From Bacteroidales bacterium (GTDB lineage: Bacteria; Bacteroidota; Bacteroidia; Bacteroidales; UBA12481), in the NCBI GenBank assembly GCA_023145515.1, contig JAGLDP010000001.1:1-58438 (forward strand): a stretch of DNA of 58,438 bases, read 5' to 3'. Positions 1 to 58,438 of the stretch are shown piece after piece. Each line of letters begins with the position of its first letter. Within the stretch, counting starts at the first letter, position 1. The notes beneath the pieces are model-generated. The model saw nothing but the letters and a program-made list of their open reading frames with translations, made no database searches and was not told where the DNA came from. The position numbers were made by a program, and so were the translations under genes.

Positions 1-768
1 ATACACATGAGTCATAAAGTAGTGCAATTAGATAAAAGTGAAGGTAAGATTACCGGAGCTTGGGCTGTGAATCAGGCTAACCAAGAGAGACGTTTGTTTT
101 CAGCTGATTTAGTTTTTAGTACAATGCCAGTCAAGGATTTAGTTTTGGGCATGAATCCCAGAATGCCTGAATCTCTAATGAATATTGCTGAAGGCTTGGT
201 ATATCGTGATTTTATTGCAGTTGGTGTGTTGCTGACAAAAATGAATGTCATTTCACCTGGTGAGCAAAATCAACTCTTTGTTCCTGATAATTGGATCTAT
301 ATCCAAGAGTCGGATGTTCTTGTTGGTAGAATTCAGGTATTTAATAATTGGAGCCCCTACATGGTGGCTGATGATTCAAAAGTTTGGTTGGGACTAGAAT
401 ATTTTTGTAGTGAAGGAGATCAATTGTGGAGTATGCCTGATGAGGCATTACTTAAGCTTGCAGTAAAAGAGCTGGTTGCTATTGGTTTGGCACTTGAGGA
501 GGATTTTGTGGATGGGGTAGTGGTTCGTATGCCTAAGACTTATCCTGCATATTTTGGTAGTTATGATCAGTTTCATCATATCAGAGCTTATACAGATAAG
601 ATTGAGAATCTCTTTCTAGTTGGACGAAATGGTATGCATAAGTATAATAATCAAGACCATAGTATGTTAACAGCGATGACAGCAGTCGACAATATTGTGG
701 CCGGAATTTCATCACGTGAATCTATCTGGACTGTAAATACCGAGGAAGAGTATCATGAAGAAGAATAA
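1..768 (+). CDS. NAD(P)/FAD-dependent oxidoreductase, C-terminal part (5' end lies outside the window)
   Basis: Frame 1 is open from base 1. The tail 'FLVGRNGMHKYNNQDHSMLTAMTAVDNI' resembles the conserved C-terminus of amine-oxidase / UDP-galactopyranose-mutase-like flavoenzymes. Overlaps the next gene by 14 nt. Confidence 0.6.
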   Translation: MHMSHKVVQLDKSEGKITGAWAVNQANQERRLFSADLVFSTMPVKDLVLGMNPRMPESLMNIAEGLVYRDFIAVGVLLTKMNVISPGEQNQLFVPDNWIYIQESDVLVGRIQVFNNWSPYMVADDSKVWLGLEYFCSEGDQLWSMPDEALLKLAVKELVAIGLALEEDFVDGVVVRMPKTYPAYFGSYDQFHHIRAYTDKIENLFLVGRNGMHKYNNQDHSMLTAMTAVDNIVAGISSRESIWTVNTEEEYHEEE

Positions 769-2497
769 CTCAAAAGCAGTTTTCTTTCTTGTCTTGACAG
801 GATTAGTGCTAATCCTGGTGAATATATTTTTTGAGATACCTCAGGGAGAAGGTTTTAATCCAAGCGATGATGGGGTTATTCTAGGACAATCATTCAGGAT
901 ATTAGCCGGACAGGTTCCTCATCTTGATTTTATCAGCATTCGACCTGCAGGTTCTGCGATTTTTCATGCTATTAGTTTTTTTTCACCCCTCCCGCTTGAA
1001 GTGTCGGCCCGATGGATTACTTTATTGCAATATCTGATTTATTCATTCCTCTGGGCCTGGATATTGGTAAAGGCAAAGCCACAAATGCCAGATAAGATCT
1101 TCTGGGTGGTTTTTATGTCGGTTTTAATCTTTGTACTTAACCAAAATCATTATAATTTGTTTCCCTGGACTACCATAGACGCATTGTTCTTTTTTAGTTT
1201 GGGGTTTTTTATTTATTGGAATTGGAAAGAGGTAAGGCTTAGTGTTACAGAATCCTGGATTCGTTATTTCCTGATATTTTTATTTTCTGGTTATGCAGCT
1301 CTTTGTCGACAAAGTTTTGCACTGCCGACATTGGTTTTGGGAGTAGCCATTCTTATTGAATCCATTCAAAATATAAAGATTTGGAGATTGCTTTCATCTT
1401 TGGTTTTCGGACTATTCCCATATTGGTTATATGGCTTTATTTTGCTTAGAAACGAGGCATTTAGTCTATTCTTGGATCAAATGACAGGAAGAACTGAGTT
1501 ATGGCAGACCGGAATAGTCAGATACGGACAGGAGTTTTGGGGATCACCTTTGCTGATCTTGTATATTTTATTGCTGGGAGGATTTCTATTGTCCAGCTTC
1601 ATGAATCTCTCCTCACTCAAAGCAGAAAGATTTTCCAGACCTATTAAACTGGGTGCCTTGTCCTTGCTTGTTGTCACACTGGTAATAATAATCATGGTTT
1701 TTGTTCGTCCGGAAAACTTATTCTCATACAGTTTTATTTTCTTTTGGTTTTTATTAGTTCTTCTAATTGTCAGGGGTTTCTTTTCTGATCAGGGAAGTGT
1801 TTTTCGCCGCTTATCATTTTGGGTAATCCTTATCTCATGGACATCCTCGATTTCATTGGGTGATAATGCTCCTGTTTTTTCAATGGGGATTCTTGCAGGA
1901 ACAATAGTTCTGCTTATTGTATCATCTATACCATCTGGCACTTGGCATGTGTTTAGTCTTGCCTATGTCAGAAGAATCGCCTTGGTCATTTCTGCAATTC
2001 TGATGGTGGGCCTGGGTATTTTTGGCCAGAAGTCGAATAATTACCGGGATCTTGATTCAGGAAGCCTGCATTTTACAATGGAATTGGAATATGCTGGGAT
2101 GGGAAAGATAAAAACAAATCCCAGAACCTATGAGTATTTGCAAGAGATTAAAAGAATTTACTCTGATTTGGAACAGCCAGAAGGCAGATTTGTTGTTTTG
2201 CCAAATGCCAGTTTAATATATCCGCTGTTGAACTCTCAAAATCCTATGCCACTCGATTGGATGCAGGGACCAGAATTTGTTGGTCAGGAGAACAATCTGC
2301 TTGAACGACTAGCGGAGATTGATAAAATGGATGGAATATATTTATTGTTTGATAAGTATAACTCCAAATGGATTGCAGATAGTCTGATACAAATGGAATA
2401 TGATAGGGATGTATATCCTTATCATTCCTATTTACTTGCCGCAAGTATTTCTTTGGATTTGAAGTCAGACTGGTTTGAAGTCAGACTATGGAAATAA
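755..2497 (+). CDS. polytopic integral membrane protein with C-terminal soluble domain (function unknown; possibly GT-C-like)
   Basis: 580-codon ORF with many hydrophobic helices over about 430 aa, then a hydrophilic tail. Acidic 'NPSDDG' lies just after the first TM helix. No family recognised with certainty. Confidence 0.55.
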   Translation: MKKNNSKAVFFLVLTGLVLILVNIFFEIPQGEGFNPSDDGVILGQSFRILAGQVPHLDFISIRPAGSAIFHAISFFSPLPLEVSARWITLLQYLIYSFLWAWILVKAKPQMPDKIFWVVFMSVLIFVLNQNHYNLFPWTTIDALFFFSLGFFIYWNWKEVRLSVTESWIRYFLIFLFSGYAALCRQSFALPTLVLGVAILIESIQNIKIWRLLSSLVFGLFPYWLYGFILLRNEAFSLFLDQMTGRTELWQTGIVRYGQEFWGSPLLILYILLLGGFLLSSFMNLSSLKAERFSRPIKLGALSLLVVTLVIIIMVFVRPENLFSYSFIFFWFLLVLLIVRGFFSDQGSVFRRLSFWVILISWTSSISLGDNAPVFSMGILAGTIVLLIVSSIPSGTWHVFSLAYVRRIALVISAILMVGLGIFGQKSNNYRDLDSGSLHFTMELEYAGMGKIKTNPRTYEYLQEIKRIYSDLEQPEGRFVVLPNASLIYPLLNSQNPMPLDWMQGPEFVGQENNLLERLAEIDKMDGIYLLFDKYNSKWIADSLIQMEYDRDVYPYHSYLLAASISLDLKSDWFEVRLWK

Positions 2498-2517
2498 ATA
2501 AATTCTTGAGAAGAAGA

Positions 2518-2676
2518 TTATACTTTATGACGTGGTTCGTCAGAAACAGAAAGTTTCTTTCTTCCTTTAGCTCTGCGCGATGCTAAAACGCTACGTCCGC
2601 TTACAGATTCCATACGTGAACGAAATCCATGTTTGTTTTTTCTCTTCCGCTTAGATGGTTGAAATGTGCGTTTCAT
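2518..2676 (-). CDS. rpmH: 50S ribosomal protein L34
   Basis: Not in the ORF track because it is under 60 aa. Hand translation of the minus strand gives [52 protein letters not shown] (52 aa), with the canonical L34 N-terminus [19 protein letters not shown] at 2676-2674, TAA at 2520-2518. Confidence 0.92.
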
Positions 2677-2714
2677 TTTATTTATCCTTTATTATCGTAC
2701 TCAAATTCGGTTTG

Positions 2715-2722
2715 CAAAGGTA
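2715..2722 (-). promoter_or_regulatory. candidate Bacteroidota -7 promoter box TAnnTTTG upstream of rpmH
   Basis: Minus strand reads TACCTTTG (plus strand 'caaaggta'). It lies 38 nt upstream of the rpmH ATG. Confidence 0.45.
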
Positions 2723-2760
2723 AAGTTTATATTGAAAAGAACAAATCTATGTGTAAAATA

Positions 2761-3381
2761 TTATGCAGGTAAATAGATGATTTTTTTTGTGTGGAAAAAT
2801 TCCTCCTCGAAGTAGTCATGTAGATCTACAATTCTTACATTCTTCTGAAAAGGCTTAAGTTCTTCAGTAAGGTCACCGCCTTTAAGGGCAATAATCCCAT
2901 TTTTCAATTCTCCGGTTTGATCTTGTCTGAAGCTATCTTTAACCCAGGGTAAAAATTTAGGCATTGCAGTTACAGCTCTGGATACAACGAAGTGATACTT
3001 CTCAGAGAGCATTTCAGCCCTCGTATTCAGAGCTTCTATATTGTCTAGTTTGAGAGCTTTAGAGATTTCATTAACGACTTTTATTTTTTTCCCGATACTG
3101 TCGACCAGAGTAAATTTGCAGGCAGGGAAGAGGATGGCCAGAGGGATTCCTGGAAATCCTCCACCTGTGCCAACATCCATAATTTGGGTATTGGCAGCAA
3201 ATGAATGAAATCTGGCAATAGAAAGGGAGTGTAAAACATGTCGCTCATAAAGCTGATTCATGTCCTTTCTTGATAATACATTGATTTTATTGTTCCAATC
3301 CAGGTATAGATCTTCCAGCTTTCGATATCTATCGATTTGCACAGGACTAAGTTCTGGGAAATATTTTAATATGATATCCAC
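2761..3381 (-). CDS. rsmG: 16S rRNA (guanine527-N7)-methyltransferase RsmG
   Basis: 206 aa. SAM-binding motif 'DVGTGGGFPGIPLAI' and overall GidB/RsmG layout. GTG start directly abuts the stop of the upstream sigma gene. Confidence 0.88.
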   Translation of the reverse strand: MDIILKYFPELSPVQIDRYRKLEDLYLDWNNKINVLSRKDMNQLYERHVLHSLSIARFHSFAANTQIMDVGTGGGFPGIPLAILFPACKFTLVDSIGKKIKVVNEISKALKLDNIEALNTRAEMLSEKYHFVVSRAVTAMPKFLPWVKDSFRQDQTGELKNGIIALKGGDLTEELKPFQKNVRIVDLHDYFEEEFFHTKKIIYLPA

Positions 3382-3978
3382 TTAGATTTCTTTATCTCTA
3401 AGAATGGTTGACAATAATTCTTTTGCTCTGAATAGCTGAGCTTTAACAGTTCCAATAGGTAATTCCAGAGCCTTGGCAATTTCCTCATAAGAATACTCTT
3501 TGTAGTATCGCAGTTTCACAAGTCGGCTATATCTGGGTTTGAGTTGATCAACAACTTCTTGTAGAAGTATAGCCTTTTGTTTTTTTATTAACTCCTCTTC
3601 CGGGTCAAGGTCGTTGGATGGGAGTTGGATCATTGTTTCATCTTCCTGGTTTCTGCCCTGGCTATCAATCGGAACAGTTTTTCCTTTTTGCTTTCGGATA
3701 AAGTCGATTGCATTATTATTAGCAATTTTAAATAACCATGTACTAAAAGCAAACTCAGGAGTGTAGTTAGATAGTTTTTTAAACGCTTTACCAAAGGCCT
3801 CAATAGTTAAGTCCTCAGCATCATCCTTGTTGTGAACCATCTTCAGAAGCATAAAGAAGATAGAATCCCAGTACCTCCTTAGAAGTTGAGCATAAGCATT
3901 CTGATCGCCAGCAACTGCCAGAAGCACCAAATCTAAATCAAGCTTGGCACGATTGGATAAATTTGAGCCTATTTCCAT
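3382..3978 (-). CDS. RNA polymerase sigma-70 family (ECF-type) sigma factor
   Basis: Region 2-like 'EDLTIEAFGKAFKKLSNYTPEFAFSTWLFKIANNNAIDFIRKQK' and region 4 HTH 'YSYEEIAKALELPIGTVKAQLFRAKELL'. Overlaps the upstream GT2 gene by 10 nt. Confidence 0.85.
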   Translation of the reverse strand: MEIGSNLSNRAKLDLDLVLLAVAGDQNAYAQLLRRYWDSIFFMLLKMVHNKDDAEDLTIEAFGKAFKKLSNYTPEFAFSTWLFKIANNNAIDFIRKQKGKTVPIDSQGRNQEDETMIQLPSNDLDPEEELIKKQKAILLQEVVDQLKPRYSRLVKLRYYKEYSYEEIAKALELPIGTVKAQLFRAKELLSTILRDKEI

Positions 3979-5123
3979 CTACTTGGCTTTTTCTTGTGTT
4001 TAGTAGTAATTATAAGGTAGGCGCCAAGAAAGGGCCATAAAAAATCGTATATGAACGAAAGTAAGAATAATTTTTTCTCTTTCAAACGGTTCATAACGAG
4101 TTTAAAGATAATACCATAAGAGATAAAACGTATAAAAAGAATTGATATTACATATCCTTTAAAGAATCCCAGACTAAGCAAAAGTATAGATAGCAGGTAA
4201 ACTGCTTCTCTCGATAGCAGTTCTATTGTCAACCTCCTTTTATTGCTTTTCTTGTATACCTTACTAGTTGTCAGGTGTCTTCGTTTTTGTCGTGTCCATT
4301 GCTTCCAACTACTGCTTGGTTTAGAATAGGTAAAGCTTTCAGGATGAATCTCAATTGCCGTATTAAAAGCTGTACTCGTTTCATTAATAAATAGATCATC
4401 ATCTCCTGAAACAAGGTGCAAGTGAGATGCAAAACCTTTATTTTTAAAAAATAGTGATCTTCGGTATGACATGTTTCTTCCAACACCTAGATATGGTTTC
4501 TTTTGGATAGCCAGGCTAAGGTATTGCATGGCAATATACAGAGTGTCGGTGCGGATCCATTTATTGAGTAAGCCCTTTTCAGGAAAGTAAGGTGCATAAC
4601 CCAAAACAATTTCAGTTTGGTTCAGGAAGTTTGACTGCATTTGGCGAATCCAATTAGGACTAGCAGGTTCGCAATCGGCATCGGTAAAAAGTAGCTGATC
4701 ATATTTAGCGGCCTTGATTCCGATTGTTTGTGCCAGCTTTTTCCCCTTTGGGTAATCATCACGATGCTCTATTTCAGTTACATACAGCAGAGGGTACTGC
4801 CTTTTAATTTCTGCCAGAACTTCGGCTGTTTGATCAGTAGAACCGTCATTGACAACAATGACTTCAAATTCAGGATAAAACTGATTTAACACTGATGGTA
4901 GAAAGTGTTTTAGGTTTTCTGCTTCATTTCTGGCACAAATAATTACCGAAACCGGATCTGTAGTTGATTTTACATCCTTTTTGTTAAAAACAAGCAATTT
5001 AAGGTATACACCAAACAGATAATACAGCTGTATTCCTAATGCAAGGAGTAACAGAATTCCGACAAAAAGCCAAATCCAATCAGTCGGGGTTTGAAGTTCA
5101 ATTTCAAAAAGGTTTTTAATCAT
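3969..5123 (-). CDS. membrane-bound family 2 glycosyltransferase
   Basis: N-terminal TM helix, then the GT2 signature 'VSVIICARNEAENL...FEVIVVNDGSTDQT' and 'TDADC'. C-terminal TM helices. Confidence 0.85.
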   Translation of the reverse strand: MIKNLFEIELQTPTDWIWLFVGILLLLALGIQLYYLFGVYLKLLVFNKKDVKSTTDPVSVIICARNEAENLKHFLPSVLNQFYPEFEVIVVNDGSTDQTAEVLAEIKRQYPLLYVTEIEHRDDYPKGKKLAQTIGIKAAKYDQLLFTDADCEPASPNWIRQMQSNFLNQTEIVLGYAPYFPEKGLLNKWIRTDTLYIAMQYLSLAIQKKPYLGVGRNMSYRRSLFFKNKGFASHLHLVSGDDDLFINETSTAFNTAIEIHPESFTYSKPSSSWKQWTRQKRRHLTTSKVYKKSNKRRLTIELLSREAVYLLSILLLSLGFFKGYVISILFIRFISYGIIFKLVMNRLKEKKLFLLSFIYDFLWPFLGAYLIITTKHKKKPSRWK

Positions 5124-5224
5124 TTGCAGATCAGGGATTATCGACCGTGGGTCTTTATCACTACTTTGAAAATAAAGATACTAGAATTGGTAGTACCACG
5201 AAATATCCTAGCTGAATTTTTGTC

Positions 5225-5232
5225 TATCTTTG
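5225..5232 (+). promoter_or_regulatory. candidate -7 promoter box TAnnTTTG upstream of tgt
   Basis: 'TATCTTTG' ends 18 nt before the tgt ATG at 5251. No Shine-Dalgarno-like purine run lies in between. Confidence 0.5.
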
Positions 5233-5250
5233 CAAATTAGCGTATTTCAG

Positions 5251-6381
5251 ATGAATTTCAGGATAATAAAATCAGATATTGACAGTCAGGCCAGATCAGG
5301 ACTTATTGAGACTGATCACGGGATAATTCAGACCCCTATTTTCATGCCGGTAGGAACAGCTGCAACAGTAAAAGCTGTTCACCAGAGGGAGTTAAAAGAT
5401 GATATCAAGGCTGAAATTATTCTTGGTAACACCTATCATTTGTATTTACGTCCGGGAATGGAAGTGATGAAGGCTGCCGGAGGCCTACACAAATTCATGG
5501 GATGGGAAGGTCCGATTTTGACTGATAGTGGTGGCTATCAGGTCTTTTCACTGGCTGCTAACCGCAAACTAAAGGCAGAAGGTGCTTATTTTGCCTCACA
5601 TATAGATGGTTCCAAACACTTATTTACGCCTGAAAATGTTGTAGATATTCAGCGCGATATTGGAGCCGATTTCATGATGGCTTTTGACGAGTGTACTCCC
5701 TATCCTTGTGATCCAAAATACGCCAGAGATTCGATGAATCTTACTCATTCATGGTTGAGTAGGGGCATAAAACATTTTAAATCTACAGAAGCTAAGTACG
5801 GACATAGTCAGTGTTTTATTCCAATTGTTCAGGGTAGTGTGTATCCTGAGCTCCGCAAAGAATCAGCTGAATTCATTGCAGCGCAAGGAATGGATGCTAA
5901 TGCTATCGGAGGATTATCTGTTGGTGAGCCTGTAGAAGATATGTACGACATGCTGGAGATTGTTAATGGCATACTTCCTGTTGAAAAACCACGTTATCTA
6001 ATGGGTGTAGGTACACCGGTTAATATTTTGGAAGGCATAGCCAGAGGAGTTGATATGTTTGACTGTGTGATGCCAACAAGAAATGGAAGAAACGGAATGC
6101 TCTTTACGCAGAATGGAATAATGAACATGAGAAACGAAAAATGGAAATCCGATTTTAGTCAGATCGACCCGGATGGAACATCTTTTGTTGATAAGGCATA
6201 TTCAAAGGGCTATCTCAGACATTTGATTGTTAGTGGAGAACGACTGGGAGCGCAAATTGCTTCTATTCATAATCTGGCTTTTTACCTTTGGTTAGTCAGA
6301 GAAGCCCGTGAACAGATTAATGCCGGATCTTTTACCCCCTGGAAAAATAGAATGGTTAAAATATTGGCAAGTAGATTATAG
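5251..6381 (+). CDS. tgt: tRNA-guanine(34) transglycosylase
   Basis: Motifs 'TPIFMPVGT', 'LTDSGGYQVFSL', 'MAFDECTP', 'YLMGVGTP'. I chose the ATG at 5251 (MNFRII...) rather than the TTG at 5230 used by the track. Confidence 0.95.
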   Translation: MNFRIIKSDIDSQARSGLIETDHGIIQTPIFMPVGTAATVKAVHQRELKDDIKAEIILGNTYHLYLRPGMEVMKAAGGLHKFMGWEGPILTDSGGYQVFSLAANRKLKAEGAYFASHIDGSKHLFTPENVVDIQRDIGADFMMAFDECTPYPCDPKYARDSMNLTHSWLSRGIKHFKSTEAKYGHSQCFIPIVQGSVYPELRKESAEFIAAQGMDANAIGGLSVGEPVEDMYDMLEIVNGILPVEKPRYLMGVGTPVNILEGIARGVDMFDCVMPTRNGRNGMLFTQNGIMNMRNEKWKSDFSQIDPDGTSFVDKAYSKGYLRHLIVSGERLGAQIASIHNLAFYLWLVREAREQINAGSFTPWKNRMVKILASRL

Positions 6382-6391
6382 AATTACTGAG

Positions 6392-7465
6392 GTGAAAAAG
6401 ATTGACTACTATATCATAAGAAAGTTTCTGGGCACCTTCTTTTTTGCTCTGGCTCTTATTATTGTGGTGAGTGTTGTGTTTGATTTTTCAGAAAAAGTAG
6501 ATGATTTTATTGAGAAGGACGCTCCCCTTAATGCTGTATTATTCGATTATTATTTGAATTTCATTCCTTACTTTTCTAATCTGTACACTCATCTTTTTGT
6601 TTTTATTGCAGTGATCTATTTCACTTCTAAGATGGCTACTCATTCAGAAGTTATTGCCATTCTTTCCTGCGGAGTGAGTTACAGGCGACTCATGCGGCCC
6701 TATTTTGTTTCAGCTGCCTTTATCGCCATTTTTACTTTTGCTATGGGGAATTATGTCATTCCCTATGCTAATGTTAATCGTTTGAAGTTTGAAGAGAGGT
6801 ATTTTAATAAACACTATAGAAATACGGAAAGAAATATCCACAAGCAATTGTCGCCCAACACATTCGTTTATATTCAAACTTATACCACACGTACGGATTG
6901 GGGATCTAAGTTTTCTCTGGAGAAAATTGAGGATGGACAATTGGTTTCTAAGATGATGGCTGATTATATTCGTTGGGATACTGCAAAGAAAAAATGGAGA
7001 GCACATAATTACTGGATCAGGGAAGTGGATGGTCTTAATGAGACCATGACTTATGGAGTGGATATTGATACTGCATTAAATATGTACCCTGAAGAGTTTA
7101 AACGAACTCATAACATTGTGGAGTCTATGCCTACTCCTGAATTGAAGCAGTTCATCAGACAAGAAAAATCGCGGGGACAGGAGAGTACACAGTATTATAT
7201 TGAATTATACAGGAGGTCAGCTGCTCCATTTGCAGTTTTCATTATGACCATTATTGGGATGACCTTATCTACGCGGAAGATGCGTGGAGGAATGGGTATG
7301 CACATTGGTTTTGGTATCGCTCTGACTTTTTCTTATATCCTGTTTATGCAGATTTCTAAAGAATTCTCTATTTCTGGTAGTTTGAAGCCTATAGTAGGGG
7401 TGTGGATTCCAAATATAATTTTTTCCCTGATCGCATTTTTCCTATATCGAATTGCTCCGAAATGA
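6392..7465 (+). CDS. LptF/LptG family (YjgP/YjgQ) permease
   Basis: 'IDYYIIRKFLGTFFFALALIIVVSVVFDFSEKVDDF' start, three TM helices, a periplasmic domain, then three TM helices. I chose the in-frame GTG at 6392, which avoids the 74-nt overlap with tgt implied by the track start at 6308. Confidence 0.8.
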   Translation: MKKIDYYIIRKFLGTFFFALALIIVVSVVFDFSEKVDDFIEKDAPLNAVLFDYYLNFIPYFSNLYTHLFVFIAVIYFTSKMATHSEVIAILSCGVSYRRLMRPYFVSAAFIAIFTFAMGNYVIPYANVNRLKFEERYFNKHYRNTERNIHKQLSPNTFVYIQTYTTRTDWGSKFSLEKIEDGQLVSKMMADYIRWDTAKKKWRAHNYWIREVDGLNETMTYGVDIDTALNMYPEEFKRTHNIVESMPTPELKQFIRQEKSRGQESTQYYIELYRRSAAPFAVFIMTIIGMTLSTRKMRGGMGMHIGFGIALTFSYILFMQISKEFSISGSLKPIVGVWIPNIIFSLIAFFLYRIAPK

Positions 7466-7466
7466 T

Positions 7467-8633
7467 ATGAAGCAGTCGAAAAAACCTCAAAATACGAACG
7501 TACTCGTAATATCGGCAGCTCATTTCTTTCATGATGTGTATACTGCTTTTCTTGCGCCTGTTTTGCCTTTGCTCATTGAAAAATTGGGCATTAATTTATT
7601 CCAGGCTGGAATACTGTCTGTATTTCAAAGAATTCCAACTCTTTTCAATCCTTTAATCGGAATTCTTGCTGAGCGTGTTCAAGCCAGATATTTTATTATT
7701 CTGACTCCTGCAATAACTGCTATGAGTATGAGCTTGATAGGAATTGCCCCTAATTTTACTGTTCTGGCAGTGGTTATGTTGGTCTCTGGATTCAGTTCTG
7801 CCTTTTTTCATGTGCCTAGTCCTGTAATGATCCGAAAAGTATCAGGCGACAAATTAGGGATGGGGATGAGTTTCTTTATGGTTGGAGGAGAATTGGCCAG
7901 AACCGCTGGTCCGATTGCAATTCTTGCAGCTGTTTCATTATGGGGACTAGAAGAAACCTGGAAGTTAATGCCTGTAGGAATACTGGCTTCCATTTTCTTG
8001 TTTTACAGGCTTAAGGATATTGAAATCAGAAAGGATTTCCATCAGAGGCAGATAAAGACAAATTATTATCAAATATTCAGGAGTTTACTCCCAATGTTTA
8101 TCAGTCTTTCTGGCTTTACATTTATGTTTGGAGCCATCAAATCTTCTCTTACACTCTATTTACCCACATATCTAAGTGGTGAAGGATATTCGATATGGAT
8201 AGCAGGAGCTTCTCTGTCTATTCTGCAGGCAGCAGGAGTGGCTGGGACGTTAATTTCAGGACCTTTGGCTGATAAAATTGGAAACAGGAAGGTGTTGCGT
8301 ATCGTGGCAGTTTCAACACCCTTATTGATGGCGTTATTCACCCAGCTTGATCCTATTTATGCTATACCGGTTCTGCTGATTATGGGTGTCTTTCTTTTTG
8401 CCCCAAATCCAATACTATTGGCAGTAGTTAACAATACCGAGGGGCCAAATAAAACTTTTATTAATGGCATTTACTTCACCATTAACTTTCTTTTAAATGC
8501 TGTGATGATTATGATAATGGGCTTCATTGCAGATCGAATTGGCTTAGCAATGACCTATAAAATATCGGTGTTGGGTGGTATCGCTGCTATCCCTTTTATC
8601 TGGACAATGAAAAAAGGTAGTTATACAGAATAG
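7467..8633 (+). CDS. MFS transporter
   Basis: About 12 hydrophobic helices. The N-terminal 'HFFHDVYTAFLAPVLPLL' motif is typical of Fsr-like MFS proteins. The ATG at 7467 lies 1 nt after the upstream stop. Confidence 0.8.
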   Translation: MKQSKKPQNTNVLVISAAHFFHDVYTAFLAPVLPLLIEKLGINLFQAGILSVFQRIPTLFNPLIGILAERVQARYFIILTPAITAMSMSLIGIAPNFTVLAVVMLVSGFSSAFFHVPSPVMIRKVSGDKLGMGMSFFMVGGELARTAGPIAILAAVSLWGLEETWKLMPVGILASIFLFYRLKDIEIRKDFHQRQIKTNYYQIFRSLLPMFISLSGFTFMFGAIKSSLTLYLPTYLSGEGYSIWIAGASLSILQAAGVAGTLISGPLADKIGNRKVLRIVAVSTPLLMALFTQLDPIYAIPVLLIMGVFLFAPNPILLAVVNNTEGPNKTFINGIYFTINFLLNAVMIMIMGFIADRIGLAMTYKISVLGGIAAIPFIWTMKKGSYTE

Positions 8634-9070
8634 TTTCTATTTGATTTAGTTAGCTTATCCAAAACCATATTAACCAAGAAATAGAACCAAAAGAGTATAA
8701 GTCCTCCAACAGCATAATATTTCCACTTCCCATTGTTTGTCAGACTAATATCAAATATGCTATCAAAAAGCTGATTTGCTTGTGTCAGCCACTTGTCAAA
8801 ATTGGCCTGAAGGCTTATATCTTGAATGCCTGGCACACTCCACTCCAAGCCAGTTGTGGATGTTATTGTCCAAATCAGACAAATCAATAAAACTAAGGCA
8901 ACAGTAATCAAAACTGATAATCCGGGTATTCTGGTTTCTTGCTTTGCAGAAATTGATAAACTGGATATTTCGTGCAGTATGTTTGATTTCATTGATTCTG
9001 GTGCCTTAGGCAACTCAACATTGCTGAGTATTTTCTGTAAAATAAGATCTTGTTTATGTAGTGTTTTCAT
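8621..9070 (-). CDS. single-pass membrane protein, putative anti-sigma factor
   Basis: 4-nt overlap with the upstream ECF sigma gene. One central TM helix ('GLSVLITVALVLLICLIW') and a second hydrophobic C-terminal helix. No zinc-binding anti-sigma motif is visible, so the call rests on position only. Confidence 0.45.
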   Translation of the reverse strand: MKTLHKQDLILQKILSNVELPKAPESMKSNILHEISSLSISAKQETRIPGLSVLITVALVLLICLIWTITSTTGLEWSVPGIQDISLQANFDKWLTQANQLFDSIFDISLTNNGKWKYYAVGGLILFWFYFLVNMVLDKLTKSNRNYSV

Positions 9071-9651
9071 GCTTCTTCAATTAAGGACATCAATTCATCT
9101 TTCAGACATTTTTCAAGTTCCAGGTAGAGTCTTTTTCTGGCTCTGAATAATTTCACTTTGACATTAGAAATACTCAAGCCTGTAATTGCTGCCAATTCAT
9201 TCATATCCAGATCTTCCATGTAATATCCTTTCACAAGTACCAGATCATCTGAAGCCAGGCACTCAAATGCTCTGGCGATATATTTTTGTTGCTCTTTACG
9301 ATTCAGATATTTTATTCCTTCATTTAATTCGGCTGGAGCCAAATCTGCAGTTTCTTCCGGAGAAATATCACGCGAGAATTTTTGTTCATATCGATGATGG
9401 CTAATACAAAGATTATAAACTATTCTAAAGAACCATGTTGAGAATTTGGCTTCATTTTTAAAGCGACCTAAATTTTCATAAGCTTTGATAAATGCCATAT
9501 GAGTGATCTCTTGAGCCTCATCTTCATTTTTTAATATACTAATACTAAGTCTGAATGCCTTATCCTGATACCGATCGATCAGCAATCCGAAATCATTCGT
9601 ATTTCCTTTCAGAACTGATGCAATTATTTCAATGTCTTTTTTCTGCTGCAT
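9067..9651 (-). CDS. ECF-type RNA polymerase sigma factor
   Basis: Region 2 'DEAQEITHMAFIKAYENLGRFKNEAKFSTWFFRIVYNLCISHHR' and region 4 'DMNELAAITGLSISNVKVKLFRARKRL'. Confidence 0.85.
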   Translation of the reverse strand: MQQKKDIEIIASVLKGNTNDFGLLIDRYQDKAFRLSISILKNEDEAQEITHMAFIKAYENLGRFKNEAKFSTWFFRIVYNLCISHHRYEQKFSRDISPEETADLAPAELNEGIKYLNRKEQQKYIARAFECLASDDLVLVKGYYMEDLDMNELAAITGLSISNVKVKLFRARKRLYLELEKCLKDELMSLIEEA

Positions 9652-9660
9652 TCAGTTATT

Positions 9661-9688
9661 AGACGCAGAAAAGCATTGGCTGGTTACA
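9661..9688 (-). promoter_or_regulatory. candidate ECF-type promoter (autoregulatory) for the sigma gene
   Basis: Minus strand reads tGTAACC-16 nt-CGTCT, so 17 nt separate the AAC from the CGT. The -10 ends 9 nt before the ATG at 9651. Confidence 0.4.
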
Positions 9689-9694
9689 TTTTTT

Positions 9695-9720
9695 GTAACC
9701 ATATTTATTATTGTGCGTCC
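9695..9720 (+). promoter_or_regulatory. candidate ECF-type promoter facing the 9760 membrane-protein gene
   Basis: Plus strand reads GTAACC-15 nt-CGTCC, so 16 nt separate the AAC from the CGT. It is the mirror image of the minus-strand element. Confidence 0.4.
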
Positions 9721-9759
9721 AAAGGATGAATTACAAGTATTAATTAAACAATTATTATC

Positions 9760-10125
9760 ATGCAGGTAGCAGCCATTTTTGTCGCATTATTCGCCTCCGC
9801 CTTCGGAATCTTTTATATGTATTATGTAACCCGAAATAAGGAGCGGATGGCAATGATTGAGCAGGGTACACAAGTCAGTCTGTTCAAAGAAACCAAACAG
9901 CCAAGAGAGCGCAAGACTTATAATCATATAAAATTCACTCTTAAATTTGGTATGTTTTTGATTGGCTTAGGACTTGGTTTTGTTTTGGCAGTTCTGATAG
10001 AACAGGCTTTTATGATTAATCAAATCGAACTGTTTGTGGTTGGGTTTGTCTTTATTTTTGGGGGCTTGGGCTTGGTCTCAGGCTATTTTCTGGGATTCCA
10101 CATGGATAAAAAATTACAGCAATAA
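9760..10125 (+). CDS. small integral membrane protein (function unknown)
   Basis: 121 aa. One N-terminal TM helix, a charged linker 'RNKERMAMIEQG', then two or three C-terminal TM helices. Divergent from the ECF sigma gene. Confidence 0.6.
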   Translation: MQVAAIFVALFASAFGIFYMYYVTRNKERMAMIEQGTQVSLFKETKQPRERKTYNHIKFTLKFGMFLIGLGLGFVLAVLIEQAFMINQIELFVVGFVFIFGGLGLVSGYFLGFHMDKKLQQ

Positions 10126-10140
10126 TGAGTTATTACTCTC

Positions 10141-10179
10141 AAAAAGGGCTTTCTGAATGTTCAGAAAGCCTTTTTTTTT
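10141..10179 (+). terminator. Rho-independent terminator (A-tract/T-tract flanked, potentially bidirectional)
   Basis: Perfect 10-bp stem 'ggctttctga' / 'tcagaaagcc' with a 4-nt loop. It is followed by nine T and preceded by five A, and sits 16 nt after the stop at 10125. Confidence 0.75.
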
Positions 10180-10266
10180 GTTTAACATCTTTTAACAAAT
10201 GGTTTTTAAACCCTTTCGTTGTATTTTTATCCAACTTTTAAGTTTATAACGAAGAATCTTATTATT

Positions 10267-11154
10267 GTGAATATAGCAATTGAAGACCTTACTCAGATTT
10301 ACCCCAATGGAAACCGGGCACTAAAAGATATCAATCTTGAGATCAAGGATGGTATGTTTGGATTGCTTGGTCCGAATGGAGCAGGTAAATCAACACTAAT
10401 GAAAATCCTGGTAACTCTGATGAAACCTTCACAGGGGAAGATTACTGTGAATGGTTTGGATTTGCAAAAAAACCGACGAAAGGTGAGATCAGTTCTGGGG
10501 TATTTACCTCAGGATTTTCGCTTTTTTGCCAAGCTTAGTACCTGGGAGTTCCTTGATTATTCAGCTCGTCTATCCGGTCTTCGGGATTCAAAGAAAAGAA
10601 ATTCTGAAGTAGATGCGATGCTTGAACAGGTAGGCCTGTTTGATGTTCGCGATCGTAAGGCCAACAAGCTTTCAGGGGGGATGAAAAGACGATTGGGTAT
10701 TGCTCAGGCCTTGATAGGAGATCCTAAAATAGTGATTGTTGATGAGCCAACAACAGGTCTTGATCCGGATGAAAGAATCAGGTTCAGAAATCTGCTCTCA
10801 AAAATGACAGAAAAGGAAATGATCATTATTCTTTCAACGCATATTGTTAGTGATATCTCAAGTACATGTAACGATATGGCGCTGTTAGATGATGGACAGC
10901 TGGTTTTCAACGGCTCACCTGACCAATTGATAGCCAAGGCCAAAGGTCATGTATTTCAATTGAGCGTGTCAAATGCTGAATTTGATAGAGTGAACGAGAA
11001 ATATAATGTGATCTCAACAATTCCGTCTGTAAATGGCTGGGAAATGCAGATTGTTGCCGATGAGTTTACTGAAATGCCTGCCACCTTAGTAGAGCCAAAT
11101 CTTGAACATGCTTATGTTTATTTTATGGAACACGATTTAAAAAACCAGGATTAA
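10267..11154 (+). CDS. ABC transporter ATP-binding protein (ABC-2 type)
   Basis: Walker A 'GPNGAGKST', Q-loop 'GYLPQDF', signature 'LSGGMKRRLGIAQ', Walker B 'IVIVDEPTTGLD', H-loop 'STHIV'. GTG 10267 chosen (VNIAIEDLTQIY...). The track start at 10219 is a TTG. Confidence 0.9.
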   Translation: MNIAIEDLTQIYPNGNRALKDINLEIKDGMFGLLGPNGAGKSTLMKILVTLMKPSQGKITVNGLDLQKNRRKVRSVLGYLPQDFRFFAKLSTWEFLDYSARLSGLRDSKKRNSEVDAMLEQVGLFDVRDRKANKLSGGMKRRLGIAQALIGDPKIVIVDEPTTGLDPDERIRFRNLLSKMTEKEMIIILSTHIVSDISSTCNDMALLDDGQLVFNGSPDQLIAKAKGHVFQLSVSNAEFDRVNEKYNVISTIPSVNGWEMQIVADEFTEMPATLVEPNLEHAYVYFMEHDLKNQD

Positions 11155-11166
11155 GCACATTTGATT

Positions 11167-14100
11167 ATGGGATTTATTGATAACATACGCACCGTGGCCC
11201 GCTTCGAATTAAGAACTCTCTTAAGAAGCTGGTTTTTTAGAATCTTTTCCGTTTTAACTCTGTTGATTCTATTAGGAATGAATATAGCCACTCTCACAGA
11301 AAGTGGAGATAATAACTGGGCAATTCGCTCAATTATTTCAAATATCCCCTATATGAATATGGCCTTTCTTAATATTGCCCAGGCTCTGCTTGCCATATTC
11401 CTTGCCTCAGACTTCCTTAAAAGAGATAAAAAGCTGGATACTACTGAGGTAATCTACACTCGCTCCATGACTAACTGGGAGTATGTTTGGGGAAAGACCT
11501 TGGGTGTAGTTTTGGTTTTTGGTATTTTGAATTTTCTGGTATTTCTGATGGCTCTAATCATCAATATTGTGATATCAGGTGTTGATGTTGATTATTTGGC
11601 TTACCTGCTTTATCCATTTTTGTTAGGATTTCCTACTCTTATTTTTACTCTGGGACTGGCTTTTCTGCTTATGTCTCTGATTCGAAATCAGGCTGTAACT
11701 CTGGTTGTATTATTAGGATTAGCTGCCTTGAGTTTGTTTTTTATTCAGGATAAAGTCAATCATCTCTTTGATTATATGGCTTTTACCTTTCCGTTTATGT
11801 GGTCTGACCTAATTGGATCAGGGAACCTACAGGAGATACTGCTGCATCGTGGTATCTACCTCTTTCTTGGATTAGCCTTTATTTTTGCTACAATTCTTCT
11901 CCTACAACGTCTGCCTCAATCTCGTCCGCTTTCAATACTCTCTTTTGTATTAATGCTGGGACTACTTGTTTTGGGATTGGGTGGTGGATTTACCTACTGG
12001 ACCAGCTTTAATAACGATAAGGAGTTCAGACAGGAGGTGAAAGAACTGAATGATATGGTTAGTAAGTTACCAGTTGTGCAAATTGAGACTTATGATCTTA
12101 AATTGGAGCATCTGGATGGATCTATATCTGTAGTTGCTAGTCTGGTTTCTGAAAAGGATGCTTCTGAGCTTCCAGAAACCCTGGTGTTTTCACTTAACCC
12201 AGGATTAATTATAGCTCAATGTAGTATAAATGGTGATGCTGTGGATTTTCAGCGTGAGAAGCATATTGTTAGAGTGCAAAAACCATCTGGTGTTACAGGA
12301 AAAGTGAAAATTGATTTTTCTTATCAGGGCGTTATCGATGAAAGAATCTGCTATTTAGATATTTCAGATGAAAATCTGACAACTAAGCATGGTCCGAGTT
12401 TTATTGTTGCTTCACCTAAGCGGCATGGTATTATCCAAAAGGATTATGTTTTACTCACCCCTGAATCTGTTTGGTATCCTGTTTCGGGTGGAACCTTTGG
12501 ATCAAACCTATCGGTGATGCCGGTGAAGCAATTCAGCAGTTACAATCTTGAAGTAACAACACAGGGAGGAATGATACCTATTTCTCAGGGTAAATCATCT
12601 CATGATGGCGATAATTGGAGTTTTGACTCTCAAACTCCTTTCCATGGAATTAGCCTGGTTATCGGTAATTATGAGAGTAAAAGTCTTGAATTAGATAGTC
12701 TTCTGCTTGAGATTCACTATTATAAAGGGCATGATAGTTTTTTTGAAATTCTTGGGCTTTTGGCCGATACATTACCAATGCTTGTGAATGAAACCCTCGA
12801 GGATTACCAAAGAAGTCTTGGCTTGAGCTATCCCTATGATTTTATGAAACTGGTAGAAGCTCCGGTACAGTTTTATTCGTATGACAGGATGTGGGCAAAA
12901 GGATATGATTATGTGCAGCCAGGAATGATTCTTTATCCTGAGAACCTATCATTTCTGAAACGTGGAAACATACGTAAGGAACTGGATCGGGCTATCGACA
13001 GAGCACTAGATAGAGATGACATGTCAACAGACGAGGATCTTCAAGCTCAGATTTTTATGAATTTGATTAAAAATAACTTCATCCAGGGTGTGACGAATTA
13101 CAGGATGATTATGCGTGGAGGGAGTTATAGCTCTTCTGAGTCAGATGCTCCACCATGGAGCATATTTCCAAACTATTTTGTTTATGCCAATAATTTTGTT
13201 TCTGATGAGTTTCAAATGATCAATGCAACTCTCGAATCATATATTGGAAGCAAGATAAATGTAACACGTGGATTCGGAAGAAGTATGGGGGGAATGTCAG
13301 GCGAGGAGAAAGCTAATCTGTCTCTGGTAGAGAATTCATTTGCTGAATTATTAAATATCCCTGATGAGAAGAATATTCTGCAATCAGTGATAGAGTCTAA
13401 AGGAAAACAACTCTTTAATTACCTTGAGGCTTCAATAGGAACAGATGAGTTTATCTCATTTATTACAAGTGAACTCGAAGGTTCAAGGTATACTGATGTT
13501 CTGTTCGATGATTTTGCTCAAAGGATTTTGGATAGTTATTCTATTGATATTAGTTCTTTTATGGAGAACTGGTATCAGGGAACTGATTTGCCGTCATTTT
13601 TGGTAACAGATGTGAGGAATTATGAGATACAGGAGGGAGAGAATACTGTTTTCCAGATCTTCTTTACCATTTCCAATACAGGGAATGTGGATGGCATGGT
13701 TAATGTCAGCTTTCGTACTGGTGGTAGAGGTGGACGTATGGGTGGCATGGGCATGGGGGGAGTGAGAAGCGCCCAAATTACAACATATTCTCTTGCAGGA
13801 CGCGATGATGCTACAAACCATCTTTACCTTGTTCCTGCTCAAACTGCTTATGAGTATGCTCTCATTCTTGATGACCAGCCACGAATGATGTCGGTTAATA
13901 CTTTAATCTCATCTAACCTTCCAGCTAACCTTACTTATCCCTTCCCGGATATCGAGAAAAATCGAATGGAGGGTAGTGAATTAGCTAAGCAAACAGAGCT
14001 TGTGACTACTCTTGCCCAGCCAAATGAGCTGATAGTAGATAATGAGGATAGAGGCTTCTCTGTTCATGAAGAAGGAACCTCAAATAAACTTTCAGGAATT

Positions 14101-14586
14101 CTCGGAATAGATCAAAAAAAATCTGATTTTAAGTATCAGGGTTTGAATGTCTGGCGACCTCCTTTGACATGGTCGTTAACAACCCAAACTGGGTTTTATG
14201 GTGATTATATTCGTTCAGCTCATTATACACGAAGTGGTGAAGGCGAAAGATATGTTGAATGGGAAATGGATATTACTGAAGCAGGGTACTATGACGTATA
14301 TTGTTATCTTAACTCAATGGTTGCACGCATGAGTCGATTCAGAGGACGCGGAGGTGATCGGGGGAGTGGCCGTGGAGGTGAATCTGATATAAAAGATGTG
14401 TATCATTATACCGTTTTTCACGATGATGGTGAAGATGAGGTGTCAAAAGCATTATCTAACATTGAGGATGGCTGGAATATGCTGGGGTCTTTCTACCTTT
14501 CTCCAGGAAAGGCAAAAATAAGACTGACTAATGAGAATACCGGAAGGCTGGTAGTAGCCGATGCTGTGAAATGGGAAAAACAATAA
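11167..14586 (+). CDS. ABC-2-type permease fused to a ~850-aa extracytoplasmic domain with a golvesin-like C-terminal module
   Basis: The first ~280 aa hold about 6 TM helices, with 'DKKLDTTEVIYTRSMTNWEYVWGK' typical of ABC-2 permeases. The rest is hydrophilic. The C-terminal 'GYYDVY...YTVFHDDGEDEV...GWNMLGSFYL..G.AKIRL...TGRLVVADAVKWEK' fits the golvesin C-terminal-like pattern. No HEXXH motif occurs anywhere in the protein. Confidence 0.75.
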   Translation: MGFIDNIRTVARFELRTLLRSWFFRIFSVLTLLILLGMNIATLTESGDNNWAIRSIISNIPYMNMAFLNIAQALLAIFLASDFLKRDKKLDTTEVIYTRSMTNWEYVWGKTLGVVLVFGILNFLVFLMALIINIVISGVDVDYLAYLLYPFLLGFPTLIFTLGLAFLLMSLIRNQAVTLVVLLGLAALSLFFIQDKVNHLFDYMAFTFPFMWSDLIGSGNLQEILLHRGIYLFLGLAFIFATILLLQRLPQSRPLSILSFVLMLGLLVLGLGGGFTYWTSFNNDKEFRQEVKELNDMVSKLPVVQIETYDLKLEHLDGSISVVASLVSEKDASELPETLVFSLNPGLIIAQCSINGDAVDFQREKHIVRVQKPSGVTGKVKIDFSYQGVIDERICYLDISDENLTTKHGPSFIVASPKRHGIIQKDYVLLTPESVWYPVSGGTFGSNLSVMPVKQFSSYNLEVTTQGGMIPISQGKSSHDGDNWSFDSQTPFHGISLVIGNYESKSLELDSLLLEIHYYKGHDSFFEILGLLADTLPMLVNETLEDYQRSLGLSYPYDFMKLVEAPVQFYSYDRMWAKGYDYVQPGMILYPENLSFLKRGNIRKELDRAIDRALDRDDMSTDEDLQAQIFMNLIKNNFIQGVTNYRMIMRGGSYSSSESDAPPWSIFPNYFVYANNFVSDEFQMINATLESYIGSKINVTRGFGRSMGGMSGEEKANLSLVENSFAELLNIPDEKNILQSVIESKGKQLFNYLEASIGTDEFISFITSELEGSRYTDVLFDDFAQRILDSYSIDISSFMENWYQGTDLPSFLVTDVRNYEIQEGENTVFQIFFTISNTGNVDGMVNVSFRTGGRGGRMGGMGMGGVRSAQITTYSLAGRDDATNHLYLVPAQTAYEYALILDDQPRMMSVNTLISSNLPANLTYPFPDIEKNRMEGSELAKQTELVTTLAQPNELIVDNEDRGFSVHEEGTSNKLSGILGIDQKKSDFKYQGLNVWRPPLTWSLTTQTGFYGDYIRSAHYTRSGEGERYVEWEMDITEAGYYDVYCYLNSMVARMSRFRGRGGDRGSGRGGESDIKDVYHYTVFHDDGEDEVSKALSNIEDGWNMLGSFYLSPGKAKIRLTNENTGRLVVADAVKWEKQ

Positions 14587-14606
14587 AAACAACAACAAAT
14601 TTCTAT

Positions 14607-16082
14607 ATGATGAAAAGATTAAGCTTCATTCTGTTAATTTTTATTCCGATGCTGATGATATCAGTTAAAGGAAAAGGGCAGCAAGTTCTGAGATTTCAGG
14701 ATGCTATCTCAGTGGCAGCAAAGCATAGTCCTGATATTAAGCGTGTTCAATTGAATATGGACAGGTCTCAGGAGTTACTTAAAGCTCAGAAAGCATCTCT
14801 TAAATCAAACTTCAGCTTCAATGTTAATCCCTTGAAGTACTCTCATGATCGTGGATTTAATGAGTATTACAATGAGTGGTACACCAAAGACAACTTGAGT
14901 AGCTCTGGTGCTCTGACGGTGTCTCAACCTTTGATTTGGACAGATGGAAATATTTCTATAAGCAATCAACTCAGGTGGCAAAATAGCTATAGTGAGATAA
15001 ATGATGCCAGGAATAAAACTTTCACTAATAATCTTTTTCTCCGTTATGATCAACCGCTTTTTACATATAACAGAACCAGGCAGGTACTGCAGGAACTTGA
15101 GCTGGATCTTGAAAATGCAGAGCTTAGTTTTGCTATGCAAATGCTGAATCTGGAAAGAATGGTTGCGCAAGGCTTCTATAGTGTTCATCAGCAACAGATG
15201 AGTTTGCAGATAACTGAAGAGGAGTATGCTAACCAGGTTGAGAGTTTCAATATTATAAAGAATAAGGTAGAAGGAGGTCTTGCTGCTCTTGAAGAGTTAT
15301 ACCAGGCTGAGTTAAACCTGGCAAAGAGTAATTCATCACTTAAGAATGCAATAGTTTCACTTGAAAATGCTAAAGACCAATTCAAAGTGCAGATTGGCAT
15401 GGATATTTATGAAGAGTTAGCCGTTTTGGCTAATGTTCAGACTGATTCAGTTCCAATTGACCTTAAAAAATCAATTGAAATGGGATTAGCAAACCGTTTG
15501 GAACTACGCCAGAGAGAAATTGATATTCAAAATGCGCAGTTTAGTCTCATCCAGACAAAATCAATTAATGAGTTTCGTGGAAATCTTTCGGTTGAAGTAG
15601 GACTCTTTGGTGATAATAAAAACCTGCCAAATATATATGATTCTCCAACTGATAATGAGCAGCTTGCACTTTCATTACAAATTCCGATTTTTGATTGGGG
15701 AGAAAGAAAAGCCCGGATCGCAGCTGCTGAAATTTCGATAAAATCATCTGAATTATCTTTGGCTGACGAAAGAAATGATATCATTATTGGAATCAGGGAA
15801 GTGTATAGGAATTTGCAAAACCTTCTGATACAGATCGATATATCTCATCAGAGTGAGCGCAATGCTCAACTAACTTATGAAATCAATTATGAGCGTTATA
15901 AAAATGGAGACCTGACAGGAATGGATCTTAGTCTATACCAAAATCAGCTTTCCCAAAGTAAAATTGATCTGTCAAATGCTATGATCAATTATAAACTCGA
16001 GTTATTAAATATGAAGATCCAAACCTTATACGACTGGGAAACCCAGACCTCTGTTGTTCCTGAAGAAATAAAAAATAAATAA
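14607..16082 (+). CDS. TolC-family outer membrane efflux protein
   Basis: Signal peptide 'MMKRLSFILLIFIPMLMISV' followed by two repeated coiled-coil/beta halves typical of OEP/TolC proteins. ATG 14607 chosen. Confidence 0.85.
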   Translation: MMKRLSFILLIFIPMLMISVKGKGQQVLRFQDAISVAAKHSPDIKRVQLNMDRSQELLKAQKASLKSNFSFNVNPLKYSHDRGFNEYYNEWYTKDNLSSSGALTVSQPLIWTDGNISISNQLRWQNSYSEINDARNKTFTNNLFLRYDQPLFTYNRTRQVLQELELDLENAELSFAMQMLNLERMVAQGFYSVHQQQMSLQITEEEYANQVESFNIIKNKVEGGLAALEELYQAELNLAKSNSSLKNAIVSLENAKDQFKVQIGMDIYEELAVLANVQTDSVPIDLKKSIEMGLANRLELRQREIDIQNAQFSLIQTKSINEFRGNLSVEVGLFGDNKNLPNIYDSPTDNEQLALSLQIPIFDWGERKARIAAAEISIKSSELSLADERNDIIIGIREVYRNLQNLLIQIDISHQSERNAQLTYEINYERYKNGDLTGMDLSLYQNQLSQSKIDLSNAMINYKLELLNMKIQTLYDWETQTSVVPEEIKNK

Positions 16083-16085
16083 ACC

Positions 16086-17153
16086 ATGAAACGAAATACA
16101 CTCATCAAGTACACCCTGATTCCTCTGTTTTTTCTTACTGTTCTGGCAGGTTGCAAGAATGAAGAGCCTGATGCAGAGGCAGATGTTGCTGTTCCCGTAT
16201 CAATCATTGATATTAAGTATCAATCTATTGAAGAGTTTATTACTACTAATGGAACCGTTCTTCCAACCAAGGAAGTGAAACTGGTTTCAGAAATGAGTGG
16301 TAAGTATAAATTATTGAATAATCCTCGTTCTGGTCGTGTGTGGGTCTTAGGAGATATTGTGAAAGCAGGCGATGTTGTTGTTTCCATTGAAGATGAGGAA
16401 TACGTCAACAATATCCAGATCAAATCAAAAGAGATGAATCTTGAGATCTCGAAGTCTGAGTTAGCAAAGATTAAGTCACTATATGAAAAAGGAGGTGAAA
16501 CGCTTAGAACTCTGAATACTGCTGAGCAAACCTTTATTAATGCTCAGTATACTTTGGAAAATGCCAAACTTCAAATGGCTAAAATGCAAGTGAAGGCTCC
16601 TTTTAATGGAGTTATTGTTGATCTTACATACTATACTCCAGGTAACAAAATCCAATCGAATGCTGAATTATTTAGCATAATGGATTATAAGAAATTATTT
16701 ATGGAAATTCAGCTGCCTGAGAAAAATCTTGCAAAAATCAATGTGAGCCAGAAGGTTAGAATTCTGAATTATACTATGCCTGATGATACTCTTTGGGGAA
16801 GCATTTCTCAAATGAGTCCGGCAATAAATCCTGATACCAGAAACTTTAAAGGGATAATTACAGTAAATAATGCTGATCTGCGTTTACGTCCTGGTAGTTA
16901 CGTCAGAGCTGAGATTGTTACCAACAGTAAAGACAGCACTATTGTTGTTTCTAAAGATATTATCGTTTCACGTCAAAGAGGAAAATCAGTCTTTATTGTC
17001 GAGCAGAATACTGCTTATGAAAAAACTATCAAAACCGGATTGGAAAACCCGGATCAGGTTGAGGTACTTGAAGGACTAAAATTGAATAATAGATTAGTTA
17101 CTGAAGGATTTGAAACCTTAGGTAACAGGTCTAAAGTGAAGATTATTCGTTAA
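16086..17153 (+). CDS. efflux RND transporter periplasmic adaptor subunit (MFP/HlyD family lipoprotein)
   Basis: Lipobox 'LTVLAGC'. Coiled-coil hairpin. Lipoyl-like 'VKAPFNGVIVDL' and 'LRPGSYVRAEI' strands. Confidence 0.88.
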   Translation: MKRNTLIKYTLIPLFFLTVLAGCKNEEPDAEADVAVPVSIIDIKYQSIEEFITTNGTVLPTKEVKLVSEMSGKYKLLNNPRSGRVWVLGDIVKAGDVVVSIEDEEYVNNIQIKSKEMNLEISKSELAKIKSLYEKGGETLRTLNTAEQTFINAQYTLENAKLQMAKMQVKAPFNGVIVDLTYYTPGNKIQSNAELFSIMDYKKLFMEIQLPEKNLAKINVSQKVRILNYTMPDDTLWGSISQMSPAINPDTRNFKGIITVNNADLRLRPGSYVRAEIVTNSKDSTIVVSKDIIVSRQRGKSVFIVEQNTAYEKTIKTGLENPDQVEVLEGLKLNNRLVTEGFETLGNRSKVKIIR

Positions 17154-17176
17154 TTAAATAAGGAAACTGCTTCATT

Positions 17177-20100
17177 ATGAAGAAGATCACCCAATTTTCT
17201 GTCAATAATCCGGTAACAGTCACCATGCTGATCCTTGGGGTTATCCTCTTAGGATTTATTTCCTTCGGAAAGCTTGGAACAGACCTCATGCCGGCAATGA
17301 ATAATCCACGTATCTACGTGGAGCTGACTGCTGGTGAGCGACCACCAGAAGAGATAGAGAAACAATTTGTAGATCAGATTGAATCCCTTTCCATCCGCCA
17401 GGCTGATGTTATAGGAGTATCATCTATGACCAGGGTTGGTTCAGCTCAAATAGCTGTTGAATATGCCTGGGATAAAGATATGGATGAGGCCTTTTTGGAA
17501 TTGCAGAAGGCTCTTGGATCCTATAATCAGAATGGCGACTTAGATGAGATTTTGATCACTCAGCATGATCCTAATGAAACACCTGTTTTGTTGGTGGGTA
17601 TGCAGCATGAATCAATTACGGATATGAATGAGCTTCGTAAAGTGGCTGAGAATTATATTCGAAATGAGCTGATCCGCCTTGAAGGAGTGGCTGATGTGAA
17701 GCTTGAAGGAATGGAGGAGAATGAGGTGGTTATTAAAACCGACTCATACAGAATGGAGGCTTTTGGTGTTAGCACAAATACTATCAGTGCGCAAATCCAA
17801 AACTACAATCGTAACGTGTCAGGAGGAAGTATCGTTGAGATGGGAACCAAGTATGTTATCAAGGGAGTCAGTATTTTTGAAGAACTTGATGATCTGCGGA
17901 AACTAATTATTGGCTTTCAGCAAGCTGAGTCTTCAGCCCAGGAAGAGAATCCTAACCGTGTACCCATTTTCTTGTCAGATGTTGCTGACATTAATTTTGA
18001 GAATAAGGAGCCAGTTAATATTGTTAGAATTAATGGCGTTAGAAGTATAGGACTAGGAATCTATAAGGAACCAAAATTTAATACTGTTAAGGCAGTTGAA
18101 GAATTGGAGATTGCTCTGATTGAGATCGAGAGAGCACTCCCAGGTTATTCTTTTCAGATTATCCAGGATCAGGGTAAATTTATTTCCAGTGCAATCGGTG
18201 AAGTGGAGAACACTGCCTTGATAGGAATCGTTCTGGCTGTTTTTATTCTGTTTATTTTTCTTAGAAGGATAGGTACTACTCTGATTGCCTCCATTGCTAT
18301 TCCGATATCCATTATTGCTACATTTAATCTGATGTATTTTAATGGACTGACAATCAATGTGATGACTTTGGGTGGCTTGGCTCTTGGTGCAGGAATGTTG
18401 GTTGATAATGCTATTGTGGTAATGGAAAATATCTTCCGGCACCTTGAGCGTGGCTTGTCGGTTAAAGAAGCCGCTATTACCGGAACAGCAGAAGTAGGTG
18501 GGGCAATTACTGCTTCAACCTTGACTACAATTGTGGTTTTTCTCCCTATCGTTTATATGCAGGGTGCATCAGGTGAACTTTTTAAAGATCAGGCCTGGAC
18601 AGTAGCTTTTTCCCTGGTGAGTTCTTTAGTTGTAGCTATTCTGGTTATACCAATGTTGTTTTCCAAATTCATTCGCATAAAATCTACTAAAACAATAAGT
18701 AAAGCCATTGGTTTTTCTTGGTATCCAAAAATATTGACTGGCATTTTAAAGGTGAAAACCATGGTAATGTTTCTGACACTGGCTATTGTAGTTGGTACAG
18801 CTTTCTTGGTTCCGAAGATAGGTAGCGAGTTTATGCCAAGAACAGAGACCAGAGAGTTTACTATGGAATTGAAGTTGCCTGAAGGAACCCAAATTGAGCG
18901 CACAGAACAGGCCGTGAATACTCTGGATGAGATGATTACCGAACTGCTTGGCGATGATATTGCCACCCTGTACGCAAGGATTGGTCCTGCGTCCAGCGGA
19001 TCAAATACAGCTACGGTTTTTGAAAATGAAAATACTGCCTCCATAAAAGTTCTTCTGAGCGATGATGCAACAATGACATCCAGTCAGATTATTAGACAAC
19101 TTGGTGTACTGGTAGCTAATATGTCTAATCTCGAAGTAAAGTTTATCCAGGATGAAACTGCTCTGCAGGCTACTCTTGGTACTGATGAAGCTCCTATTGT
19201 GGTTGAGGTTGTTGGAGAAGAGTTTGATCTTATTGAGCCTCTTACAGAACAGGTGAAGCAAATTATGCTGAATTCTGAGGATCTTTTCAATGTTGAGGGA
19301 AGTTTTGAACAGGGAGCACCTGAAATTGAAGTGGTTATTGATCGTTATAGGGCCGGGATTTATAGTATCTCAATTGATGAGATAATCAATCAGCTTAAGG
19401 CTGTTTTGACTGGTGCTGATGCCGGACAGTTTGAGCATGAAGGGGAATTGAAGGATATAACGATACGACTACCAGATGTTGGTTTTAGCCAACTTGAAGA
19501 TATTGTTCTTACTGCAGGTAATAGTGAATTGCGCCTAAGTGATGTCGCAACTATCAGGATTGTCAATGCCCCAAAAGAAATAATCAGAACAAACCAGAAT
19601 AGAGTAGGTCAGGTTTCAGCTGAAATTCGTAATGATAAACCAATTGATAAAGTAGTGAGTCAGCTCGATGAACAATTTGATGCTATCACTCTTCCTCCGG
19701 GATACTATATCAGACAGGCTGGAGAAGAGCTCAAAAGAAAAGAATCAATGGGCAGTCTGCGTTTTGCCCTGATTTTGTCGCTGATCCTTGTGTATATGGT
19801 TTTAGCCTCTCAATTTGAATCTCTCATTCATCCCTTTACCATCATCCTGACAGTTCCGATGGCGACAGTTGGAACCATTCTGTTGTTTTTTATCATGGGA
19901 CAAACAATGAATATTATGGCTCTGATCGGTTTAATTATGCTGATTGGTATAGCTGTCAATGATTCCATTATTCTTGTTGATAGAATAAACCAGTTGAAAG
20001 CACTTGGGTCATCGAGAAAAGAAGCTATTATTCAGGCTGCTCATCAAAGAATTCGACCTATTTTGATGACTAGTTTGACTACCATTCTGGCCTTATTGCC

Positions 20101-20269
20101 CTTAACCTTTGGTTTTGGTGAAAGTGTATCTCTTCGGGCACCGATGGCTCTCGCCGTGATTGGCGGACTCTTTACATCGACCCTTTTAACTCTAATTGTT
20201 ATCCCTTGTGTGTATGAAATATTTGATCGTTTCAAGGATTGGATATCACCAGTAAGAACAACAGTATAG
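17177..20269 (+). CDS. efflux RND transporter permease subunit (AcrB family), paralog 1
   Basis: 1030 aa in the 12-TM / two-periplasmic-loop layout. TM4 'GAGMLVDNAIVVMENI', TM10 'LIGIAVNDSIILVD', TM11 'RIRPILMTSLTTILALLPL'. Confidence 0.92.
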   Translation: MKKITQFSVNNPVTVTMLILGVILLGFISFGKLGTDLMPAMNNPRIYVELTAGERPPEEIEKQFVDQIESLSIRQADVIGVSSMTRVGSAQIAVEYAWDKDMDEAFLELQKALGSYNQNGDLDEILITQHDPNETPVLLVGMQHESITDMNELRKVAENYIRNELIRLEGVADVKLEGMEENEVVIKTDSYRMEAFGVSTNTISAQIQNYNRNVSGGSIVEMGTKYVIKGVSIFEELDDLRKLIIGFQQAESSAQEENPNRVPIFLSDVADINFENKEPVNIVRINGVRSIGLGIYKEPKFNTVKAVEELEIALIEIERALPGYSFQIIQDQGKFISSAIGEVENTALIGIVLAVFILFIFLRRIGTTLIASIAIPISIIATFNLMYFNGLTINVMTLGGLALGAGMLVDNAIVVMENIFRHLERGLSVKEAAITGTAEVGGAITASTLTTIVVFLPIVYMQGASGELFKDQAWTVAFSLVSSLVVAILVIPMLFSKFIRIKSTKTISKAIGFSWYPKILTGILKVKTMVMFLTLAIVVGTAFLVPKIGSEFMPRTETREFTMELKLPEGTQIERTEQAVNTLDEMITELLGDDIATLYARIGPASSGSNTATVFENENTASIKVLLSDDATMTSSQIIRQLGVLVANMSNLEVKFIQDETALQATLGTDEAPIVVEVVGEEFDLIEPLTEQVKQIMLNSEDLFNVEGSFEQGAPEIEVVIDRYRAGIYSISIDEIINQLKAVLTGADAGQFEHEGELKDITIRLPDVGFSQLEDIVLTAGNSELRLSDVATIRIVNAPKEIIRTNQNRVGQVSAEIRNDKPIDKVVSQLDEQFDAITLPPGYYIRQAGEELKRKESMGSLRFALILSLILVYMVLASQFESLIHPFTIILTVPMATVGTILLFFIMGQTMNIMALIGLIMLIGIAVNDSIILVDRINQLKALGSSRKEAIIQAAHQRIRPILMTSLTTILALLPLTFGFGESVSLRAPMALAVIGGLFTSTLLTLIVIPCVYEIFDRFKDWISPVRTTV

Positions 20270-20278
20270 GCAGGTAAT

Positions 20279-23200
20279 ATGAAGGCAGTAATATATCGGA
20301 AAACACTTATTGGGATGGTCTTTATAGGCCTTACCTTACTTGGTGTGGTTTCCTATCAGCAGCTACCCGTTGAGCTATTCCCGAATGCAGTTGCACCTCA
20401 GTTAATAGTACAGATTAGCTCTCAGATAGAGGTAGATCCAAGCTATATGGAAAGGCAGGCCATTATCCCAGTTGAAGGAGCAATTGGGACATTGGATGAT
20501 ATAGAGGAAATTAGTTCTAATGCTTCAAGAAGAAGGGGGATTATCTATATATCCTATCAGCAGGATGTTAATATCAAATTCGCTGAACTGAAGCTTCAAG
20601 AGAAAATGAACGGGATTCGCGATGAACTCCCGGAGGAATTTATGATTACGGTGGTGAAGGTAGACCTTGAGCAAATGGCAAATCAGGTGATGGGCCTTGA
20701 GGTGCGGGGAAGCGGAGGTGTTAACCGAATTAGAAATATCACAGATGAGGATATTGTTTCCAAGCTTGAAAATATTGATGGGATAGCCGGATTGGAGGTT
20801 TATGGGGGACAAGAAAAATCCTTAGAAATTACACTTGATGAGGATGCATGTGAAGCTTATGGTATTACTCCATTCCAGGTGCGAAATGCTTTGAACCAGA
20901 ATGGAAAGTTAAGAACCTTTGTAGGGCCAGTTGTTGACGGACAAAAAAAACTTTTTGTTCATGTATCTGCTGAATATGTTCGCATAGCTGATATCGAAAC
21001 TCTTGTGGTTTCTGAAAATGGTCCGATTCTTCTTAGAGACGTTGGAGAAGTGTACTTTGGAGTTAAGGAGCAAACAAGCTATTCGCGTGTAAACGCTCAA
21101 GAATCAGTTACCGTGAGTCTGATCAGTGATTCTCAAGCCAATCTGATTGATCTCTCTCATGAAGTAGAAACTGTTGTTGAACAGCTGAATAAAGAATTAG
21201 CAGCCATTGGTATTGAGGTGGTTGTTCAGGATAATATGGCCGAACTGATGGAGAAGAATATCGATCAGATTATCCAGCTGGCTCTGACAGGCGGACTATT
21301 GGCTATTATGGTATTGTGGATTTTTCTGGGGAATGTCAGACTTGTATTTGCTATTGCACTCGCTATCCCGATATCGGTGTATACTGCTTTTAACTTCTTC
21401 TATGCTGCTGGAATATCGATCAATAGCCTAACCCTGGTGGGTATGGCTCTCGCTATTGGTATGCTGCTTGATAACTCGGTTGTTGTTCTTGAAAACATAT
21501 ACCGACATGCCTCGCAGGGAAAAAACCCAATAGAGTCGGTGCTCCTTGGTACACGTGAGGTGTGGAGATCAATTCTGGCAGCTACTCTGACTACTGTAAC
21601 AGTATTTTTGCCTTTTATTTTCTCAGATAATTTTCTGATACGAATAATGGGTAACCACATTGGAGTATCTATTATTTCTACTCTCCTGGTTTCACTATTT
21701 GTGGCTCTGTTTTTTGTTCCGATGGTAACCCATTGGTTTATGATGCGGAAAGGAGGACAGAAACAAATGGTTTATGCTAAGGTGTCTTTGCATAATCGCC
21801 TTATACAGACCTATATATTGATTCTTAAGGCTAGTATGCGTCGACCTGCTTTGACTATTGTGGGAGCACTCGTAGTGTTTTTTATTACCATTTTTATTGC
21901 TTTGGCTGTTTCAACCAATACTCTACAGGAGGCAGAAACCGATGAAATCAGAATGTCGGTTACAATGGCGGGTGGTACTACTTTAGAGACTACGGATATC
22001 ACTGTTCGTATCATGGAGGAGAGACTAATGCAGATTGCCGAAAGAGAGGATCTGACTGCCGAGGTTAGAGAGGGTGAGGCTACAGTAACTATGAAGCTAA
22101 AGGAGGATTATCAGGATATAGACGGACGATCACTGGCAGGGATTAAAGAGGATATGGAGAGAAGATTAAAGGATCTTCGTTCAGCTGAAATTGAATTTCA
22201 GGAATTCTCTGCTTCATCCGGATTTGGCGGCGGTGGTGGTGGAGGTGGTGGTCCGGGTAATTCAGGAGGTGGATTTGAATCCTTCCTCGGAATCGGTACA
22301 CAGCAGGAAAAAGTCATCATCAAAGGCCAGAATTTTGAAGTACTGAGGAGCGTTGCTGAGGATATGGAGTATTACCTTGATGAGCTTGATAATATTGCAA
22401 GCGTTAATCTTAGTGTTGCTGATAACCGTCCTGAAGTTCACATGGCTTTCAACACAAGAGAGATGGGCGAACGCAATGTACCCCTATCAAGTGTATCCTC
22501 TGAATTGAGCTCTTTCCCCTCAGAAATTACCTCCGGAGCAGTTTTTAAGGAAGGTACAGAGGAATACGATATTATTATCAAAATGGATATTCCTGAGGAA
22601 GAAACAGAACGATCCATGGATGAGCTGAAAGAACTCAATATCCCTTCTTCTGATAGACAATCACAGCATGAGCTTCAGCAGTTAAGCCATATCTATTTTT
22701 CTCGCGGATTGTCAGATATCGATAGGGTAAACCAGGAAAAACAAGTTGAGGTAACTTATCGTTTTGAGAACGAGGTTAACAACTCAAAAGCTCTGTTAGA
22801 CCTTGCTCGTACAGAGATTGATGAGCTTATAGCAGGAGTTAGTATTCCATCTGGGGTGGCAGTAGAAGTGGTGCATGAAGAAAATGATTTTAAGGAGTTT
22901 TATTTCCTTATTGCAGCTGCTTTTATTCTCATTTTTATGATTTTGGCCTCTGTCTTTGAGTCATTTCTCACGCCAATAGTTCTTATGTTTACTATTCCCC
23001 TGGCTGGGATTGGTTCATTTTTGGCATTGATATTTACGAAAAATTCAATTTTGAATGCCAATACTCTTACAGGTTTTCTGATTTTACTGGGTATTGTGGT
23101 GAATAATGGTATAATTCTGATCGACTACGCCAATCTGCTGAGAAAGAGAGGGTTCCGTCTCTCCAGAGCACTCATGACTGCTGGTCTGGCAAGGATAAGA

Positions 23201-24991
23201 CCTATTATGATTACTGCAGTTACTACTATTGTGGCAATGCTGCCTCTGGCAATGGGGAAATCTGAATATGTTAGCTTGATAGGAGCACCCTTTGCTATTA
23301 CAGTAATTGGCGGACTAAGTGTTAGTACAATACTGACTCTTGTTTTTGTTCCTACTTTATACTCCGGACTAGAATTCTCGCTTGCATGGATTCGTAGCCA
23401 GAAATGGTGGGTGAAAGTATTTATGACAGTAACAGTACTTGGACTAGGAGTTCTGATATATTTCAGAGTAGATGCTTTCCTATGGCAACTATTGCTTTAC
23501 TTACTAGTTACTGTGGGTGTTCCAGCCTCAACATGGTTCTTGCTAAACAGTTTGCGAAAAGCAAGTGAAACTGTAATTCCAGATGATAAGCCAATAATCA
23601 TTCATATTCAGAATTTGGTGAAGATTTACGATTGGGATAACAAATTCACCCGTGAATGGAAATCCGGATTGGCAATCAGAAAACGATTAGGATTAACCCG
23701 AACATACGAATCAGCGAAAGATTTGATTGTTCTGATATGGCAGATTCCTCTTCTGGGATTTTTGCTGTTTTTCGTGTATTTCTATCTTGATTCAGGACTA
23801 TGGCTATTTGTGCTTACCTTATTTGTGTATGCCATCTTGTTAATGGTTTGGCAGCCCATTGGATCATGGATGAGCAACTCAGGTGGCAAGAGAAAGAAAT
23901 TTGCAGGACTGGTAAGAATGCTGATTCTATGGGGATTCCCGGTATTTTCCTTAATTCTTTTCCATAAGCGCTGGGATAATATGGCCTTAGAGATTCTGAT
24001 TGGATTAGCATGGTTTTTTGCTTTGATGGTATATGCAACTGCAAGGGTGCTTAATGAGAAGCACATTAATGTAAACCGTATTACCGGTCGTTTTGGTCTT
24101 CTCCGTAGGGGTTTCTTCAGAATGGTTCAATCGATCCCGGTGATCGGAAAGAAAAAGAAACCATTCAAAGCCCTGGCAGGAGTATCGATGGAAATTTCGT
24201 CTGGTATGTTTGGATTATTAGGACCTAATGGTGCCGGTAAAACTACCATGATGAGAATTATTTGCGGAATTCTTGAGCAAAGCTATGGCAAGATATGGAT
24301 CAGCGGAGAGGATACTCAGATTAAAAGAGAGGAACTGCAAGGTCTTATTGGGTATCTGCCTCAGGAATTTGGTATGTATGAGAATATGACCGCTGACGAG
24401 TTTCTTCATTACCAAGGAATGCTCAAAGGCTTGACAGATCCTAAGGTACGTTCTGAACGGGTTGATTATACCCTCAATGCGGTGCATATGATTGAAAAGA
24501 AGGATCACAAAATTGGATCGTTCTCAGGAGGAATGAAGCAAAGGATTGGAATAGCACAAATACTTCTCCATTTGCCAAGAATTCTTGTGGTTGATGAGCC
24601 TACAGCCGGACTAGATCCGCGTGAGAGAATCCGTTTTAGAAATTTGCTGGTGCAACTTTCACGCGAAAGGGTCGTAATTTTCTCAACGCATATTATTGAA
24701 GATATATCCAGCTCGTGCAACCAGGTTGCTGTACTCAATCAAGGCGAGCTGAAGTATCTTGGCAATCCTCAGGAGATGTCAGACACAGCCAAAGGCGCTG
24801 TATGGCAGGCTGAAGTGACGGTAAGTGAATTTGATAAACTTTCTGAAGAATACAAGGTGGTGCACCATATGCGCGATGGCAATAATATACGTGTTAGATT
24901 GCTTGCCGCTGAGAAGCCTACTGATGATGCTATACCAGTTACACCTTTGCTTGAGGATGCTTATTTGTGGATGTTAGGTAAAAAAATCTGA
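20279..24991 (+). CDS. RND (AcrB-type) permease, paralog 2, fused in frame to extra TM helices and a C-terminal ABC ATPase domain
   Basis: A single stop-free 1570-codon ORF. Residues 1 to ~1030 form a full RND layout (TM4 '[16 protein letters not shown]', TM11 '[19 protein letters not shown]'). Two further TM helices follow, then '[14 protein letters not shown]', then four TM helices. The NBD follows with Walker A 'GPNGAGKTT' (24221-24246), signature '[13 protein letters not shown]', Walker B '[12 protein letters not shown]' and H-loop 'STHII'. Confidence 0.85.
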   Translation: [1570 protein letters not shown]

Positions 24992-24998
24992 ATAATTA

Positions 24999-25715
24999 AT
25001 GGCAACAAATAAAATAACAATAATTGCTGATTGGTTGTGGCGAATGCTTCGTTATAATCTGAAAATCATATTTGCTAACAAATTCATTTGGTTTCTATTG
25101 GCAGCACTAGGATTCTTTATCATGGTTACTCTGATCACTTTGTTTTCAGGAAGCATGATAACAACCGGTATAGTGTATAACCTATTGCTTTACCCTGGTT
25201 TACTTCTTATATTTTACCCTACAGTTTTTGGAATTCAAAATGATGAAGATAATCGGATTCTTGAAATACTTTTCGGTATTCCTGACTATCGATATAAGGT
25301 TTGGTTGGTGAGACTAATAATGATCTTTATTCTGGTTTTTGCAGTGCTTTTTCTCCTTGCCTGGTTTTGTTCTTGGGCATTGGCCAGCTTTACTCCAATT
25401 TATATGGCTTATCAGCTGATCTTCCCTATTTTCTTCATGGGAACGCTTGCTTTTTTTCTATCAACAATAGTTAGGAATGGAATCGGAACAGCTGTTATTT
25501 TGGTTATTATTGGTATAGTTTTTACCTCACTTGCTGAAGCTATCGAACAAAGCAAATGGAACGTTTTTCTAAACCCTTTCAAAATGCCAGAACAGCTTAG
25601 CGAAGCAGTCTGGCTAAATACAGTTCATGATAACAGATTAATTATACTTGTCGCGATAATCTTATGCATACTAGGTGGCTTGCTTAGTATGCAGAGGCGG
25701 GAGAAGTTTATTTAG
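24999..25715 (+). CDS. ABC-2-type transporter permease (6 TM)
   Basis: 238 aa with six hydrophobic helices. 'NDEDNRILEILFGIPDYRYKVWLVRL' is equivalent to the ABC-2 loop motif of the 11167 permease. Starts 7 nt after the fused NBD. Confidence 0.7.
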   Translation: MATNKITIIADWLWRMLRYNLKIIFANKFIWFLLAALGFFIMVTLITLFSGSMITTGIVYNLLLYPGLLLIFYPTVFGIQNDEDNRILEILFGIPDYRYKVWLVRLIMIFILVFAVLFLLAWFCSWALASFTPIYMAYQLIFPIFFMGTLAFFLSTIVRNGIGTAVILVIIGIVFTSLAEAIEQSKWNVFLNPFKMPEQLSEAVWLNTVHDNRLIILVAIILCILGGLLSMQRREKFI

Positions 25716-25739
25716 GTGATTCTGTGATTCTGTGATTCG
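25716..25739. repeat. tandem octamer (GTGATTCT)x2 + GTGATTCG
   Basis: Read directly from the sequence. Begins at the base after the TAG stop at 25713-25715. Confidence 0.9.
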
Positions 25740-25775
25740 GGGTTTCTCGGTTAATTGTTTTATTTTTAGGGTAGA

Positions 25776-28163
25776 ATGATTGTGTTGAACCTTAAACTGG
25801 CTTTAAAAATCGTATTTGATAAGCGAAATTCCTCTTGGATTAGCATTCTTGGATTAGCGATTGCTTTTGCTTCTTTATTCTATATTTATTCCTACGTTTC
25901 CTTTGAGTTAAGCTATGATTCGCAGCATGAGGATCATAGTCGCATTTATAGAATTAGCGGCGATATCGTGGCTGCTGAGAATACAATGACACATGCTGTA
26001 TTGGGACCTTCAATGGGGCAAGGCCTGAAGGATGAATTTCCTGCTGTTGAATCCTTTGTTCGTCTTATTCCATTCCATGAATCAATCCTTCTCGAAACAG
26101 AAATGAAACAGTTTTCAGTGGATGAAGCATATAGAGTTGACTCAACCATTTTTGATATATTCAGTTTGGTCTTTCTGTATGGATCTCCTCATTCTGCGCT
26201 CACAAATCCCAATGAAATTGTTATTAATCAAAGCCTGAGTCAGAAGTTTTTTGGTGATCAGAATTCAGTAGGTGAGGTGCTGGAATATGATGGTCAGATA
26301 TATACAATAGTAGGCGTAGTAGAAGATTCTCCAGTCAATTCTCATCACAAGCTAAACGTCTTATTTTCAATCGACTCGCCTTTTACCAGAACAGGAGATA
26401 TTTCTCCTGTTCAAGAGTCAGAGTACTATTGGGCGCCATCAGCATTTCATTTTATTATGCTAAAACAGCATACTGAGATAGAATCAATCACAGATAATTT
26501 TGAGCCCTTCTTTGATAAATACATGAGCACTTTCGGAAAACTGTTAAACGCCGATTTCAATCTAATAGCCATTCCTCTAAAAGACTTGCATTTTTCTCGC
26601 CAAATGACATATGATCTTCCGAAAGGGAACAAGACCTATGCTTACATACTCATTATGGTTGGCCTTTTCATATTCCTGATTGCCACCATCAACTATTCTA
26701 ATCTTTTAGTCTCTCAGACTATTACACAGGCCAAAAGTGTGGGTCTAAGAAAAGTACTGGGAGCCAATCAGCTGACTCTTTACTTTCAATTTCTACTAAA
26801 CTCTCTGGTTTTAATTTTAGTCTCTGTAATTCTGGCCAATATATTTTTTCAGATTAGTTTACCCTGGTCAAAAGAACTGACTGAACTGGAAAGATCCATC
26901 TTCTCTGGCTCAAGGATACTGACTCTCTCTCTTGTTTTCATACTTCTCACAAGCCTGACTACTTCTTTGATACCTTTTCTTAATCACCGGAAAAAGAGTG
27001 GACTGCAATTACTCCAAGCCCGGCAAAGAAGTTTATCTGGATTAGGGAGTATTCAGTTTGGAAGAGTATCTACTATCGTCCAGTATGCCCTGACCATTGT
27101 TTTAGTGATTTCAGTTTTTGTGATTACGCGGCAATTAAACTTCCTGATGAAAAGTGAAATGGGTTTCGACAAGGAAGGTATTGTGATGTTACCTTTGAAT
27201 AGCCTAAAAGAGCAATCGCAAGGCATTAAATCTTTCAAAGAGGAAATCAGTAAAAATTCTTCTGTGGCAAATGCCTCCTTTTCAAGCAATATACCTGGAG
27301 AAATATTAGGAACATCTCATTTTCAGATAGACCGTGATGGGGAGACTGTGACCAAAATTGTTCATACACTGGGGGTTGATTATGAGTATTTTACGCTTAT
27401 GGGAATGGAGTTTAAAGAAGGACGTAATTTTGGGGAGTTATTTAGCGATAACAACTTTCAATCGGTGATCATTAATGAGGCCTTTATCGATTTTTGTGGT
27501 TACAACGGCAGTATGTTAGGAGTAGAATTAGCAGGAACTAAAGTTGTTGGAGTGCTTAAAAACGTCTCCTTCAACTCTCTGCATAACCCGGCAGCACCCT
27601 TAGTCTTTTATTTGAGTGAAGAGACAAATGGCTATTTGAATATTAAATTGAATACCACCAGACTAGATGAAGCAGTCAAAATGATTCAAAGTAATTGGGA
27701 GGTTGTTTATCCCGATGTCCCGTTTGTTTTCCAATTCCTTGATCAACAAGTGGCAAAAATGTATACTGAGGATCAAAAGATTAACAAGCTGATCAAGCTT
27801 TTCACACTGATCAGCCTGATTATTTCCCTTATGGGCTTTCTAAATCTTTCTACATTAATCATGAAAAGAAAGACGAAGGAAATAGGAATTCGAAAAGTAA
27901 ACGGAGCTACCGTTTATGAGATCATGGGTATGCTGAACAAAAATTTTGCCGTCTGGATTCTGATTTCTTTTGTAATCGCCGGTCCCATAGCTTATTATGC
28001 AGCAATTAAGTGGCTGGAGAACTTTGCATACAAGACTACATTGCCGTGGTGGATATTTGCTTTGTCAGGGCTTCTGGCATTAAGTATTGCCCTGTTAACG
28101 GTGAGCTGGCAGAGCTGGCGCGCAGCAACAAAAAACCCAATTGAAGCTTTACGATACGAGTAA
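25776..28163 (+). CDS. FtsX/MacB-type ABC transporter permease (duplicated FtsX + MacB periplasmic domains)
   Basis: 795 aa. An N-terminal TM helix, a large periplasmic domain and three TM helices, with this unit repeated twice. 'KEIGIRKVNGAT' is the FtsX cytoplasmic loop motif. Confidence 0.88.
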   Translation: MIVLNLKLALKIVFDKRNSSWISILGLAIAFASLFYIYSYVSFELSYDSQHEDHSRIYRISGDIVAAENTMTHAVLGPSMGQGLKDEFPAVESFVRLIPFHESILLETEMKQFSVDEAYRVDSTIFDIFSLVFLYGSPHSALTNPNEIVINQSLSQKFFGDQNSVGEVLEYDGQIYTIVGVVEDSPVNSHHKLNVLFSIDSPFTRTGDISPVQESEYYWAPSAFHFIMLKQHTEIESITDNFEPFFDKYMSTFGKLLNADFNLIAIPLKDLHFSRQMTYDLPKGNKTYAYILIMVGLFIFLIATINYSNLLVSQTITQAKSVGLRKVLGANQLTLYFQFLLNSLVLILVSVILANIFFQISLPWSKELTELERSIFSGSRILTLSLVFILLTSLTTSLIPFLNHRKKSGLQLLQARQRSLSGLGSIQFGRVSTIVQYALTIVLVISVFVITRQLNFLMKSEMGFDKEGIVMLPLNSLKEQSQGIKSFKEEISKNSSVANASFSSNIPGEILGTSHFQIDRDGETVTKIVHTLGVDYEYFTLMGMEFKEGRNFGELFSDNNFQSVIINEAFIDFCGYNGSMLGVELAGTKVVGVLKNVSFNSLHNPAAPLVFYLSEETNGYLNIKLNTTRLDEAVKMIQSNWEVVYPDVPFVFQFLDQQVAKMYTEDQKINKLIKLFTLISLIISLMGFLNLSTLIMKRKTKEIGIRKVNGATVYEIMGMLNKNFAVWILISFVIAGPIAYYAAIKWLENFAYKTTLPWWIFALSGLLALSIALLTVSWQSWRAATKNPIEALRYE

Positions 28164-28384
28164 AAGCCCACAGCCCCGGACCCTTCGACTCTCAGCGACT
28201 GGAACATCGAAACACGGAATCACTCCCTAACAAACAATCGAGTATTATCCCGGTATCCTTCGAGTTCAAGATACCAATCCATGAAGCTATATCCACCACT
28301 GGCGGCCCATTGTGCGAAGGTTAAATAGCCATCAATAATGGTGATGGTGTCAGTTTCTGTATAAACTACCTCAGGTTCCTGATT

Positions 28385-29659
28385 TCAGCGCGTATAGTAG
28401 TAAATCATATCAATAATTGTCTGCCGGCAAACCGGACAAAAAGGATCATCCAGCCAGTTCATTTTGCACTTTTGCATAGGACTATAAATATCCTTACCAG
28501 AGTATAATCCGCCTTCAAAAGCACCCAGAATGCCGTCATATTCAGGTGTTCGCGGAGTAGGGATAGGAGTGCCTTGCTTTAACATCTTTTTCCACTTTGT
28601 ATCGAATTTTACTAAAGTGGTAACGTTAGGTTGGAGGGGCTCGTATTTTGTGTCAATGAAATCGCTGAAAGAAACATCACTTGTGTAATATTCATCAGCA
28701 AGCCATGTGAAATTATGTCCGAATTCATGTAGCCAAACCCCAATTGATTTAGGATTGAAAGCAGAGAATGTTCCGTAATAATTGTAAACACCACCACCAC
28801 CATATTTCTTTGTGTTAACGAGAATAATGATCAAGTCATATGGAGCATTTGCTGCTACGTCACGAACAGACTTAATATCATGAGTCATTAGGTATCTTTC
28901 AGAATCAAAGGTGTAGAAACTTGTATTCATCACAGTTTCTTTCCAAATGTTTTTTCCGGGAATATCTGTCCCTGATTCCTTACTTGGAGCTTCCACAACC
29001 CATATATTGAAATCATCTTCATGAGCATCAAAGGGATCGGTTTTAAATAGGGCATCTGAAAATTCTTTAGCAGCTTCACGAAACAGATTCATCTCTTTAT
29101 CTGTAAATCCATCAGGAAGGAAAACCACATCTACTTTATCTTTAGGATCTCCTGAATCATGCACCATGTAAGATTTAAGTCTGGGGCCTTTTTCTGTCTT
29201 TATAAAATAATCATTCGGATCAATAGGATATTCAAATACCTTGTTCAGCTTTGTGGTGCGGTCGCGGCTATATAATTCTAATCTGACCTTATTCTTTGGA
29301 AATGGAATAAGTACGGTTTCATAAAAGCATCTTTTGATTTTCTTGGCCTCAGCTGTTGCCTGCCATTCGCTGTACAATCCGGCATATCCCCGTGAATAGA
29401 TCAATTTATCAGACTTTGCATCATAAACTTCTACCCTGTATTCACCCCATTGGAAAGGATCTATTAGATTTTGTCTGGGACCTGACCATTTTCCTTCCTT
29501 TCGCATTTGCTCAAAGAACACTTCTTCACTGTCAGCCATTCCGCAACGATTGTAATCAATTCTTAAAGTTTGGGGAGTGAAGTGATCAGAATAGTTGATT
29601 TCTTGGGCCTGGACACCGATAAATGAGAATAATAGAGCAAAAACGATTAACTTTTTCAT
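28385..29659 (-). CDS. M64 family (IgA-peptidase-like) zinc metallopeptidase
   Basis: Signal peptide 'MKKLIVFALLFSFIGVQA'. Zinc motif 'HEFGHNFTWLADEY'. C-terminal 'CPVC'. Confidence 0.85.
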   Translation of the reverse strand: MKKLIVFALLFSFIGVQAQEINYSDHFTPQTLRIDYNRCGMADSEEVFFEQMRKEGKWSGPRQNLIDPFQWGEYRVEVYDAKSDKLIYSRGYAGLYSEWQATAEAKKIKRCFYETVLIPFPKNKVRLELYSRDRTTKLNKVFEYPIDPNDYFIKTEKGPRLKSYMVHDSGDPKDKVDVVFLPDGFTDKEMNLFREAAKEFSDALFKTDPFDAHEDDFNIWVVEAPSKESGTDIPGKNIWKETVMNTSFYTFDSERYLMTHDIKSVRDVAANAPYDLIIILVNTKKYGGGGVYNYYGTFSAFNPKSIGVWLHEFGHNFTWLADEYYTSDVSFSDFIDTKYEPLQPNVTTLVKFDTKWKKMLKQGTPIPTPRTPEYDGILGAFEGGLYSGKDIYSPMQKCKMNWLDDPFCPVCRQTIIDMIYYYTR

Positions 29660-29722
29660 TATTTCCGGGTTTTAGTTTTCAAAAGAATTTTTGTTCATAT
29701 CAGGATTGGTAAATTTACATTG

Positions 29723-29730
29723 TATTTTTG
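29723..29730 (+). promoter_or_regulatory. candidate -7 promoter box TAnnTTTG upstream of the MscS-family gene
   Basis: 'TATTTTTG' lies 31 nt upstream of the ATG at 29762. Confidence 0.4.
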
Positions 29731-29761
29731 TGTTTACCTTTCAATAATTGAATTTCTTATT

Positions 29762-31072
29762 ATGGCATTAAGTCAACTATCTATTATTCCGCAAGAGTCT
29801 ACTGGGTTTTTTATTCGTCTTAGTTTAAAGCTGCGAGATGTATTAATCAATGACTGGGGCTTATCAGAAGGATTGGCCAAATGGCTGCATGTCTTGGTTT
29901 TTATTATTTTGATTGCTTTGGTGTCATGGCTTGTTGATAAAGCCACTAAGCAGATTATTATCAGGGTGATAAGGGGGGTGGTTAAGAAAACAAAAAACCA
30001 ATATGATGATATAATTCTGGAAAAAGGTGTTTTTAACCGATTGGCTCACATTTCTCCTGCCCTTGTAGTGTATTCGATGCTTCCTACCATTATGATGGAT
30101 TTTCAGAAATCAGCTGAGCTTTTCCAAAGCCTGGCTTTGGTATATATGATTCTGGTTGCAATAATGGTAATTGTATCTTTTTTCAATGCACTGAATGAAA
30201 TCTATTTGCGCCAGGGTAATGCGCATAAGGTGCCTATCAAGGGATATATTCAGGTAGTACAGATTGTTTTGATTCTCATCGGAATTATTTGGGCCATGAG
30301 TGTGTTATTTGGCTTTGAACTGGGGAAATTCTTTGCTGGATTAGGAGCATTTGCTGCGGTACTTATGTTGATTTTTAAGGATACCATTCTTGGTGTAGTT
30401 GCTTCTATTCAGATTAGTGCCAATAAGATGATGAGCCTTGGCGACTGGGTCAGTATGCCATCCCGGAATGCAGATGGTACCGTAGTGGATATTTCTGTGA
30501 ATACGGTTAAGATTCAAAACTGGGACAAAACCATTGCCACTATTCCTACTTATGCATTTGTAACAGAGTCTTTTGATAACTGGAAAGGGATGGAGGATTC
30601 TGGTGGACGAAGGATCAAGAGATCTGTCAATATCGATATGTCCAGTGTAAAGTTCTGCAATGATGAGATGCTGGAGAAGTTTGGGAGGATTCAACTAATC
30701 GCTGATTATGTGAAATCAAAAAAGATGGAGCTGGAAGACTATAACAAGGAGATGCATGTCGATGAATCTGTCTCTGTAAATGGTCGAAGAATGACCAATA
30801 TCGGAACTTTCCGCAGGTATATGGAAGAATACCTGCAAAGTCATCCGAAGATCCATAATGATATGACATTTTTGGTACGGCAATTGCAATCAACAGAAAG
30901 AGGGATACCAATTGAAATCTATGTGTTTAGCAATGATCAGGCCTGGGCCAATTATGAATCCATTCAGTCCGATATTTTTGATCATATCCTGGCCATAATG
31001 CCAGAATTTGAATTACGCGTCTTCCAAAATCCCACAGGGAATGACTTCAAATCTCTGAGCTCTGAAAACTGA
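29762..31072 (+). CDS. mechanosensitive ion channel (MscS) family protein
   Basis: Several N-terminal TM helices, then the MscS beta-domain 'GDWVSMPSRNADGTVVDISVNTVKIQNWDKTIATIPTYAFVTESFDNW'. ATG 29762 chosen. Confidence 0.85.
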   Translation: MALSQLSIIPQESTGFFIRLSLKLRDVLINDWGLSEGLAKWLHVLVFIILIALVSWLVDKATKQIIIRVIRGVVKKTKNQYDDIILEKGVFNRLAHISPALVVYSMLPTIMMDFQKSAELFQSLALVYMILVAIMVIVSFFNALNEIYLRQGNAHKVPIKGYIQVVQIVLILIGIIWAMSVLFGFELGKFFAGLGAFAAVLMLIFKDTILGVVASIQISANKMMSLGDWVSMPSRNADGTVVDISVNTVKIQNWDKTIATIPTYAFVTESFDNWKGMEDSGGRRIKRSVNIDMSSVKFCNDEMLEKFGRIQLIADYVKSKKMELEDYNKEMHVDESVSVNGRRMTNIGTFRRYMEEYLQSHPKIHNDMTFLVRQLQSTERGIPIEIYVFSNDQAWANYESIQSDIFDHILAIMPEFELRVFQNPTGNDFKSLSSEN

Positions 31073-31082
31073 CAACTGAAAA
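31055..31082. repeat. tandem heptamer array CTGAGCT-CTGAAAA-CTGACAA-CTGAAAA
   Basis: Read directly. It overlaps the last six codons and the TGA stop of the MscS-family gene. The same unit occurs at 33939-33966. Confidence 0.85.
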
Positions 31083-31092
31083 TTTCTTAAAA

Positions 31093-31554
31093 ATGCCAAC
31101 TGAGATTGAACGTAAATATCTGATAAAATCTAACAACTGGAAGACAGGTTTATCCGAGGCTGATTCATCCTTAATCCAGCAGGGATATTTGAATGAAGAT
31201 CCAGGTAGGGTAGTGAGAATTCGTATTAGAGACTCGAAAGCTTTTCTAACCATCAAGGGCCGGGCAATTGGAATAAGTCGTGCTGAATTTGAATATCAGA
31301 TTCCCGTTAATGACGCCAGTGAGTTGTTAGGTATGTGTCTGGGAAACGTACTGATAAAGCGCAGATACGAAATAAAATATGAAGGAAACATCTGGGAGGT
31401 GGATGAGTTTTTAGGGAAAAACAAAGGTCTCATCCTGGCTGAGATAGAGCTGGAATCAGAAGATCAAAGCTTCGAAACACCGGAATGGATAGGCAAAGAG
31501 GTCACAATGGATATGAAATACACAAACCTAGCACTAGCCCACAATGACAGTTAA
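31093..31554 (+). CDS. CYTH domain protein (triphosphate tunnel metalloenzyme)
   Basis: N-terminal 'EIERKYL' signature and 'EVDEF...LILAEIELE' strands typical of CYTH. Confidence 0.8.
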   Translation: MPTEIERKYLIKSNNWKTGLSEADSSLIQQGYLNEDPGRVVRIRIRDSKAFLTIKGRAIGISRAEFEYQIPVNDASELLGMCLGNVLIKRRYEIKYEGNIWEVDEFLGKNKGLILAEIELESEDQSFETPEWIGKEVTMDMKYTNLALAHNDS

Positions 31555-32842
31555 ACATCCAAAACATGTCTGTCCACGTGGCTCGTTGGTTCTAATTGTA
31601 TTGTTTTCCCTCTTCCTCGCCACTGCTTGTGGTACACTTAAGCCGACTGCCTCAACTACCACCAAGTCTCTGATGCTATACAATCCGGGGAGAACCGAAC
31701 TGCATCCAGATTACCTTGTGTATCATGGAACTATAGATGAAACCACTTTATTTTTTAGATTATTTACAAAGGAATTGCTGTTCAATAAGGCTAATCCTGA
31801 TGCACGTGATCAGAGTCGTGTGAAGCTGGAATACAAATTGTTTAGTTCATTCTCAGAACAGATTCAGGATCATGATGGAGAGCAAGAGTATGTGATTAAC
31901 AAAGAGGATGTTAAGGATCACTACACGGGTACAATAAAAATCCCTACTGAGGAGGGGAAGAGTTATTTGCTTGAGCTTATTCTTACTGATATTGTAAGGC
32001 AAACATCATCACGACAGTTAATTCTCGTTGATCGTTTCAATCCAAAGTCGCAACAGAATTATTTGATTTTGAGTTATCCCGGGAGTTTGATTGCTTTTGA
32101 AAAGTTTTTTTATTCAGAGGAGTACTTTAGAATTGTCTCATCCAAGCCTCCTGAAAATGAAATGCGAATTGCCTACTTCAAACCGGTTAAGGAGCTGCCA
32201 CGTCCACCGTTTTCAACAGTTGTTTCGCCTGAAGTGAGATCAGAGCCTGACTCGGTATGGACATTAGACATTTCTGAACAGACACTTTATCGTCTGGAAA
32301 ACGAAGGTGTGTATTTGTTTTATCCAGATCCTGGTAGCATGAATGGTGTGTACTTATCAAATCTTGGAAATAATTTCCCCCAGATAATATCACCTGAAGA
32401 TATGCTACCACCTCTTCAGTATATCACTAGTTCAGAGGAGTACAGTGAAATTATTCATGAGCCGGATTTAAAGAAGGCTTTGGATGAGTTTTGGCTTGAT
32501 AAAGGAGGAAGTTTTGATGCTGCAAGAGAACTCATTAAGGTATTCTACAATCGGGTAGTTTTTGCTAATCTGTATTTTACAACTGATCGTCGGGGATGGA
32601 AAACCGACAGGGGAATGATCTACATGCTAATGGGTTCTCCCAGTTTTGTAAACAAGTCTGAAACTGGCGAATCATGGGTGTACAAGCGAATAAATTCGAA
32701 TCAGAAATATACCTTTGATTTCTATTTGACAGCTGATGATCTAAAGGGATATGAATTTATTTTGAAAAGGACTGAAAATCATAGGATAGTCTGGAATACG
32801 GCTGTCAAAAGTTGGAGAGAAGGTCGCATATATAGTTTATAA
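31544..32842 (+). CDS. GWxTD domain-containing lipoprotein
   Basis: Lipobox 'LFLATAC'. C-terminal 'RGWKTDRGMIYMLMGSP' GWxTD motif. Overlaps the CYTH gene by 11 nt. Confidence 0.8.
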   Translation: MTVKHPKHVCPRGSLVLIVLFSLFLATACGTLKPTASTTTKSLMLYNPGRTELHPDYLVYHGTIDETTLFFRLFTKELLFNKANPDARDQSRVKLEYKLFSSFSEQIQDHDGEQEYVINKEDVKDHYTGTIKIPTEEGKSYLLELILTDIVRQTSSRQLILVDRFNPKSQQNYLILSYPGSLIAFEKFFYSEEYFRIVSSKPPENEMRIAYFKPVKELPRPPFSTVVSPEVRSEPDSVWTLDISEQTLYRLENEGVYLFYPDPGSMNGVYLSNLGNNFPQIISPEDMLPPLQYITSSEEYSEIIHEPDLKKALDEFWLDKGGSFDAARELIKVFYNRVVFANLYFTTDRRGWKTDRGMIYMLMGSPSFVNKSETGESWVYKRINSNQKYTFDFYLTADDLKGYEFILKRTENHRIVWNTAVKSWREGRIYSL

Positions 32843-32860
32843 GGAAAAGAGTAGTTTATT

Positions 32861-33604
32861 ATGAAAGAGAAAGCTTACATTTTTGGTATTCACCCCTGCC
32901 TGGAAGCAATCAGTTCAGGTAAGGAAATAGAAAAAGTCTTTATCCGAAAGGGATTATCAGGAGATGGCTTTCAGGAACTTTTTAGTCTGATTCGTAAATC
33001 CGGTACTCCATACCAAATGGTGCCGCTGGAGAAATTAAACCGGATTACCCGCAAAAATCATCAGGGTGTAATTGCTTTAACCTCAATGGTAGTATATATG
33101 CCTATTGATGAGGTTGTTCAGCGAGCTTTTGAAAGTGGTGAAACCCCTCTGGTGATCGCTCTGGATAGTATTACTGATGTGAGGAATATGGGAGCTATTG
33201 CCCGATCTGCTGAGATTGCCGGAGCCCATGCTCTGTTGGTGCCAGATAAGGGATCAGCTCAATTGAATGCTGATGCTATGAAATCATCTGCAGGTGCTCT
33301 GAACATAATACCAGTTTGCAGAACATCCAGCTTTTCTAAAACACTGGTGCAGCTGAGAGAATCAGGACTAAAAATTGTTGGGGCCTCAGAGAAGGGAAAT
33401 CAGATGATATATGATTCAGCGATGACAGAACCACTTGTTATTGTAATGGGATCTGAAGATACCGGATTGTCAGATAATGTGCTTAGAATCTGCGATGATC
33501 TGGTGAAGATTCCTCATAAAGGACAGATAAAATCATTAAATGTTTCCGTGGCAGCAGCAGTGCTTCTTTTTGAGGCAGTAAGACAACGGTTTACTCCTGA
33601 ATAG
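32861..33604 (+). CDS. rlmB: 23S rRNA (guanosine-2'-O)-methyltransferase, SpoU/TrmH family (RlmB-like)
   Basis: N-terminal substrate-binding domain 'IFGIHPCLEAI'. SpoU motifs 'DSITDVRNMGAIARSAE', 'VMGSEDTGLS', 'IPHKGQIKSLNVSVAAAVLLFE'. Confidence 0.85.
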   Translation: MKEKAYIFGIHPCLEAISSGKEIEKVFIRKGLSGDGFQELFSLIRKSGTPYQMVPLEKLNRITRKNHQGVIALTSMVVYMPIDEVVQRAFESGETPLVIALDSITDVRNMGAIARSAEIAGAHALLVPDKGSAQLNADAMKSSAGALNIIPVCRTSSFSKTLVQLRESGLKIVGASEKGNQMIYDSAMTEPLVIVMGSEDTGLSDNVLRICDDLVKIPHKGQIKSLNVSVAAAVLLFEAVRQRFTPE

Positions 33605-33887
33605 AACTCTCTCTGCCTGAGTATTTAATTTTAGCGTAAACAAGAAAGGCAGTCCCCAGAATATTTACCAGATAATTCAACCACAATGGCCATTGAAACA
33701 CACCCTTAGCCAGGTTGTCGTGAGCTATGTATATGAAGGTCAAGAATACTCCGCCTGCCCACATGAGTAGAAACGACCAGCTAAAACTTTTCACATCATG
33801 AGTGCGCCAGGTTTTCCATACTTGTGGAATGACACCGATACTTAGTACCACATTGCCAATCCATCCTATTGCTTCAAAAAATTCCAT
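33591..33887 (-). CDS. PQ-loop / SemiSWEET-like 3-TM membrane protein
   Basis: 98 aa with three TM helices. The PQ motif in TM1 reads 'LSIGVIPQVWKTWRT'. Convergent 14-nt overlap with rlmB. Confidence 0.65.
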   Translation of the reverse strand: MEFFEAIGWIGNVVLSIGVIPQVWKTWRTHDVKSFSWSFLLMWAGGVFLTFIYIAHDNLAKGVFQWPLWLNYLVNILGTAFLVYAKIKYSGRESSIQE

Positions 33888-33891
33888 GTTG

Positions 33892-33931
33892 GTTAATTAG
33901 TTAATTTGTTAATTGGTTACCTGGTTACTTG
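33892..33931. repeat. tandem octamer array GTTAATTA-GTTAATTT-GTTAATTG-GTTACCTG-GTTACTTG
   Basis: Read directly. Starts 5 nt upstream of the PQ-loop gene start codon. Confidence 0.85.
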
Positions 33932-33938
33932 CAACTTT

Positions 33939-33966
33939 CTGAGTTCTGAAAACTGAAAACTGAAAA
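33939..33966. repeat. tandem heptamer array CTGAGTT-(CTGAAAA)x3
   Basis: Read directly. Nearly identical to the array at 31055-31082. Confidence 0.9.
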
Positions 33967-33984
33967 CTTTTTCCACTTCCAAAA

Positions 33985-34019
33985 GACGAATGACGAGTAA
34001 CGAATGACGAATGACGAAT
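33985..34019. repeat. tandem heptamer array GACGAAT-GACGAGT-AACGAAT-GACGAAT-GACGAAT
   Basis: Read directly. Ends 9 nt before the ABC-F stop codon at 34029-34031. Confidence 0.9.
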
Positions 34020-34028
34020 AACTCCTGC

Positions 34029-35957
34029 CTACTTCAAATCTTCCAATTTCTCCACTGAATGACTCCATTGCTCCATTTCTTTCTCCAGCTCTTCTTTTAG
34101 TAGTCCAAACTCTCCAAATGGGTCTTCGTCGCCACTTATAGTATCAGGATCTGTCAGAATTTCAACAAGCTTTCCCATTTTAGTTTCTAATTCGCTGATT
34201 TTTTCTTCAGATCGTTTGATGCTGTTTTCAATTTTTCTTTTTTCTCGCTGGAATTCTTTCCTTTCAAGGTAGTCAGCTTTATTTTTACTATCGCTGGCAG
34301 GCTTTGCTTTGGCAGCGACCAGATTCTTTCGCTCAATTTCTTTGAGGTTTTCTAGCTTCTTTTTACGCAGGAAGTCAAAAATATTCCCTGTGTGTTCTTT
34401 GATTCTTTTATCCTTAAACTCAAAAATCTTACTTACCAGGCCATCTAAAAAATCCCTATCGTGAGAAACAACGATAAGAGTGCCATTATAGTTAAGCAAA
34501 GCATCTTTAAGAACCTGCTTCGATCGTAGGTCGAGGTGATTAGTGGGCTCATCAAGCAAGAGTAGATTATACGGTTCAAGCAGCATACAGGCAAGTGCAA
34601 GTCTGGATTTTTCACCTCCTGAGAGCACAGATACTTTTTTATCTACATCTTCGCCGCTAAATAGAAATGCCCCAAGGATATTTCGGATTTTAGGACGAAT
34701 ATCTCCTACTGCTACCCTGTCTATAGTTTCAAGAACGGTTAAGTTTCGGTCAAGTGTATCTGCTTGATTCTGGGCATAATACCCAATCTTAACATTGTGT
34801 CCTACTTTAAGTTCTCCTTCATAATCGAGCTCTTGCATAATGATTCTGGAGAAAGTTGTTTTTCCTTCACCATTTTTGCCGATAAAGGCTATTTTCTCAC
34901 CACGCTCAAGAATAAAATCTGCATTACTCAGAACCTTAAGAGATTCGAATGATTTTGAAAGGTTCTCTGCTTCGACAACGATAGTGCCAGAATGGGGGGC
35001 AGGGGGGAAATTGATATGAATACTTGATCCGTCTAGCTCATCCACTTCGATTCGGTCTAAGCGGTCAAGCATTTTTATTCTTGATTGTACCTGAACAGAT
35101 TTGGTATTTTTATACCTAAAGCGCTCTATAAATCTTTCTGTATCAGATATAAATTTCTGTTGATTCTCATAAGCTGCAAGTTGCTGCTCTCTGCGTTCAG
35201 ATCGTAATTCAAGAAATCTGCTGTATGGAACTTTATAATCGTATGCTTTGCCAAGTGAAAGCTCAATGGTTCTTTTGGTTACCCTATCAAGAAATGTTCT
35301 ATCGTGAGAAATAAGGATAACTGCTCCGGTAAAATCTAAAAGATAATCCTCAAGCCACTGAATAGATTCTATGTCAAGATGATTTGTGGGCTCATCTAAT
35401 AAAAGGACTTCAGGTTTTTGCAATAGAATCTTAGCTAGTTCGATTCGCATCCTCCATCCACCTGAGAACTCGCCAGTAGCTCGTTGGAAATCTGTTCTTT
35501 TGAAACCTAGTCCTAATAAGGTTTGCTCCATCAGAGCATCTTGATTGTGTCCGCCCAGTAGATGATGACGCTCAGTTTTTTCAGTAAGAATATCAATCAG
35601 TTTGTGGTATTCTGTTGATTCGTAATCAGTACGAGTAGATATCTCAAGAGTTATTTTATCAATTTCCTGTTCAAGTTCCAGCACTTCGCTAAAAGCTTGT
35701 CGTGTTTCCTCAAGAACTATGGTTGTATCTGAGAAAACCATGTGTTGCGGAAGGTATCCTAGTCGAACCTCTTTAGGCACCGATATTTGTCCTTCGCTAG
35801 GAAACATCTCACCAGTAAAAAGTTTCAGGATAGTTGTTTTGCCGGCTCCATTCTTACCCACCAGACCAACTCTTTCGCGGCGGTTAACCAGGAAGCTTAT
35901 ATCTTTAAAGAGATCGTCGTCTCCAAAGCGAACGCATACACTGTTGAGAGAAATCAT
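34029..35957 (-). CDS. ABC-F family ATPase (two NBDs, no TM domain, C-terminal coiled coil)
   Basis: Two Walker A motifs ('GKNGAGKTT', 'GKNGEGKTT'), two signatures ('FSGGWRMR', 'LSGGEKSR') and two Walker B motifs ('LLLDEPTNHLD' twice). K/E-rich C-terminal tail. Confidence 0.9.
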   Translation of the reverse strand: MISLNSVCVRFGDDDLFKDISFLVNRRERVGLVGKNGAGKTTILKLFTGEMFPSEGQISVPKEVRLGYLPQHMVFSDTTIVLEETRQAFSEVLELEQEIDKITLEISTRTDYESTEYHKLIDILTEKTERHHLLGGHNQDALMEQTLLGLGFKRTDFQRATGEFSGGWRMRIELAKILLQKPEVLLLDEPTNHLDIESIQWLEDYLLDFTGAVILISHDRTFLDRVTKRTIELSLGKAYDYKVPYSRFLELRSERREQQLAAYENQQKFISDTERFIERFRYKNTKSVQVQSRIKMLDRLDRIEVDELDGSSIHINFPPAPHSGTIVVEAENLSKSFESLKVLSNADFILERGEKIAFIGKNGEGKTTFSRIIMQELDYEGELKVGHNVKIGYYAQNQADTLDRNLTVLETIDRVAVGDIRPKIRNILGAFLFSGEDVDKKVSVLSGGEKSRLALACMLLEPYNLLLLDEPTNHLDLRSKQVLKDALLNYNGTLIVVSHDRDFLDGLVSKIFEFKDKRIKEHTGNIFDFLRKKKLENLKEIERKNLVAAKAKPASDSKNKADYLERKEFQREKRKIENSIKRSEEKISELETKMGKLVEILTDPDTISGDEDPFGEFGLLKEELEKEMEQWSHSVEKLEDLK

Positions 35958-36544
35958 ATTGTGACTGCTTTCAATTCGTATTCATATCCCCACATCAGAC
36001 CATGAAGAGGCTCATTGGTTGGTTTTGCTCCACATACCTGGAAAATCGGACCTGAATAGTTTTTTTTAAGAATATCTTTCACAGAAGTAATTCTGTTCTG
36101 GTATAGTTTTTTGTCAATTGCACTTGGTCCACCCCAGGCAACTATCAAATTATCTGTATTATTAAGAAGTTTTTTCAAAAAGGCATCATTCTCAATACCA
36201 ATTCCTTCATTTATCCCTTTTTCCTGCATCAGTTGGTGCAACTCAATAGCATCTGTTGCTCTGTATGCAAAGATGTTGAAGATGTTAAGGTACCGTGTTT
36301 TAGGAAAGCGATTATACACAAATGTTTCAACCTTTCTGATGGTAGAATCTGAACGCTGCTCATTTGCAGAACTGGGATTCTTAAGTATTACCGTCATGGT
36401 TTCATTGCGGTCTCCTGTAAGCAGGTCTCCCTGATATTCCATCTGAAGAGTGTATCTGTGTCGTTGATCTTCTGAGTAATCAGCTCTGATACTTTCTGCT
36501 ATTACTTGCCCAAAATGATCCACTTGTCTGCCCAATCTTGCCAT
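35954..36544 (-). CDS. DUF1643 domain-containing protein
   Basis: 'RYTLQ....MTVILKNPSSANEQRSDSTIRKV', 'NIFAYRATD', 'LIVAWGG', 'PLHGL' fit the DUF1643 pattern. The internal ATG at 36544 is preceded by a TAnnTTTG box. The track's longer ORF (to 36859) would overlap the divergent gene. Confidence 0.75.
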   Translation of the reverse strand: MARLGRQVDHFGQVIAESIRADYSEDQRHRYTLQMEYQGDLLTGDRNETMTVILKNPSSANEQRSDSTIRKVETFVYNRFPKTRYLNIFNIFAYRATDAIELHQLMQEKGINEGIGIENDAFLKKLLNNTDNLIVAWGGPSAIDKKLYQNRITSVKDILKKNYSGPIFQVCGAKPTNEPLHGLMWGYEYELKAVTI

Positions 36545-36563
36545 CTTAAATTTTGAATTTCGA

Positions 36564-36571
36564 CAAAAATA
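36564..36571 (-). promoter_or_regulatory. candidate -7 promoter box TAnnTTTG upstream of the DUF1643 gene
   Basis: Minus strand reads TATTTTTG. It ends 19 nt before the ATG at 36544. Confidence 0.45.
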
Positions 36572-36605
36572 GGTAAACTTGGGGGATTCTTGAAGTAACA
36601 TAGGT

Positions 36606-37775
36606 ATGACAGAGGCTGAGAAACGTAATTTTGATATTGTTATTATTGGTGCAGGACCAGGAGGTATTGCCACTGCCTTGGGACTTCGGTCGCTCATTTC
36701 TCGTTTTCCTGGTAAGATTGCATTAATTGATAAAGCTATTTTTCCAAGAGAAAAAGTGTGTGGTGATGCTGTTCCTTTCTGGGTATTGAGAGATCTTGAT
36801 CTGGTTTGTCCTGGTATCCATGAAAAAGCAAATAATCTCCTTAAGCCTGGTAGATTCAAGCAAACTAAACTCCAGGTAAATTCAGGTAGCAGCCTGACTT
36901 ATAAGTGGAATGGTGTTGGATATATGATTCCGCGTTTTGAGCTTGATAATTTTCTTTTAGAAGAAGTTAAGAAGATTGATGGCTTGACGATTTTGGAAAA
37001 TACTTCGGTAAAAAGGATTGTCAGGACAGATGAAGGTTTTTCTTTACGCAACTCTGATCGGGAAGAGATATTAACGGCCAGATATGTTATTGGAGCGGAT
37101 GGAGCGCCTTCAACAGTTGTAAGAAGTATAAGACCCGGATTTCAGAAAATGGCACGGTCAGGAAGTGCTATTAGAGGTTATTTTTCAGATTTGAATATCC
37201 AGGATCCTGAAACATCCTTGGTTTTTTATCAAAAAAAATATGCTCCTGGCTATTTCTGGCTATTCCCATTGTCATCCAGTCGTGCAAATGTTGGCTTCGG
37301 AATGGGAAATGCTTGTCGTCAGAGGAAAAGGATAAATCTTAATGAGGCCTTCTGGCACTTTATTAATGAGGAGCCAGAGCTAAAGGAGATTCTATCTGGT
37401 GGACGGTTAGAAGGTTCGCTTAAAGGGGGTATGCTGCCGTTTTCAAAGGGTGTGGAAAGTGTTATCGGAAAAGGTTATGCTCTTGTGGGAGATGCTGCCA
37501 ATTTAAATGATCCTTTTTCGGGAGATGGTATCAGAAATGCAGTTATCAGTGGAGTCTTTCTGGGAGAATGTCTTGAAGCCAATTATGAGAAAAGTGATTT
37601 GTTTTCATTGGAACTCACTGGATACCAGAAAAAGCTATCAGAGAAACTACATAAATCTCTAAGATTCAGAGCTCGTCTTGTTCGCTTAGCATCGCGTCTA
37701 CCCTTTTTGCTTGAAATGGCAATTCGCTTGGGGAACAAAAAGTGGATGAAAAGCTGGATCATGAAATGGATTTGA
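36606..37775 (+). CDS. FAD-dependent oxidoreductase, geranylgeranyl reductase family
   Basis: Dinucleotide fold 'DIVIIGAGPGGIATA'. 'VIGADGAPSTV' and 'ALVGDAANLNDPFSGDGI' motifs. Confidence 0.82.
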   Translation: MTEAEKRNFDIVIIGAGPGGIATALGLRSLISRFPGKIALIDKAIFPREKVCGDAVPFWVLRDLDLVCPGIHEKANNLLKPGRFKQTKLQVNSGSSLTYKWNGVGYMIPRFELDNFLLEEVKKIDGLTILENTSVKRIVRTDEGFSLRNSDREEILTARYVIGADGAPSTVVRSIRPGFQKMARSGSAIRGYFSDLNIQDPETSLVFYQKKYAPGYFWLFPLSSSRANVGFGMGNACRQRKRINLNEAFWHFINEEPELKEILSGGRLEGSLKGGMLPFSKGVESVIGKGYALVGDAANLNDPFSGDGIRNAVISGVFLGECLEANYEKSDLFSLELTGYQKKLSEKLHKSLRFRARLVRLASRLPFLLEMAIRLGNKKWMKSWIMKWI

Positions 37776-37824
37776 TCTGACATTTTTTCTTTCCTCAGCA
37801 TGTAGTACTTTTACGCACTAATCA

Positions 37825-39246
37825 TTGAAAATTATACCAGTGGCCAGGAGAAATAAATATCCGTTGCTTGAAAATGTACTGATTAGTGATATTGGTGCAG
37901 AAGGTAAAGCTCTTGCTAGACTTGAAAATAAAGTTGTATTTGTAACAGGTGCTATTCCCGGAGATGTTGTAGACATTCAGGTGAAGCGAAAACGCAAGTC
38001 TTTCATGGAAGGCAGAGTTGTTCGTTTTCATAAGTATTCTCAGGACAGAGAGGAGGCTGTGTGCGAACATTTTGGCGTTTGTGGTGGCTGCAAATGGCAG
38101 ATGCTACCTTACGAAAAGCAAATTGGGTTTAAAGAAAAGCAGGTTAAAGACCAGCTTGAGCGGATCGGAGGGTTCAAAGGACTGGAGCTTAATCCAATTC
38201 TGGGATCAAAAGAGTCTGAATTCTATCGGAACAAATTGGAATTTACTTTTTCCAACAAAAGATGGCTCACGGAAGATGAGATAAAAGAAGATAATGATTT
38301 CAAGGATCGGGATGCTCTGGGATTTCATATCCCCGGACTGTTTGATAAGATCGTGGATATCAAAAAATGCTGGCTTCAGCCTGATCCCTCCAATGCGATT
38401 CGCTTGGCTGTCAAAAGCTTTGCTCTTGAGAATAAACTTAGTTTTTTTGATATCCGTGAGCAGGTTGGATTGCTTAGGAATCTGATTATTCGTACTGCTT
38501 CTACCGGAGAGGTCATGGTAATCGTATCCTTCTTTGAGGATGATTCTGAGGCTATTAAGTCTTTAATGGACCATCTGAAGGATAAATTTCCGGATATTAC
38601 ATCGCTTCAATATGTGGTTAACCAGAAAAAGAATGATACGATTCTCGACCAGAGGATTATATGCTACCACGGCAGAGATCATATTTTTGAAAAGATGGAG
38701 GAGTTGAAATTCAAAATCGGACCAAAGTCGTTTTATCAGACTAACTCATCTCAGGCTTATGAATTGTATAAGGTTGCCCGGGATTTTGCTGACTTTCAGG
38801 GACATGAAACAGTGTATGATTTATATACTGGCACTGGCACGATTGCAAATTTCATGGCTTCAAAAGTGAATAAAGTAGTTGGTATTGAGGCAGTTCCGGA
38901 GGCTATTGATGATGCTAGAGTAAATGCTGAGCTAAACGGTATTACTAATGCAGAATTTGTGGTAGGAGACATGAAGGATGTTTTTAACGATACGCTTTTT
39001 ACTAAATATGGTAGGCCTGATGTTATAATTCTGGATCCCCCAAGAGCGGGCCTGCATGAGAATGTGATAATAGCATTGAAGAAAGCAAAAGCACAGAAAA
39101 TCATCTATATATCCTGCAATCCTGCAACTCAAGCCAGAGACCTGGCCTTACTGGCAGATTTATACACTATAGAAGCAGTTCAACCGGTCGATATGTTTCC
39201 CCATACTCACCACGTAGAGAATATTGTTAAAGTAAAACTAATATGA
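37825..39246 (+). CDS. rlmD: 23S rRNA (uracil-C5)-methyltransferase RlmD/RumA family
   Basis: TRAM domain at the N-terminus. Fe-S cysteines 'CEHFGVCGGCKWQ'. SAM motif 'DLYTGTGTIA'. Catalytic 'ISCNPATQARDL'. The start is a TTG and is uncertain; GTG 37840 is an alternative. Confidence 0.85.
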   Translation: MKIIPVARRNKYPLLENVLISDIGAEGKALARLENKVVFVTGAIPGDVVDIQVKRKRKSFMEGRVVRFHKYSQDREEAVCEHFGVCGGCKWQMLPYEKQIGFKEKQVKDQLERIGGFKGLELNPILGSKESEFYRNKLEFTFSNKRWLTEDEIKEDNDFKDRDALGFHIPGLFDKIVDIKKCWLQPDPSNAIRLAVKSFALENKLSFFDIREQVGLLRNLIIRTASTGEVMVIVSFFEDDSEAIKSLMDHLKDKFPDITSLQYVVNQKKNDTILDQRIICYHGRDHIFEKMEELKFKIGPKSFYQTNSSQAYELYKVARDFADFQGHETVYDLYTGTGTIANFMASKVNKVVGIEAVPEAIDDARVNAELNGITNAEFVVGDMKDVFNDTLFTKYGRPDVIILDPPRAGLHENVIIALKKAKAQKIIYISCNPATQARDLALLADLYTIEAVQPVDMFPHTHHVENIVKVKLI

Positions 39247-40691
39247 GTTCATTCGCTGTAACCTTAAAGAAATTCCCAGCTTCATTTTGGTGGGCTAATA
39301 CCATGGAGTTGTTTGAGCGTTGGGCTTGGTATGGAATGTTTATTCCACTGGCTTTGTATTTGACAGGATCAACAGATACCGGAGCGCTGGGCTTTTCTCA
39401 AGCTGAAAAGGGAACCTTAATGGGCACAGTAGTCGCCATTTTGTATATTTTACCGCTAATCACAGGAGCTCTTGCAGATAAGTTTGGATTTAGGAAGACT
39501 CTGATAGTTGCATATCTGGTACTTGCATCCGGATATTATGCAATGGGACAAGTATCGTCATATTCTCATGTTTTTCTTGTATTCCTTTGGGTAGCATTAG
39601 GAGCTGGATTGTTTAAACCAGTAGTGCAGGCAACAGTTGGTAAAACTACCGATGAAACAACTTCTTCTATTGGATTTGGAATTTTCTATATGATCGTAAA
39701 TATTGGTGCCTTTATTGGTCCTATTGTTGCATCTATTCTTAGAGGCTGGAGTTGGTCATACGTTTTTACAGCCTCCGCAATTGCCATTCTTGTCAACCTC
39801 GTTATTGTAATATTTTTCTTCAAAGAACCTGACCGTGAGAAAAATACAGAGCCTTTAGGGAAGTCAATAAAAACCATTTTTAAAAATATTTTTGTTGCTC
39901 TAAGCGATATGAAGCTTCTATTGTTTCTGATTATCATTGTTGGATTCTGGACAATGTACAATCAGTTGTTCTATACCTTACCGGTATTTATTGACCAATG
40001 GGTGCATACCGCAGCAATGTTTGATGCCATTCATAAGGTCTGGCCATGGTTGGCTTCTGCTCTTGATACACAGAATGTTGGTGCAGTGGCTGCAGAAATG
40101 CTGGTTAATGTGGATGCCATGTTTATCGTAATACTACAGATTGCTGTTTCCACATTTGTGATGAAATACAAGCCGCTAAATGCAATGATTGTGGGAATTC
40201 TGATATGCACTATTGGTATGTCATTGACCTTATTGACACAAAACGGTTTTTTCCTTGTTTTGTCAATTTTCATCTTTGCTTTAGGCGAAATGTCCTCTTC
40301 TCCAAAAACATCTGAATATATTGCTCGTATAGCACCAAAAGATAAAGTCGCACTGTATATGGGATGTTCATTTTTACCCTATGCTGGTGGTAATTTTTTC
40401 GCCGGACAAATATCCGGAGGTGTATATGAGAAATTGTCAGATAAGGTGTCATTACTTGAGAAGGCAGTTGCTGAAAATGGGTTTGTTATTCCGGCTATTT
40501 CTGATGGAGGATTCACGCAAAATGAGTACTTCACCAGGGCAGGTGAGTTATTCGGAATGAATCAGTTGGAGCTGACAGATTTTCTATGGCAAACATATCA
40601 TCCGATGAGGATTTGGTATGTTGTGTTGGGGATTGGACTAGGTACCGTATTATTACTTTGGCTCTATGATAAGCTAATATTGAAGAGCTAG
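39243..40691 (+). CDS. proton-dependent oligopeptide transporter (POT/PTR2 family MFS)
   Basis: 'FWWANTMELFERWAWYGMF' is a variant of the POT ExxERFxYY motif. 'GALADKFGFRKT'. About 12-14 TM helices. 4-nt overlap with rlmD. Confidence 0.82.
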   Translation: MSSFAVTLKKFPASFWWANTMELFERWAWYGMFIPLALYLTGSTDTGALGFSQAEKGTLMGTVVAILYILPLITGALADKFGFRKTLIVAYLVLASGYYAMGQVSSYSHVFLVFLWVALGAGLFKPVVQATVGKTTDETTSSIGFGIFYMIVNIGAFIGPIVASILRGWSWSYVFTASAIAILVNLVIVIFFFKEPDREKNTEPLGKSIKTIFKNIFVALSDMKLLLFLIIIVGFWTMYNQLFYTLPVFIDQWVHTAAMFDAIHKVWPWLASALDTQNVGAVAAEMLVNVDAMFIVILQIAVSTFVMKYKPLNAMIVGILICTIGMSLTLLTQNGFFLVLSIFIFALGEMSSSPKTSEYIARIAPKDKVALYMGCSFLPYAGGNFFAGQISGGVYEKLSDKVSLLEKAVAENGFVIPAISDGGFTQNEYFTRAGELFGMNQLELTDFLWQTYHPMRIWYVVLGIGLGTVLLLWLYDKLILKS

Positions 40692-40718
40692 CTCAGGGGT
40701 TAAGGCTCAGGGCTCAGG
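40691..40718. repeat. heptamer array GCTCAGG-GGTTAAG-GCTCAGG-GCTCAGG
   Basis: Read directly. It occupies the whole 28-nt gap between the convergent POT and LruC genes. Confidence 0.85.
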
Positions 40719-40719
40719 G

Positions 40720-42570
40720 TTATTTCTTTTTGAAAATTCGTTTCCTGTCTCTGTATCCGTCTTTATCCTGATACCAGTCGTTTCTTGAACTTCCTGCTGT
40801 TTCTGCCCATTCAATAAAGTAAAGATATGCTGAATCAACAGAAGTCTTTTCTTCAGGATATTCAAATGATGTAGGTATATCAAGAGCCCAAGGAAGATTT
40901 GATGCGGTATTGAAGTATCTGGAATTAGCAGAATTGCTATAGTCATTACCAGTTCCAAAAAGACTCTTATCCATCAGATCAGTAGGTTCTTGTCCGAATA
41001 AATGAATCTCATGATCTCGTCTCCCATTTGTGAAAATGAATGGATTATACGGAGGGGAACCCAAGTCCTCATCAGTTAATGCTTTTGTCAGGCTAATTTT
41101 AATATTGAATGTATAAGGGTCAGCTTGTTCAGAGTCTGTACGAGTATTTACAAATGATACACCAGGTACACGAACATAATTCCAAGCATCTTCAAATACT
41201 ATAATACATGTTTTATCAATATCAGACTCAGTTCCATTTCCACGAATTTTAACAATTCCTTCTTTATGTTCTTGTCCGCTTACTCCTGCAACCAAGCTCT
41301 GGTCAAATGGTAGTTGAAAACCAAACCCGTTATGGAATGATCCGCCTATTGCTCTGAGATTTATTGTAGCAAGGATTTCAATAATTTTATTTTCAGAATT
41401 TCGTACTTGATTATACCGGTAGTCCAATACCAGATCATTAAAATCATAATCTCCGGTTGCAGGCCATAGGTCTTCAAATGCTAAAGTGCCGAATCCATCT
41501 GCAGAAGGATAGTAGTCATTATATGCTCTGTCTGGATCATTTGGGTAATCATCTTCATCATCGTTAACTCCGTCATTATCAGCATCTACGTCGGCGTAAT
41601 ATGTGGATGTTACATCATCAACCCAAACAGTCTGTTTATTTCCCAGATCCTGAATTACAAGTTTTATGTAAGAGGTGTTATCGGGTACATCACTGCTAAC
41701 TTCCAGAGCTTGCCATCCATCTGGGTTCTTAATATTATAACTTGAGTTTCGGGTTCTTAGTTTTTTTCCATCATCTGAGTAAAAGTAAAGGAAGATCTTT
41801 ATCTTAATTCTATCCTGATCAGGCGATAAAGCTTTCATCTGTGCAGAAAACTCACCACCTTCTGTCCAACTAATAGTCTGAAATACCTCAACTTTCTTTT
41901 TGCTATTTTGTCCAAATTTAAGAGCTGAATTACTTTGGTATTCCTCAATACTGGCCGGACCTTTATTTCTTGTTGAAACATACCAACTTCCATCAACATT
42001 AAGGTTGTCAGTATAAGTGCTGGTTTCAGTCAAAGCCTCATCTGAAAAGTCAGAATTAGCAAATACTGAAGCCTTCATTCCCTTTACTCCGGATTTCATA
42101 CCAGGATCCTGAGAGGCTCCTTCAGGCAATTCCAGATACTTTAATTTTGTTTCCTCATCAGGGTCGGTCCAGGCATAAGGAAAGGGTAAAGTTCCCCAAC
42201 AGGCCCATGAATATATGTATTCAAAGTTGCCAGTAGTAGGAAAATACACAATCATTTGTCCGGTATTGGTAGGAATCTTATAATATAAGTGAGTAGTGTC
42301 GTCGTGAATAACTCCTCGCGTGAGCACCTGAAAGTTTGTGTCAAGCAGATAAATTCTATGGCCTTCAATGGATTCAATACTATCGTTTTGCAGCTGTAGG
42401 TCAATAGCTAAATCGACTTTAGTTGCGAGGGTCCATGAGAAGTTAGCAGGAACCTGCACTGTATTAAGACTTCGTCCGTTTTTGAAGGGATTGAAAAATG
42501 CAGAATTTTCACATCCGGAAAGAACCAGGATGATTATGATGCAAGCTGTGAGAATTCTTTTGATAGTCAT
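40720..42570 (-). CDS. LruC domain-containing lipoprotein
   Basis: Lipobox 'LVLSGC' after the ATG at 42570. Calcium-binding-type 'DVDADNDGVNDDEDDYPNDPD'. LruC signature 'FEDLWPATGDYDFNDLVLDY'. Confidence 0.82.
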   Translation of the reverse strand: MTIKRILTACIIIILVLSGCENSAFFNPFKNGRSLNTVQVPANFSWTLATKVDLAIDLQLQNDSIESIEGHRIYLLDTNFQVLTRGVIHDDTTHLYYKIPTNTGQMIVYFPTTGNFEYIYSWACWGTLPFPYAWTDPDEETKLKYLELPEGASQDPGMKSGVKGMKASVFANSDFSDEALTETSTYTDNLNVDGSWYVSTRNKGPASIEEYQSNSALKFGQNSKKKVEVFQTISWTEGGEFSAQMKALSPDQDRIKIKIFLYFYSDDGKKLRTRNSSYNIKNPDGWQALEVSSDVPDNTSYIKLVIQDLGNKQTVWVDDVTSTYYADVDADNDGVNDDEDDYPNDPDRAYNDYYPSADGFGTLAFEDLWPATGDYDFNDLVLDYRYNQVRNSENKIIEILATINLRAIGGSFHNGFGFQLPFDQSLVAGVSGQEHKEGIVKIRGNGTESDIDKTCIIVFEDAWNYVRVPGVSFVNTRTDSEQADPYTFNIKISLTKALTDEDLGSPPYNPFIFTNGRRDHEIHLFGQEPTDLMDKSLFGTGNDYSNSANSRYFNTASNLPWALDIPTSFEYPEEKTSVDSAYLYFIEWAETAGSSRNDWYQDKDGYRDRKRIFKKK

Positions 42571-42587
42571 AATATTCAAATACAAAT

Positions 42588-42595
42588 CAAAACTA
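42588..42595 (-). promoter_or_regulatory. candidate -7 promoter box TAnnTTTG upstream of the LruC gene
   Basis: Minus strand reads TAGTTTTG. It ends 17 nt before the ATG at 42570, which supports that start over 42618. Confidence 0.45.
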
Positions 42596-42649
42596 TAAAT
42601 TTTTGGATGATCTTGCAAATATCTTTGATGAACGACGTATTTTGTCTTG

Positions 42650-43255
42650 CTAATAATGATTTTTAACTTGACTTATTGAGATTTCGATAGCCTCATCCCA
42701 GGGCATCATGGCATTAAAAAGTCTGACTTTTTCAAAATCCATTAGTTGGCTCAATTGTATATCATGGAGCTCAATCAGCCCCTGATTAATCAAACTTGCT
42801 CGTCTGGTTCCGGGGAGCAGAGGATACATCGGACTCAACCATTTTTTTCCATTCCAAAATGCCAGATTTGTGAATGTGGTATCAGTGATTCGATTTCCAA
42901 TCACTATTAGTGCTTCAGTATATTTTGGGAATGTCTTTTTTAGATTGTTGAGCCTGCGGCGATTTGCGAACTTATGTGGATAGTAAATTGATTTTTCCTG
43001 ACATACTTGCAGACTCTTAATTATTGCCCTGCTATACTCATGGTAATCGATTTTGTACATGTCAGAGTTATATACAATGCGGGCTTTAAGCAGGCGTGTG
43101 TTAGGTGGCGGTGTGCTTTTAAATATTTTCTCTAATGGAGGAAGTTGGCGAATGCCCTCCAGAGCAAGCTGCGAACGAGAAATGCGTTCTTCATGGGCAC
43201 TAAGGTTATCAGGCTTTCCCTGATTAATGCGGATGCTTTCCAGTAATAGGGACAT
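42650..43255 (-). CDS. pabC: class IV aminotransferase-fold protein, probable aminodeoxychorismate lyase
   Basis: Directly downstream of pabB, overlapping it by 32 nt. 'ITDTTFTNLAFWNGKKWLSPMYPLLPGTRRASLI' matches the class IV 'N.f...g.l.TP....LpG.tR' motif. Start at ATG 43255 (MSLLLESIRI...). Confidence 0.65.
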   Translation of the reverse strand: MSLLLESIRINQGKPDNLSAHEERISRSQLALEGIRQLPPLEKIFKSTPPPNTRLLKARIVYNSDMYKIDYHEYSRAIIKSLQVCQEKSIYYPHKFANRRRLNNLKKTFPKYTEALIVIGNRITDTTFTNLAFWNGKKWLSPMYPLLPGTRRASLINQGLIELHDIQLSQLMDFEKVRLFNAMMPWDEAIEISISQVKNHY

Positions 43256-44207
43256 ACACTTTATCTTTGAGTTCCTGGTATTCTTTTTCTGCGTCACTAC
43301 GGTATGTGATGCCGCCTCCACTTTTAAAAATCAAGCCATCGGTGCTTTTTTCAATGTATCGTATCATTACAGCAGAGTCAATATTCTGTCCATCAAAAAC
43401 ACCAAAAACTCCAGTGTAATATCCACGGTCATATCCTTCTACTTCAGTCAATATGTCTACAGTTTTTTCTTTTGGAGCCCCCGTAATACTACCTGCTGGT
43501 AGTAGTTGGAACAGCCACTCTCCCATATTGTCAAGGTGATTTTCAGGCAGTTCTCCAGTAATCATTGAACTTACTTGCAGTATTTCTTTTTCGTGCGTTA
43601 TAATCTTGTCAATATATCTGAATTTTTCTACCTCCACATTGATTGCTATGCCACTCAAGTCATTACGCATTAAATCAACAATAGTATAGTGCTCAGCTTC
43701 TTCTTTTTTGTCATTGAGGATCTCATTGTGAGCATCTTCAATACTTGCATCTATCGTTCCTTTCATCGGGAAAGTTTCAATTCTAAGCCCTTTTGTGCGG
43801 ATGAATATTTCGGGAGAAAAAACAACAAACTGATTGTTAATCAAAAGCTTATATGGGGCATGACTGCTGGCATATATTTCTTCCAGACTCCAATTGATCT
43901 CTAACTTAGTAGCTTGACTGAGATTAACCAGAAAGGTATTTCCATATTCAATATGCTGAATGACTTGCCGGAATTTTTCGGTATAAGCATTTAGACTTAC
44001 CGGATGCTTTTTTAGAGATAATGGTTCTTTAGGAGGTGTATTTAATTTATCAGGGAAACCCGGAGTGGAAAATTGTATCGAGTTGGGGATACTGTCAAAA
44101 GGGTAAATCAATGGTGTAAGTCCAAGAAAATCAATTATGAACAGAAATGGCAAGCGCGCTTTGGCCATCTCATTCATCTTTTTGATATAGGTTTTGTTCA
44201 CTTGCAT
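43224..44207 (-). CDS. pabB: aminodeoxychorismate synthase component I (short, chorismate-binding domain only)
   Basis: 'PAGSITGAPK', 'RGYYTGVFG', 'GGGITYRSDAEKEYQE' chorismate-utilising enzyme motifs. 327 aa. Confidence 0.82.
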   Translation of the reverse strand: MQVNKTYIKKMNEMAKARLPFLFIIDFLGLTPLIYPFDSIPNSIQFSTPGFPDKLNTPPKEPLSLKKHPVSLNAYTEKFRQVIQHIEYGNTFLVNLSQATKLEINWSLEEIYASSHAPYKLLINNQFVVFSPEIFIRTKGLRIETFPMKGTIDASIEDAHNEILNDKKEEAEHYTIVDLMRNDLSGIAINVEVEKFRYIDKIITHEKEILQVSSMITGELPENHLDNMGEWLFQLLPAGSITGAPKEKTVDILTEVEGYDRGYYTGVFGVFDGQNIDSAVMIRYIEKSTDGLIFKSGGGITYRSDAEKEYQELKDKVYVPITGKHPH

Positions 44208-44216
44208 GCTGAAAGC

Positions 44217-44232
44217 TACCTTTGCAAAGGTA
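44217..44232. promoter_or_regulatory. perfect 16-bp palindrome TACCTTTGCAAAGGTA giving a TAnnTTTG box on each strand (divergent pabB / pabA promoters)
   Basis: Read directly and self-complementary. The plus-strand box ends 16 nt before the pabA ATG (44241). The minus-strand box ends 17 nt before the pabB ATG (44207). Confidence 0.55.
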
Positions 44233-44240
44233 AAAAAACA

Positions 44241-44825
44241 ATGCTTCAGATGCGGCTATTGATTTTGGATAATAGAGACTCTTTTACTTTTAATCTGGCA
44301 GAGAGTTTTAGAAAGATCGGAGTTGAAGATGTTAAGATCTTTAACTCCGAAAGCTATAGCATTGAGCAATTGGCAGATTATGATCGGATTGTTTTGGGGC
44401 CTGGTCCGGGTTTGCCACAAGACCATCCTATATTGTTTAATCTATTGAACTCTCTGAAACCACATCAATCCGTTTTGGGTATTTGTCTCGGACATGAGGC
44501 TCTGGCTATTCATTATGGAGGACAAATCAGGCATCTTAATAGAGTGTTTCACGGGGATGAAGGAAAGGTTTTGTGGAAGAATGCCCCGGATTATCTTAGT
44601 AAAAACGTTCCTGATGGCTTTGCTGTTGGCTTATATCATTCATGGATTATTGATGAAGCCAGTTTGCCAGAAGATATCGTAGTTACAGCCTTATCTGAGA
44701 ATGGATTAATAATGGGAATAAAGCATGCAAATCTTCCATTATTTGGTTTTCAGTTTCATCCTGAGTCATTTATCACGAAATTTGGTTTGCAGTTATTGAG
44801 TAATTGGTATTATCAGTCGATGTAG
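44241..44825 (+). CDS. pabA: aminodeoxychorismate/anthranilate synthase component II (glutamine amidotransferase)
   Basis: 'ILDNRDSFTFNL', catalytic 'GICLGHEAL' and 'FQFHPES'. ATG 44241 chosen. The track start at 44073 would run through pabB and the promoter palindrome. Confidence 0.85.
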   Translation: MLQMRLLILDNRDSFTFNLAESFRKIGVEDVKIFNSESYSIEQLADYDRIVLGPGPGLPQDHPILFNLLNSLKPHQSVLGICLGHEALAIHYGGQIRHLNRVFHGDEGKVLWKNAPDYLSKNVPDGFAVGLYHSWIIDEASLPEDIVVTALSENGLIMGIKHANLPLFGFQFHPESFITKFGLQLLSNWYYQSM

Positions 44826-44829
44826 AAAT

Positions 44830-45423
44830 ATGAAGTCTTCTAAAAACAATCAGAAATCCAAGGGAAGTAAAATCCGAGGAAATTATCAACAAAAAAAGGG
44901 TCCGGTATTACTCTATTTTACTATTTTTATTGTAGTAAGTATAGCCATGATTACTTTAAATCAAACAAGAAAGAAGAATCTCAATAGTGAACAATCCGGA
45001 CAGTATCCTCAAGCGAGAAATGATAATCCGAGTCAGTTCAATAAGGAGGGTGAACTGAACTTTCTGGATAAAGACGATAAGCTTATCACAAGCATAGATA
45101 TTGAGATAGCTGATGATGATTATCAGACACAGCGAGGATTGATGTACAGACGTAGCATGAGAGAGGATAGGGGGATGCTGTTTATATTTCCGGATATAGA
45201 GGAGCGATCCTTCTGGATGAAGAACACTTACATTTCTTTGGATATACTGTACATTGATGCTAACAAAGAGATTGTTAGTATAGCTGAGAGTGTTGCCACT
45301 AAATCTGAGGAATCAATCTGGTCTGGTGCCCCGGCAAAATATGTTATTGAGGTTGTGGCTGGCTTTGTGGCTCAGCATCAGATTGAGGTTGGAGATCGGT
45401 TTTCTTTTAAGAGAGTATACTGA
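44830..45423 (+). CDS. DUF192 domain-containing protein
   Basis: N-terminal TM anchor. 'QRGLMYRRSMREDRGMLFIF...FWMKNTYISLDILYID' fits the DUF192 core. Confidence 0.75.
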   Translation: MKSSKNNQKSKGSKIRGNYQQKKGPVLLYFTIFIVVSIAMITLNQTRKKNLNSEQSGQYPQARNDNPSQFNKEGELNFLDKDDKLITSIDIEIADDDYQTQRGLMYRRSMREDRGMLFIFPDIEERSFWMKNTYISLDILYIDANKEIVSIAESVATKSEESIWSGAPAKYVIEVVAGFVAQHQIEVGDRFSFKRVY

Positions 45424-45430
45424 TTATAGG

Positions 45431-45482
45431 GCTCAAGGCTCAAGGCTCAAGGCTCAGGGCTCAGGGCTCAGGGCTCAAGGCT
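45431..45482. repeat. tandem heptamer array (GCTCAAG)x3-(GCTCAGG)x3-GCTCAAG-GCT
   Basis: Read directly. 7.4 copies fill 52 of the 59 nt between convergent genes. No inverted-repeat potential. Confidence 0.95.
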
Positions 45483-45872
45483 TTAATTCATTTTTCTTTG
45501 TTTTAGGTCTATTAGTCCGGCATAAATGTGCAGTATTCCGGTGAAGAAAAAGATTGGGATAACTGCATCCGGAATGATGCTTCCTATGTTTATTGCGAAA
45601 ACGATGTAGCTTACAATAATCAGTATTCCGCCGGCAATTTCTTTCTGATTTGCCCAGATTATTCCAAAGAACATAGTCAGGATGCAGACAAAGCTTATGG
45701 TTTCTGTACCATTCAGACTTATTAATCGGTCAATACCGCCCTGACCGATAGCATTTATCAGCATAATAAGAAAGAGTAAAATGCCAATACCACGAGCTAG
45801 TATTCTCACCAGCTTCAGGATTTTCTCATCCTGTTCAGATTGTTTTTGAGATTTCTTGATGTCGCTTGTCAT
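45483..45872 (-). CDS. small 4-TM membrane protein (function unknown)
   Basis: 129 aa. A charged N-terminus followed by four hydrophobic helices. 4-nt overlap with the upstream GH20 gene suggests co-translation. Confidence 0.55.
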   Translation of the reverse strand: MTSDIKKSQKQSEQDEKILKLVRILARGIGILLFLIMLINAIGQGGIDRLISLNGTETISFVCILTMFFGIIWANQKEIAGGILIIVSYIVFAINIGSIIPDAVIPIFFFTGILHIYAGLIDLKQRKMN

Positions 45873-47893
45873 TTTGTGCTGTTGATTAGCTTTTCAATTC
45901 CAGAAACAACCATTAACTCAGTTTCTCCGTAGGGCAATTTGGCTTGTTTGCAAATTTTAAGAGCATATTTACGCCATTTTTCAGGAGGGTGTTCATTGTT
46001 TTGAAGATACTTAACTGCCTGTAATCCTAGAAAGGAAATAGCCTGCAGATTATTTGCCAAAGGTTTGATTTCATGCAGAATAGGGTTGTCATCAAGTACC
46101 TTTGTCAGGTTCTGATGATTAGCATACCAGTTATTCAGAAGGTCATTAATGTTCTCTAAATCATTTTGATCTCCGCCATTAATAAGGCGCTCAACGCTTA
46201 GATTAAAATTGCGGGCCACAGGGGCATCCGGACGAGTAGCATCAACAAAGCGGGTGTAAGGCATCAGGGCATTAATATCGCTCTGGGCATTCCGGCCATA
46301 ACGCTTAACAGATTCTACAACATCAGCCAGAGTGCGTAGTTCCTGAACTCCTTTACCACGACACAAACGTCTGAGCATCATGTTGTAGTTTTTTTCATGG
46401 GTTAATCCTAGTTCTTCAAGCTGAAGGCTTAGTACATCCATTCTCGCATACATGCTTTGCACATCTCTGACATCGCTTTTGCTCCACAATCTTTCAGCAA
46501 TAGCAGCTGTTCGGGGCCATATCCGACTGTCAATCGTTTCATGGGTTACCTGCTCACCCCACATGGTAGCTTCACCACCCAGAACCAACCTGGCCTGCTC
46601 AGGTGTTAGTCCCAGATCATCAGGCAGAGGGTCATTGAGATAATGAAAGGATGCTGGTTGTATAAGGTCAATATAATATCCGTTGCTAAGCATTACAGAA
46701 TATCCGGCTTTAGCCGCTGCTGCCAGTCCTTTTTGTCCGCGCCAGCTTTGAATGACTACATTTTTAGAAATATCCGGATGCTGGATTTCATCCCACCCAA
46801 CCATCTGTTTGCCATTTTTTGTTAGTATTTCAAGGAGTCTCTTGTTAAACATTGCCTGTAACTCATGATTATCTTTTATTCCCTTTTCTTTCATGAATTT
46901 TTGAATATGTTTGCTCTGCTTCCAGTGTTTTCCATTATTCTCATCACCTCCAATGTGCAGATAAGTATCAGGAAAAAGACCTGCCATTTCAGTGAGAAAA
47001 GCATCAAGAAATTCATAGGTGCTTTCTTTGCTTGGATCTAACACAGGGTTCATTACTCCCCATTCACGTTCAATGGAATACTTGCCGGGTACAGTGGCCA
47101 GCTCAGGATATCCCACCAGCCATGAGGTAGCATGACCTGGGATGTCAAACTCTGGAACAACCCTTATTCCCCTATCAGCTGCGTAACGAATAATGTCTTT
47201 CATTTGCTCCTGGGTGTAGTACATACCCTCTCCTCCCAGCTCATGTAATTTTGGAAATACTTTAGATTCAATCCTGAAGCCTTGGTCTTCAGTGAGATGC
47301 AGGTGTAATACGTTCATTTTTACGGCTGCCATTCCGTCGATATTTCGCTTAATAACGTCAACCGGCAGCCAATGTCTGGCAGGATCAATTAGTAGTCCTC
47401 TCCATGGAAAACGAGGAGAATCGTTGATTTGAGCTTCGGCAAAATAGTATCCTTCCTGATCAGAATTAAGCCATTGAATTAGAGTTTCTAATCCCCGCAA
47501 GGTCCCAATACTGGTTTTTGAATGAAGTTTAATGAGATTCTGAGTGATGTGTATACTGTATGATTCATCTACTCTCAGATCAAGCTCTCCGGTTTCATCA
47601 ACCGTGATTTCCATGCTGGGATTAGCAGGATTGTTCATAGACGGTCGTATTCTACCTTGCTGAATAAACAATCCTGTTCGTCCGGCTAATCGTCGCAAAA
47701 AATCATCTGCTCTGTCGTACACAAAATCTGCTGGTAATCCTTTTACCACAATTGAGAAGTCTTTATCAATAAGAAGATTTTGAGATCCGGTTTTTATTTC
47801 TTTCGGTAATGGCATTAATGAACCACCTTGCTGTGATATGGCAATAGAAAAACTGACTGCTAAGCTAATCAGCAATAATCCAAATTTCTTCAT
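45869..47893 (-). CDS. beta-N-acetylhexosaminidase (GH20)
   Basis: Signal peptide. 'FPWRGLLIDPARHW', 'MNVLHLHLTEDQGFRIE', 'HIGGDE' GH20 catalytic motifs. Confidence 0.9.
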   Translation of the reverse strand: MKKFGLLLISLAVSFSIAISQQGGSLMPLPKEIKTGSQNLLIDKDFSIVVKGLPADFVYDRADDFLRRLAGRTGLFIQQGRIRPSMNNPANPSMEITVDETGELDLRVDESYSIHITQNLIKLHSKTSIGTLRGLETLIQWLNSDQEGYYFAEAQINDSPRFPWRGLLIDPARHWLPVDVIKRNIDGMAAVKMNVLHLHLTEDQGFRIESKVFPKLHELGGEGMYYTQEQMKDIIRYAADRGIRVVPEFDIPGHATSWLVGYPELATVPGKYSIEREWGVMNPVLDPSKESTYEFLDAFLTEMAGLFPDTYLHIGGDENNGKHWKQSKHIQKFMKEKGIKDNHELQAMFNKRLLEILTKNGKQMVGWDEIQHPDISKNVVIQSWRGQKGLAAAAKAGYSVMLSNGYYIDLIQPASFHYLNDPLPDDLGLTPEQARLVLGGEATMWGEQVTHETIDSRIWPRTAAIAERLWSKSDVRDVQSMYARMDVLSLQLEELGLTHEKNYNMMLRRLCRGKGVQELRTLADVVESVKRYGRNAQSDINALMPYTRFVDATRPDAPVARNFNLSVERLINGGDQNDLENINDLLNNWYANHQNLTKVLDDNPILHEIKPLANNLQAISFLGLQAVKYLQNNEHPPEKWRKYALKICKQAKLPYGETELMVVSGIEKLINSTK

Positions 47894-47903
47894 AATGAAT
47901 GTA

Positions 47904-48365
47904 TTAGTCTTTTTTAAAAATATCGAATATACTGTAGTATATCATAAATAGTCCGCTCAAAGGTAATGAGAGATATACATATCCCAAGGGAATTCTGAGT
48001 GCAGGGGATATCTGCTCAAGTGTAAGAGTTATAAAAACCAGGCGTATTCCGCCGACAACGAGTACTGACAGGGCAAATAGTATTACCATCACATTAATAA
48101 AAATAAGGAGGTTCTCCTTCTTTTTACCTTTTAACTTAGAGGGCAGGATGTCAATTGCCAGATGTCTCTTTTTGCCGTGAGCATAGGCTGATCCAAATAA
48201 GCCAACCCACATGAGCAGGAATCTTGCCAGCTCATCTGTAAAGGAGCTGGGTGATTTTACCAGATATCTGGCAGCCACCTGCCAAACAACGTCCAGCACC
48301 AGGATTATCATTAGGATTATTAAGAGAGTTCCGAGAACCTTATCGATTTTTGCTTTTACTTTCAT
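47904..48365 (-). CDS. TRAP transporter small permease (DctQ family)
   Basis: 153 aa with four TM helices. 'DELARFLLMWVGLFGSAYA' is a DctQ-type motif. Immediately downstream of the DctP-like gene. Confidence 0.8.
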   Translation of the reverse strand: MKVKAKIDKVLGTLLIILMIILVLDVVWQVAARYLVKSPSSFTDELARFLLMWVGLFGSAYAHGKKRHLAIDILPSKLKGKKKENLLIFINVMVILFALSVLVVGGIRLVFITLTLEQISPALRIPLGYVYLSLPLSGLFMIYYSIFDIFKKD

Positions 48366-48371
48366 TCCTTT

Positions 48372-49349
48372 TTAGTTCTCAGATATTGCGTCTATTGCCT
48401 CAATAATTGCTTTCAGCTCCGGGTCTTTTTTATACTGTTCTTTAAGAGGCTTTACTTTTTCCATAAAAGGTTTTTTGTCAGGGTAAGATACTTCAACCCC
48501 TGCATCTTTTACGGCTTGTAATGATTCCTCTTCAGATTTCTTCCAGAGCTTACGCTGATATTCCTTAGATCTGTTGACTGCAATGGTGAGCCATTCTTTT
48601 TCCTTCTTGTTTAGTTTATTCCAGGTGTGGGTGCTGATCAGCATCACATCAGGAATAGAAGTATGCTCATTGATTGAGTAGTATTTGCAAACCTCATAGT
48701 GATGAGAAAGGTAGAAGCTTGGAGGATTGTTTTCTGCCCCATCAACCACGCCACCCTGCAGTGCAGTGTATAGTTCCCCCCATGAAATTGGTGTTGCAGC
48801 ACCTACAATGAGTTTGACCATCTCAATAGAGGTTGGACTAGACATCACCCTGATTTTCATTCCTTCCAGATCTTCAGGTTTTAGAATTGGGCGGTCTTTT
48901 GTGTAGAAACTTCTGCTTCCTGAATCATAAAAACATAGTCCTCGAAGCCAGAATTTTTGTCCGCTTTCCAAAATTGTTTGTCCAATTTGACCATCCTGCA
49001 CAGCATAAGCATGCTCTCTGTTTTGGAAGATATATGGGATGCTAAGCACTTTATATGCCGGAGCAAATCCTTCCATTACAGCTGCAGATACTTTTGTAAT
49101 ATCTACTGACCCAATTTGCAGCAGTTCTAAACATTGTCTTTCTGTTCCTAGTTGCTGACTAGGGTATATGCGGGTAGTTAGCTGACCATCAGATAGTTCT
49201 TCAAGCTGCTCTGTCATATAAACCATTGCTTGATGAACGGCATGTTTGGTATCTAATCCGTGTGCAAGAATTAGTATTTTTTGTGATTCAGTACTACAGG
49301 ATATAAGGATTATACTGGAGAAAAGAAAGATCGCTAATCTATTTATCAT
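48372..49349 (-). CDS. TRAP transporter substrate-binding protein (DctP family)
   Basis: Lipoprotein-type signal ('SIILISCS'). 'KIRVMSSPTSIEMVKLIVGAATPISWGELYTALQGGVVDGAENN' is the DctP-family core. Confidence 0.85.
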   Translation of the reverse strand: MINRLAIFLFSSIILISCSTESQKILILAHGLDTKHAVHQAMVYMTEQLEELSDGQLTTRIYPSQQLGTERQCLELLQIGSVDITKVSAAVMEGFAPAYKVLSIPYIFQNREHAYAVQDGQIGQTILESGQKFWLRGLCFYDSGSRSFYTKDRPILKPEDLEGMKIRVMSSPTSIEMVKLIVGAATPISWGELYTALQGGVVDGAENNPPSFYLSHHYEVCKYYSINEHTSIPDVMLISTHTWNKLNKKEKEWLTIAVNRSKEYQRKLWKKSEEESLQAVKDAGVEVSYPDKKPFMEKVKPLKEQYKKDPELKAIIEAIDAISEN

Positions 49350-50422
49350 GAGTTAGTTTTTGCTTCCGTGTGCGTACACGAAAGTACAATTATTTTTCCT
49401 TTCAGATGACTTTCATGGGCAGCATCAATAATTTTTATAACATTCAATCCTTCTTCGGCGCTTACAGCTACCTGATTATTTTTGATTAACTCTTCATAAA
49501 CTGCATCGTAGAAATTCAGATAATTACCAGGCATACTTTCAATTATCTGTCCTTCAGAATTATTATCTAAGGTATAAATTGTTCCCCAATCATTGATGTT
49601 TTCTATGCCAATATCCGGATGATCTGCTTCCCATCCATTGTTAAGACGCTCTTCTTGCGGGTCGCTTCCTGATTTTATATAACTTCCTTTGGTTCCATGA
49701 ATGATGAACTTTGCAAGGTCCTTTTTTACAAGGTAGCTTGATCTGAGTATTACTCTGAGTTTAGGATAATAGAGAGTAAGGTTGAAATAGTCAACGATTT
49801 TTGTTTCTTCTCTGAGCTTTTGAATATCGGCATAAACAGAATCTGGCCATCCGAACAAAACTAAGGCCTGATCAATTAGATGAGCGCCAAGGTTATATAA
49901 TAATCCCGGACCAAGTTTTTCATCTTCTTTCCAGGTTCCTTTTGGAGGGTCTGGACGAAAACGATCATAATGCGCCTCATATTCAACCACTTTGCCTAGC
50001 TGCTCAGAGTTTAGTATTTTCTGAATGGTGAGGAAATCACTATCCCATCTGCGATTTTGAAAAACAAATAAACCCAGATGTAGTTCTTCTGCCAGCTTAA
50101 GTAGTTTTTGGCCTTCTGATGTTGTTAGAGTAAATGGTTTTTCAACTATTACGTGCTTTCCTGCTTCCAGAGCTTGTTTGCAAAACAGACCATGAAGGTG
50201 ATCTGGTACATTCACTACAACGAGATCAATATCAGGGTCTTTTAGTAACTCAGGATAGGTTCTGAACGTTTTTATCTCTGGATGAAATTGGATGGCCTTA
50301 TTTTCACTTCTTTCTAAGACAGCCGACAAAATCAATCCAGGATGGGCTTTAATCAGAGGGCCGTGAAAGACTCTGCCAGACATTCCAAATGAACAAAGAG
50401 CGCAACTAATTTTTTCCTTCAC
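49346..50422 (-). CDS. Gfo/Idh/MocA family oxidoreductase
   Basis: Rossmann N-terminus 'FGMSGRVFHGP', 'DLVVVNVPDHLH' and 'HVIVEKPF' (EKP motif). GTG start. 4-nt overlap with the DctP gene. Confidence 0.85.
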   Translation of the reverse strand: MKEKISCALCSFGMSGRVFHGPLIKAHPGLILSAVLERSENKAIQFHPEIKTFRTYPELLKDPDIDLVVVNVPDHLHGLFCKQALEAGKHVIVEKPFTLTTSEGQKLLKLAEELHLGLFVFQNRRWDSDFLTIQKILNSEQLGKVVEYEAHYDRFRPDPPKGTWKEDEKLGPGLLYNLGAHLIDQALVLFGWPDSVYADIQKLREETKIVDYFNLTLYYPKLRVILRSSYLVKKDLAKFIIHGTKGSYIKSGSDPQEERLNNGWEADHPDIGIENINDWGTIYTLDNNSEGQIIESMPGNYLNFYDAVYEELIKNNQVAVSAEEGLNVIKIIDAAHESHLKGKIIVLSCTHTEAKTNS

Positions 50423-50512
50423 GGTTTTTTAATAATTTTAGTGAACTTTGACAAGGACCTGAAATTACATTATTTTCAATTGTAATCAAATGGGATTAAT
50501 ACAATAAATTGC

Positions 50513-50938
50513 ATGGAAAATCAATCGGAAAATAAAGACTATAATCAAGCCATACTGAAGTACAATTGGGAAAATCTGGTATTTCTTATAGCTGAAGATA
50601 TTGAAATGAATTATTTATTTCTGGCAGAAGCTTTAAAGAAAACAGGAGTAAGCGTGCTTTGGGCGGTGAATGGACTTCAGGCTGTTGAATTGTGTCAGAC
50701 CACTGAAAAGCTGGATATGCTCATTACGGATATTCAGATGCCTGAGATGGATGGGTTCGCAGCAACCCGTCAGATTTCTCAGATGCGTCCAGAATTACCT
50801 ATCATTGGATATACGGCTTATTCTTATGAGGGTGTACGTGATAAAATGGTCTTAGCTGGGGCTAAAGAGTGTTTAATCAAACCTTTTGAGCCAAGGAAAC
50901 TGCTCTTGACTATCAGGAAGTACCTGTTTAAACCTTGA
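50513..50938 (+). CDS. stand-alone response regulator receiver domain protein
   Basis: 141 aa. 'LIAEDIEMN', phospho-acceptor 'LITDIQMPEMDG', 'IIGYTA', 'LIKPF'. No output domain and no adjacent kinase. Confidence 0.85.
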   Translation: MENQSENKDYNQAILKYNWENLVFLIAEDIEMNYLFLAEALKKTGVSVLWAVNGLQAVELCQTTEKLDMLITDIQMPEMDGFAATRQISQMRPELPIIGYTAYSYEGVRDKMVLAGAKECLIKPFEPRKLLLTIRKYLFKP

Positions 50939-50958
50939 TTTTATTTGTTTAGTTTATC

Positions 50959-51375
50959 GTGAAAAAATCATATCTACACAAGCTTCTGTCAATTCTACTC
51001 ATTCTGTTGATAGTTATTGGATTGGGAATAAGACTTATATTTCCTCCATATTTTAATATTGGCAAACTCATTCCTGAAGCATCGATTACAGAATCTGCAC
51101 TTTTTGACAGTTTTATTACTAATCCTATTGATGCCCAGAGTCGTTTTGCCCAGCAGGTGATTTTGCTTGAAGGCCGAATAACGGGATTAGATGATGATAT
51201 GATTCTTTTGGGTAGGGGAATGGAAGTGGTTCGTATTAAGTTGATTAAAAACTGGAGGTATCCGGTTCCTGAGCATAATTATGATGATAAAATCCAGGTT
51301 AAAGGAATTTGCAGAGGCTTAGATATGACCGAGGTTTTAGTTACCCATGCCTTTATTGTTACTGTAAGAGAATAG
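50959..51375 (+). CDS. membrane-anchored hypothetical protein (possible OB-fold)
   Basis: GTG start. N-terminal TM helix, then a ~100-aa beta-rich domain ('VILLEGRITGL...IQVKGICRG'). The family assignment is tentative. Confidence 0.5.
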   Translation: MKKSYLHKLLSILLILLIVIGLGIRLIFPPYFNIGKLIPEASITESALFDSFITNPIDAQSRFAQQVILLEGRITGLDDDMILLGRGMEVVRIKLIKNWRYPVPEHNYDDKIQVKGICRGLDMTEVLVTHAFIVTVRE

Positions 51376-51379
51376 CTTC

Positions 51380-53461
51380 CTATTCTTTTAGCCATTGATC
51401 AAGCCACTCAAAAAACGTTCGTTGCCATAAGATCCCATTTTGGGGTGATAGTACCCAATGGTTTTCTTCAGGATAATACAGGAATTTTGCTGGTACACCA
51501 ACTAGTTTTGCTGCATTAAAAGCTTGCATTCCCTGAGAAATTGTTACCCTATAGTCTTTTTGTCCGTGAATAACCAGAATAGGAGTGTCCCATAAGTGCA
51601 CGAATTTATGAGGAGAAGTAGCATAAGTCTTTTGTGCTATCGGGTTGTCAAAATCCCAGAAAGAACCTCCCATATCCCAATTTGCAAACCACATTTCTTC
51701 TGTTTCAAGATACTGACTCTCAAAGTTAAACATACCGTCATGGGCTATAAATGCCTTAAAACGTTTATTGTGGTTTCCTGCCAGCCAATATACACTAAAG
51801 CCTCCGTAAGATGCACCTACTGCACCCAGGCGATCCTCATCAACATAAGGTTCTGTGGCTACTGAATCAATGGCTACCAAATAATCGAGCATATTTTGTC
51901 CGCCATAATCACCTGAGATTTGCTCTAGCCATTCTTGTCCGAAGCCCGGCAAGCCTCGCCGGTTAGGTGCGACAATAATATAATCGTTAGCGGCCATCAT
52001 TTGAAAGTTCCAGCGAAACGACCAAAACTGGCTAACAGTGCCCTGTGGACCGCCTTGGCAATATAATAGAGCAGGATACTTCTTTTTTGGGTCAAAATTT
52101 GGCGGATAAATCACCCAAACCTTCATCTGTTTATTATCTGTTGTTGTTACCCATCGTGATTCTACTCTTCCTAACTTCAATTGTTCTAGTAAATCCTTAT
52201 TTATAAAGGAGATTTCAGAAGCTTCACCTGTAACAGGATCAACTAAATAAATTTCATCAGGCTTTGACATAGAATGACGTGTGGCAATAATTTTTCCTGA
52301 TGTTGGGAAAACCTGTGCGTAATCGTGAATGCCAGCTGTAAGCTTATCAATACGATTCTCAAGTAATGTGTATTTGTAAATTTCTTTAGTTGCGTGCCTG
52401 TCAGAAATAAACCAAATGACTTCGCTATTCAGACTCCAGATCAGTGAATGAACATTCTGATCAAAATCCTCAGTCAGGTATGTTTTCTCCATACTATTCA
52501 AATCCATGAGGAAAAATCTGTTTTTGTCAGATTCATACCCATCTCTTTCCATGCTTTCCCAGGCCAGCCATTTTCCATCAGGAGAGAAGACAGGGTTCAT
52601 GTCATATCCCATCATCCCTGTTGTCAGGTTTATTGTATTACCTGTTTTTAAATCATATTGATAAAGGTCAGAATTGGTAGACAGCGTGTACTCAACTCCT
52701 TTTTTCTTGTGACAAGTATATACTAATTTGTCACTATCAGGCGACCAGGCAATTTGTTCCATGCCACCAAATGGCTTCATCGGGGTATCCCACAGTTCAC
52801 CCTCAATAATATCAAGCACTTCACTGACTTTGCCTCTTGAATACTTCGCAACAAACACATGAGAGTAAGTGTCGGTCCAGGTATCCCAATGTCTGTACAT
52901 CAGGTCGTCAATTACCCTTGCATTAGCTTTTGGCAGATCAGGATGAATATCTTGAACATTGGCTTCCAGTTTTACTTCCTTGATGAAAACCAAGTGTTTA
53001 CCATCGGGGGAATAGGAGAAGCCTCCAATATTTTCAGGAATTCCTGAAACGGCTTTAACTGCAGTTCCATCCGGATTCATTTCGAACATCTTTCCAGCTT
53101 TCAGGAAGCCTATTTTTTTTCCATCAGGACGCCATACGGCGTTATATTCATTTCCTGGAGTATTTGTTAAGACTACTCGTTCACCCCCTTCAGCTGGCAT
53201 TAGATACAGATCTCTGTAAGATCGATCATTCTCTTTGCTGTAATAACTGACGCCAAACAATATTTGCGATTGATCCGGCGATAAGCAAACCCCTCCTAGC
53301 CGTCCGAATGACCATAAGACTTCAGGAGTCATAATGTCACTTGTTAGCTTGGGTGTTAAGGGTTGGTAGTTTTCTATTTTATCGCTAGAATTACAACTGC
53401 CCAGAATCAGAATAAACACAAAAAGTACTGTAGAGAAGGAAAGGTAAGCTGATCTTTTCAT
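51380..53461 (-). CDS. S9 family serine peptidase (prolyl oligopeptidase / acylaminoacyl-peptidase type) with N-terminal beta-propeller
   Basis: Lipoprotein-type signal ('ILILGSCN'). Repeated 'SPDG' propeller blades. Nucleophile 'GASYGGF', 'HGQKDYRV', 'ENHW'. Confidence 0.9.
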   Translation of the reverse strand: MKRSAYLSFSTVLFVFILILGSCNSSDKIENYQPLTPKLTSDIMTPEVLWSFGRLGGVCLSPDQSQILFGVSYYSKENDRSYRDLYLMPAEGGERVVLTNTPGNEYNAVWRPDGKKIGFLKAGKMFEMNPDGTAVKAVSGIPENIGGFSYSPDGKHLVFIKEVKLEANVQDIHPDLPKANARVIDDLMYRHWDTWTDTYSHVFVAKYSRGKVSEVLDIIEGELWDTPMKPFGGMEQIAWSPDSDKLVYTCHKKKGVEYTLSTNSDLYQYDLKTGNTINLTTGMMGYDMNPVFSPDGKWLAWESMERDGYESDKNRFFLMDLNSMEKTYLTEDFDQNVHSLIWSLNSEVIWFISDRHATKEIYKYTLLENRIDKLTAGIHDYAQVFPTSGKIIATRHSMSKPDEIYLVDPVTGEASEISFINKDLLEQLKLGRVESRWVTTTDNKQMKVWVIYPPNFDPKKKYPALLYCQGGPQGTVSQFWSFRWNFQMMAANDYIIVAPNRRGLPGFGQEWLEQISGDYGGQNMLDYLVAIDSVATEPYVDEDRLGAVGASYGGFSVYWLAGNHNKRFKAFIAHDGMFNFESQYLETEEMWFANWDMGGSFWDFDNPIAQKTYATSPHKFVHLWDTPILVIHGQKDYRVTISQGMQAFNAAKLVGVPAKFLYYPEENHWVLSPQNGILWQRTFFEWLDQWLKE

Positions 53462-53467
53462 AGCTTT

Positions 53468-54544
53468 TTAGTATTTGAAGGGTTTTCCATCATCAAGACG
53501 GTTAAGTCCTTTTATGCTAAGCGGATAATTAGTTTGGATGTCAAGGGATTTATTATAATCGGCTCGTGCCAGTTTTAGTTTTCCCATAATCTCATAAGTA
53601 AAACCGCGGTTATACCAGGCTTCAATATAGTTGTGTTCTTTGTTTATGGCTGTAGTGAAAAATTCAATAGCCTTCTCAAAATCTTGTTTATATATCAAAT
53701 GGATATATCCAAGATTGTAATATGGATTTGCCACTGTACTATCTACTTCCTGAATGATATAGTTGTATTCATTTTCAGCTTCAACCTGGTAGTTGTGATC
53801 TTGCAGATACAGAGCTAGATTGTATCGAGCTTCATAGCTGTCGGGTATGATATCGATAGCTGCCCTATAATAGTCTATAGAAAGATTATTATGCATTCCA
53901 GCATGTACTCTTCCGAGCATCATGTAGGCTGAATAAAACTCAGGGTCCTTTTCAATCGCAAATCTTAAGTTTCGAATAGCATTGGTTGAATCCTTATTTT
54001 CAAGAAGAATTAATCCTTGCAGGAAATATATTTGTCCTAGATTATCATTTAGAGTAACCACTTCCCTAAGAATTGTTTTAGCCTGAGAGTATTCCTTAAG
54101 ATAGAAATGAATTTCAGCTAGTTTGAGCATGATATCTGTATTGCCAGGGAATAGATTCAGGCATTGGGTGAGTCCTTTCTTGGCAGAATTTGGTTGTCCT
54201 CCATAAATGAAGTATTCTGCCTGCATCGTATAGTATATAGGATTAAGTGAATCCAGACGAATGGCTAGCGCAATATCATTTATCGCTTCATCGAATTGGT
54301 TTTGAAATGATCTGAGGCCTGCTCTTTTTGCAAAGAGATCGGCATTCAGGGGGTCATGCCTAAGCATGGTTGTTAAGCTCTCAATAGTAAACGTAGCTTC
54401 AGATATTTCTGTACTGTCTTGTTTAATGTTTTCAGATTCATTTTTTTCTTCATTGCTGGTTTTGCAGCTGTTTAAAAAAAAGATTCCTCCAACAAATAGT
54501 AAGAAAGCCGTCTTTCCGACGGCTTTCAAAAGTTTATCCTTCAT
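53468..54544 (-). CDS. tetratricopeptide repeat lipoprotein
   Basis: Signal with 'FFLNSC'. Multiple 34-aa TPR units (A..Y...G..Y....Y..A...F..A pattern). Overlaps the recA stop by 11 nt. Confidence 0.8.
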
Positions 54545-55544
54545 GATTTAATGCTTCTCTGATTTTGTTTTCAATTTCATCAGATAATTCAGGGTTGTCA
54601 AGCAAAAGATTGCGCACAGCATCTCTTCCTTGTCCGAGTTTAGTATCCCCATAAGAATACCAGGAGCCTGATTTCTTAACTATATTCATATCAACACCAA
54701 GGTCAATAATCTCACCGGTTTTAGATATTCCTTTTCCAAAAACGATATCAAATTCAGCTTTTCTAAAAGGAGGAGCAACCTTATTTTTGACTAATTTCAC
54801 TCGGGTTCTGTTGCCTGTAACTTCCTCACCATCTTTTATTTGTCCGATTCTTCTGATATCCATCCTAACAGATGAGTAGAACTTCAGAGCGTTACCACCA
54901 GTGGTTGTTTCAGGATTGCCGAACATAACGCCAATTTTCTCTCTCAGCTGATTGATGAAAATCACACAAGTCTTGGTTTTGCTAATACTGCTTGTAAGTT
55001 TACGCAGTGCTTGCGACATCAGGCGAGCCTGGAGTCCCATTTTTGATTCACCCATTTCACCATCAATTTCTGCTTTAGGTGTTAGTGCTGCTACAGAATC
55101 GATCACGATGATATCAATTGCTCCAGACCTGATCAGGTGGTCGGTGATTTCCAGAGCTTGCTCGCCGTTATCGGGTTGTGATATAAGCAGATTCTCAACA
55201 TCCACTCCTAGTTTTTCAGCATAGAATCTATCGAAGGCATGCTCAGCATCAATAAAGGCAGCTATTCCTCCGCCTTTCTGGGCTTCGGCAATGGCATGGA
55301 TGGCTAAGGTTGTTTTTCCGGAAGATTCAGGACCAAAAATCTCAATAACACGTCCTTTGGGTAAGCCACCAACGCCAAGCGCAATATCCAGCGATAGTGA
55401 GCCGGTTGGAATAATTGGGATATCTTCTATGGCATTATCTCCCATTCGCATGATAGTACCTTTGCCGTAACTTTTCTCGATTTTATCGAGCGTTAATTGC
55501 AGGGCTTTCAGCTTTTCTTGATTTTGATTTTGTTCTTTGGTCAT
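54534..55544 (-). CDS. recA: recombinase RecA
   Basis: '[18 protein letters not shown]' Walker A, '[10 protein letters not shown]', '[28 protein letters not shown]'. Confidence 0.97.
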
Positions 55545-55848
55545 ATATTTTAATATTTTGATACCTGATAATATAGATGCATTATGAGTTCAATAATGGA
55601 AAAAAACTGACAGTTTTATTTGAAATCTGTGAGAATTTGCTCAGTATGCTCTTTGGTTTTTGCTTTTGCATGGTATTTCTCACTGTTCGCACCAAATTAG
55701 GTTAATTTACAAATATATCAACTTATTGGGCTCTATGCTGATCCGAATTATGGAACTTTATTAACAAGTCCAATGTAAGTTGTCAATAAAAATTATTATT
55801 TTGCGTCCCCTTTATCGGGAAATACTTGAATAATAAGTACTACAAGGG

Positions 55849-56133
55849 ATGGAGCAAAAGGTTGTTAAGAAGAAATCAGGGGTCAGCAGTTCAGTTGATA
55901 GTGGAGATAAGGATCTTAGATTTATCATTCTGCACAATGATGAAGTGAATACTTTTGATCATGTTATTGAGTCGTTGATTCAGGTTTGTAGTCATGATTC
56001 TATACAAGCAGAGCAGTGTGCATATATCACCCATCACAAAGGGAAATGCGATGTAAGATCAGGATCGTATTCAGAATTATCACCTATCAGACTTGCTCTT
56101 ATGGAGCGAGGCTTGCAAGTAACTATTGATTGA
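55849..56133 (+). CDS. clpS: ATP-dependent Clp protease adaptor ClpS
   Basis: 94 aa. 'FIILHNDEVNTFDHVIESLIQVCSHDSIQAEQCAYITHHKGKCDV' fits the ClpS core. Confidence 0.85.
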   Translation: MEQKVVKKKSGVSSSVDSGDKDLRFIILHNDEVNTFDHVIESLIQVCSHDSIQAEQCAYITHHKGKCDVRSGSYSELSPIRLALMERGLQVTID

Positions 56134-56145
56134 CATTTTGATATT

Positions 56146-56619
56146 ATGAGTTTAATTGGGATCTTTTTACTTATACTCGCCGGAATTATACTATTCCTTC
56201 TTGAATTCCTTGTTGTGCCGGGTGTTACTATAGCTGGTATCGGGGGATTGCTTTTTATGGGAGGGGCTGTTTACATGGCTTTTGAAAACTATGATACCAC
56301 TACAGGCCTGCTGGTTCTTGGAGCAGTTTTGCTTATTATTATTGTTAGTTTGATTTTCGCTCTTCGGGCCAAAACCTGGAAGAAGATTTCCTTAAGTACT
56401 GAAGTGAATTCAAAAGTTGCTGAGCTTGAGAATCTGGATATATCGGTTGGAGACCAGGGAGTGGCTTTAACACGTCTTAATCCAATCGGGTCAGTATTGA
56501 TTAATGAACAAAAACTCGAAGGCCATTCGCAAGGTCCTCTGATCAGGGAACAGACCCCTATAGAGGTGATTAAAGTGGCTCATACTTACGTAATTGTTAA
56601 ACCTTTAGAAAAAAAATAA
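56146..56619 (+). CDS. NfeD family membrane protein
   Basis: Three N-terminal TM helices plus a C-terminal OB-like soluble domain. Immediately upstream of an SPFH/flotillin-like gene, which is the classical pairing. Confidence 0.75.
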
Positions 56620-56620
56620 T

Positions 56621-57628
56621 ATGGATGCAAATTTAACCTATTTTGTTGCGATTATCGCCATTTCCATAGTTGGTCTGGCGTTAATCCTTTATGTGATACC
56701 AATCGGCTTATGGTTTCAGTCGCTAATCTCAGGTGTGAGAGTTTCTCTAATTCAACTAATTTTTATGCGTTGGAGAAAAGTACCACCAAGAGCAATTGTT
56801 AATGCATTAATTACGAGTACCAAGGCTGGGTTAAACTTAAAGCGTGATTATTTGGAAGCCCATTATCTTGCTGGCGGACATGTACAGCAGGTTGTGAATG
56901 CTCTGGTTTCTGCTGATAAGGCAAATCTGGATCTGAATTTTAAAATGGCTACTGCTATTGATTTGGCAGGACGAGATGTATTAGAAGCTGTTCAGATGTC
57001 GGTTAATCCGAAGGTAATTAACACTCCTCCGGTTAAAGCTGTTGCAAGAGACGGTATTGAGCTTATTGCAAAAGCAAGGGTAACCGTTAGGGCCAGTATT
57101 AAGCAATTGGTTGGGGGTGCTGGTGAAGAGACTGTTCTGGCTCGTGTAGGCGAAGGAATTGTTTCTTCAATCGGTTCAGCATTATCACACAAGGAAGTTC
57201 TGGAGAATCCTGATTTTATTTCCAAAGTTGTTTTGGAAAAAGGTTTGGATGCCGGAACAGCATTTGAAATTCTCTCCATTGATGTGGCCGATATTGATAT
57301 AGGGAAGAACATTGGAGCCGTGTTGCAAATGGATCAGGCCAATGCAGATAAAAATATTGCCCAGGCCAAAGCGGAAGAACGCAGGGCCATGGCCGTAGCT
57401 ACTGAACAGGAGATGAAAGCCAAGGCTCAGGAGGCAAGAGCCAAGGTAATTGAAGCGGAAGTTGAGATTCCTCTGGCAATGGCCGAGGCATTCAGGAGCG
57501 GACACATGGGTATCATGGATTACTATAAGTTTAGGAATATAGAAGCGGATACCACCATGAGGGATTCCATCTCCAAGGGTACACAGCATTCCAGCAGGAA
57601 GTCTGACAACACGGATACGGAGAAATAA
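56621..57628 (+). CDS. floA: flotillin-like protein FloA (UPF0365 / SPFH superfamily)
   Basis: N-terminal TM helix. '[28 protein letters not shown]', '[18 protein letters not shown]', '[16 protein letters not shown]' are characteristic of FloA/YqfA. Confidence 0.85.
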
Positions 57629-57631
57629 GGA

Positions 57632-58297
57632 TTATTTCTTTTTCCGGTAATTACCGCCGGTGGGAAATCCCCCCTTTACTCCCCGGGAAGCGGCTTCAGG
57701 TTCTTCCTCCATGGATGGGGTGATCCAGGTCCTTAAATCTTCAACCAGCTGGTTGTCTGGTGGGTATTGATCTGTAATAAGAAATCCTCCGGACAGGTAT
57801 GCGAAGGGCATCTGATCCTTGAAGACATAAAAATGCTCTTCGGAATGAGCAATCAATGATGAGCCTTCCAGCCTTGTTATTTGCAATTCAATTTTGTTCT
57901 CTCTCTGATGGGATATAAGGGTATAGCTTACCATAAAACCTTCATTCTGACCTATCCATTCGGTCAGGTCATTTGGCAGGAACTCGAATTTGATAACCAG
58001 GGGCGTACCCGGTAAGCCATCCTTTAAATAGTAAGAGGAAATATCTTCAATATTGAAGGCAAACCAACCTTCCTGATTAGTTGAAACATCACTAAGAGAT
58101 TCGAATGATGCCTCCTGATTCGACTTGAGCTTTAACTGCACCTTCAGATCGAAATGCTCGTTGCTGATTTTTTTGCCTTCTATATCGCTTAGCATCCCCT
58201 GAAAATTCAAATGATATGCGGATTGTGCCGATAATGTAGTGAATGCCCAAAAAAACACTACGATCAAAAAATAGAACTTGTTTTTAGTCAGATTCAT
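57632..58297 (-). CDS. secreted hypothetical protein
   Basis: 221-aa ORF with signal peptide 'FYFLIVVFFWAFTTLSAQS' and a basic C-terminal tail. No family recognised. Confidence 0.5.
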   Translation of the reverse strand: MNLTKNKFYFLIVVFFWAFTTLSAQSAYHLNFQGMLSDIEGKKISNEHFDLKVQLKLKSNQEASFESLSDVSTNQEGWFAFNIEDISSYYLKDGLPGTPLVIKFEFLPNDLTEWIGQNEGFMVSYTLISHQRENKIELQITRLEGSSLIAHSEEHFYVFKDQMPFAYLSGGFLITDQYPPDNQLVEDLRTWITPSMEEEPEAASRGVKGGFPTGGNYRKKK

Positions 58298-58438
58298 AAC
58301 ATAGGATATTTAGTAATACTAAATGTACAAAATTCAATAGAATGTGCAGTATCTACGGACTGCCGAAGCAGGGGAAGATGTGAATAATCAATGGTAAGCA
58401 ATTGTTAATATCCCTGGGAGAAATACAAGCAAACCTTG

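Follow-up and report, generated by a model that had tools for sequence, protein, structure and literature searches.

Locus organization and conservation

Does a run of genes in which two ABC modules surround an RND efflux core encode one machine, or several transporters that are merely neighbors? We addressed this in a window of 58,438 nucleotides, the whole stretch of Bacteroidales bacterium DNA that was analyzed. A reading made from the sequence alone had recognized eight same-strand genes, here g1 to g8, and ORF calling placed all eight on the plus strand. The first, g1 (10219 or 10267 to 11154, depending on the start codon), encodes a free ABC ATPase of ABC-2/ABCA-like type, with a nucleotide-binding domain (NBD; PF00005) followed by a C-terminal regulatory-type domain. 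It is followed by g2 (11161 or 11167 to 14586), encoding a giant permease of 1140 amino acids (PF12679, PF25275), g3 (14571 or 14607 to 16082), encoding a TolC-family outer-membrane factor (PF02321, OEP), and g4 (16086–17153), encoding a periplasmic adaptor (MFP) lipoprotein (HlyD_D23, TIGR01730). Next come g5 (17177–20269), which encodes the full-length 12-TM RND permease RND1 (PF00873), and g6 (20279–24991), in which a second permease, RND2, and an NBD form one ORF of 1570 amino acids (ACR_tran at residues 2–1029, ABC_tran at 1301–1443). A small permease with 6 TM helices and 238 amino acids, apparently a divergent ABC-2-like one, is encoded by g7 (24999–25715), with which the conserved cassette described below ends; outside that cassette, g8 (25776–28163) encodes an ADOP/MacB-type duplicated FtsX permease (PF12704, PF02687, TIGR03434).

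The strong terminator noted earlier just upstream of these genes was confirmed: it is the intrinsic terminator of a DUF6249 gene (10141–10179, plus strand), with a 16-bp stem, a 4-nt loop and a T-run, and it marks the 5′ boundary of the putative operon. With the same start codons, we also reproduced the reported gaps of 12, 20, 3, 23, 9, 7 and 60 nt. The claim that the locus has no internal terminator stood for the g1–g7 gaps (3–23 nt), where scanning revealed no convincing candidate, but the g7–g8 gap contains one weak 5-bp hairpin (25737–25750). Short gaps and the lack of intergenic terminators are operon signals, and g1–g7 are probably read as a single transcript.

Chance does not account for the neighborhood ABC / TolC-adaptor-RND-RND / ABC. 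When we ran the eight-gene synteny comparison that the sequence-only reading had proposed, the order of g1–g7 was kept in ∼30 genomes from several Bacteroidota orders, Calditrichota and Latescibacterota, whereas the 10 kb beyond g7 contained a g8 homologue in 0 of 35 related loci. Taxa carrying the cassette include Draconibacterium, Prolixibacter, Marivirga, Parabacteroides, Bacteroides, Rikenellaceae, Calditrichaceae and Latescibacterota. All seven genes were present in identical order at 21 loci, the order agreed at ∼10 further loci for all genes that fitted within the fetched stretch, and a Latescibacterota locus (L035) lacked the outer-membrane gene alone. Orthologues of g1 (58–68% identical) stood first in the cassette, a g2 homologue at 44% identity was found in the same cassette type, g3 kept its position in 28 loci, and g7 directly followed g6 in 33. 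The genomic flanks vary between genomes; no gene following g7 was conserved in the related loci, and none of the cassette's neighbors was a biosynthetic or regulatory gene hinting at a substrate. The conserved unit is the seven genes g1–g7, and g8 is a bystander. In a tree of NBDs, the two clades of cassette NBDs were each monophyletic (bootstrap 80 and 100 of 100), as would be expected had the cassette been inherited as a block; bootstrap support for the two clades as sisters was 47 of 100.

An RND permease fused to a split NBD

All parts of g6 lie on the plus strand. The 12-TM permease RND2 comprises residues 1–1029 (20279–23365; PF00873, E 2.5e-159, residues 2–1029). It is followed by an extra TM hairpin, TM13–14 (residues 1044–1089; 23408–23545), detected by hydropathy and modeled by AF2 as helices at residues 14–34 and 38–67 of the fragment. 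A displaced NBD segment with beta-strand 1 and the A-loop ('IIIHIQNLVKIY', residues 1103–1120; 23585–23638) comes next, and then a four-TM insertion, TM15–18 (residues 1149–1257; 23723–24049), which lies within the NBD between beta-strands 1 and 2. AF2 helices at fragment residues 117–140, 144–171, 175–203 and 206–231 agree with hydropathy for this insertion. The rest of the NBD and a C-terminal regulatory-type domain occupy 24167–24991 (PF00005, E 2e-27), with Walker A, Q-loop, the signature SGGMKQR, the DE of Walker B and the H-loop.

A stretch of ∼180 residues with four TM helices separates strand 1 and the A-loop (residues 1103–1117) from the downstream remainder of the NBD, and g6 lacks the contiguous NBD fold of ABC-2 (type V) exporters. 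Splicing the segment at residues 1103–1120 onto the NBD core added 10.7 bits against an HMM derived from g1, compared with 1.0±1.3 for segments picked at random. Across the whole linker, the 22-mers that scored best against this HMM started at residues 1096–1103. AF2 predicted a beta-strand at residues 1108–1115, and the NCBIfam GldA model aligned from position 10 in g6 and from position 1 in g1. Within the A-loop segment, K1115 and Y1117 were invariant in 19 of 19 orthologues, Latescibacterota included. To our knowledge, no ABC-2 type V exporter has an NBD that is fused to an RND protein or split by a four-TM insertion.

RND2 and the NBD shared one uninterrupted ORF at every one of 31 loci, across phyla and with isolates included, and a database domain search returned >100 protein clusters with both PF00873 and PF00005. 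Used alone as a query, the g6 linker (∼270 amino acids, six helices) retrieved 95 representatives among 1.84 billion proteins. Its full-length matches were all in proteins of 1550–1585 amino acids, with the linker at about residues 1025–1295, and it was not found outside RND::NBD fusions in that set of representative proteins. Purifying selection acts on the linker, in which W, P, K, Y and G positions do not vary, and the TM13–14 hairpin is conserved in g6 orthologues; we detected no homology between the linker and g7, the g2 membrane domain or ABC membrane domains. Walker A, Q-loop, signature, the D-E of Walker B and the H-loop were invariant in 121 fused homologues, and Foldseek matched the g6 NBD to TM_1403, NosF and ABCA. 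Judged by its motifs, the fused NBD looks catalytically intact and functional, and it appears to be pinned to the membrane. In two loci from long-read MAGs (L001 and L021), frameshifts split the g6 gene; they do not join genes. The RND2::NBD fusion, with its family-specific linker and split NBD, is the decisive feature of the locus, one that the sequence-only reading had given as a single item in a list.

The RND core

The components around the fusion are those of an RND tripartite system: full-length 12-TM permeases with cognate adaptor and outer-membrane genes. The g3 product matched PF02321 (E 1e-40) over 3 stretches, and that of g4 scored 172.7 bits against TIGR01730 (RND_mfp; cutoff 94.9) and has the lipobox LAGC in its translation. 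RND1 matched PF00873 (E 1e-205) at model positions 1–1020 of 1021, and the RND part of g6 at positions 3–1018. The two paralogues are 26% identical, and the best solved relative of RND1 is MdtB.

Both paralogues conserve the TM4 Asp equivalent to D407 and the TM11 Arg equivalent to R971, and relative to the AcrB relay both have N at the positions of D408 and K940. In RND2, TM4 D-N, TM10 N-N and the TM11 R are conserved. At the position following K940, about half of the RND1 orthologues have D, and RND2 has N throughout. Going by these residues, the proton relay appears to be unlike that of AcrB, yet not specifically degraded in the fused paralogue; with the TM4 Asp and TM11 Arg kept, proton coupling is not obviously lost.

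The ATPases and their permeases

The two NBDs had been called paralogous, and they are 45% identical over 271 residues; Walker A, Q-loop, signature, the Glu of Walker B and the H-loop can be seen in both. The g1 product matched PF00005 well above the cutoff (E 9e-35), and its closest solved relatives are the NBDs of ABCA4, ABCA7, ABCA1 and ABCA3, and NosF. It scored below the curated cutoffs of both the GldA family (203.7 bits, cutoff 402.6) and the DrrA subfamily (202.9 bits, cutoff 312.45; E 7e-60). Free-standing members of this NBD subfamily are common in the absence of any RND protein.

An ABC-2 permease had also been proposed after each NBD. As to position this held, since g2 and g7 do follow, but the ABC-2 signal of g7 is weak. 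No Pfam model matched g7 above threshold, and of 19 g7 orthologues only 3 matched ABC2_membrane_3 at E 1e-3 or better (best E 9e-4). An hhalign comparison with the membrane domain of g2 gave E 7e-4 with 27% probability. The g7 protein has six hydrophobic segments and a highly conserved cytoplasmic loop between TM2 and TM3; it is presumed to be the partner of the fused g6 NBD. In g2, an ABC-2-type membrane domain of ∼7 TM helices (residues 1–275; ABC2_membrane_2, PF12679, a marginal match of 28.3 bits, cutoff 27.2), likewise with a strongly conserved TM2–TM3 cytoplasmic loop, precedes an ectodomain of ∼860 amino acids, in which an M1-aminopeptidase fold is followed by C-terminal beta-sandwich domains (Golvesin_C). 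The AF2 model of g2 had a pLDDT of 84, and Foldseek aligned it with ERAP1, IRAP and APN (E ∼1e-15, ∼680 columns). Against PF01433 (Peptidase_M1) g2 scored 21.6 bits (cutoff 27.7), in a match confined to the tail of the catalytic-domain model, and neither HEXXH nor HXXXH was found across the whole of g2. The ectodomain is therefore predicted, from sequence and model, to be a pseudo-enzyme with an M1 fold and no zinc motif. Databases name g2 homologues 'hypothetical' or 'golvesin C-terminal-like', and one source calls them NosY-like permeases.

A candidate composite exporter

We favor, with moderate confidence, the reading that g1–g7 (10267–25715) form one operon for a composite envelope-spanning exporter of the FCB group. 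Such an exporter would most likely couple ATP-driven and proton-driven steps; the coupling mode, stoichiometry and kind of substrate proposed below are tentative. RND1 and RND2 would form, with one adaptor and one TolC-like channel, a periplasm-to-exterior conduit like that of RND pumps built from two paralogues, and the gene content suggests that one TolC and one adaptor are common to all modules. At the C-terminus of RND2, the six-helix membrane tether and ABC ATPase domain, together with g7, would make an ABC-2-type module held physically against the RND part. The g1 ATPase would work with g2, whose pseudo-aminopeptidase domain would sit beside the RND/adaptor assembly; it is conserved synteny that points to a part for g1 and g2 in the exporter. 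One or both ATP-driven modules would remove an amphiphilic substrate from the cytoplasm or the inner leaflet, by extraction or by flipping, and the proton-driven RND would receive it and expel it through the channel, in a hard-wired two-step relay. The components may form a physical complex beyond the covalent fusion, and the NBDs may pair either as two homodimers or as one g1/g6 heterodimer with the g2 and g7 membrane domains. It is not obvious how an RND trimer, with its threefold symmetry, would fit an ABC dimer, with its twofold symmetry, and this counts against a composite exporter. So do the weak ABC-2 signal of g7, the lack of homology between the linker and ABC membrane domains, the departures from the AcrB relay in both paralogues, the low support for the two NBD clades as sisters, and the absence of neighboring genes that hint at a substrate.

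A more specific form of this exporter is possible but doubtful: a single machine using both ATP and the proton-motive force, in which the fused NBD pairs with g1, and the unequal membrane domains g2 and g7 combine into an asymmetric transporter like ABCA that sits on an RND1(2)·RND2(1) heterotrimer. ATP-driven extraction from the inner leaflet or cytoplasm would be linked, mechanically and stoichiometrically, to proton-driven expulsion by way of one adaptor and channel, and the pseudo-M1 ectodomain would serve as a periplasmic hand-over chamber.

A serious, though on balance unlikely, alternative is that the ABC modules carry no substrate across the inner membrane, and that ATP hydrolysis drives periplasmic conformational changes, as it does in MacB, LolCDE and NosDFY. 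Opening and closing of the g2 M1-fold clamp, with RND2 moved through its tether, would then load, gate or assemble the RND/adaptor/channel conduit. The huge periplasmic domain of g2 would suit this role, being of an ERAP1/IRAP type with known open and closed states and without the catalytic zinc motif; so would the NosY-like naming of g2 homologues by one source, the presence of NosF among the nearest solved NBDs, and the pinning of the fused NBD by insertion and tether and not by a recognizable ABC membrane domain. However, g2 and g7 have ABC-2-like membrane domains of 6–7 TM helices, whose strongly conserved TM2–TM3 cytoplasmic loops resemble those of translocating type-V exporters, and the nearest solved NBD relatives are the ABCA lipid translocators.

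The locus might instead hold independent transporters, namely an ABC-2 system (g1/g2), a tripartite pump with two RND proteins (g3–g6) and a second ABC-2 system, co-regulated for related stresses and acting separately, with the fusion a mere means of co-expressing parts in fixed amounts. Each NBD coding region does have its own permease gene directly after it, and NBDs of this subfamily are common without RND. We nevertheless consider this improbable, as the fusion occurs in all 31 genomes with a family-specific 270-residue linker that is never unfused, and the g1–g7 order is invariant despite changing flanks.

Still less credible is an eight-gene unit in which g8 (MacB_PCD and two FtsX domains, ADOP-type) is a third ABC-type component using one of the NBDs and the shared adaptor and channel. 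The gene is on the same strand after a 60-nt gap that has no strong terminator, and the earlier remark that it has no adjacent MacB-type ATPase was borne out, none being present anywhere in the window, where the only other ABC ATPase (34029–35957) is of ABC-F type. Since g8 is outside the conserved cassette, this absence is uninformative about the g1–g7 system, and the 35 related loci contradict the unit by synteny. Also against it, MacB-type permeases pair with MacB-type NBDs, not ABC-2/ABCA-like ones, and Bacteroidota genomes contain many orphan genes for permeases of ADOP type.

Finally, an artefact, with the 1570-aa ORF created by faulty sequencing or assembly that merged an RND gene with a neighboring ABC gene, is refuted, and virtually inconceivable, given the intact ORF in independent genomes and isolates, the database clusters carrying both domains, and the purifying selection on the linker and its invariant positions.

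Relation to known systems

Two tandem RND paralogue genes with a single adaptor gene (g4-g5-g6), an arrangement conserved in the relatives, recall MdtABC-TolC and MuxABC-OpmB. The proteins are not MdtBC orthologues, as g5 scored 368 bits against MdtC (cutoff 1774) and 345 against MdtB (cutoff 1584). Unlike those pumps, the cassette has an RND2 bearing a six-TM tether and an ABC NBD, also encodes an outer-membrane factor of its own and two modules of ABC-2-like type, and has the relay D-N / N-(D/N) in place of D-D / K-N. MdtBC itself is a rare heterotrimeric variant among RND pumps (PMC8277102).

On the ABC side, the NBDs belong to the ABC-2/ABCA type and carry a regulatory domain at the C-terminus, as in NosDFY, YbhGFSR, DrrABC and eukaryotic ABCA, and the permeases share the conserved TM2–TM3 coupling loop of ABC-2 (type V) exporters, but the cassette misses all equivalog cutoffs. 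YbhGFSR is an example of an ABC-2 system encoded alongside an adaptor. The large extracytoplasmic domain of g2 recalls ABCA ectodomains and the NosD partner, although by Foldseek its M1-peptidase fold is homologous to neither. It shares the multi-domain fold of the M1 aminopeptidases ERAP1, IRAP and PepN, but lacks HEXXH, has an ABC-2 membrane domain as its anchor and precedes Golvesin_C beta-sandwich domains. MacAB-TolC is a model for how an ATP-driven inner-membrane part can work, by mechanotransmission, with an adaptor and a TolC-like channel; in contrast, the ABC parts of the cassette are ABC-2-like and not MacB/FtsX-like, and the sole MacB-type protein, g8, has no NBD and is absent from all related cassettes.

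In M. tuberculosis, the RND protein MmpL7 is involved in export of the lipid PDIM and a role of the ABC transporter DrrABC in it is under study; an RND protein and a DrrA-type ABC transporter are implicated for one envelope lipid (PMC11539658). MmpL7 and DrrABC are separate proteins that are not known to involve a fusion, an adaptor or an outer-membrane factor, and the RND protein is of MmpL type.

The sequence-only reading had considered the ABC/RND/ABC sandwich undescribed, and full-text literature searches likewise returned no description of it or of an RND-ABC fusion; no curated family model covers the fusion. In RND2::NBD, the two main bacterial efflux engines, proton-driven and ATP-driven, are covalently joined behind one channel, in a mode that is apparently undescribed. 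If the dual-energy machine outlined above is real, it would constitute a fourth class of tripartite efflux system.

Results

The sequence-only reading had proposed an ABC/RND/ABC locus of eight same-strand genes, and ORF calling recovered this layout: eight successive plus-strand ORFs run from 10219 or 10267 to 28163 in a window of ~39% G+C. With the start codons chosen in that reading, the gaps between them are 12, 20, 3, 23, 9, 7 and 60 nt. Nearly all domain assignments of the reading were upheld by Pfam and NCBIfam models, which identified an ABC ATPase (g1, 10267-11154), a TolC-family outer-membrane channel (g3, 14607-16082), a complete RND permease (g5 or RND1, 17177-20269) and an ADOP-type, duplicated MacB_PCD/FtsX permease (g8, 25776-28163). 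The adaptor lipoprotein (g4, 16086-17153) is RND-type and matched TIGR01730 over its cutoff. The 1570-aa g6 product (20279-24991) begins with a second complete RND permease (RND2, residues 2-1029) and continues into an ABC ATPase domain, or NBD (ABC_tran, 1301-1443). The large g2 permease (11167-14586, or from 11161; 1139-1141 aa) combines an N-terminal ABC-2 membrane domain (PF12679, barely over cutoff) with a weak M1-peptidase match and Golvesin_C. The assignment that stood less well was that of g7 (24999-25715, 238 aa), which has no Pfam or NCBIfam family match and which weak sequence signals suggest may be an ABC-2 permease.

The strong terminator placed upstream, at 10141-10179, is present and closes a small DUF6249 gene. 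The same reading saw no terminator inside the locus, and indeed no terminator-like hairpin was found in the gaps from g1 to g7. The g7-g8 gap (25716-25775) holds a single weak hairpin with a 5-bp stem, a short direct repeat, GTGATTCT, in ~2.5 copies and a stretch rich in AT; a separate promoter may serve g8. A sigma-70-type promoter scan, which is uninformative for Bacteroidota promoters, gave counts at chance level, and Rfam and tRNA scans of the window returned no matches.

A pattern search built from the fusion-protein (g6) alignment was run on one genome per GTDB species. Thirty-five loci encode the fusion, with matches that span residues 1 to ~1566 at 34-58% identity; because no match exceeded 58%, the source species is absent from the searched representatives. 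Carriers include Marinilabiliales (Draconibacterium, Prolixibacter, Mangrovibacterium, Mariniphaga, Maribellus, Saccharicrinis, Carboxylicivirga and Breznakibacter), Bacteroidales (Rikenellaceae, Proteiniphilum, Parabacteroides and Bacteroides) and Cytophagales (Marivirga and Cyclobacteriaceae), together with one Calditrichaceae MAG and two Latescibacterota genomes. Cultured carriers include Draconibacterium mangrovi, Prolixibacter bellariivorans, Marivirga tractuosa, Maribellus maritimus and Parabacteroides massiliensis. When the window's proteins were compared with the 35 fusion loci by tblastn, the order g1-g2-g3-g4-g5-g6-g7 was identical in 21 loci; in ~10 more it was the same for all genes that the retrieved stretch had room for. 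A start from a g2 homologue of 44% identity recovered the same cassette. Thus, of the eight-gene order whose synteny in relatives had been suggested as a check, the g1-g7 part was confirmed and the g8 part was not, as g8 has no homologue in any of the 35 loci. Genes flanking the cassette vary between genomes, and among ORFs clustered within 6 kb no gene is conserved after g7, none being common to more than 4 of the 35 loci; both a conserved eighth gene and a conserved regulator at that position were therefore rejected. Because the g1-g7 order is kept while g8 and the downstream genes are not, the functional unit is best taken as seven genes, 10267-25715. This cassette is inherited as a block, and g8 is a lineage-specific neighbor.

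The most distant cassette, in Latescibacterota (L035; OZ244847.1, 1448-15401), has an RND2 that is 35% identical to that of the window and the order g1, g2, g4, g5, g6, g7; the outer-membrane factor gene, absent between g2 and g4, is the sole cassette gene missing by tblastn. It retains the displaced NBD beta-strand discussed below as 'LEIRNLTKIY'. A complete g3-g7 cassette also lies on a contig (CAYFVQ010000257.1) of a MAG labelled 'uncultured Eubacteriales'; since a TolC/adaptor/RND system implies a diderm, the label probably reflects a binning or naming problem.

Upstream of the cassette lie an ECF-type sigma factor gene (9067-9651, minus strand), a 149-aa ORF (8621-9070) that overlaps its end and possibly encodes an anti-sigma factor, and, immediately 5' of the cassette, the gene for the DUF6249 membrane protein (9760-10125). 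The TGT-LptF/G-ECF sigma-DUF6249 neighborhood with the 149-aa ORF also precedes the cassette in one closer relative (L082; g2 44% identical), where the sigma factor, 149-aa ORF and DUF6249 genes lie at 7439-8925; the ECF-sigma/DUF6249 neighbors recur in this locus only and are absent from more distant carriers. The trio may be a lineage-specific regulator. Downstream of g8, 28385-33604 and 34029-35957 hold unrelated, housekeeping-type genes, for an M64 (IgA-peptidase-like) metallopeptidase (minus strand), an MscS-family channel, a CYTH protein, a GWxTD protein, a SpoU methylase and an ABC-F protein.

In 31 of 31 loci, one unbroken reading frame encodes both RND2 and the NBD. With the C-terminal 541 residues of g6 as a protein query, over 100 clusters matched at 54-69% identity. 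Most are contig-truncated and have both PF00873 and PF00005; their source names did not go beyond 'efflux RND transporter permease subunit' or 'ABC-type multidrug transport system ATPase subunit'. Seemingly shorter forms of 900 aa on long contigs are frameshifted long-read assemblies. In two MAG loci, L001 (contig_8767) and L021, frameshifts break the RND and fusion genes into pieces, which explains why many database 'proteins' of 800-950 aa consist of half an RND plus the NBD. The 267-residue linker alone gave 95 matches among 1.84 billion representative proteins. All full-length matches are such fusions, of 1550-1585 aa with the linker at ~residues 1025-1295, and the linker is therefore unique to the RND::NBD family. 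Neither a stand-alone linker-NBD nor an unfused intermediate was found among the 95; the shorter ones look like contig fragments.

Hydropathy analysis places six extra TM helices in g6: a hairpin (1044-1062 and 1066-1089), then a cytoplasmic stretch (1090-1148), then a group of four between 1149 and 1257. The linker loops follow the positive-inside rule, which puts the NBD in the cytoplasm. The possibility that the six-TM linker is a hidden ABC membrane domain was rejected, with profile-profile probabilities <1% against both g7 and the g2 membrane domain. With a model of the g6 C-terminus, Foldseek found matches through the NBD only.

The cytoplasmic stretch contains IIIHIQNLVKIY, which, from the profile and model evidence that follows, is the predicted first beta-strand and A-loop tyrosine of the ABC NBD. 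K1115 and Y1117 are invariant in 19 of 19 diverse orthologues, Latescibacterota included. Splicing residues 1101-1122 onto the NBD core raised its score against an HMM from g1 orthologues from 318.4 to 329.1 bits and let the alignment begin at HMM position 3 instead of 17; random or shuffled 22-mers added ~1 ± 1.3 bits, and the best-scoring 22-mers of the whole linker begin at residues 1096-1103. In g1 the alignment to the NCBIfam GldA model starts at model position 1, in g6 only at position 10. AlphaFold2 (pLDDT 82) predicted a beta-strand at exactly 1108-1115 with helices on both sides. On this evidence of a displaced strand and A-loop, the g6 NBD is split in its beta1-beta2 turn by a four-helix membrane insertion. 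The split NBD is tethered to RND2 through the further TM hairpin. To our knowledge, an ABC architecture in which four inserted membrane helices split the NBD is undescribed.

Every catalytic motif of the NBD is invariant across 121 fusion homologues. The two NBDs had been called paralogous, and they are, with 45% identity between g1 and g6, C-terminal extension included. Each NBD clade is monophyletic, and the two grouped in an NJ tree with a bootstrap of only 47/100, so that an origin of g1 and the g6 NBD as sister duplicates is at most tentative. The nearest solved relatives of g1 are the NBDs of ABCA lipid transporters and NosF, and the fused NBD with its C-terminal domain gave fold matches to TM_1403, NosF and ABCA.

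The two RND domains are old paralogues (26% identity). In ~31 orthologues of each, the TM4 Asp and TM11 Arg are kept, and Asn occupies the positions of AcrB D408 and K940; an additional TM10 Asp of the window's RND1 is missing from half of RND1 orthologues. The relay residues show no loss specific to the fused paralogue, and replacement of proton coupling by ATP in RND2 was rejected. RND2 carries a periplasmic Gly/Ser-rich loop of variable length, SGFGGGGGGGGGPGNSGGG (aa 645-668, 22211-22282), present in all ~31 orthologues and not in RND1 and followed by a conserved 'F..LLGIG...E..IIKG' motif; a PDB search for this loop in solved RNDs gave a low-complexity false match only.

Hydropathy predicts ~7 N-terminal TM segments in g2, which would leave its ~860-aa C-terminal part in the periplasm. 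The AlphaFold2 model (pLDDT 84, pTM 0.80) matched M1 aminopeptidases (ERAP1, IRAP and PepN) over ~680 columns with E ~1e-15, and beta-sandwich domains come after this fold. Because the g2 protein has neither an HEXXH nor an HXXXH motif, the M1-like domain is a pseudo-peptidase. Database homologues of g2 have no informative names. The most conserved patch of the ectodomain lies inside the peptidase-like domain, at aa 566-594 (invariant E566, P568, Q570, Q586, P587 and E594; 'VEAPVQFYSY...VQPGMILYPE'); these residues may line what was once the M1 active-site cleft and thus be a remnant that binds a ligand. In the beta-sandwich region, aa 856-877 (13726-13791) and 1061-1074 (14341-14382) form Gly/Arg-rich 'RGG'-like loops with AlphaFold2 confidence <50; the Gly/Arg richness recurs at these positions in orthologues, with highly variable lengths.

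In the g7 protein, which has six TM segments, the cytoplasmic TM2-TM3 loop is very conserved, and hhalign pairs it with the equally conserved loop of g2. In type-V ABC permeases, the coupling helix sits in the TM2-TM3 loop.

Discussion

The cassette links an RND permease covalently to an NBD through a dedicated, conserved membrane tether. It contains two ABC-2/ABCA-like NBDs, predicted from their motifs to be catalytically competent, together with two ABC-2-like permeases, a single adaptor and a single channel. We think it fairly probable that the products of g1-g7 work together as a single composite exporter. An amphiphilic substrate would be carried from the cytoplasm or inner leaflet by the ATP-driven module or modules, and the proton-driven RND1/RND2 assembly would pass it on via the adaptor and channel, giving, overall, a hard-wired two-step efflux. 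The NBDs may pair as two homodimers or as a g1/g6 heterodimer combined with the g2 and g7 membrane domains. That the cassette is a new dual-energy class of tripartite pump is a tentative proposal, less likely than not but a real possibility.

The main alternative reading, unlikely but still credible, is that the ABC parts are mechanotransmitters, as in MacB, LolCDE and NosDFY, and drive the periplasmic M1-fold clamp and RND2 and not substrate translocation. Independent transporters that happen to be co-located are improbable, being hard to square with the universality of the fusion. A unit of eight genes, with g8 among them, is contradicted by the absence of g8 from every related locus and seems very improbable, and an assembly artefact can be practically dismissed given the frame that is unbroken in 31 of 31 loci.

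Genetic arguments have been made for cooperation of cytoplasm-to-periplasm transporters with periplasm-to-outside RND pumps. In the literature, mycobacterial PDIM export is the nearest functional parallel; as presented in one account, it involves the RND protein MmpL7 and has the ABC transporter DrrABC being probed for a role (PMC11539658). Where a comprehensive 2021 review names inner-membrane engines, it gives ABC, RND and MFS only and classes tripartite efflux systems by a single one of these; it mentions MdtBC as a rare heterotrimer (PMC8277102), and this two-paralogue RND is a precedent for g5/g6. Curated NCBIfam and Pfam models include none for the fusion, the linker, the whole of g2 or g7, and full-text searches for RND-ABC fusions, or for PF00873 and PF00005 together, found no relevant literature. 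Each building block is of a known kind; what seems not to have been described is their combination, the covalent RND::NBD fusion and the NBD split by TM helices.

Among the carriers are gut genera (Parabacteroides and Bacteroides) and numerous Bacteroidota from sediments. The substrate could therefore be relevant to envelope biology or to resistance; candidates include an envelope lipid, a peptide and a bile or detergent-like compound. A widespread weld of an RND permease to an ABC ATPase, in an operon with both ABC permeases, a single adaptor and a single channel, would be a natural experiment on two-step cooperation. It makes directly testable whether ATP-driven and proton-driven steps can be coupled in one machine, how a threefold-symmetric RND fits with a twofold-symmetric ABC dimer, and what role a catalytically dead M1-peptidase fold has in the periplasm.

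Follow-up and report, generated by a model that had tools for sequence, protein, structure and literature searches.

The gene at positions 20279..24991 (+) of the analysed window, a stretch of 58,438 nucleotides from a Bacteroidales bacterium, encodes an RND permease fused to an ABC ATPase, and the NBD of this ATPase is split after its first strand by a membrane insert of four helices. This is what the original prediction had claimed, and our analysis confirms it with small corrections of coordinates. Judging from sequence comparisons and structure models, the protein very probably contains an NBD of the ABC-2/ABCA type in which the hairpin loop between strands 1 and 2 has grown into a membrane module of ~176 residues. 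Few protein domains have been studied as much as the ABC ATPases and, to our knowledge, an ABC ATPase core with TM helices nested inside it has never been reported.

The fusion gene is a single uninterrupted frame of 1570 aa, which holds all the peptides cited in the prediction. It runs from the RND permease (res 2-1029) through two extra TM helices, a strand and the insert to the rest of the ABC ATPase, all on the + strand. The RND permease domain (RND2; 20279..23365, res 1-1029) has 12 TM helices and matches Pfam ACR_tran with an E-value of 2.5e-159 over res 2-1029. It is followed by a hairpin of TM13 (res 1043-1062) and TM14 (res 1067-1089) at 23405..23545, corresponding to helices 8-28 and 31-61 of the AF2 model, which brings the chain back to the cytoplasm after TM12. 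Two hydrophobicity peaks are found in this region in all 57 orthologues analysed. The segment assigned to NBD strand 1, with its A-loop aromatic residue Tyr1117, spans 12 residues (23594..23629, res 1106-1117). The insert then consists of a cytoplasmic N-linker (23630..23722, res 1118-1148) with an amphipathic helix at res 1122-1136, a first hairpin made of TM15 (res 1149-1170) and TM16 (res 1173-1195) at 23723..23863 with an outer turn of 4 residues, a K/R-rich cytoplasmic loop (23864..23908, res 1196-1210), a second hairpin made of TM17 (res 1211-1228) and TM18 (res 1237-1258) at 23909..24052 with an outer turn of 8 residues, and a highly conserved cytoplasmic C-linker with a second amphipathic helix (24053..24157, res 1259-1293). 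The ABC ATPase resumes with strand 2 and extends to the end of its C-terminal domain (24158..24991, res 1294-1570; Pfam ABC_tran 2.3e-27). The four predicted hydrophobic segments are all present, and the NBD restarts ('KPFKALAGV...') at nt 24158, res 1294, exactly where it had been placed. The 18-residue peptide with the first strand is real (res 1106-1123); it lies at nt 23594-23647 rather than 23591-23640, the start having been 3 nt off and the end 7 nt short. The gap, given as ~173 residues, measures 170 residues between both cited peptides and 176 residues from Tyr1117 to Lys1294.

The C-terminal ATPase carries the ordered motifs of ABC ATPases (PF00005, E 2.3e-27): Walker A GPNGAGKT (1315-1322), the Q-loop (Q1362), the signature FSGGMKQR (1415-1422), Walker B ILVVDE(1440)PT, the D-loop AGLD and the H-loop (H1471). 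These catalytic motifs are nearly invariant among 129 homologues. On these sequence features, the domain is probably a complete, catalytically competent NBD of the ABC-2/ABCA type. ATPases of this type (DrrA, GldA, TM_1403, NosF, ABCA1/3/4/7) provide the best profile, sequence and fold matches, including the C-terminal domain, and the best Foldseek matches of the whole AF2 model are TM_1403, ABCA7/3/4, LptB and NosF. The fusion differs from them in two respects: in them, a short and contiguous turn links strands 1 and 2, whereas here 176 residues and four TM helices stand between the strands, and they have no RND fusion. The gene cluster of the fusion opens with a canonical, unsplit paralog (10219..11154, +). 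This paralog is 44-45% identical to the fused ATPase, has the same C-terminal domain, and is matched by Pfam and NCBIfam profiles from position 1-2; the peptide quoted from it at nt 10267 was correct.

In the unspliced fusion protein, the paralog and the NCBIfam NBD models, including the GldA/DrrA-type profiles, align only from res ~1291-1297 (profile position ~10; paralog res 33). This late start of the contiguous profile alignments speaks for the view that the segment resembles strand 1 by chance or as a relic, in which case the NBD would start near res 1294 without strand 1 and A-loop, and the helices would be a mere anchor or linker. The same alternative, that the segment is not homologous to NBD strand 1, had been raised with the prediction; it was not borne out by alignments with the insert removed. 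When the strand was joined to res 1289, the alignment with the paralog extended through strand 1 with a 10-residue match (BLASTP 4e-88, from paralog res 19), and the strand aligned with human ABCA1 NBD1 'IQNLVKVY' and NBD2 'IKELTKIY' with high posterior probabilities. Strand 1 of ABCA1 NBD1 is almost identical in sequence to that of the fusion; 7 of the 8 core residues match, and the segment includes the A-loop aromatic residue. Several NCBIfam profiles started at position 1-3 after splicing, with a gain of 3 to 7 bits over shuffled, reversed and unrelated controls in the ECF-type, GlcV and LptB models. The gain is small because the strand is short. As the shuffled strand likewise gained in the GldA and PhnT2 models, which together with the modest gain favours the relic, this test is weak on its own, and it was superseded by the residue-level alignments and by motif statistics. 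A canonical strand-1 profile built from the ABC ATPases of the fetched loci was also dropped, since these loci hold almost no canonical NBDs.

The loose strand-1 pattern [ILVM].[ILVM]..[ILVM].K.Y occurs 12 times in 509,247 residues of background ORFs, a frequency that predicts 0.006 chance occurrences for the 260 residues that precede the NBD. It was found at a fixed distance, 195-220 residues before Walker A, in 57 of the 57 full-length orthologues. Representatives with 25-30% identity keep the related motif 'I.I.NL.KIY[DG]' 200-215 residues before Walker A. Few segments of the 260-residue extension are as well conserved as this motif, whose A-loop position is occupied by Tyr, rarely by Phe. 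AF2 models res 1108-1117 as a laddered strand of 10 residues with a block pLDDT of ~91, from an alignment that is deep over the NBD, and shallow and made of closely related sequences over strand 1. The ladder partner of this strand must be the NBD because all other modelled strands belong to it, and the DSSP state together with the pLDDT suggests that strand 1 packs on strand 2. Both alignments and model thus support the assignment of res 1106-1117 as an N-terminal ABC strand 1 ending in the A-loop residue Tyr1117, and we regard a relic or chance match as very improbable.

The insert, of ~176 residues, comprises four TM helices with one amphipathic helix on either side of them. The Kyte-Doolittle peaks of TM15-TM18 in a 19-residue window are 2.39, 2.37, 2.01 and 2.05, and the lengths of the helices are fixed at 21/21/19/21 across the 57 orthologues. 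In the same set, the mean number of K+R per loop is 14.6/0.9/5.0/1.1/9.7, which fits an in-out-in-out-in topology. There are hence four helices, an even number, and the odd or zero count that would have contradicted the prediction was not observed. According to this topology, strand 1 and strand 2 both lie in the cytoplasm. Greedy counting of hydrophobic peaks gave three helices in most orthologues; this was an artefact of the exclusion window at closely spaced hairpins, and a column-wise analysis was used instead. The AF2 model (pLDDT 85.4, pTM 0.70) shows the strand at 1108-1117 and four helices with pLDDT between 86 and 95 (86-92 for TM15/TM16, 91-95 for TM17/TM18), all of them long. The loop between the hairpins contains four K/R and no D/E in the window protein, and 5.0 K+R in the family mean. 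Both linkers show strong column conservation. The N-linker has a mean of 6.4 K+R in 16 residues (helix 87-101 of the AF2 model), and the C-linker has 9.7 K+R on average (model helix 238-250) and the motif [VI]xR[IL]xG[RK] in nearly all homologues whose sequence covers this region. The length of the module is strongly conserved, as are the linkers that flank it, and insert and strand are both kept down to 25-30% identity.

One might ask whether the four hydrophobic segments are instead helices buried in the core of a domain that is soluble or peripheral. The topology of this region is a predicted one, and TM15 is rich in aromatic residues and has a lower mean Kyte-Doolittle value in the family (1.04), which would suit such a core. 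Against this, the segments are 19-21 residues long and almost free of charges (about 0.1-0.6 charged residues in TM15/TM16, with an outer loop of 0.9 K+R in the family mean), the two short turns (4 and 8 residues) have about one K/R compared with 5-15 in the other loops, and the flanks abound in aromatic residues and tryptophan. In addition, the AF2 helices are 27-30 residues long, and the segments directly follow 14 clear TM helices of the same chain. A soluble core therefore appears extremely improbable.

No Pfam family matched the insert (res 1036-1294 were searched, including FtsX and MacB_PCD), no sequence relative was found in the PDB, and no relatives outside the fusion family were found in an exhaustive search of 1.84 billion representatives. 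The closest precedent for its position is the regulatory insertion of CFTR (ABCC7) NBD1, which is located between strands 1 and 2 (PMC2217481). It occupies the same site and shows that this hairpin tolerates added sequence while the fold is kept. However, the CFTR insert has ~32 residues and is soluble, mobile and phosphorylated, whereas the insert of the fusion has ~176 residues, is ordered, and contains four membrane and two amphipathic helices; there is no sequence relationship between the two. Another comparison is with MacB, which is thought to transmit force mechanically. MacB/FtsX-type (type VII) transporters have an NBD and a four-helix membrane domain in one polypeptide and work with an MFP and an outer-membrane factor (PMC8277102). 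Their four helices follow a complete NBD and have a large periplasmic domain between TM1 and TM2; in the fusion, the helices are nested inside the NBD and their outer turns have 4 and 8 residues. The insert accordingly lacks the FtsX signature and a periplasmic domain between its first two helices, and no sequence similarity to MacB/FtsX was detected in Pfam, the 1.84 billion representatives or the PDB.

The fusion family was found in at least 106 Bacteroidota species genomes. All full-length members carry the insert in the same RND::NBD context, within a conserved operon, and in the exhaustive search the insert occurred only in proteins of ~1550-1585 aa, at res ~1094-1295. Given that many family entries are fragments and that some MAGs have apparent stand-alone ABC genes of 460-490 aa, one may wonder if a frameshift, a chimeric contig or a read-through has joined separate RND, membrane-protein and ABC genes. 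Yet 57 species-level genomes have a single open frame of 1570-1620 aa with the same layout, and the identical 1570-aa protein is present in five independent assemblies. The apparent stand-alone genes with insert and NBD (460-494 aa) proved to be fusion genes that are frameshifted or truncated, in which the RND C-terminus is garbled and the strand is in frame with the NBD; one of these cases, P0002, is a chimeric contig. A sequence artefact is thus effectively refuted. The only annotation that the family has is 'efflux RND transporter permease subunit'; because of this generic label and the fragmentary database entries, its split architecture is invisible to routine annotation. A search of the literature for RND-ABC fusions or TM insertions in NBDs returned nothing relevant.

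The conserved operon encodes an ABC-2 permease-peptidase M1, an OEP, an MFP, RND1, RND2::NBD and a putative permease of 238 aa. RND1 (17177..20269, +; 1030 aa, Pfam ACR_tran 9.6e-206) has no extension and lies directly upstream of the fusion gene, a position conserved across loci; it is a candidate heteromer partner of RND2::NBD. Immediately downstream, at 24999..25715 (+), is the gene of a six-helix membrane protein of 238 aa; nearly all loci that reach this far downstream have this gene after the fusion gene. Its AF2 model (pLDDT 85, pTM 0.82) gives Foldseek matches that are weak (E 0.1-3, TM 0.5-0.59), with ABC-2/type-V TMDs making up nearly all of the top ~24. Matches to Pfam ABC2_membrane_2/3/4 stay below threshold (E 0.0014 at best; 4 of the 30 members), and no profile similarity to the insert was detected (hhalign probability 1%). 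From this weak evidence, the 238-aa protein is probably the type-V (ABC-2) permease partner of the split ATPase. A six-helix permease of type-V-like predicted fold would accompany the fusion, as type-V permeases accompany the ABC-2/ABCA-type ATPases.

For an ABC-2/ABCA-type NBD with a membrane module in its hairpin, we propose the following mechanism. Strand 1 would fold back in cis onto the NBD sheet, with Tyr1117 stacking on the adenine of ATP. The insert helices, probably together with TM13-14, would form a bundle that pins the ATP site to the membrane beside the RND TMD. The NBD would dimerise and form an ABC-2 exporter with the type-V permease encoded downstream, and its ATP-driven closure would exert a direct pull on the helices joined to the hairpin. 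In this way, the insert may serve as a coupling element, built into the NBD, that links it to the permease, the RND domain or both; the suggestion made with the prediction, that the insert couples the ATPase and the RND TMD, is a plausible conjecture.

Strand 1 of one protomer might instead complete the NBD of its neighbour, so that the insert would be the arm of a domain swap. RND proteins are obligate oligomers, two RND genes lie side by side, and the linkers of 31 and 35 residues are long and conserved, which would allow an exchange in trans. On the other hand, in the AF2 model, a monomer model that cannot separate cis from trans, the fold is closed in cis and local confidence is high; the amphipathic linkers are explained equally well as interfacial helices, and we know of no ABC NBD that swaps strand 1. 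We consider such an exchange improbable.

The RND2 domain has the 12-TM RND fold with two large periplasmic loops (ACR_tran profile 3-1018 of 1021, res 2-1029) and aligns with E. coli AcrB along its full length. Among the proton-relay residues of AcrB (D407, D408, K940, R971, T978), the equivalents of D407, R971 and T978 are retained. The equivalent of D408 is Asn in all 57 RND2 and in 52 of 59 RND1 orthologues (Asp in the other 7), while at the position of K940 the 57 RND2 all have Asn and the 59 RND1 have either Asn or Ser; the reference in this comparison is E. coli AcrB. The relay, incomplete by the AcrB standard (D408N, K940N), enters a bolder reading, which we deem unlikely, of an RND pump powered or gated by ATP. 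In an RND1:RND2(2) heterotrimer, two NBDs would pair, and their closure would pull on the nested helices and TM13-14. By this pull, the RND TMD would be driven through its conformational cycle or licensed to enter it, ATP would replace or supplement the proton-motive force, and the type-V permease downstream would be a substrate feeder or a second stator. MdtBC is the known case of a heterotrimeric RND pump (PMC8277102). Pumps of this type likewise have two adjacent RND permease genes after the MFP and OEP genes, and MdtC and MdtB are the best equivalog-level NCBIfam matches, far below the cutoff (271 vs 1774 bits). Unlike the fusion, MdtB/C proteins have neither extra helices nor an ATPase. 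The symmetry of an RND trimer also differs from that of an NBD dimer, a mismatch that the mechanism proposed for the membrane module does not reconcile.

RND pumps are textbook proton-motive-force machines. From the sequence searches, the efflux fusion family appears to be widespread in Bacteroidota and unstudied, and we found no description of the split-NBD arrangement for any ABC protein. If the NBD is functional with a membrane bundle beside its A-loop, this would be a new wiring of ATP hydrolysis to the membrane, in which the hairpin that generates the force would run on covalently into TM helices rather than dock on a coupling helix. The presence of the module on the C-terminus of an RND protein, in a conserved operon of a tripartite pump, raises the question of whether some RND pumps may be driven or gated by ATP.

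The whole split-NBD arrangement is held by a single long ORF on the forward strand (20279..24991, 1570 aa), in which Pfam places an AcrB-type RND permease at residues 2-1029 and an ABC ATPase at residues 1301-1443. The peptides named in the original prediction were all found in this ORF. The 18-residue peptide proposed as NBD strand 1 occupies residues 1106-1123 (nt 23594-23647), a few bases away from the predicted 23591-23640, and the peptide 'KPFKALAGV...' starts at residue 1294, exactly at the predicted nt 24158. Between them lie four hydrophobic segments (residues 1149-1170, 1173-1195, 1211-1228, and 1237-1258, with Kyte-Doolittle peaks of 2.0-2.4). Two further hydrophobic helices, TM13-14 (residues 1043-1062 and 1067-1089), located between the RND domain and strand 1, were absent from the original helix count. 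A 21-residue glycine run was also observed in the periplasmic part of RND2, the RND domain of the fusion (window 22214-22276, residues 646-666); at the matching position, one orthologue is rich in Gly, Ser, and Thr.

We then assessed the identity of strand 1 and the point of insertion. The NCBIfam models of full-length ATPases (GldA, DrrA, LptB, and others) match the fusion only from around residue 1291, at profile position ~10, and match the stand-alone ATPase paralog of the cluster (10219..11154) from position 1-2. The contiguous NBD of the fusion therefore lacks its first ~10 residues. In BLASTP, the paralog aligns with the unspliced fusion only from its residue 33, and the alignment reaches residue 19, through the strand-1 peptide, when the insert is removed in silico. 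When the PDB was searched with the spliced sequence (phmmer), the alignments, including those with NBD1 and NBD2 of human ABCA1, already started in the strand and had high posterior probabilities; 7 of the 8 residues of the strand-1 core are identical to ABCA1, tyrosine included. This tyrosine forms the A-loop of ABC ATPases. In a comparison of spliced and control constructs, splicing shifted the start of several NCBIfam matches to position 1-3 and raised scores by 3-7 bits relative to the reversed, unrelated, or contiguous constructs; because some models also scored a shuffled strand higher, this test is weakly discriminating. In background ORFs (509,247 residues), a loose strand-1 pattern was counted 12 times, so that 0.006 occurrences are expected in the 260-residue extension, and the pattern is present 195-220 residues upstream of Walker A in all 57 full-length orthologues. 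Hence, the homology of the upstream peptide to NBD strand 1 is upheld.

To examine the fold, residues 1036-1570 were modelled with AlphaFold2 using 128 homologues (mean pLDDT 85.4, pTM 0.70). Residues 1108-1117 form a 10-residue DSSP strand (block pLDDT 91). The remaining strands of the modelled chain are all in the NBD, the first of them being strand 2 (residues 1296-1306). Since there are no other strands outside the NBD, its sheet must be the ladder partner of strand 1, and the model leads us to infer that strand 1 pairs with strand 2. The insert was modelled as four long helices (residues 1155-1169, 1173-1200, 1203-1232, and 1235-1261, pLDDT 86-95) flanked by two amphipathic ones (residues 1122-1136 and 1273-1285). 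The best solved matches of the model in Foldseek are TM_1403, ABCA7/3/4/1, LptB, and NosF, and the ATPase is thus of the ABC-2/ABCA type. Its catalytic motifs are all intact and near-invariant across the family.

Topology was assessed in the 57 full-length orthologues, which share 56-68% identity across their last 560 residues. The four segments of the insert have fixed lengths (21, 21, 19, and 21 residues) with hardly any charges, and the outer turns of the hairpins have only 4 and 8 residues. The mean number of K+R in successive loops is 14.6, 0.9, 5.0, 1.1, and 9.7, a positive-inside pattern that indicates an in-out-in-out-in arrangement. As the C-terminus of RND permeases is cytoplasmic and TM13-14 make up a hairpin, a cytoplasmic location follows for strand 1, the K/R-rich loop, and the NBD alike. 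The number of helices is even, and the predicted topology returns the chain to the cytoplasm before the rest of the NBD, as originally proposed. The cytoplasmic linkers flanking the insert ('REWKSG..IRKRLG' and 'VNRI.GRF...R..' plus 16 residues) show stronger conservation than the helices do.

With the insert as query, a word-indexed search retrieved only 14 proteins, whereas the best 120 relatives of the NBD (67-85% identity) are all in the fusion family, most of them being fragments on short contigs. At least 106 relatives were found when one genome per species was scanned. The 80 whose loci were fetched are all from Bacteroidota/Bacteroidales MAGs and the isolate 'Bacteroidales bacterium 6E', and in most of them the layout is the same, in a single uninterrupted frame of 1570-1620 aa. 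An exhaustive HMMER search of the insert against 1.84 billion cluster representatives identified 81 proteins, and the full-length matches, without exception, have 1550-1585 aa and carry the insert at residues ~1094-1295. Even at only 25-30% identity, members retain the strand-1 motif 'I.I.NL.KIY[DG]' 200-215 residues upstream of Walker A. The database entries for these proteins carry the names 'efflux RND transporter permease subunit' or 'AcrB/ABC-type ... ATPase subunit' and often mislead. Apparent stand-alone insert+NBD proteins of 460-490 aa proved to be frameshifted MAG assemblies splitting the gene into 'RND' and 'ABC' genes (related loci L001, 7500-8300, and L002, 7700-8100), and the database protein P0002, which begins with the peptide 'MTGVQTCALPIY' and a thioredoxin domain, comes from a chimeric contig.

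The conserved operon order is an ABC-2 permease fused to peptidase M1, OEP, MFP, RND1, the fusion, and a 238-aa membrane protein. The first gene heads the operon in most related loci; in the window (11161-14586) it encodes 1141 aa, in which an ABC-2 permease at the N-terminus and a Golvesin_C domain at the C-terminus flank a peptidase M1 segment, and it adjoins the canonical paralog. This would be a second ABC-2 system of an unusual kind in the cluster. The end of this first gene overlaps the outer-membrane-factor gene (14571-16082) by 16 nt (14571-14586), and the subsequent genes through 25715 are spaced by gaps of 3-24 nt, consistent with a single translationally coupled operon. Directly after the fusion gene, the 238-aa protein (24999-25715) belongs to a very large family (4,927 clusters at 90% identity) whose entries all bear the name 'hypothetical protein', with no Pfam model and an invariant block 'FGIQNDxDxRxxEILFGIPxYRYKVW'. 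Nearly all of the best ~24 Foldseek matches of its predicted structure (pLDDT 85, pTM 0.82) are type-V ABC permeases (PmtD, ABCG5/8, CcmB, NosY, ABCG25), with weak scores. The 238-aa protein is likely to be the partner of the split ATPase in the membrane. The operon is directly followed by a MacB-like permease (25776-28163, 795 aa, MacB_PCD and FtsX) with no adjacent ATPase gene, which was not found at the corresponding position in related loci.

Having two RND genes side by side is reminiscent of the MdtBC heterotrimer (PMC8277102), and one might speculate that a 1:2 stoichiometry would supply exactly two NBDs. Both RND1 (window 17177-20269) and RND2 (20279-23365) keep D407, R971, and T978 (AcrB numbering). 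The D408 position is Asn in 57/57 RND2 and 52/59 RND1 orthologues (Asp in the other 7), and the K940 position is Asn in 57/57 RND2 and Asn or Ser in RND1. The ATPase-bearing pump therefore lacks an intact Asp-Asp-Lys proton relay of the canonical type. This is compatible with a non-canonical energy supply, although such residues may be usual in Bacteroidota.

The closest precedent for the insertion site is CFTR NBD1, whose regulatory insertion likewise separates strands 1 and 2, but has 32 residues and is soluble (PMC2217481), whereas here it is a membrane module. In MacB-type transporters, too, four helices are connected to an NBD, but they are sequential to it and come with a periplasmic domain, whereas those of the fusion are nested in the NBD. 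No relatives of the insert were found in Pfam, the PDB, or the downstream 238-aa permease, and neither literature searches nor a survey of tripartite pumps in Chemical Reviews (2021) yielded an account of an RND-ABC fusion or of an NBD with TM helices nested inside it. The fusion joins a bona fide ABC NBD and an RND permease in a nested architecture that is not known to have been described. The split NBD is confirmed, and its structural interpretation is supported: the hairpin of strands 1 and 2 of an otherwise ordinary ABC-2-type NBD, which keeps every catalytic motif, is expanded into a conserved membrane module. Strand 1 would fold back in cis, such that Tyr1117 completes the ATP site, and the four insert helices and TM13-14 would form a bundle holding this site at the membrane beside the RND domain. 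Movements of the beta-subdomain on ATP binding would go directly into the attached helices and may couple onwards to the RND domain, and the NBDs may dimerise and power the putative type-V permease encoded downstream.

Follow-up and report, generated by a model that had tools for sequence, protein, structure and literature searches.

GCTCARG heptamer arrays between convergent genes of a Bacteroidota genome: a lineage-specific repeat family, probably slippage-prone and kept at insertion-tolerant sites

Two heptamer arrays and their neighbouring genes

The window, i.e. the whole stretch of 58,438 nucleotides analysed here, contains two arrays of the heptamer GCTCARG, each located between a pair of convergent genes (Table 1). 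Array 1 is bounded on both sides by convergent stop codons, from the TAG of the plus-strand gene (which ends at 40691) to the TAA of the minus-strand gene (40720-40722), and therefore fills the whole 28-nt gap. Array 2 comprises three copies of GCTCAAG, three of GCTCAGG and one more GCTCAAG followed by GCT (~7.5 copies) and covers 52 nt of the 59-nt gap delimited by the stops at 45423 and 45483. The sequence and the gene coordinates agree with the first-pass annotation as to the position and extent of both arrays. Its gene names were also roughly right for the MFS/POT transporter, the DUF192 protein and the membrane protein (DUF7670), while the product named "LruC" corresponds to DUF4842. Its remark that the other convergent genes of the window simply overlap holds for two out of six further convergent pairs on our crude gene map; of the rest, one pair is separated by 3 nt and three by gaps of 221-441 nt.

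Table 1. Heptamer arrays in the window and genes flanking the two GCTCARG arrays
Feature	Position	Strand	Remarks
CTGAAAA-type heptamer array	31062..31082	+	overlaps the 3' end of a plus-strand gene
CTGAAAA heptamer array	33946..33968	+	another heptamer family in the window
ACGAATR heptamer array	33986..34022	+	another heptamer family in the window
MFS/POT-family transporter gene	39243..40691	+	TAG stop shares the first base of array 1
GCTCARG array 1	40691..40718	+	GCTCAGG GGTTAAG GCTCAGG GCTCAGG; four units, the second degenerate (GGTTAAG)
DUF4842 (+DUF4114) protein gene	40720..42618	-	stop codon 1 base (40719) from array 1
DUF192 protein gene	44830..45423	+	TGA stop 7 nt 5' of array 2, which lies in the gene's sense orientation
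GCTCARG array 2	45431..45482	+	7.5 units in blocks, variable base AAA GGG A
DUF7670-like small membrane protein gene	45483..45872	-	array 2 adjoins its stop codon

Abundance and dispersal in the genome

The double unit GCTCARGGCTCARG is found seven times in the window, compared to 0.06 matches expected from shuffles. The genome examined (G000) is a Bacteroidota MAG, 63% complete and divided into 213 contigs, and a genome-wide scan for (GCTCARG)n revealed 17 arrays of at least two units. They occur in tandem at numerous unrelated loci whose flanks are not conserved, and many more are present in related genomes, which bears out the earlier view of a dispersed repeat family as opposed to slippage at one spot. 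Single GCTCAAG and GCTCAGG heptamers are not over-represented in the genome. The notion of a family with one unit, on the other hand, turned out to be too narrow: GCTCARG is one among at least eight heptamer unit families in G000, where 116 period-7 arrays of at least three copies stand against 34 arrays of period 6 and 54 of period 8; the shuffled-genome control has only 7 period-7 arrays. Several heptamer families may stand side by side in composite arrays, as in the window at 33888-34028. The density of period-7 arrays per 100 kb ranges from ~13.6 in G031 through 4.5 in G000, 3.3 in the closed 5.4-Mb genome G011 and 0.5 in G027 to 0 in G025.

The comparison of the flanks of all 17 GCTCARG arrays of G000 found nothing in common, and a larger mobile element was rejected owing to this lack of flank similarity. 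A dispersed element of the REP/MITE type was likewise rejected, as shared flanks are absent, the window arrays do not fold, and inverted array pairs occur at other loci only.

The incompleteness of the genome, its many contigs and the frequent location of the long arrays of relatives at contig ends could raise the suspicion of an assembly artefact. However, an independently assembled genome (MAG274) has the same arrays at both sites, the window arrays (28 and 52 nt) are shorter than a typical read, and contig ends are more than 150 nt away from every G000 array, so that we regard the probability of an artefact as negligible.

Placement relative to genes

The arrays are not placed at random with respect to gene orientation. 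Among gaps of at least 15 nt, a period-7 array was found in 16 of 135 convergent, 37 of 711 co-directional and 5 of 254 divergent ones (Fisher p = 8e-5), i.e. arrays are enriched in 3'-3' gaps and depleted in 5'-5' gaps; of the 49 arrays in co-directional gaps, 36 are closer to the stop than to the next start (p = 0.0014), all these position statistics being approximate because genes were mapped crudely, by longest ORF. The GCTCARG arrays cluster a few bases 3' of stop codons and for the most part read in the same direction as the gene upstream (about 12 in sense to 3-4). The sense strand of the unit contains a stop codon in no frame, and the opposite strand contains TGA in every frame.

The association with convergent gene ends that was proposed initially is therefore real as an enrichment but not exclusive: arrays are also found behind stops in co-directional gaps, and some lie in frame within real genes, encoding surface or linker regions of GluRS and of the glycoside hydrolase families GH20 and GH116. 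Translated, the GCTCARG unit gives Leu and otherwise small residues of mainly hydrophilic nature (A, Q, G, S, R/K). The alignment of GluRS from 16 relatives revealed three insertion hot spots with different repeat-derived peptides.

A unit length that is not a multiple of three, together with a copy number that varies between species, is what one would expect of contingency (phase-variation) loci, in which copy-number changes switch the neighbouring genes on and off. Such loci carry the repeat within a promoter or reading frame. Both window arrays, however, lie 3' of the stops of all four flanking genes, and there is no promoter region between convergent genes; a change of array length therefore shifts neither a reading frame nor promoter spacing. 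We consider switching at these loci highly improbable.

Distribution, copy number and unit turnover in relatives

Of 24 further genomes of the family, 11 contain (GCTCARG)3; none of the 16 other families of this order that were searched has it, and a sample of 400 genomes of the phylum yielded it in 4. In the sister species (G002/MAG274), the orthologous site of array 1 contains ~21 copies, compared to 4 in G000, and the orthologous site of array 2 contains 25 copies in MAG274 (L009:6408-6582; L173), compared to 7.5. A third site common to G000 and MAG274 has ~5 and ~14 units, respectively, with a higher-order unit of 21 nt; such patterns spanning several units occur in long arrays. The GCTCARG arrays are a lineage-specific heptamer family whose copy number changes between species. 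Two metagenome scans with degenerate patterns for the gene ends, which were to supply within-species comparisons of copy number, returned no matches.

Not only the number but also the kind of unit changes. At three other orthologous sites of G000 and G002 the heptamer units differ between the two genomes; in G003, G004, G007 and G010 another heptamer array follows the 3' end of the DUF192 gene, and the unit at the 3' end of the POT gene likewise varies between relatives. G001 has no array at either site. The DUF192 proteins of the compared genomes share only 51-62% identity, and all but one of these genomes have an array at that site.

Secondary structure and possible role at transcript ends

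The first-pass annotation noted that the window arrays lack self-complementarity and cannot form hairpins, and the fold z-scores for both strands of both arrays (+0.8, +0.7, -0.9, +1.3), no better than those of shuffles, corroborate it. A scan for consensus terminators over 38000-48500 reported no terminator-like site at either array, and no Rfam match was found at E ≤1 within 40000-46000. An intrinsic (Rho-independent) terminator was rejected for the window arrays, since both the stable G+C-rich hairpin and the U-tract are absent. By these sequence-based results, a role of the window arrays as transcript terminators is unsupported.

At other loci, oppositely oriented arrays of one unit form strong long hairpins, e.g. 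the inverted pair at G000:C79:11195-11266 (fold z -4.7 and -5.8) and a pair in the GCTCARG-rich relative G013 (z -4.3). An origin of the arrays from amplified arms of terminator hairpins was rejected, as G000 has only one intergenic inverted pair, though G013 has many.

A function at the 3' end could also be exerted without a hairpin, if the arrays provided unstructured periodic RNA or DNA that recruits a multimeric factor (Rho, an S1-like protein or another RNA- or DNA-binding protein) and thereby ends or insulates convergent transcription. The proximity of arrays to stops and their enrichment between convergent genes, the bias to the sense orientation, the persistence of array sites across genera despite the change of the unit, and the strong folding of the intergenic inverted pairs of one unit are all consistent with such an element. 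Nonetheless, the coexistence of at least eight unrelated unit families in one genome argues against a single sequence-specific factor, the composition of the GCTCARG unit, as read from the sequence, is unlike the C-rich, G-poor classical Rho sites, G001 does without arrays at both window sites, and termination would do damage in essential genes such as that of GluRS, in which the same arrays lie in frame. Moreover, an identical 3' bias is expected of any tolerated insertion. A functional 3'-end element thus appears unlikely, although it deserves somewhat more credit than the other alternatives.

Origin and maintenance of the arrays

The explanation that we favour, and consider likely, is that the window arrays are nothing out of the ordinary within a lineage-specific set of slippage-prone heptanucleotide microsatellites, similar to the LSSR and STRR repeats discussed below, which are kept at sites tolerant of insertions. 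Arrays would expand and contract by replication slippage or unequal exchange and would survive where additional DNA does the least harm, i.e. in protein loops, after stop codons and in the gaps of convergent gene pairs, while conversion between arrays or template switching may homogenize or replace the unit types within a genome. For the four genes next to them, the window arrays are probably no more than spacers of variable length in the 3' untranslated regions.

Several observations fit this explanation poorly. Neutral tolerance leaves the spread of one unit to many loci unexplained, and the replacing units come from families common in the genome concerned, which would imply a directed process (conversion or templated synthesis) or selection on the unit. 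Furthermore, the array sites outlast what is expected of neutral microsatellites, being present in spite of the divergence of DUF192. The same features could indicate that the arrays are written or moved by dedicated machinery (templated synthesis of repeats at DNA breaks, a recombinase, or a unit-bearing mobile element), so that they would constitute a mobile or selfish DNA family and not a product of passive slippage. The occurrence of one unit at many loci without flanking homology, the replacement of units at conserved sites by locally abundant families, the adjoining of several families in the composite arrays, the patchy occurrence over three genera of one family, and the in-frame insertions in conserved proteins, which recall the Rickettsia palindromic elements, all point in this direction. 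However, a target-site duplication, a terminal structure or an associated gene was not found around the arrays, and conversion or template switching between arrays could give the same pattern unaided; we therefore regard dedicated machinery as rather improbable.

We also entertain, as a speculative possibility of low probability, that the array sites after stops are ancient "slots" conserved throughout the family, the heptamer content of which is overwritten by the dominant units of each genome. If true, this would imply either active templated writing or conversion of microsatellites, or a sequence-independent role of a 3'-end spacer with a period of 7 nt; in one version of the latter, inverted pairs would serve as bidirectional terminators built by slippage.

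This lineage offers a compact test case for bacterial heptamer arrays, as its species can be compared site by site and display three- to five-fold changes of copy number, swaps of units at fixed positions and in-frame tolerance in essential proteins. On the practical side, these arrays break short-read assemblies and create protein inserts of variable length, and both effects are to be expected in the annotation and comparison of these MAGs.

Comparison with known repeat classes

The STRR heptamers of heterocystous cyanobacteria are tandem units present at many dispersed intergenic loci, with several unit families per genome; to our knowledge, no function has been established for them. The analogy with STRR drawn in the first-pass annotation is apt as to the kind of repeat, since the arrays described here are also dispersed, mainly intergenic tandem heptamers. 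Membership in STRR is, however, defined by the cyanobacterial STRR1-3 units, which are absent here, the unit being GCTCARG in a different phylum. The Rickettsia palindromic elements, which reside in frame in protein-coding genes, resemble our arrays in that short repeats are tolerated in frame at the surface of conserved proteins (here GluRS, GH20 and GH116), but they are palindromes of 100-150 nt and not tandem heptamers.

The long simple sequence repeats (LSSR) with units of 5-11 nt (Mrazek et al. 2007), as far as they are summarized in PMC4679880, are tandem repeats beyond chance length, among which heptamers are the dominant class, and which are mostly non-coding, sporadic among lineages and variable in copy number. 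The GCTCARG arrays correspond to this description with their head-to-tail 7-nt unit (4 and 7.5 copies), an abundance beyond chance (7 vs 0.06 matches for the double unit; 116 vs 7 arrays after shuffling) and copy numbers that vary between related genomes (4 vs ~21; 7.5 vs 25).

Heptamer tandem repeats, together with the same idea of tolerated sites, have already been described in Bacteroidetes: direct repeats of TAACTGA are known from Beggiatoaceae, cyanobacteria and five Bacteroidetes (MacGregor 2015, PMC4679880). They share with the heptamers studied here the dispersed arrays, stop codons in all three frames on one strand, occasional in-frame copies at the protein periphery, the admixture of other heptamers in the same intergenic regions, and indels between strains in steps of 7 nt. 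The unit differs, and the TAACTGA arrays of BOGUAY (Beggiatoaceae) are mostly in the forward orientation just 5' of start codons, whereas those of GCTCARG closely follow stops. Nearer to TAACTGA are the CTGAAAA-type (CTGAWAA) arrays of G000, with a unit one base away and several arrays 8-14 nt before starts.

The GGGNATC repeats of Xanthomonas and Nostoc are also heptamer arrays over-represented in non-coding DNA, which favour positions within 50 bp of stops and gaps separating aligned ORFs, and which are under-represented in the gaps of divergent ORFs; they differ by their G-tracts, quadruplexes and preference for four units (PMC4692102), GCTCARG being devoid of G-tracts. Our literature search on the GCTCARG unit and this uncultured Bacteroidota family found, within its reach, no description from bacteria. 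Heptamer repeats at gene ends are a known kind of bacterial repeat, and the GCTCARG unit itself is a new one as far as our searches reached.

Arrays and flanking genes in the window

Both window arrays of the 7-nt unit GCTCARG (GCTCAAG/GCTCAGG) are also called by Tandem Repeats Finder, and the double unit has 7 matches in the window vs. 0.06 expected from shuffles. Re-reading confirmed the unit sequences reported in the first-pass annotation, and the ORF map agrees with its gap occupancies of 28/28 nt (array 1) and 52/59 nt (array 2). The accompanying statement that convergent genes elsewhere in the window overlap holds, on a crude gene map, for gaps of -13 and -14 nt and fails for gaps of 3, 221, 263 and 441 nt.

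Positions of arrays and associated features (window coordinates unless a genome, G, contig, C, or extracted locus, L, is named; G000, source MAG)
Feature	Position	Strand	Remarks
MFS/POT transporter gene	39243-40691	+	ORF and Pfam; TAG stop borders array 1
Array 1	40691-40718	+	GCTCAGG GGTTAAG GCTCAGG GCTCAGG
DUF4842 gene	40720-42618	-	ORF and Pfam; stop borders array 1
DUF192 gene	44830-45423	+	ORF and Pfam; stop on one side of array 2
Array 2	45431-45482	+	3x GCTCAAG, 3x GCTCAGG, 1x GCTCAAG, partial unit
DUF7670-like membrane protein gene	45483-45872	-	ORF and Pfam; stop on other side of array 2
Period-8 array	25716-25747		exact, GTGATTCT x3
Composite gap	33888-34028		141 nt; GTTAATTA-type octamer, CTGAAAA, then ACGAATR array
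CTGAAAA-type arrays	G000 C28:6082, C186:12456, C29:4819, C46:11234	sense	~8-18 nt before start codons
CTGAAAA-type arrays	G000 C165:7741, C192:11041	antisense	directly after stops
Facing arrays	G000:C79:11195-11266 (L115:1180-1290)		ACTCARG/GCTCARG units opposite (CYTGAGC)4, 19 nt between; stem ~28 bp
Inverted GCTCARG pairs	G013 L140:1501-1666, L151:1501-1670, L136:41-168
Glutamyl-tRNA synthetase (GluRS)	G000:C148:26710-28299 (L112:12711-14300)		in-frame array, 21 nt encoding GSGLKAQ within anticodon-binding domain
GH116 glycosidase			in-frame array, 42 nt, linker
GH20 hexosaminidase			in-frame array between catalytic and C-terminal domains
GNAT-like protein			in-frame array
Heptamer-rich region	G031:C4:1-140000 (L209-L215)		19 arrays, one with 26 copies; units all differ

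Heptamer arrays across the source genome

A dispersed repeat family had been claimed from the two window loci, and further copies are indeed found: the source MAG (2.58 Mb, 213 contigs, 63% complete, 39% G+C), of which the window is contig C1, contains 17 GCTCARG arrays of at least 2 units, 13 of them with at least 3. Period 7 is its most frequent tandem-repeat period: 116 arrays reach 3 copies or more, compared with 34 arrays at period 6 and 54 at period 8, and the shuffled genome yields 7 at period 7. Other unit families include CTGAAAA, ACGAATR/ACGAAAG, AAGACYN, GCACAAG and GCAGAWT, and arrays of distinct families frequently adjoin one another. The flanks of the 17 GCTCARG arrays share no common sequence, and lone heptamers (GCTCAAG, GCTCAGG) show no excess in this genome.

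The composite layout of the 141-nt window gap recurs on other contigs, and period 8 is the second most frequent array class. With 17 period-7 arrays, contig C148 (38 kb) reaches ten times the average for the genome; it also carries housekeeping genes such as GluRS.

Placement relative to genes

According to a longest-ORF gene map, which is crude and renders the figures approximate, period-7 arrays are present in 16/135 convergent, 37/711 co-directional and 5/254 divergent gaps of at least 15 nt (convergent vs. divergent, Fisher p = 8e-5; p = 0.026 over all gaps). Of the 49 arrays in co-directional gaps, 36 are closer to the upstream stop than to the next start (p = 0.0014; median distance 12 nt vs. 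33 nt). Stop-adjoining GCTCARG arrays in the source genome, its sister species (G002) and two relatives (G010, G013) are sense to the upstream gene in ~12 cases vs. 3-4 otherwise; the GCTCARG strand is stop-free in all frames, and its complement CYTGAGC presents TGA in each frame.

Four in-frame GCTCARG arrays were found within real genes (see the table). Alignment of GluRS from 16 relatives revealed three insertion hot spots at which repeat-derived peptides differ by genome: SGLKAQG repeats encoded by GCTCARG occupy two of the hot spots in G010 and a third one in G013, and the enzymes of G007 and G012 have no inserts. The source GluRS has in-frame inserts from 7-8-nt tandem repeats at all three hot spots, and GluRS length across relatives ranges from 499 to 605 aa.

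RNA folding

The claim that the arrays cannot form terminator hairpins stands for the two window arrays, which on both strands fold no better than shuffles (z +0.8, +0.7, -0.9, +1.3). At both window arrays the terminator scan reported no site and the Rfam search no family, and a role of single arrays as terminator or insulator is not supported. Facing arrays of the unit form long hairpins: those that fill a convergent gap of contig C79 fold with -41 and -50 kcal/mol (z -4.7 and -5.8), and this hairpin is possibly a bidirectional terminator made of the GCTCARG unit. The GCTCARG-rich relative G013 has several inverted pairs 75-100 nt apart (z -4.3). Such pairs are frequent in G013, and their spacers are roughly palindromic, with AAGATAA and TAAGTTT heptamers nested symmetrically.

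Orthologous sites and distribution

Coding flanks of array sites are 82-90% identical in DNA between the source and sister-species genomes. At matching sites the sister species has ~21 copies vs. 4 in the source (array 1) and 25 vs. 7.5 (array 2), and a third array common to source and sister has ~5 units in the source and ~14 in the sister, where it shows a higher-order unit of 21 nt. In short-read MAGs the copy numbers of long arrays may be collapsed; in relatives, many arrays lie at contig ends. Three more common sites hold heptamer arrays of unlike units in source and sister: CCTTTTG CCTTCCTG vs. (CCTTGAG)3 at C14, (GTCTTTC)2 vs. (CYTGAGC)11 at C79, and (TCGTTAT)-type x4 vs. (GCTCARG)17+ at C135, the source units being families abundant elsewhere in that genome. 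In more distant genomes, differing heptamer arrays also follow the DUF192 gene in G003, G004, G007 and G010, and other heptamers the POT gene in G003 and G014; neither 3' end has them in G001. Because the sites hold differing units in this way, array sites outlast unit sequences, and they persist over deep divergence.

Of the 24 further genomes from the family, 11 carry (GCTCARG)3, patchily in three genera and at up to ~150 matching positions per genome. It is absent from all 16 genomes that represent other families of the order and occurs in 4/400 genomes of a phylum sample (1-2 loci in each). Two metagenome scans with degenerate patterns of the gene ends, aimed at copy-number variation within the species, gave no matches. 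General heptamer richness is likewise patchy over the order, with 3.3 arrays per 100 kb in G011, 13.6 in G031, 0.5 in G027 and 0 in G025. The closed genome G011, of the same family, uses units other than GCTCARG, which it lacks. G031, from another family, is even richer in heptamer arrays.

Relation to known repeats

These data are consistent with slippage-prone heptanucleotide microsatellites. Arrays probably persist at places that tolerate extra DNA, with some inter-array exchange homogenising or replacing their units. Mrazek and colleagues have described the class to which the GCTCARG arrays belong, and MacGregor has done so for TAACTGA. For the TAACTGA repeats, known from Beggiatoaceae, cyanobacteria and five Bacteroidetes, mixed heptamers, strain-to-strain indels of 7 nt and peripheral copies in frame are likewise reported, and tolerated sites have already been proposed for them (MacGregor, PMC4679880). 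The CTGAAAA unit of the source genome differs from TAACTGA by one base. Xanthomonas and Nostoc have GGGNATC repeats with the stop-proximal preference seen here for the heptamer arrays (PMC4692102).
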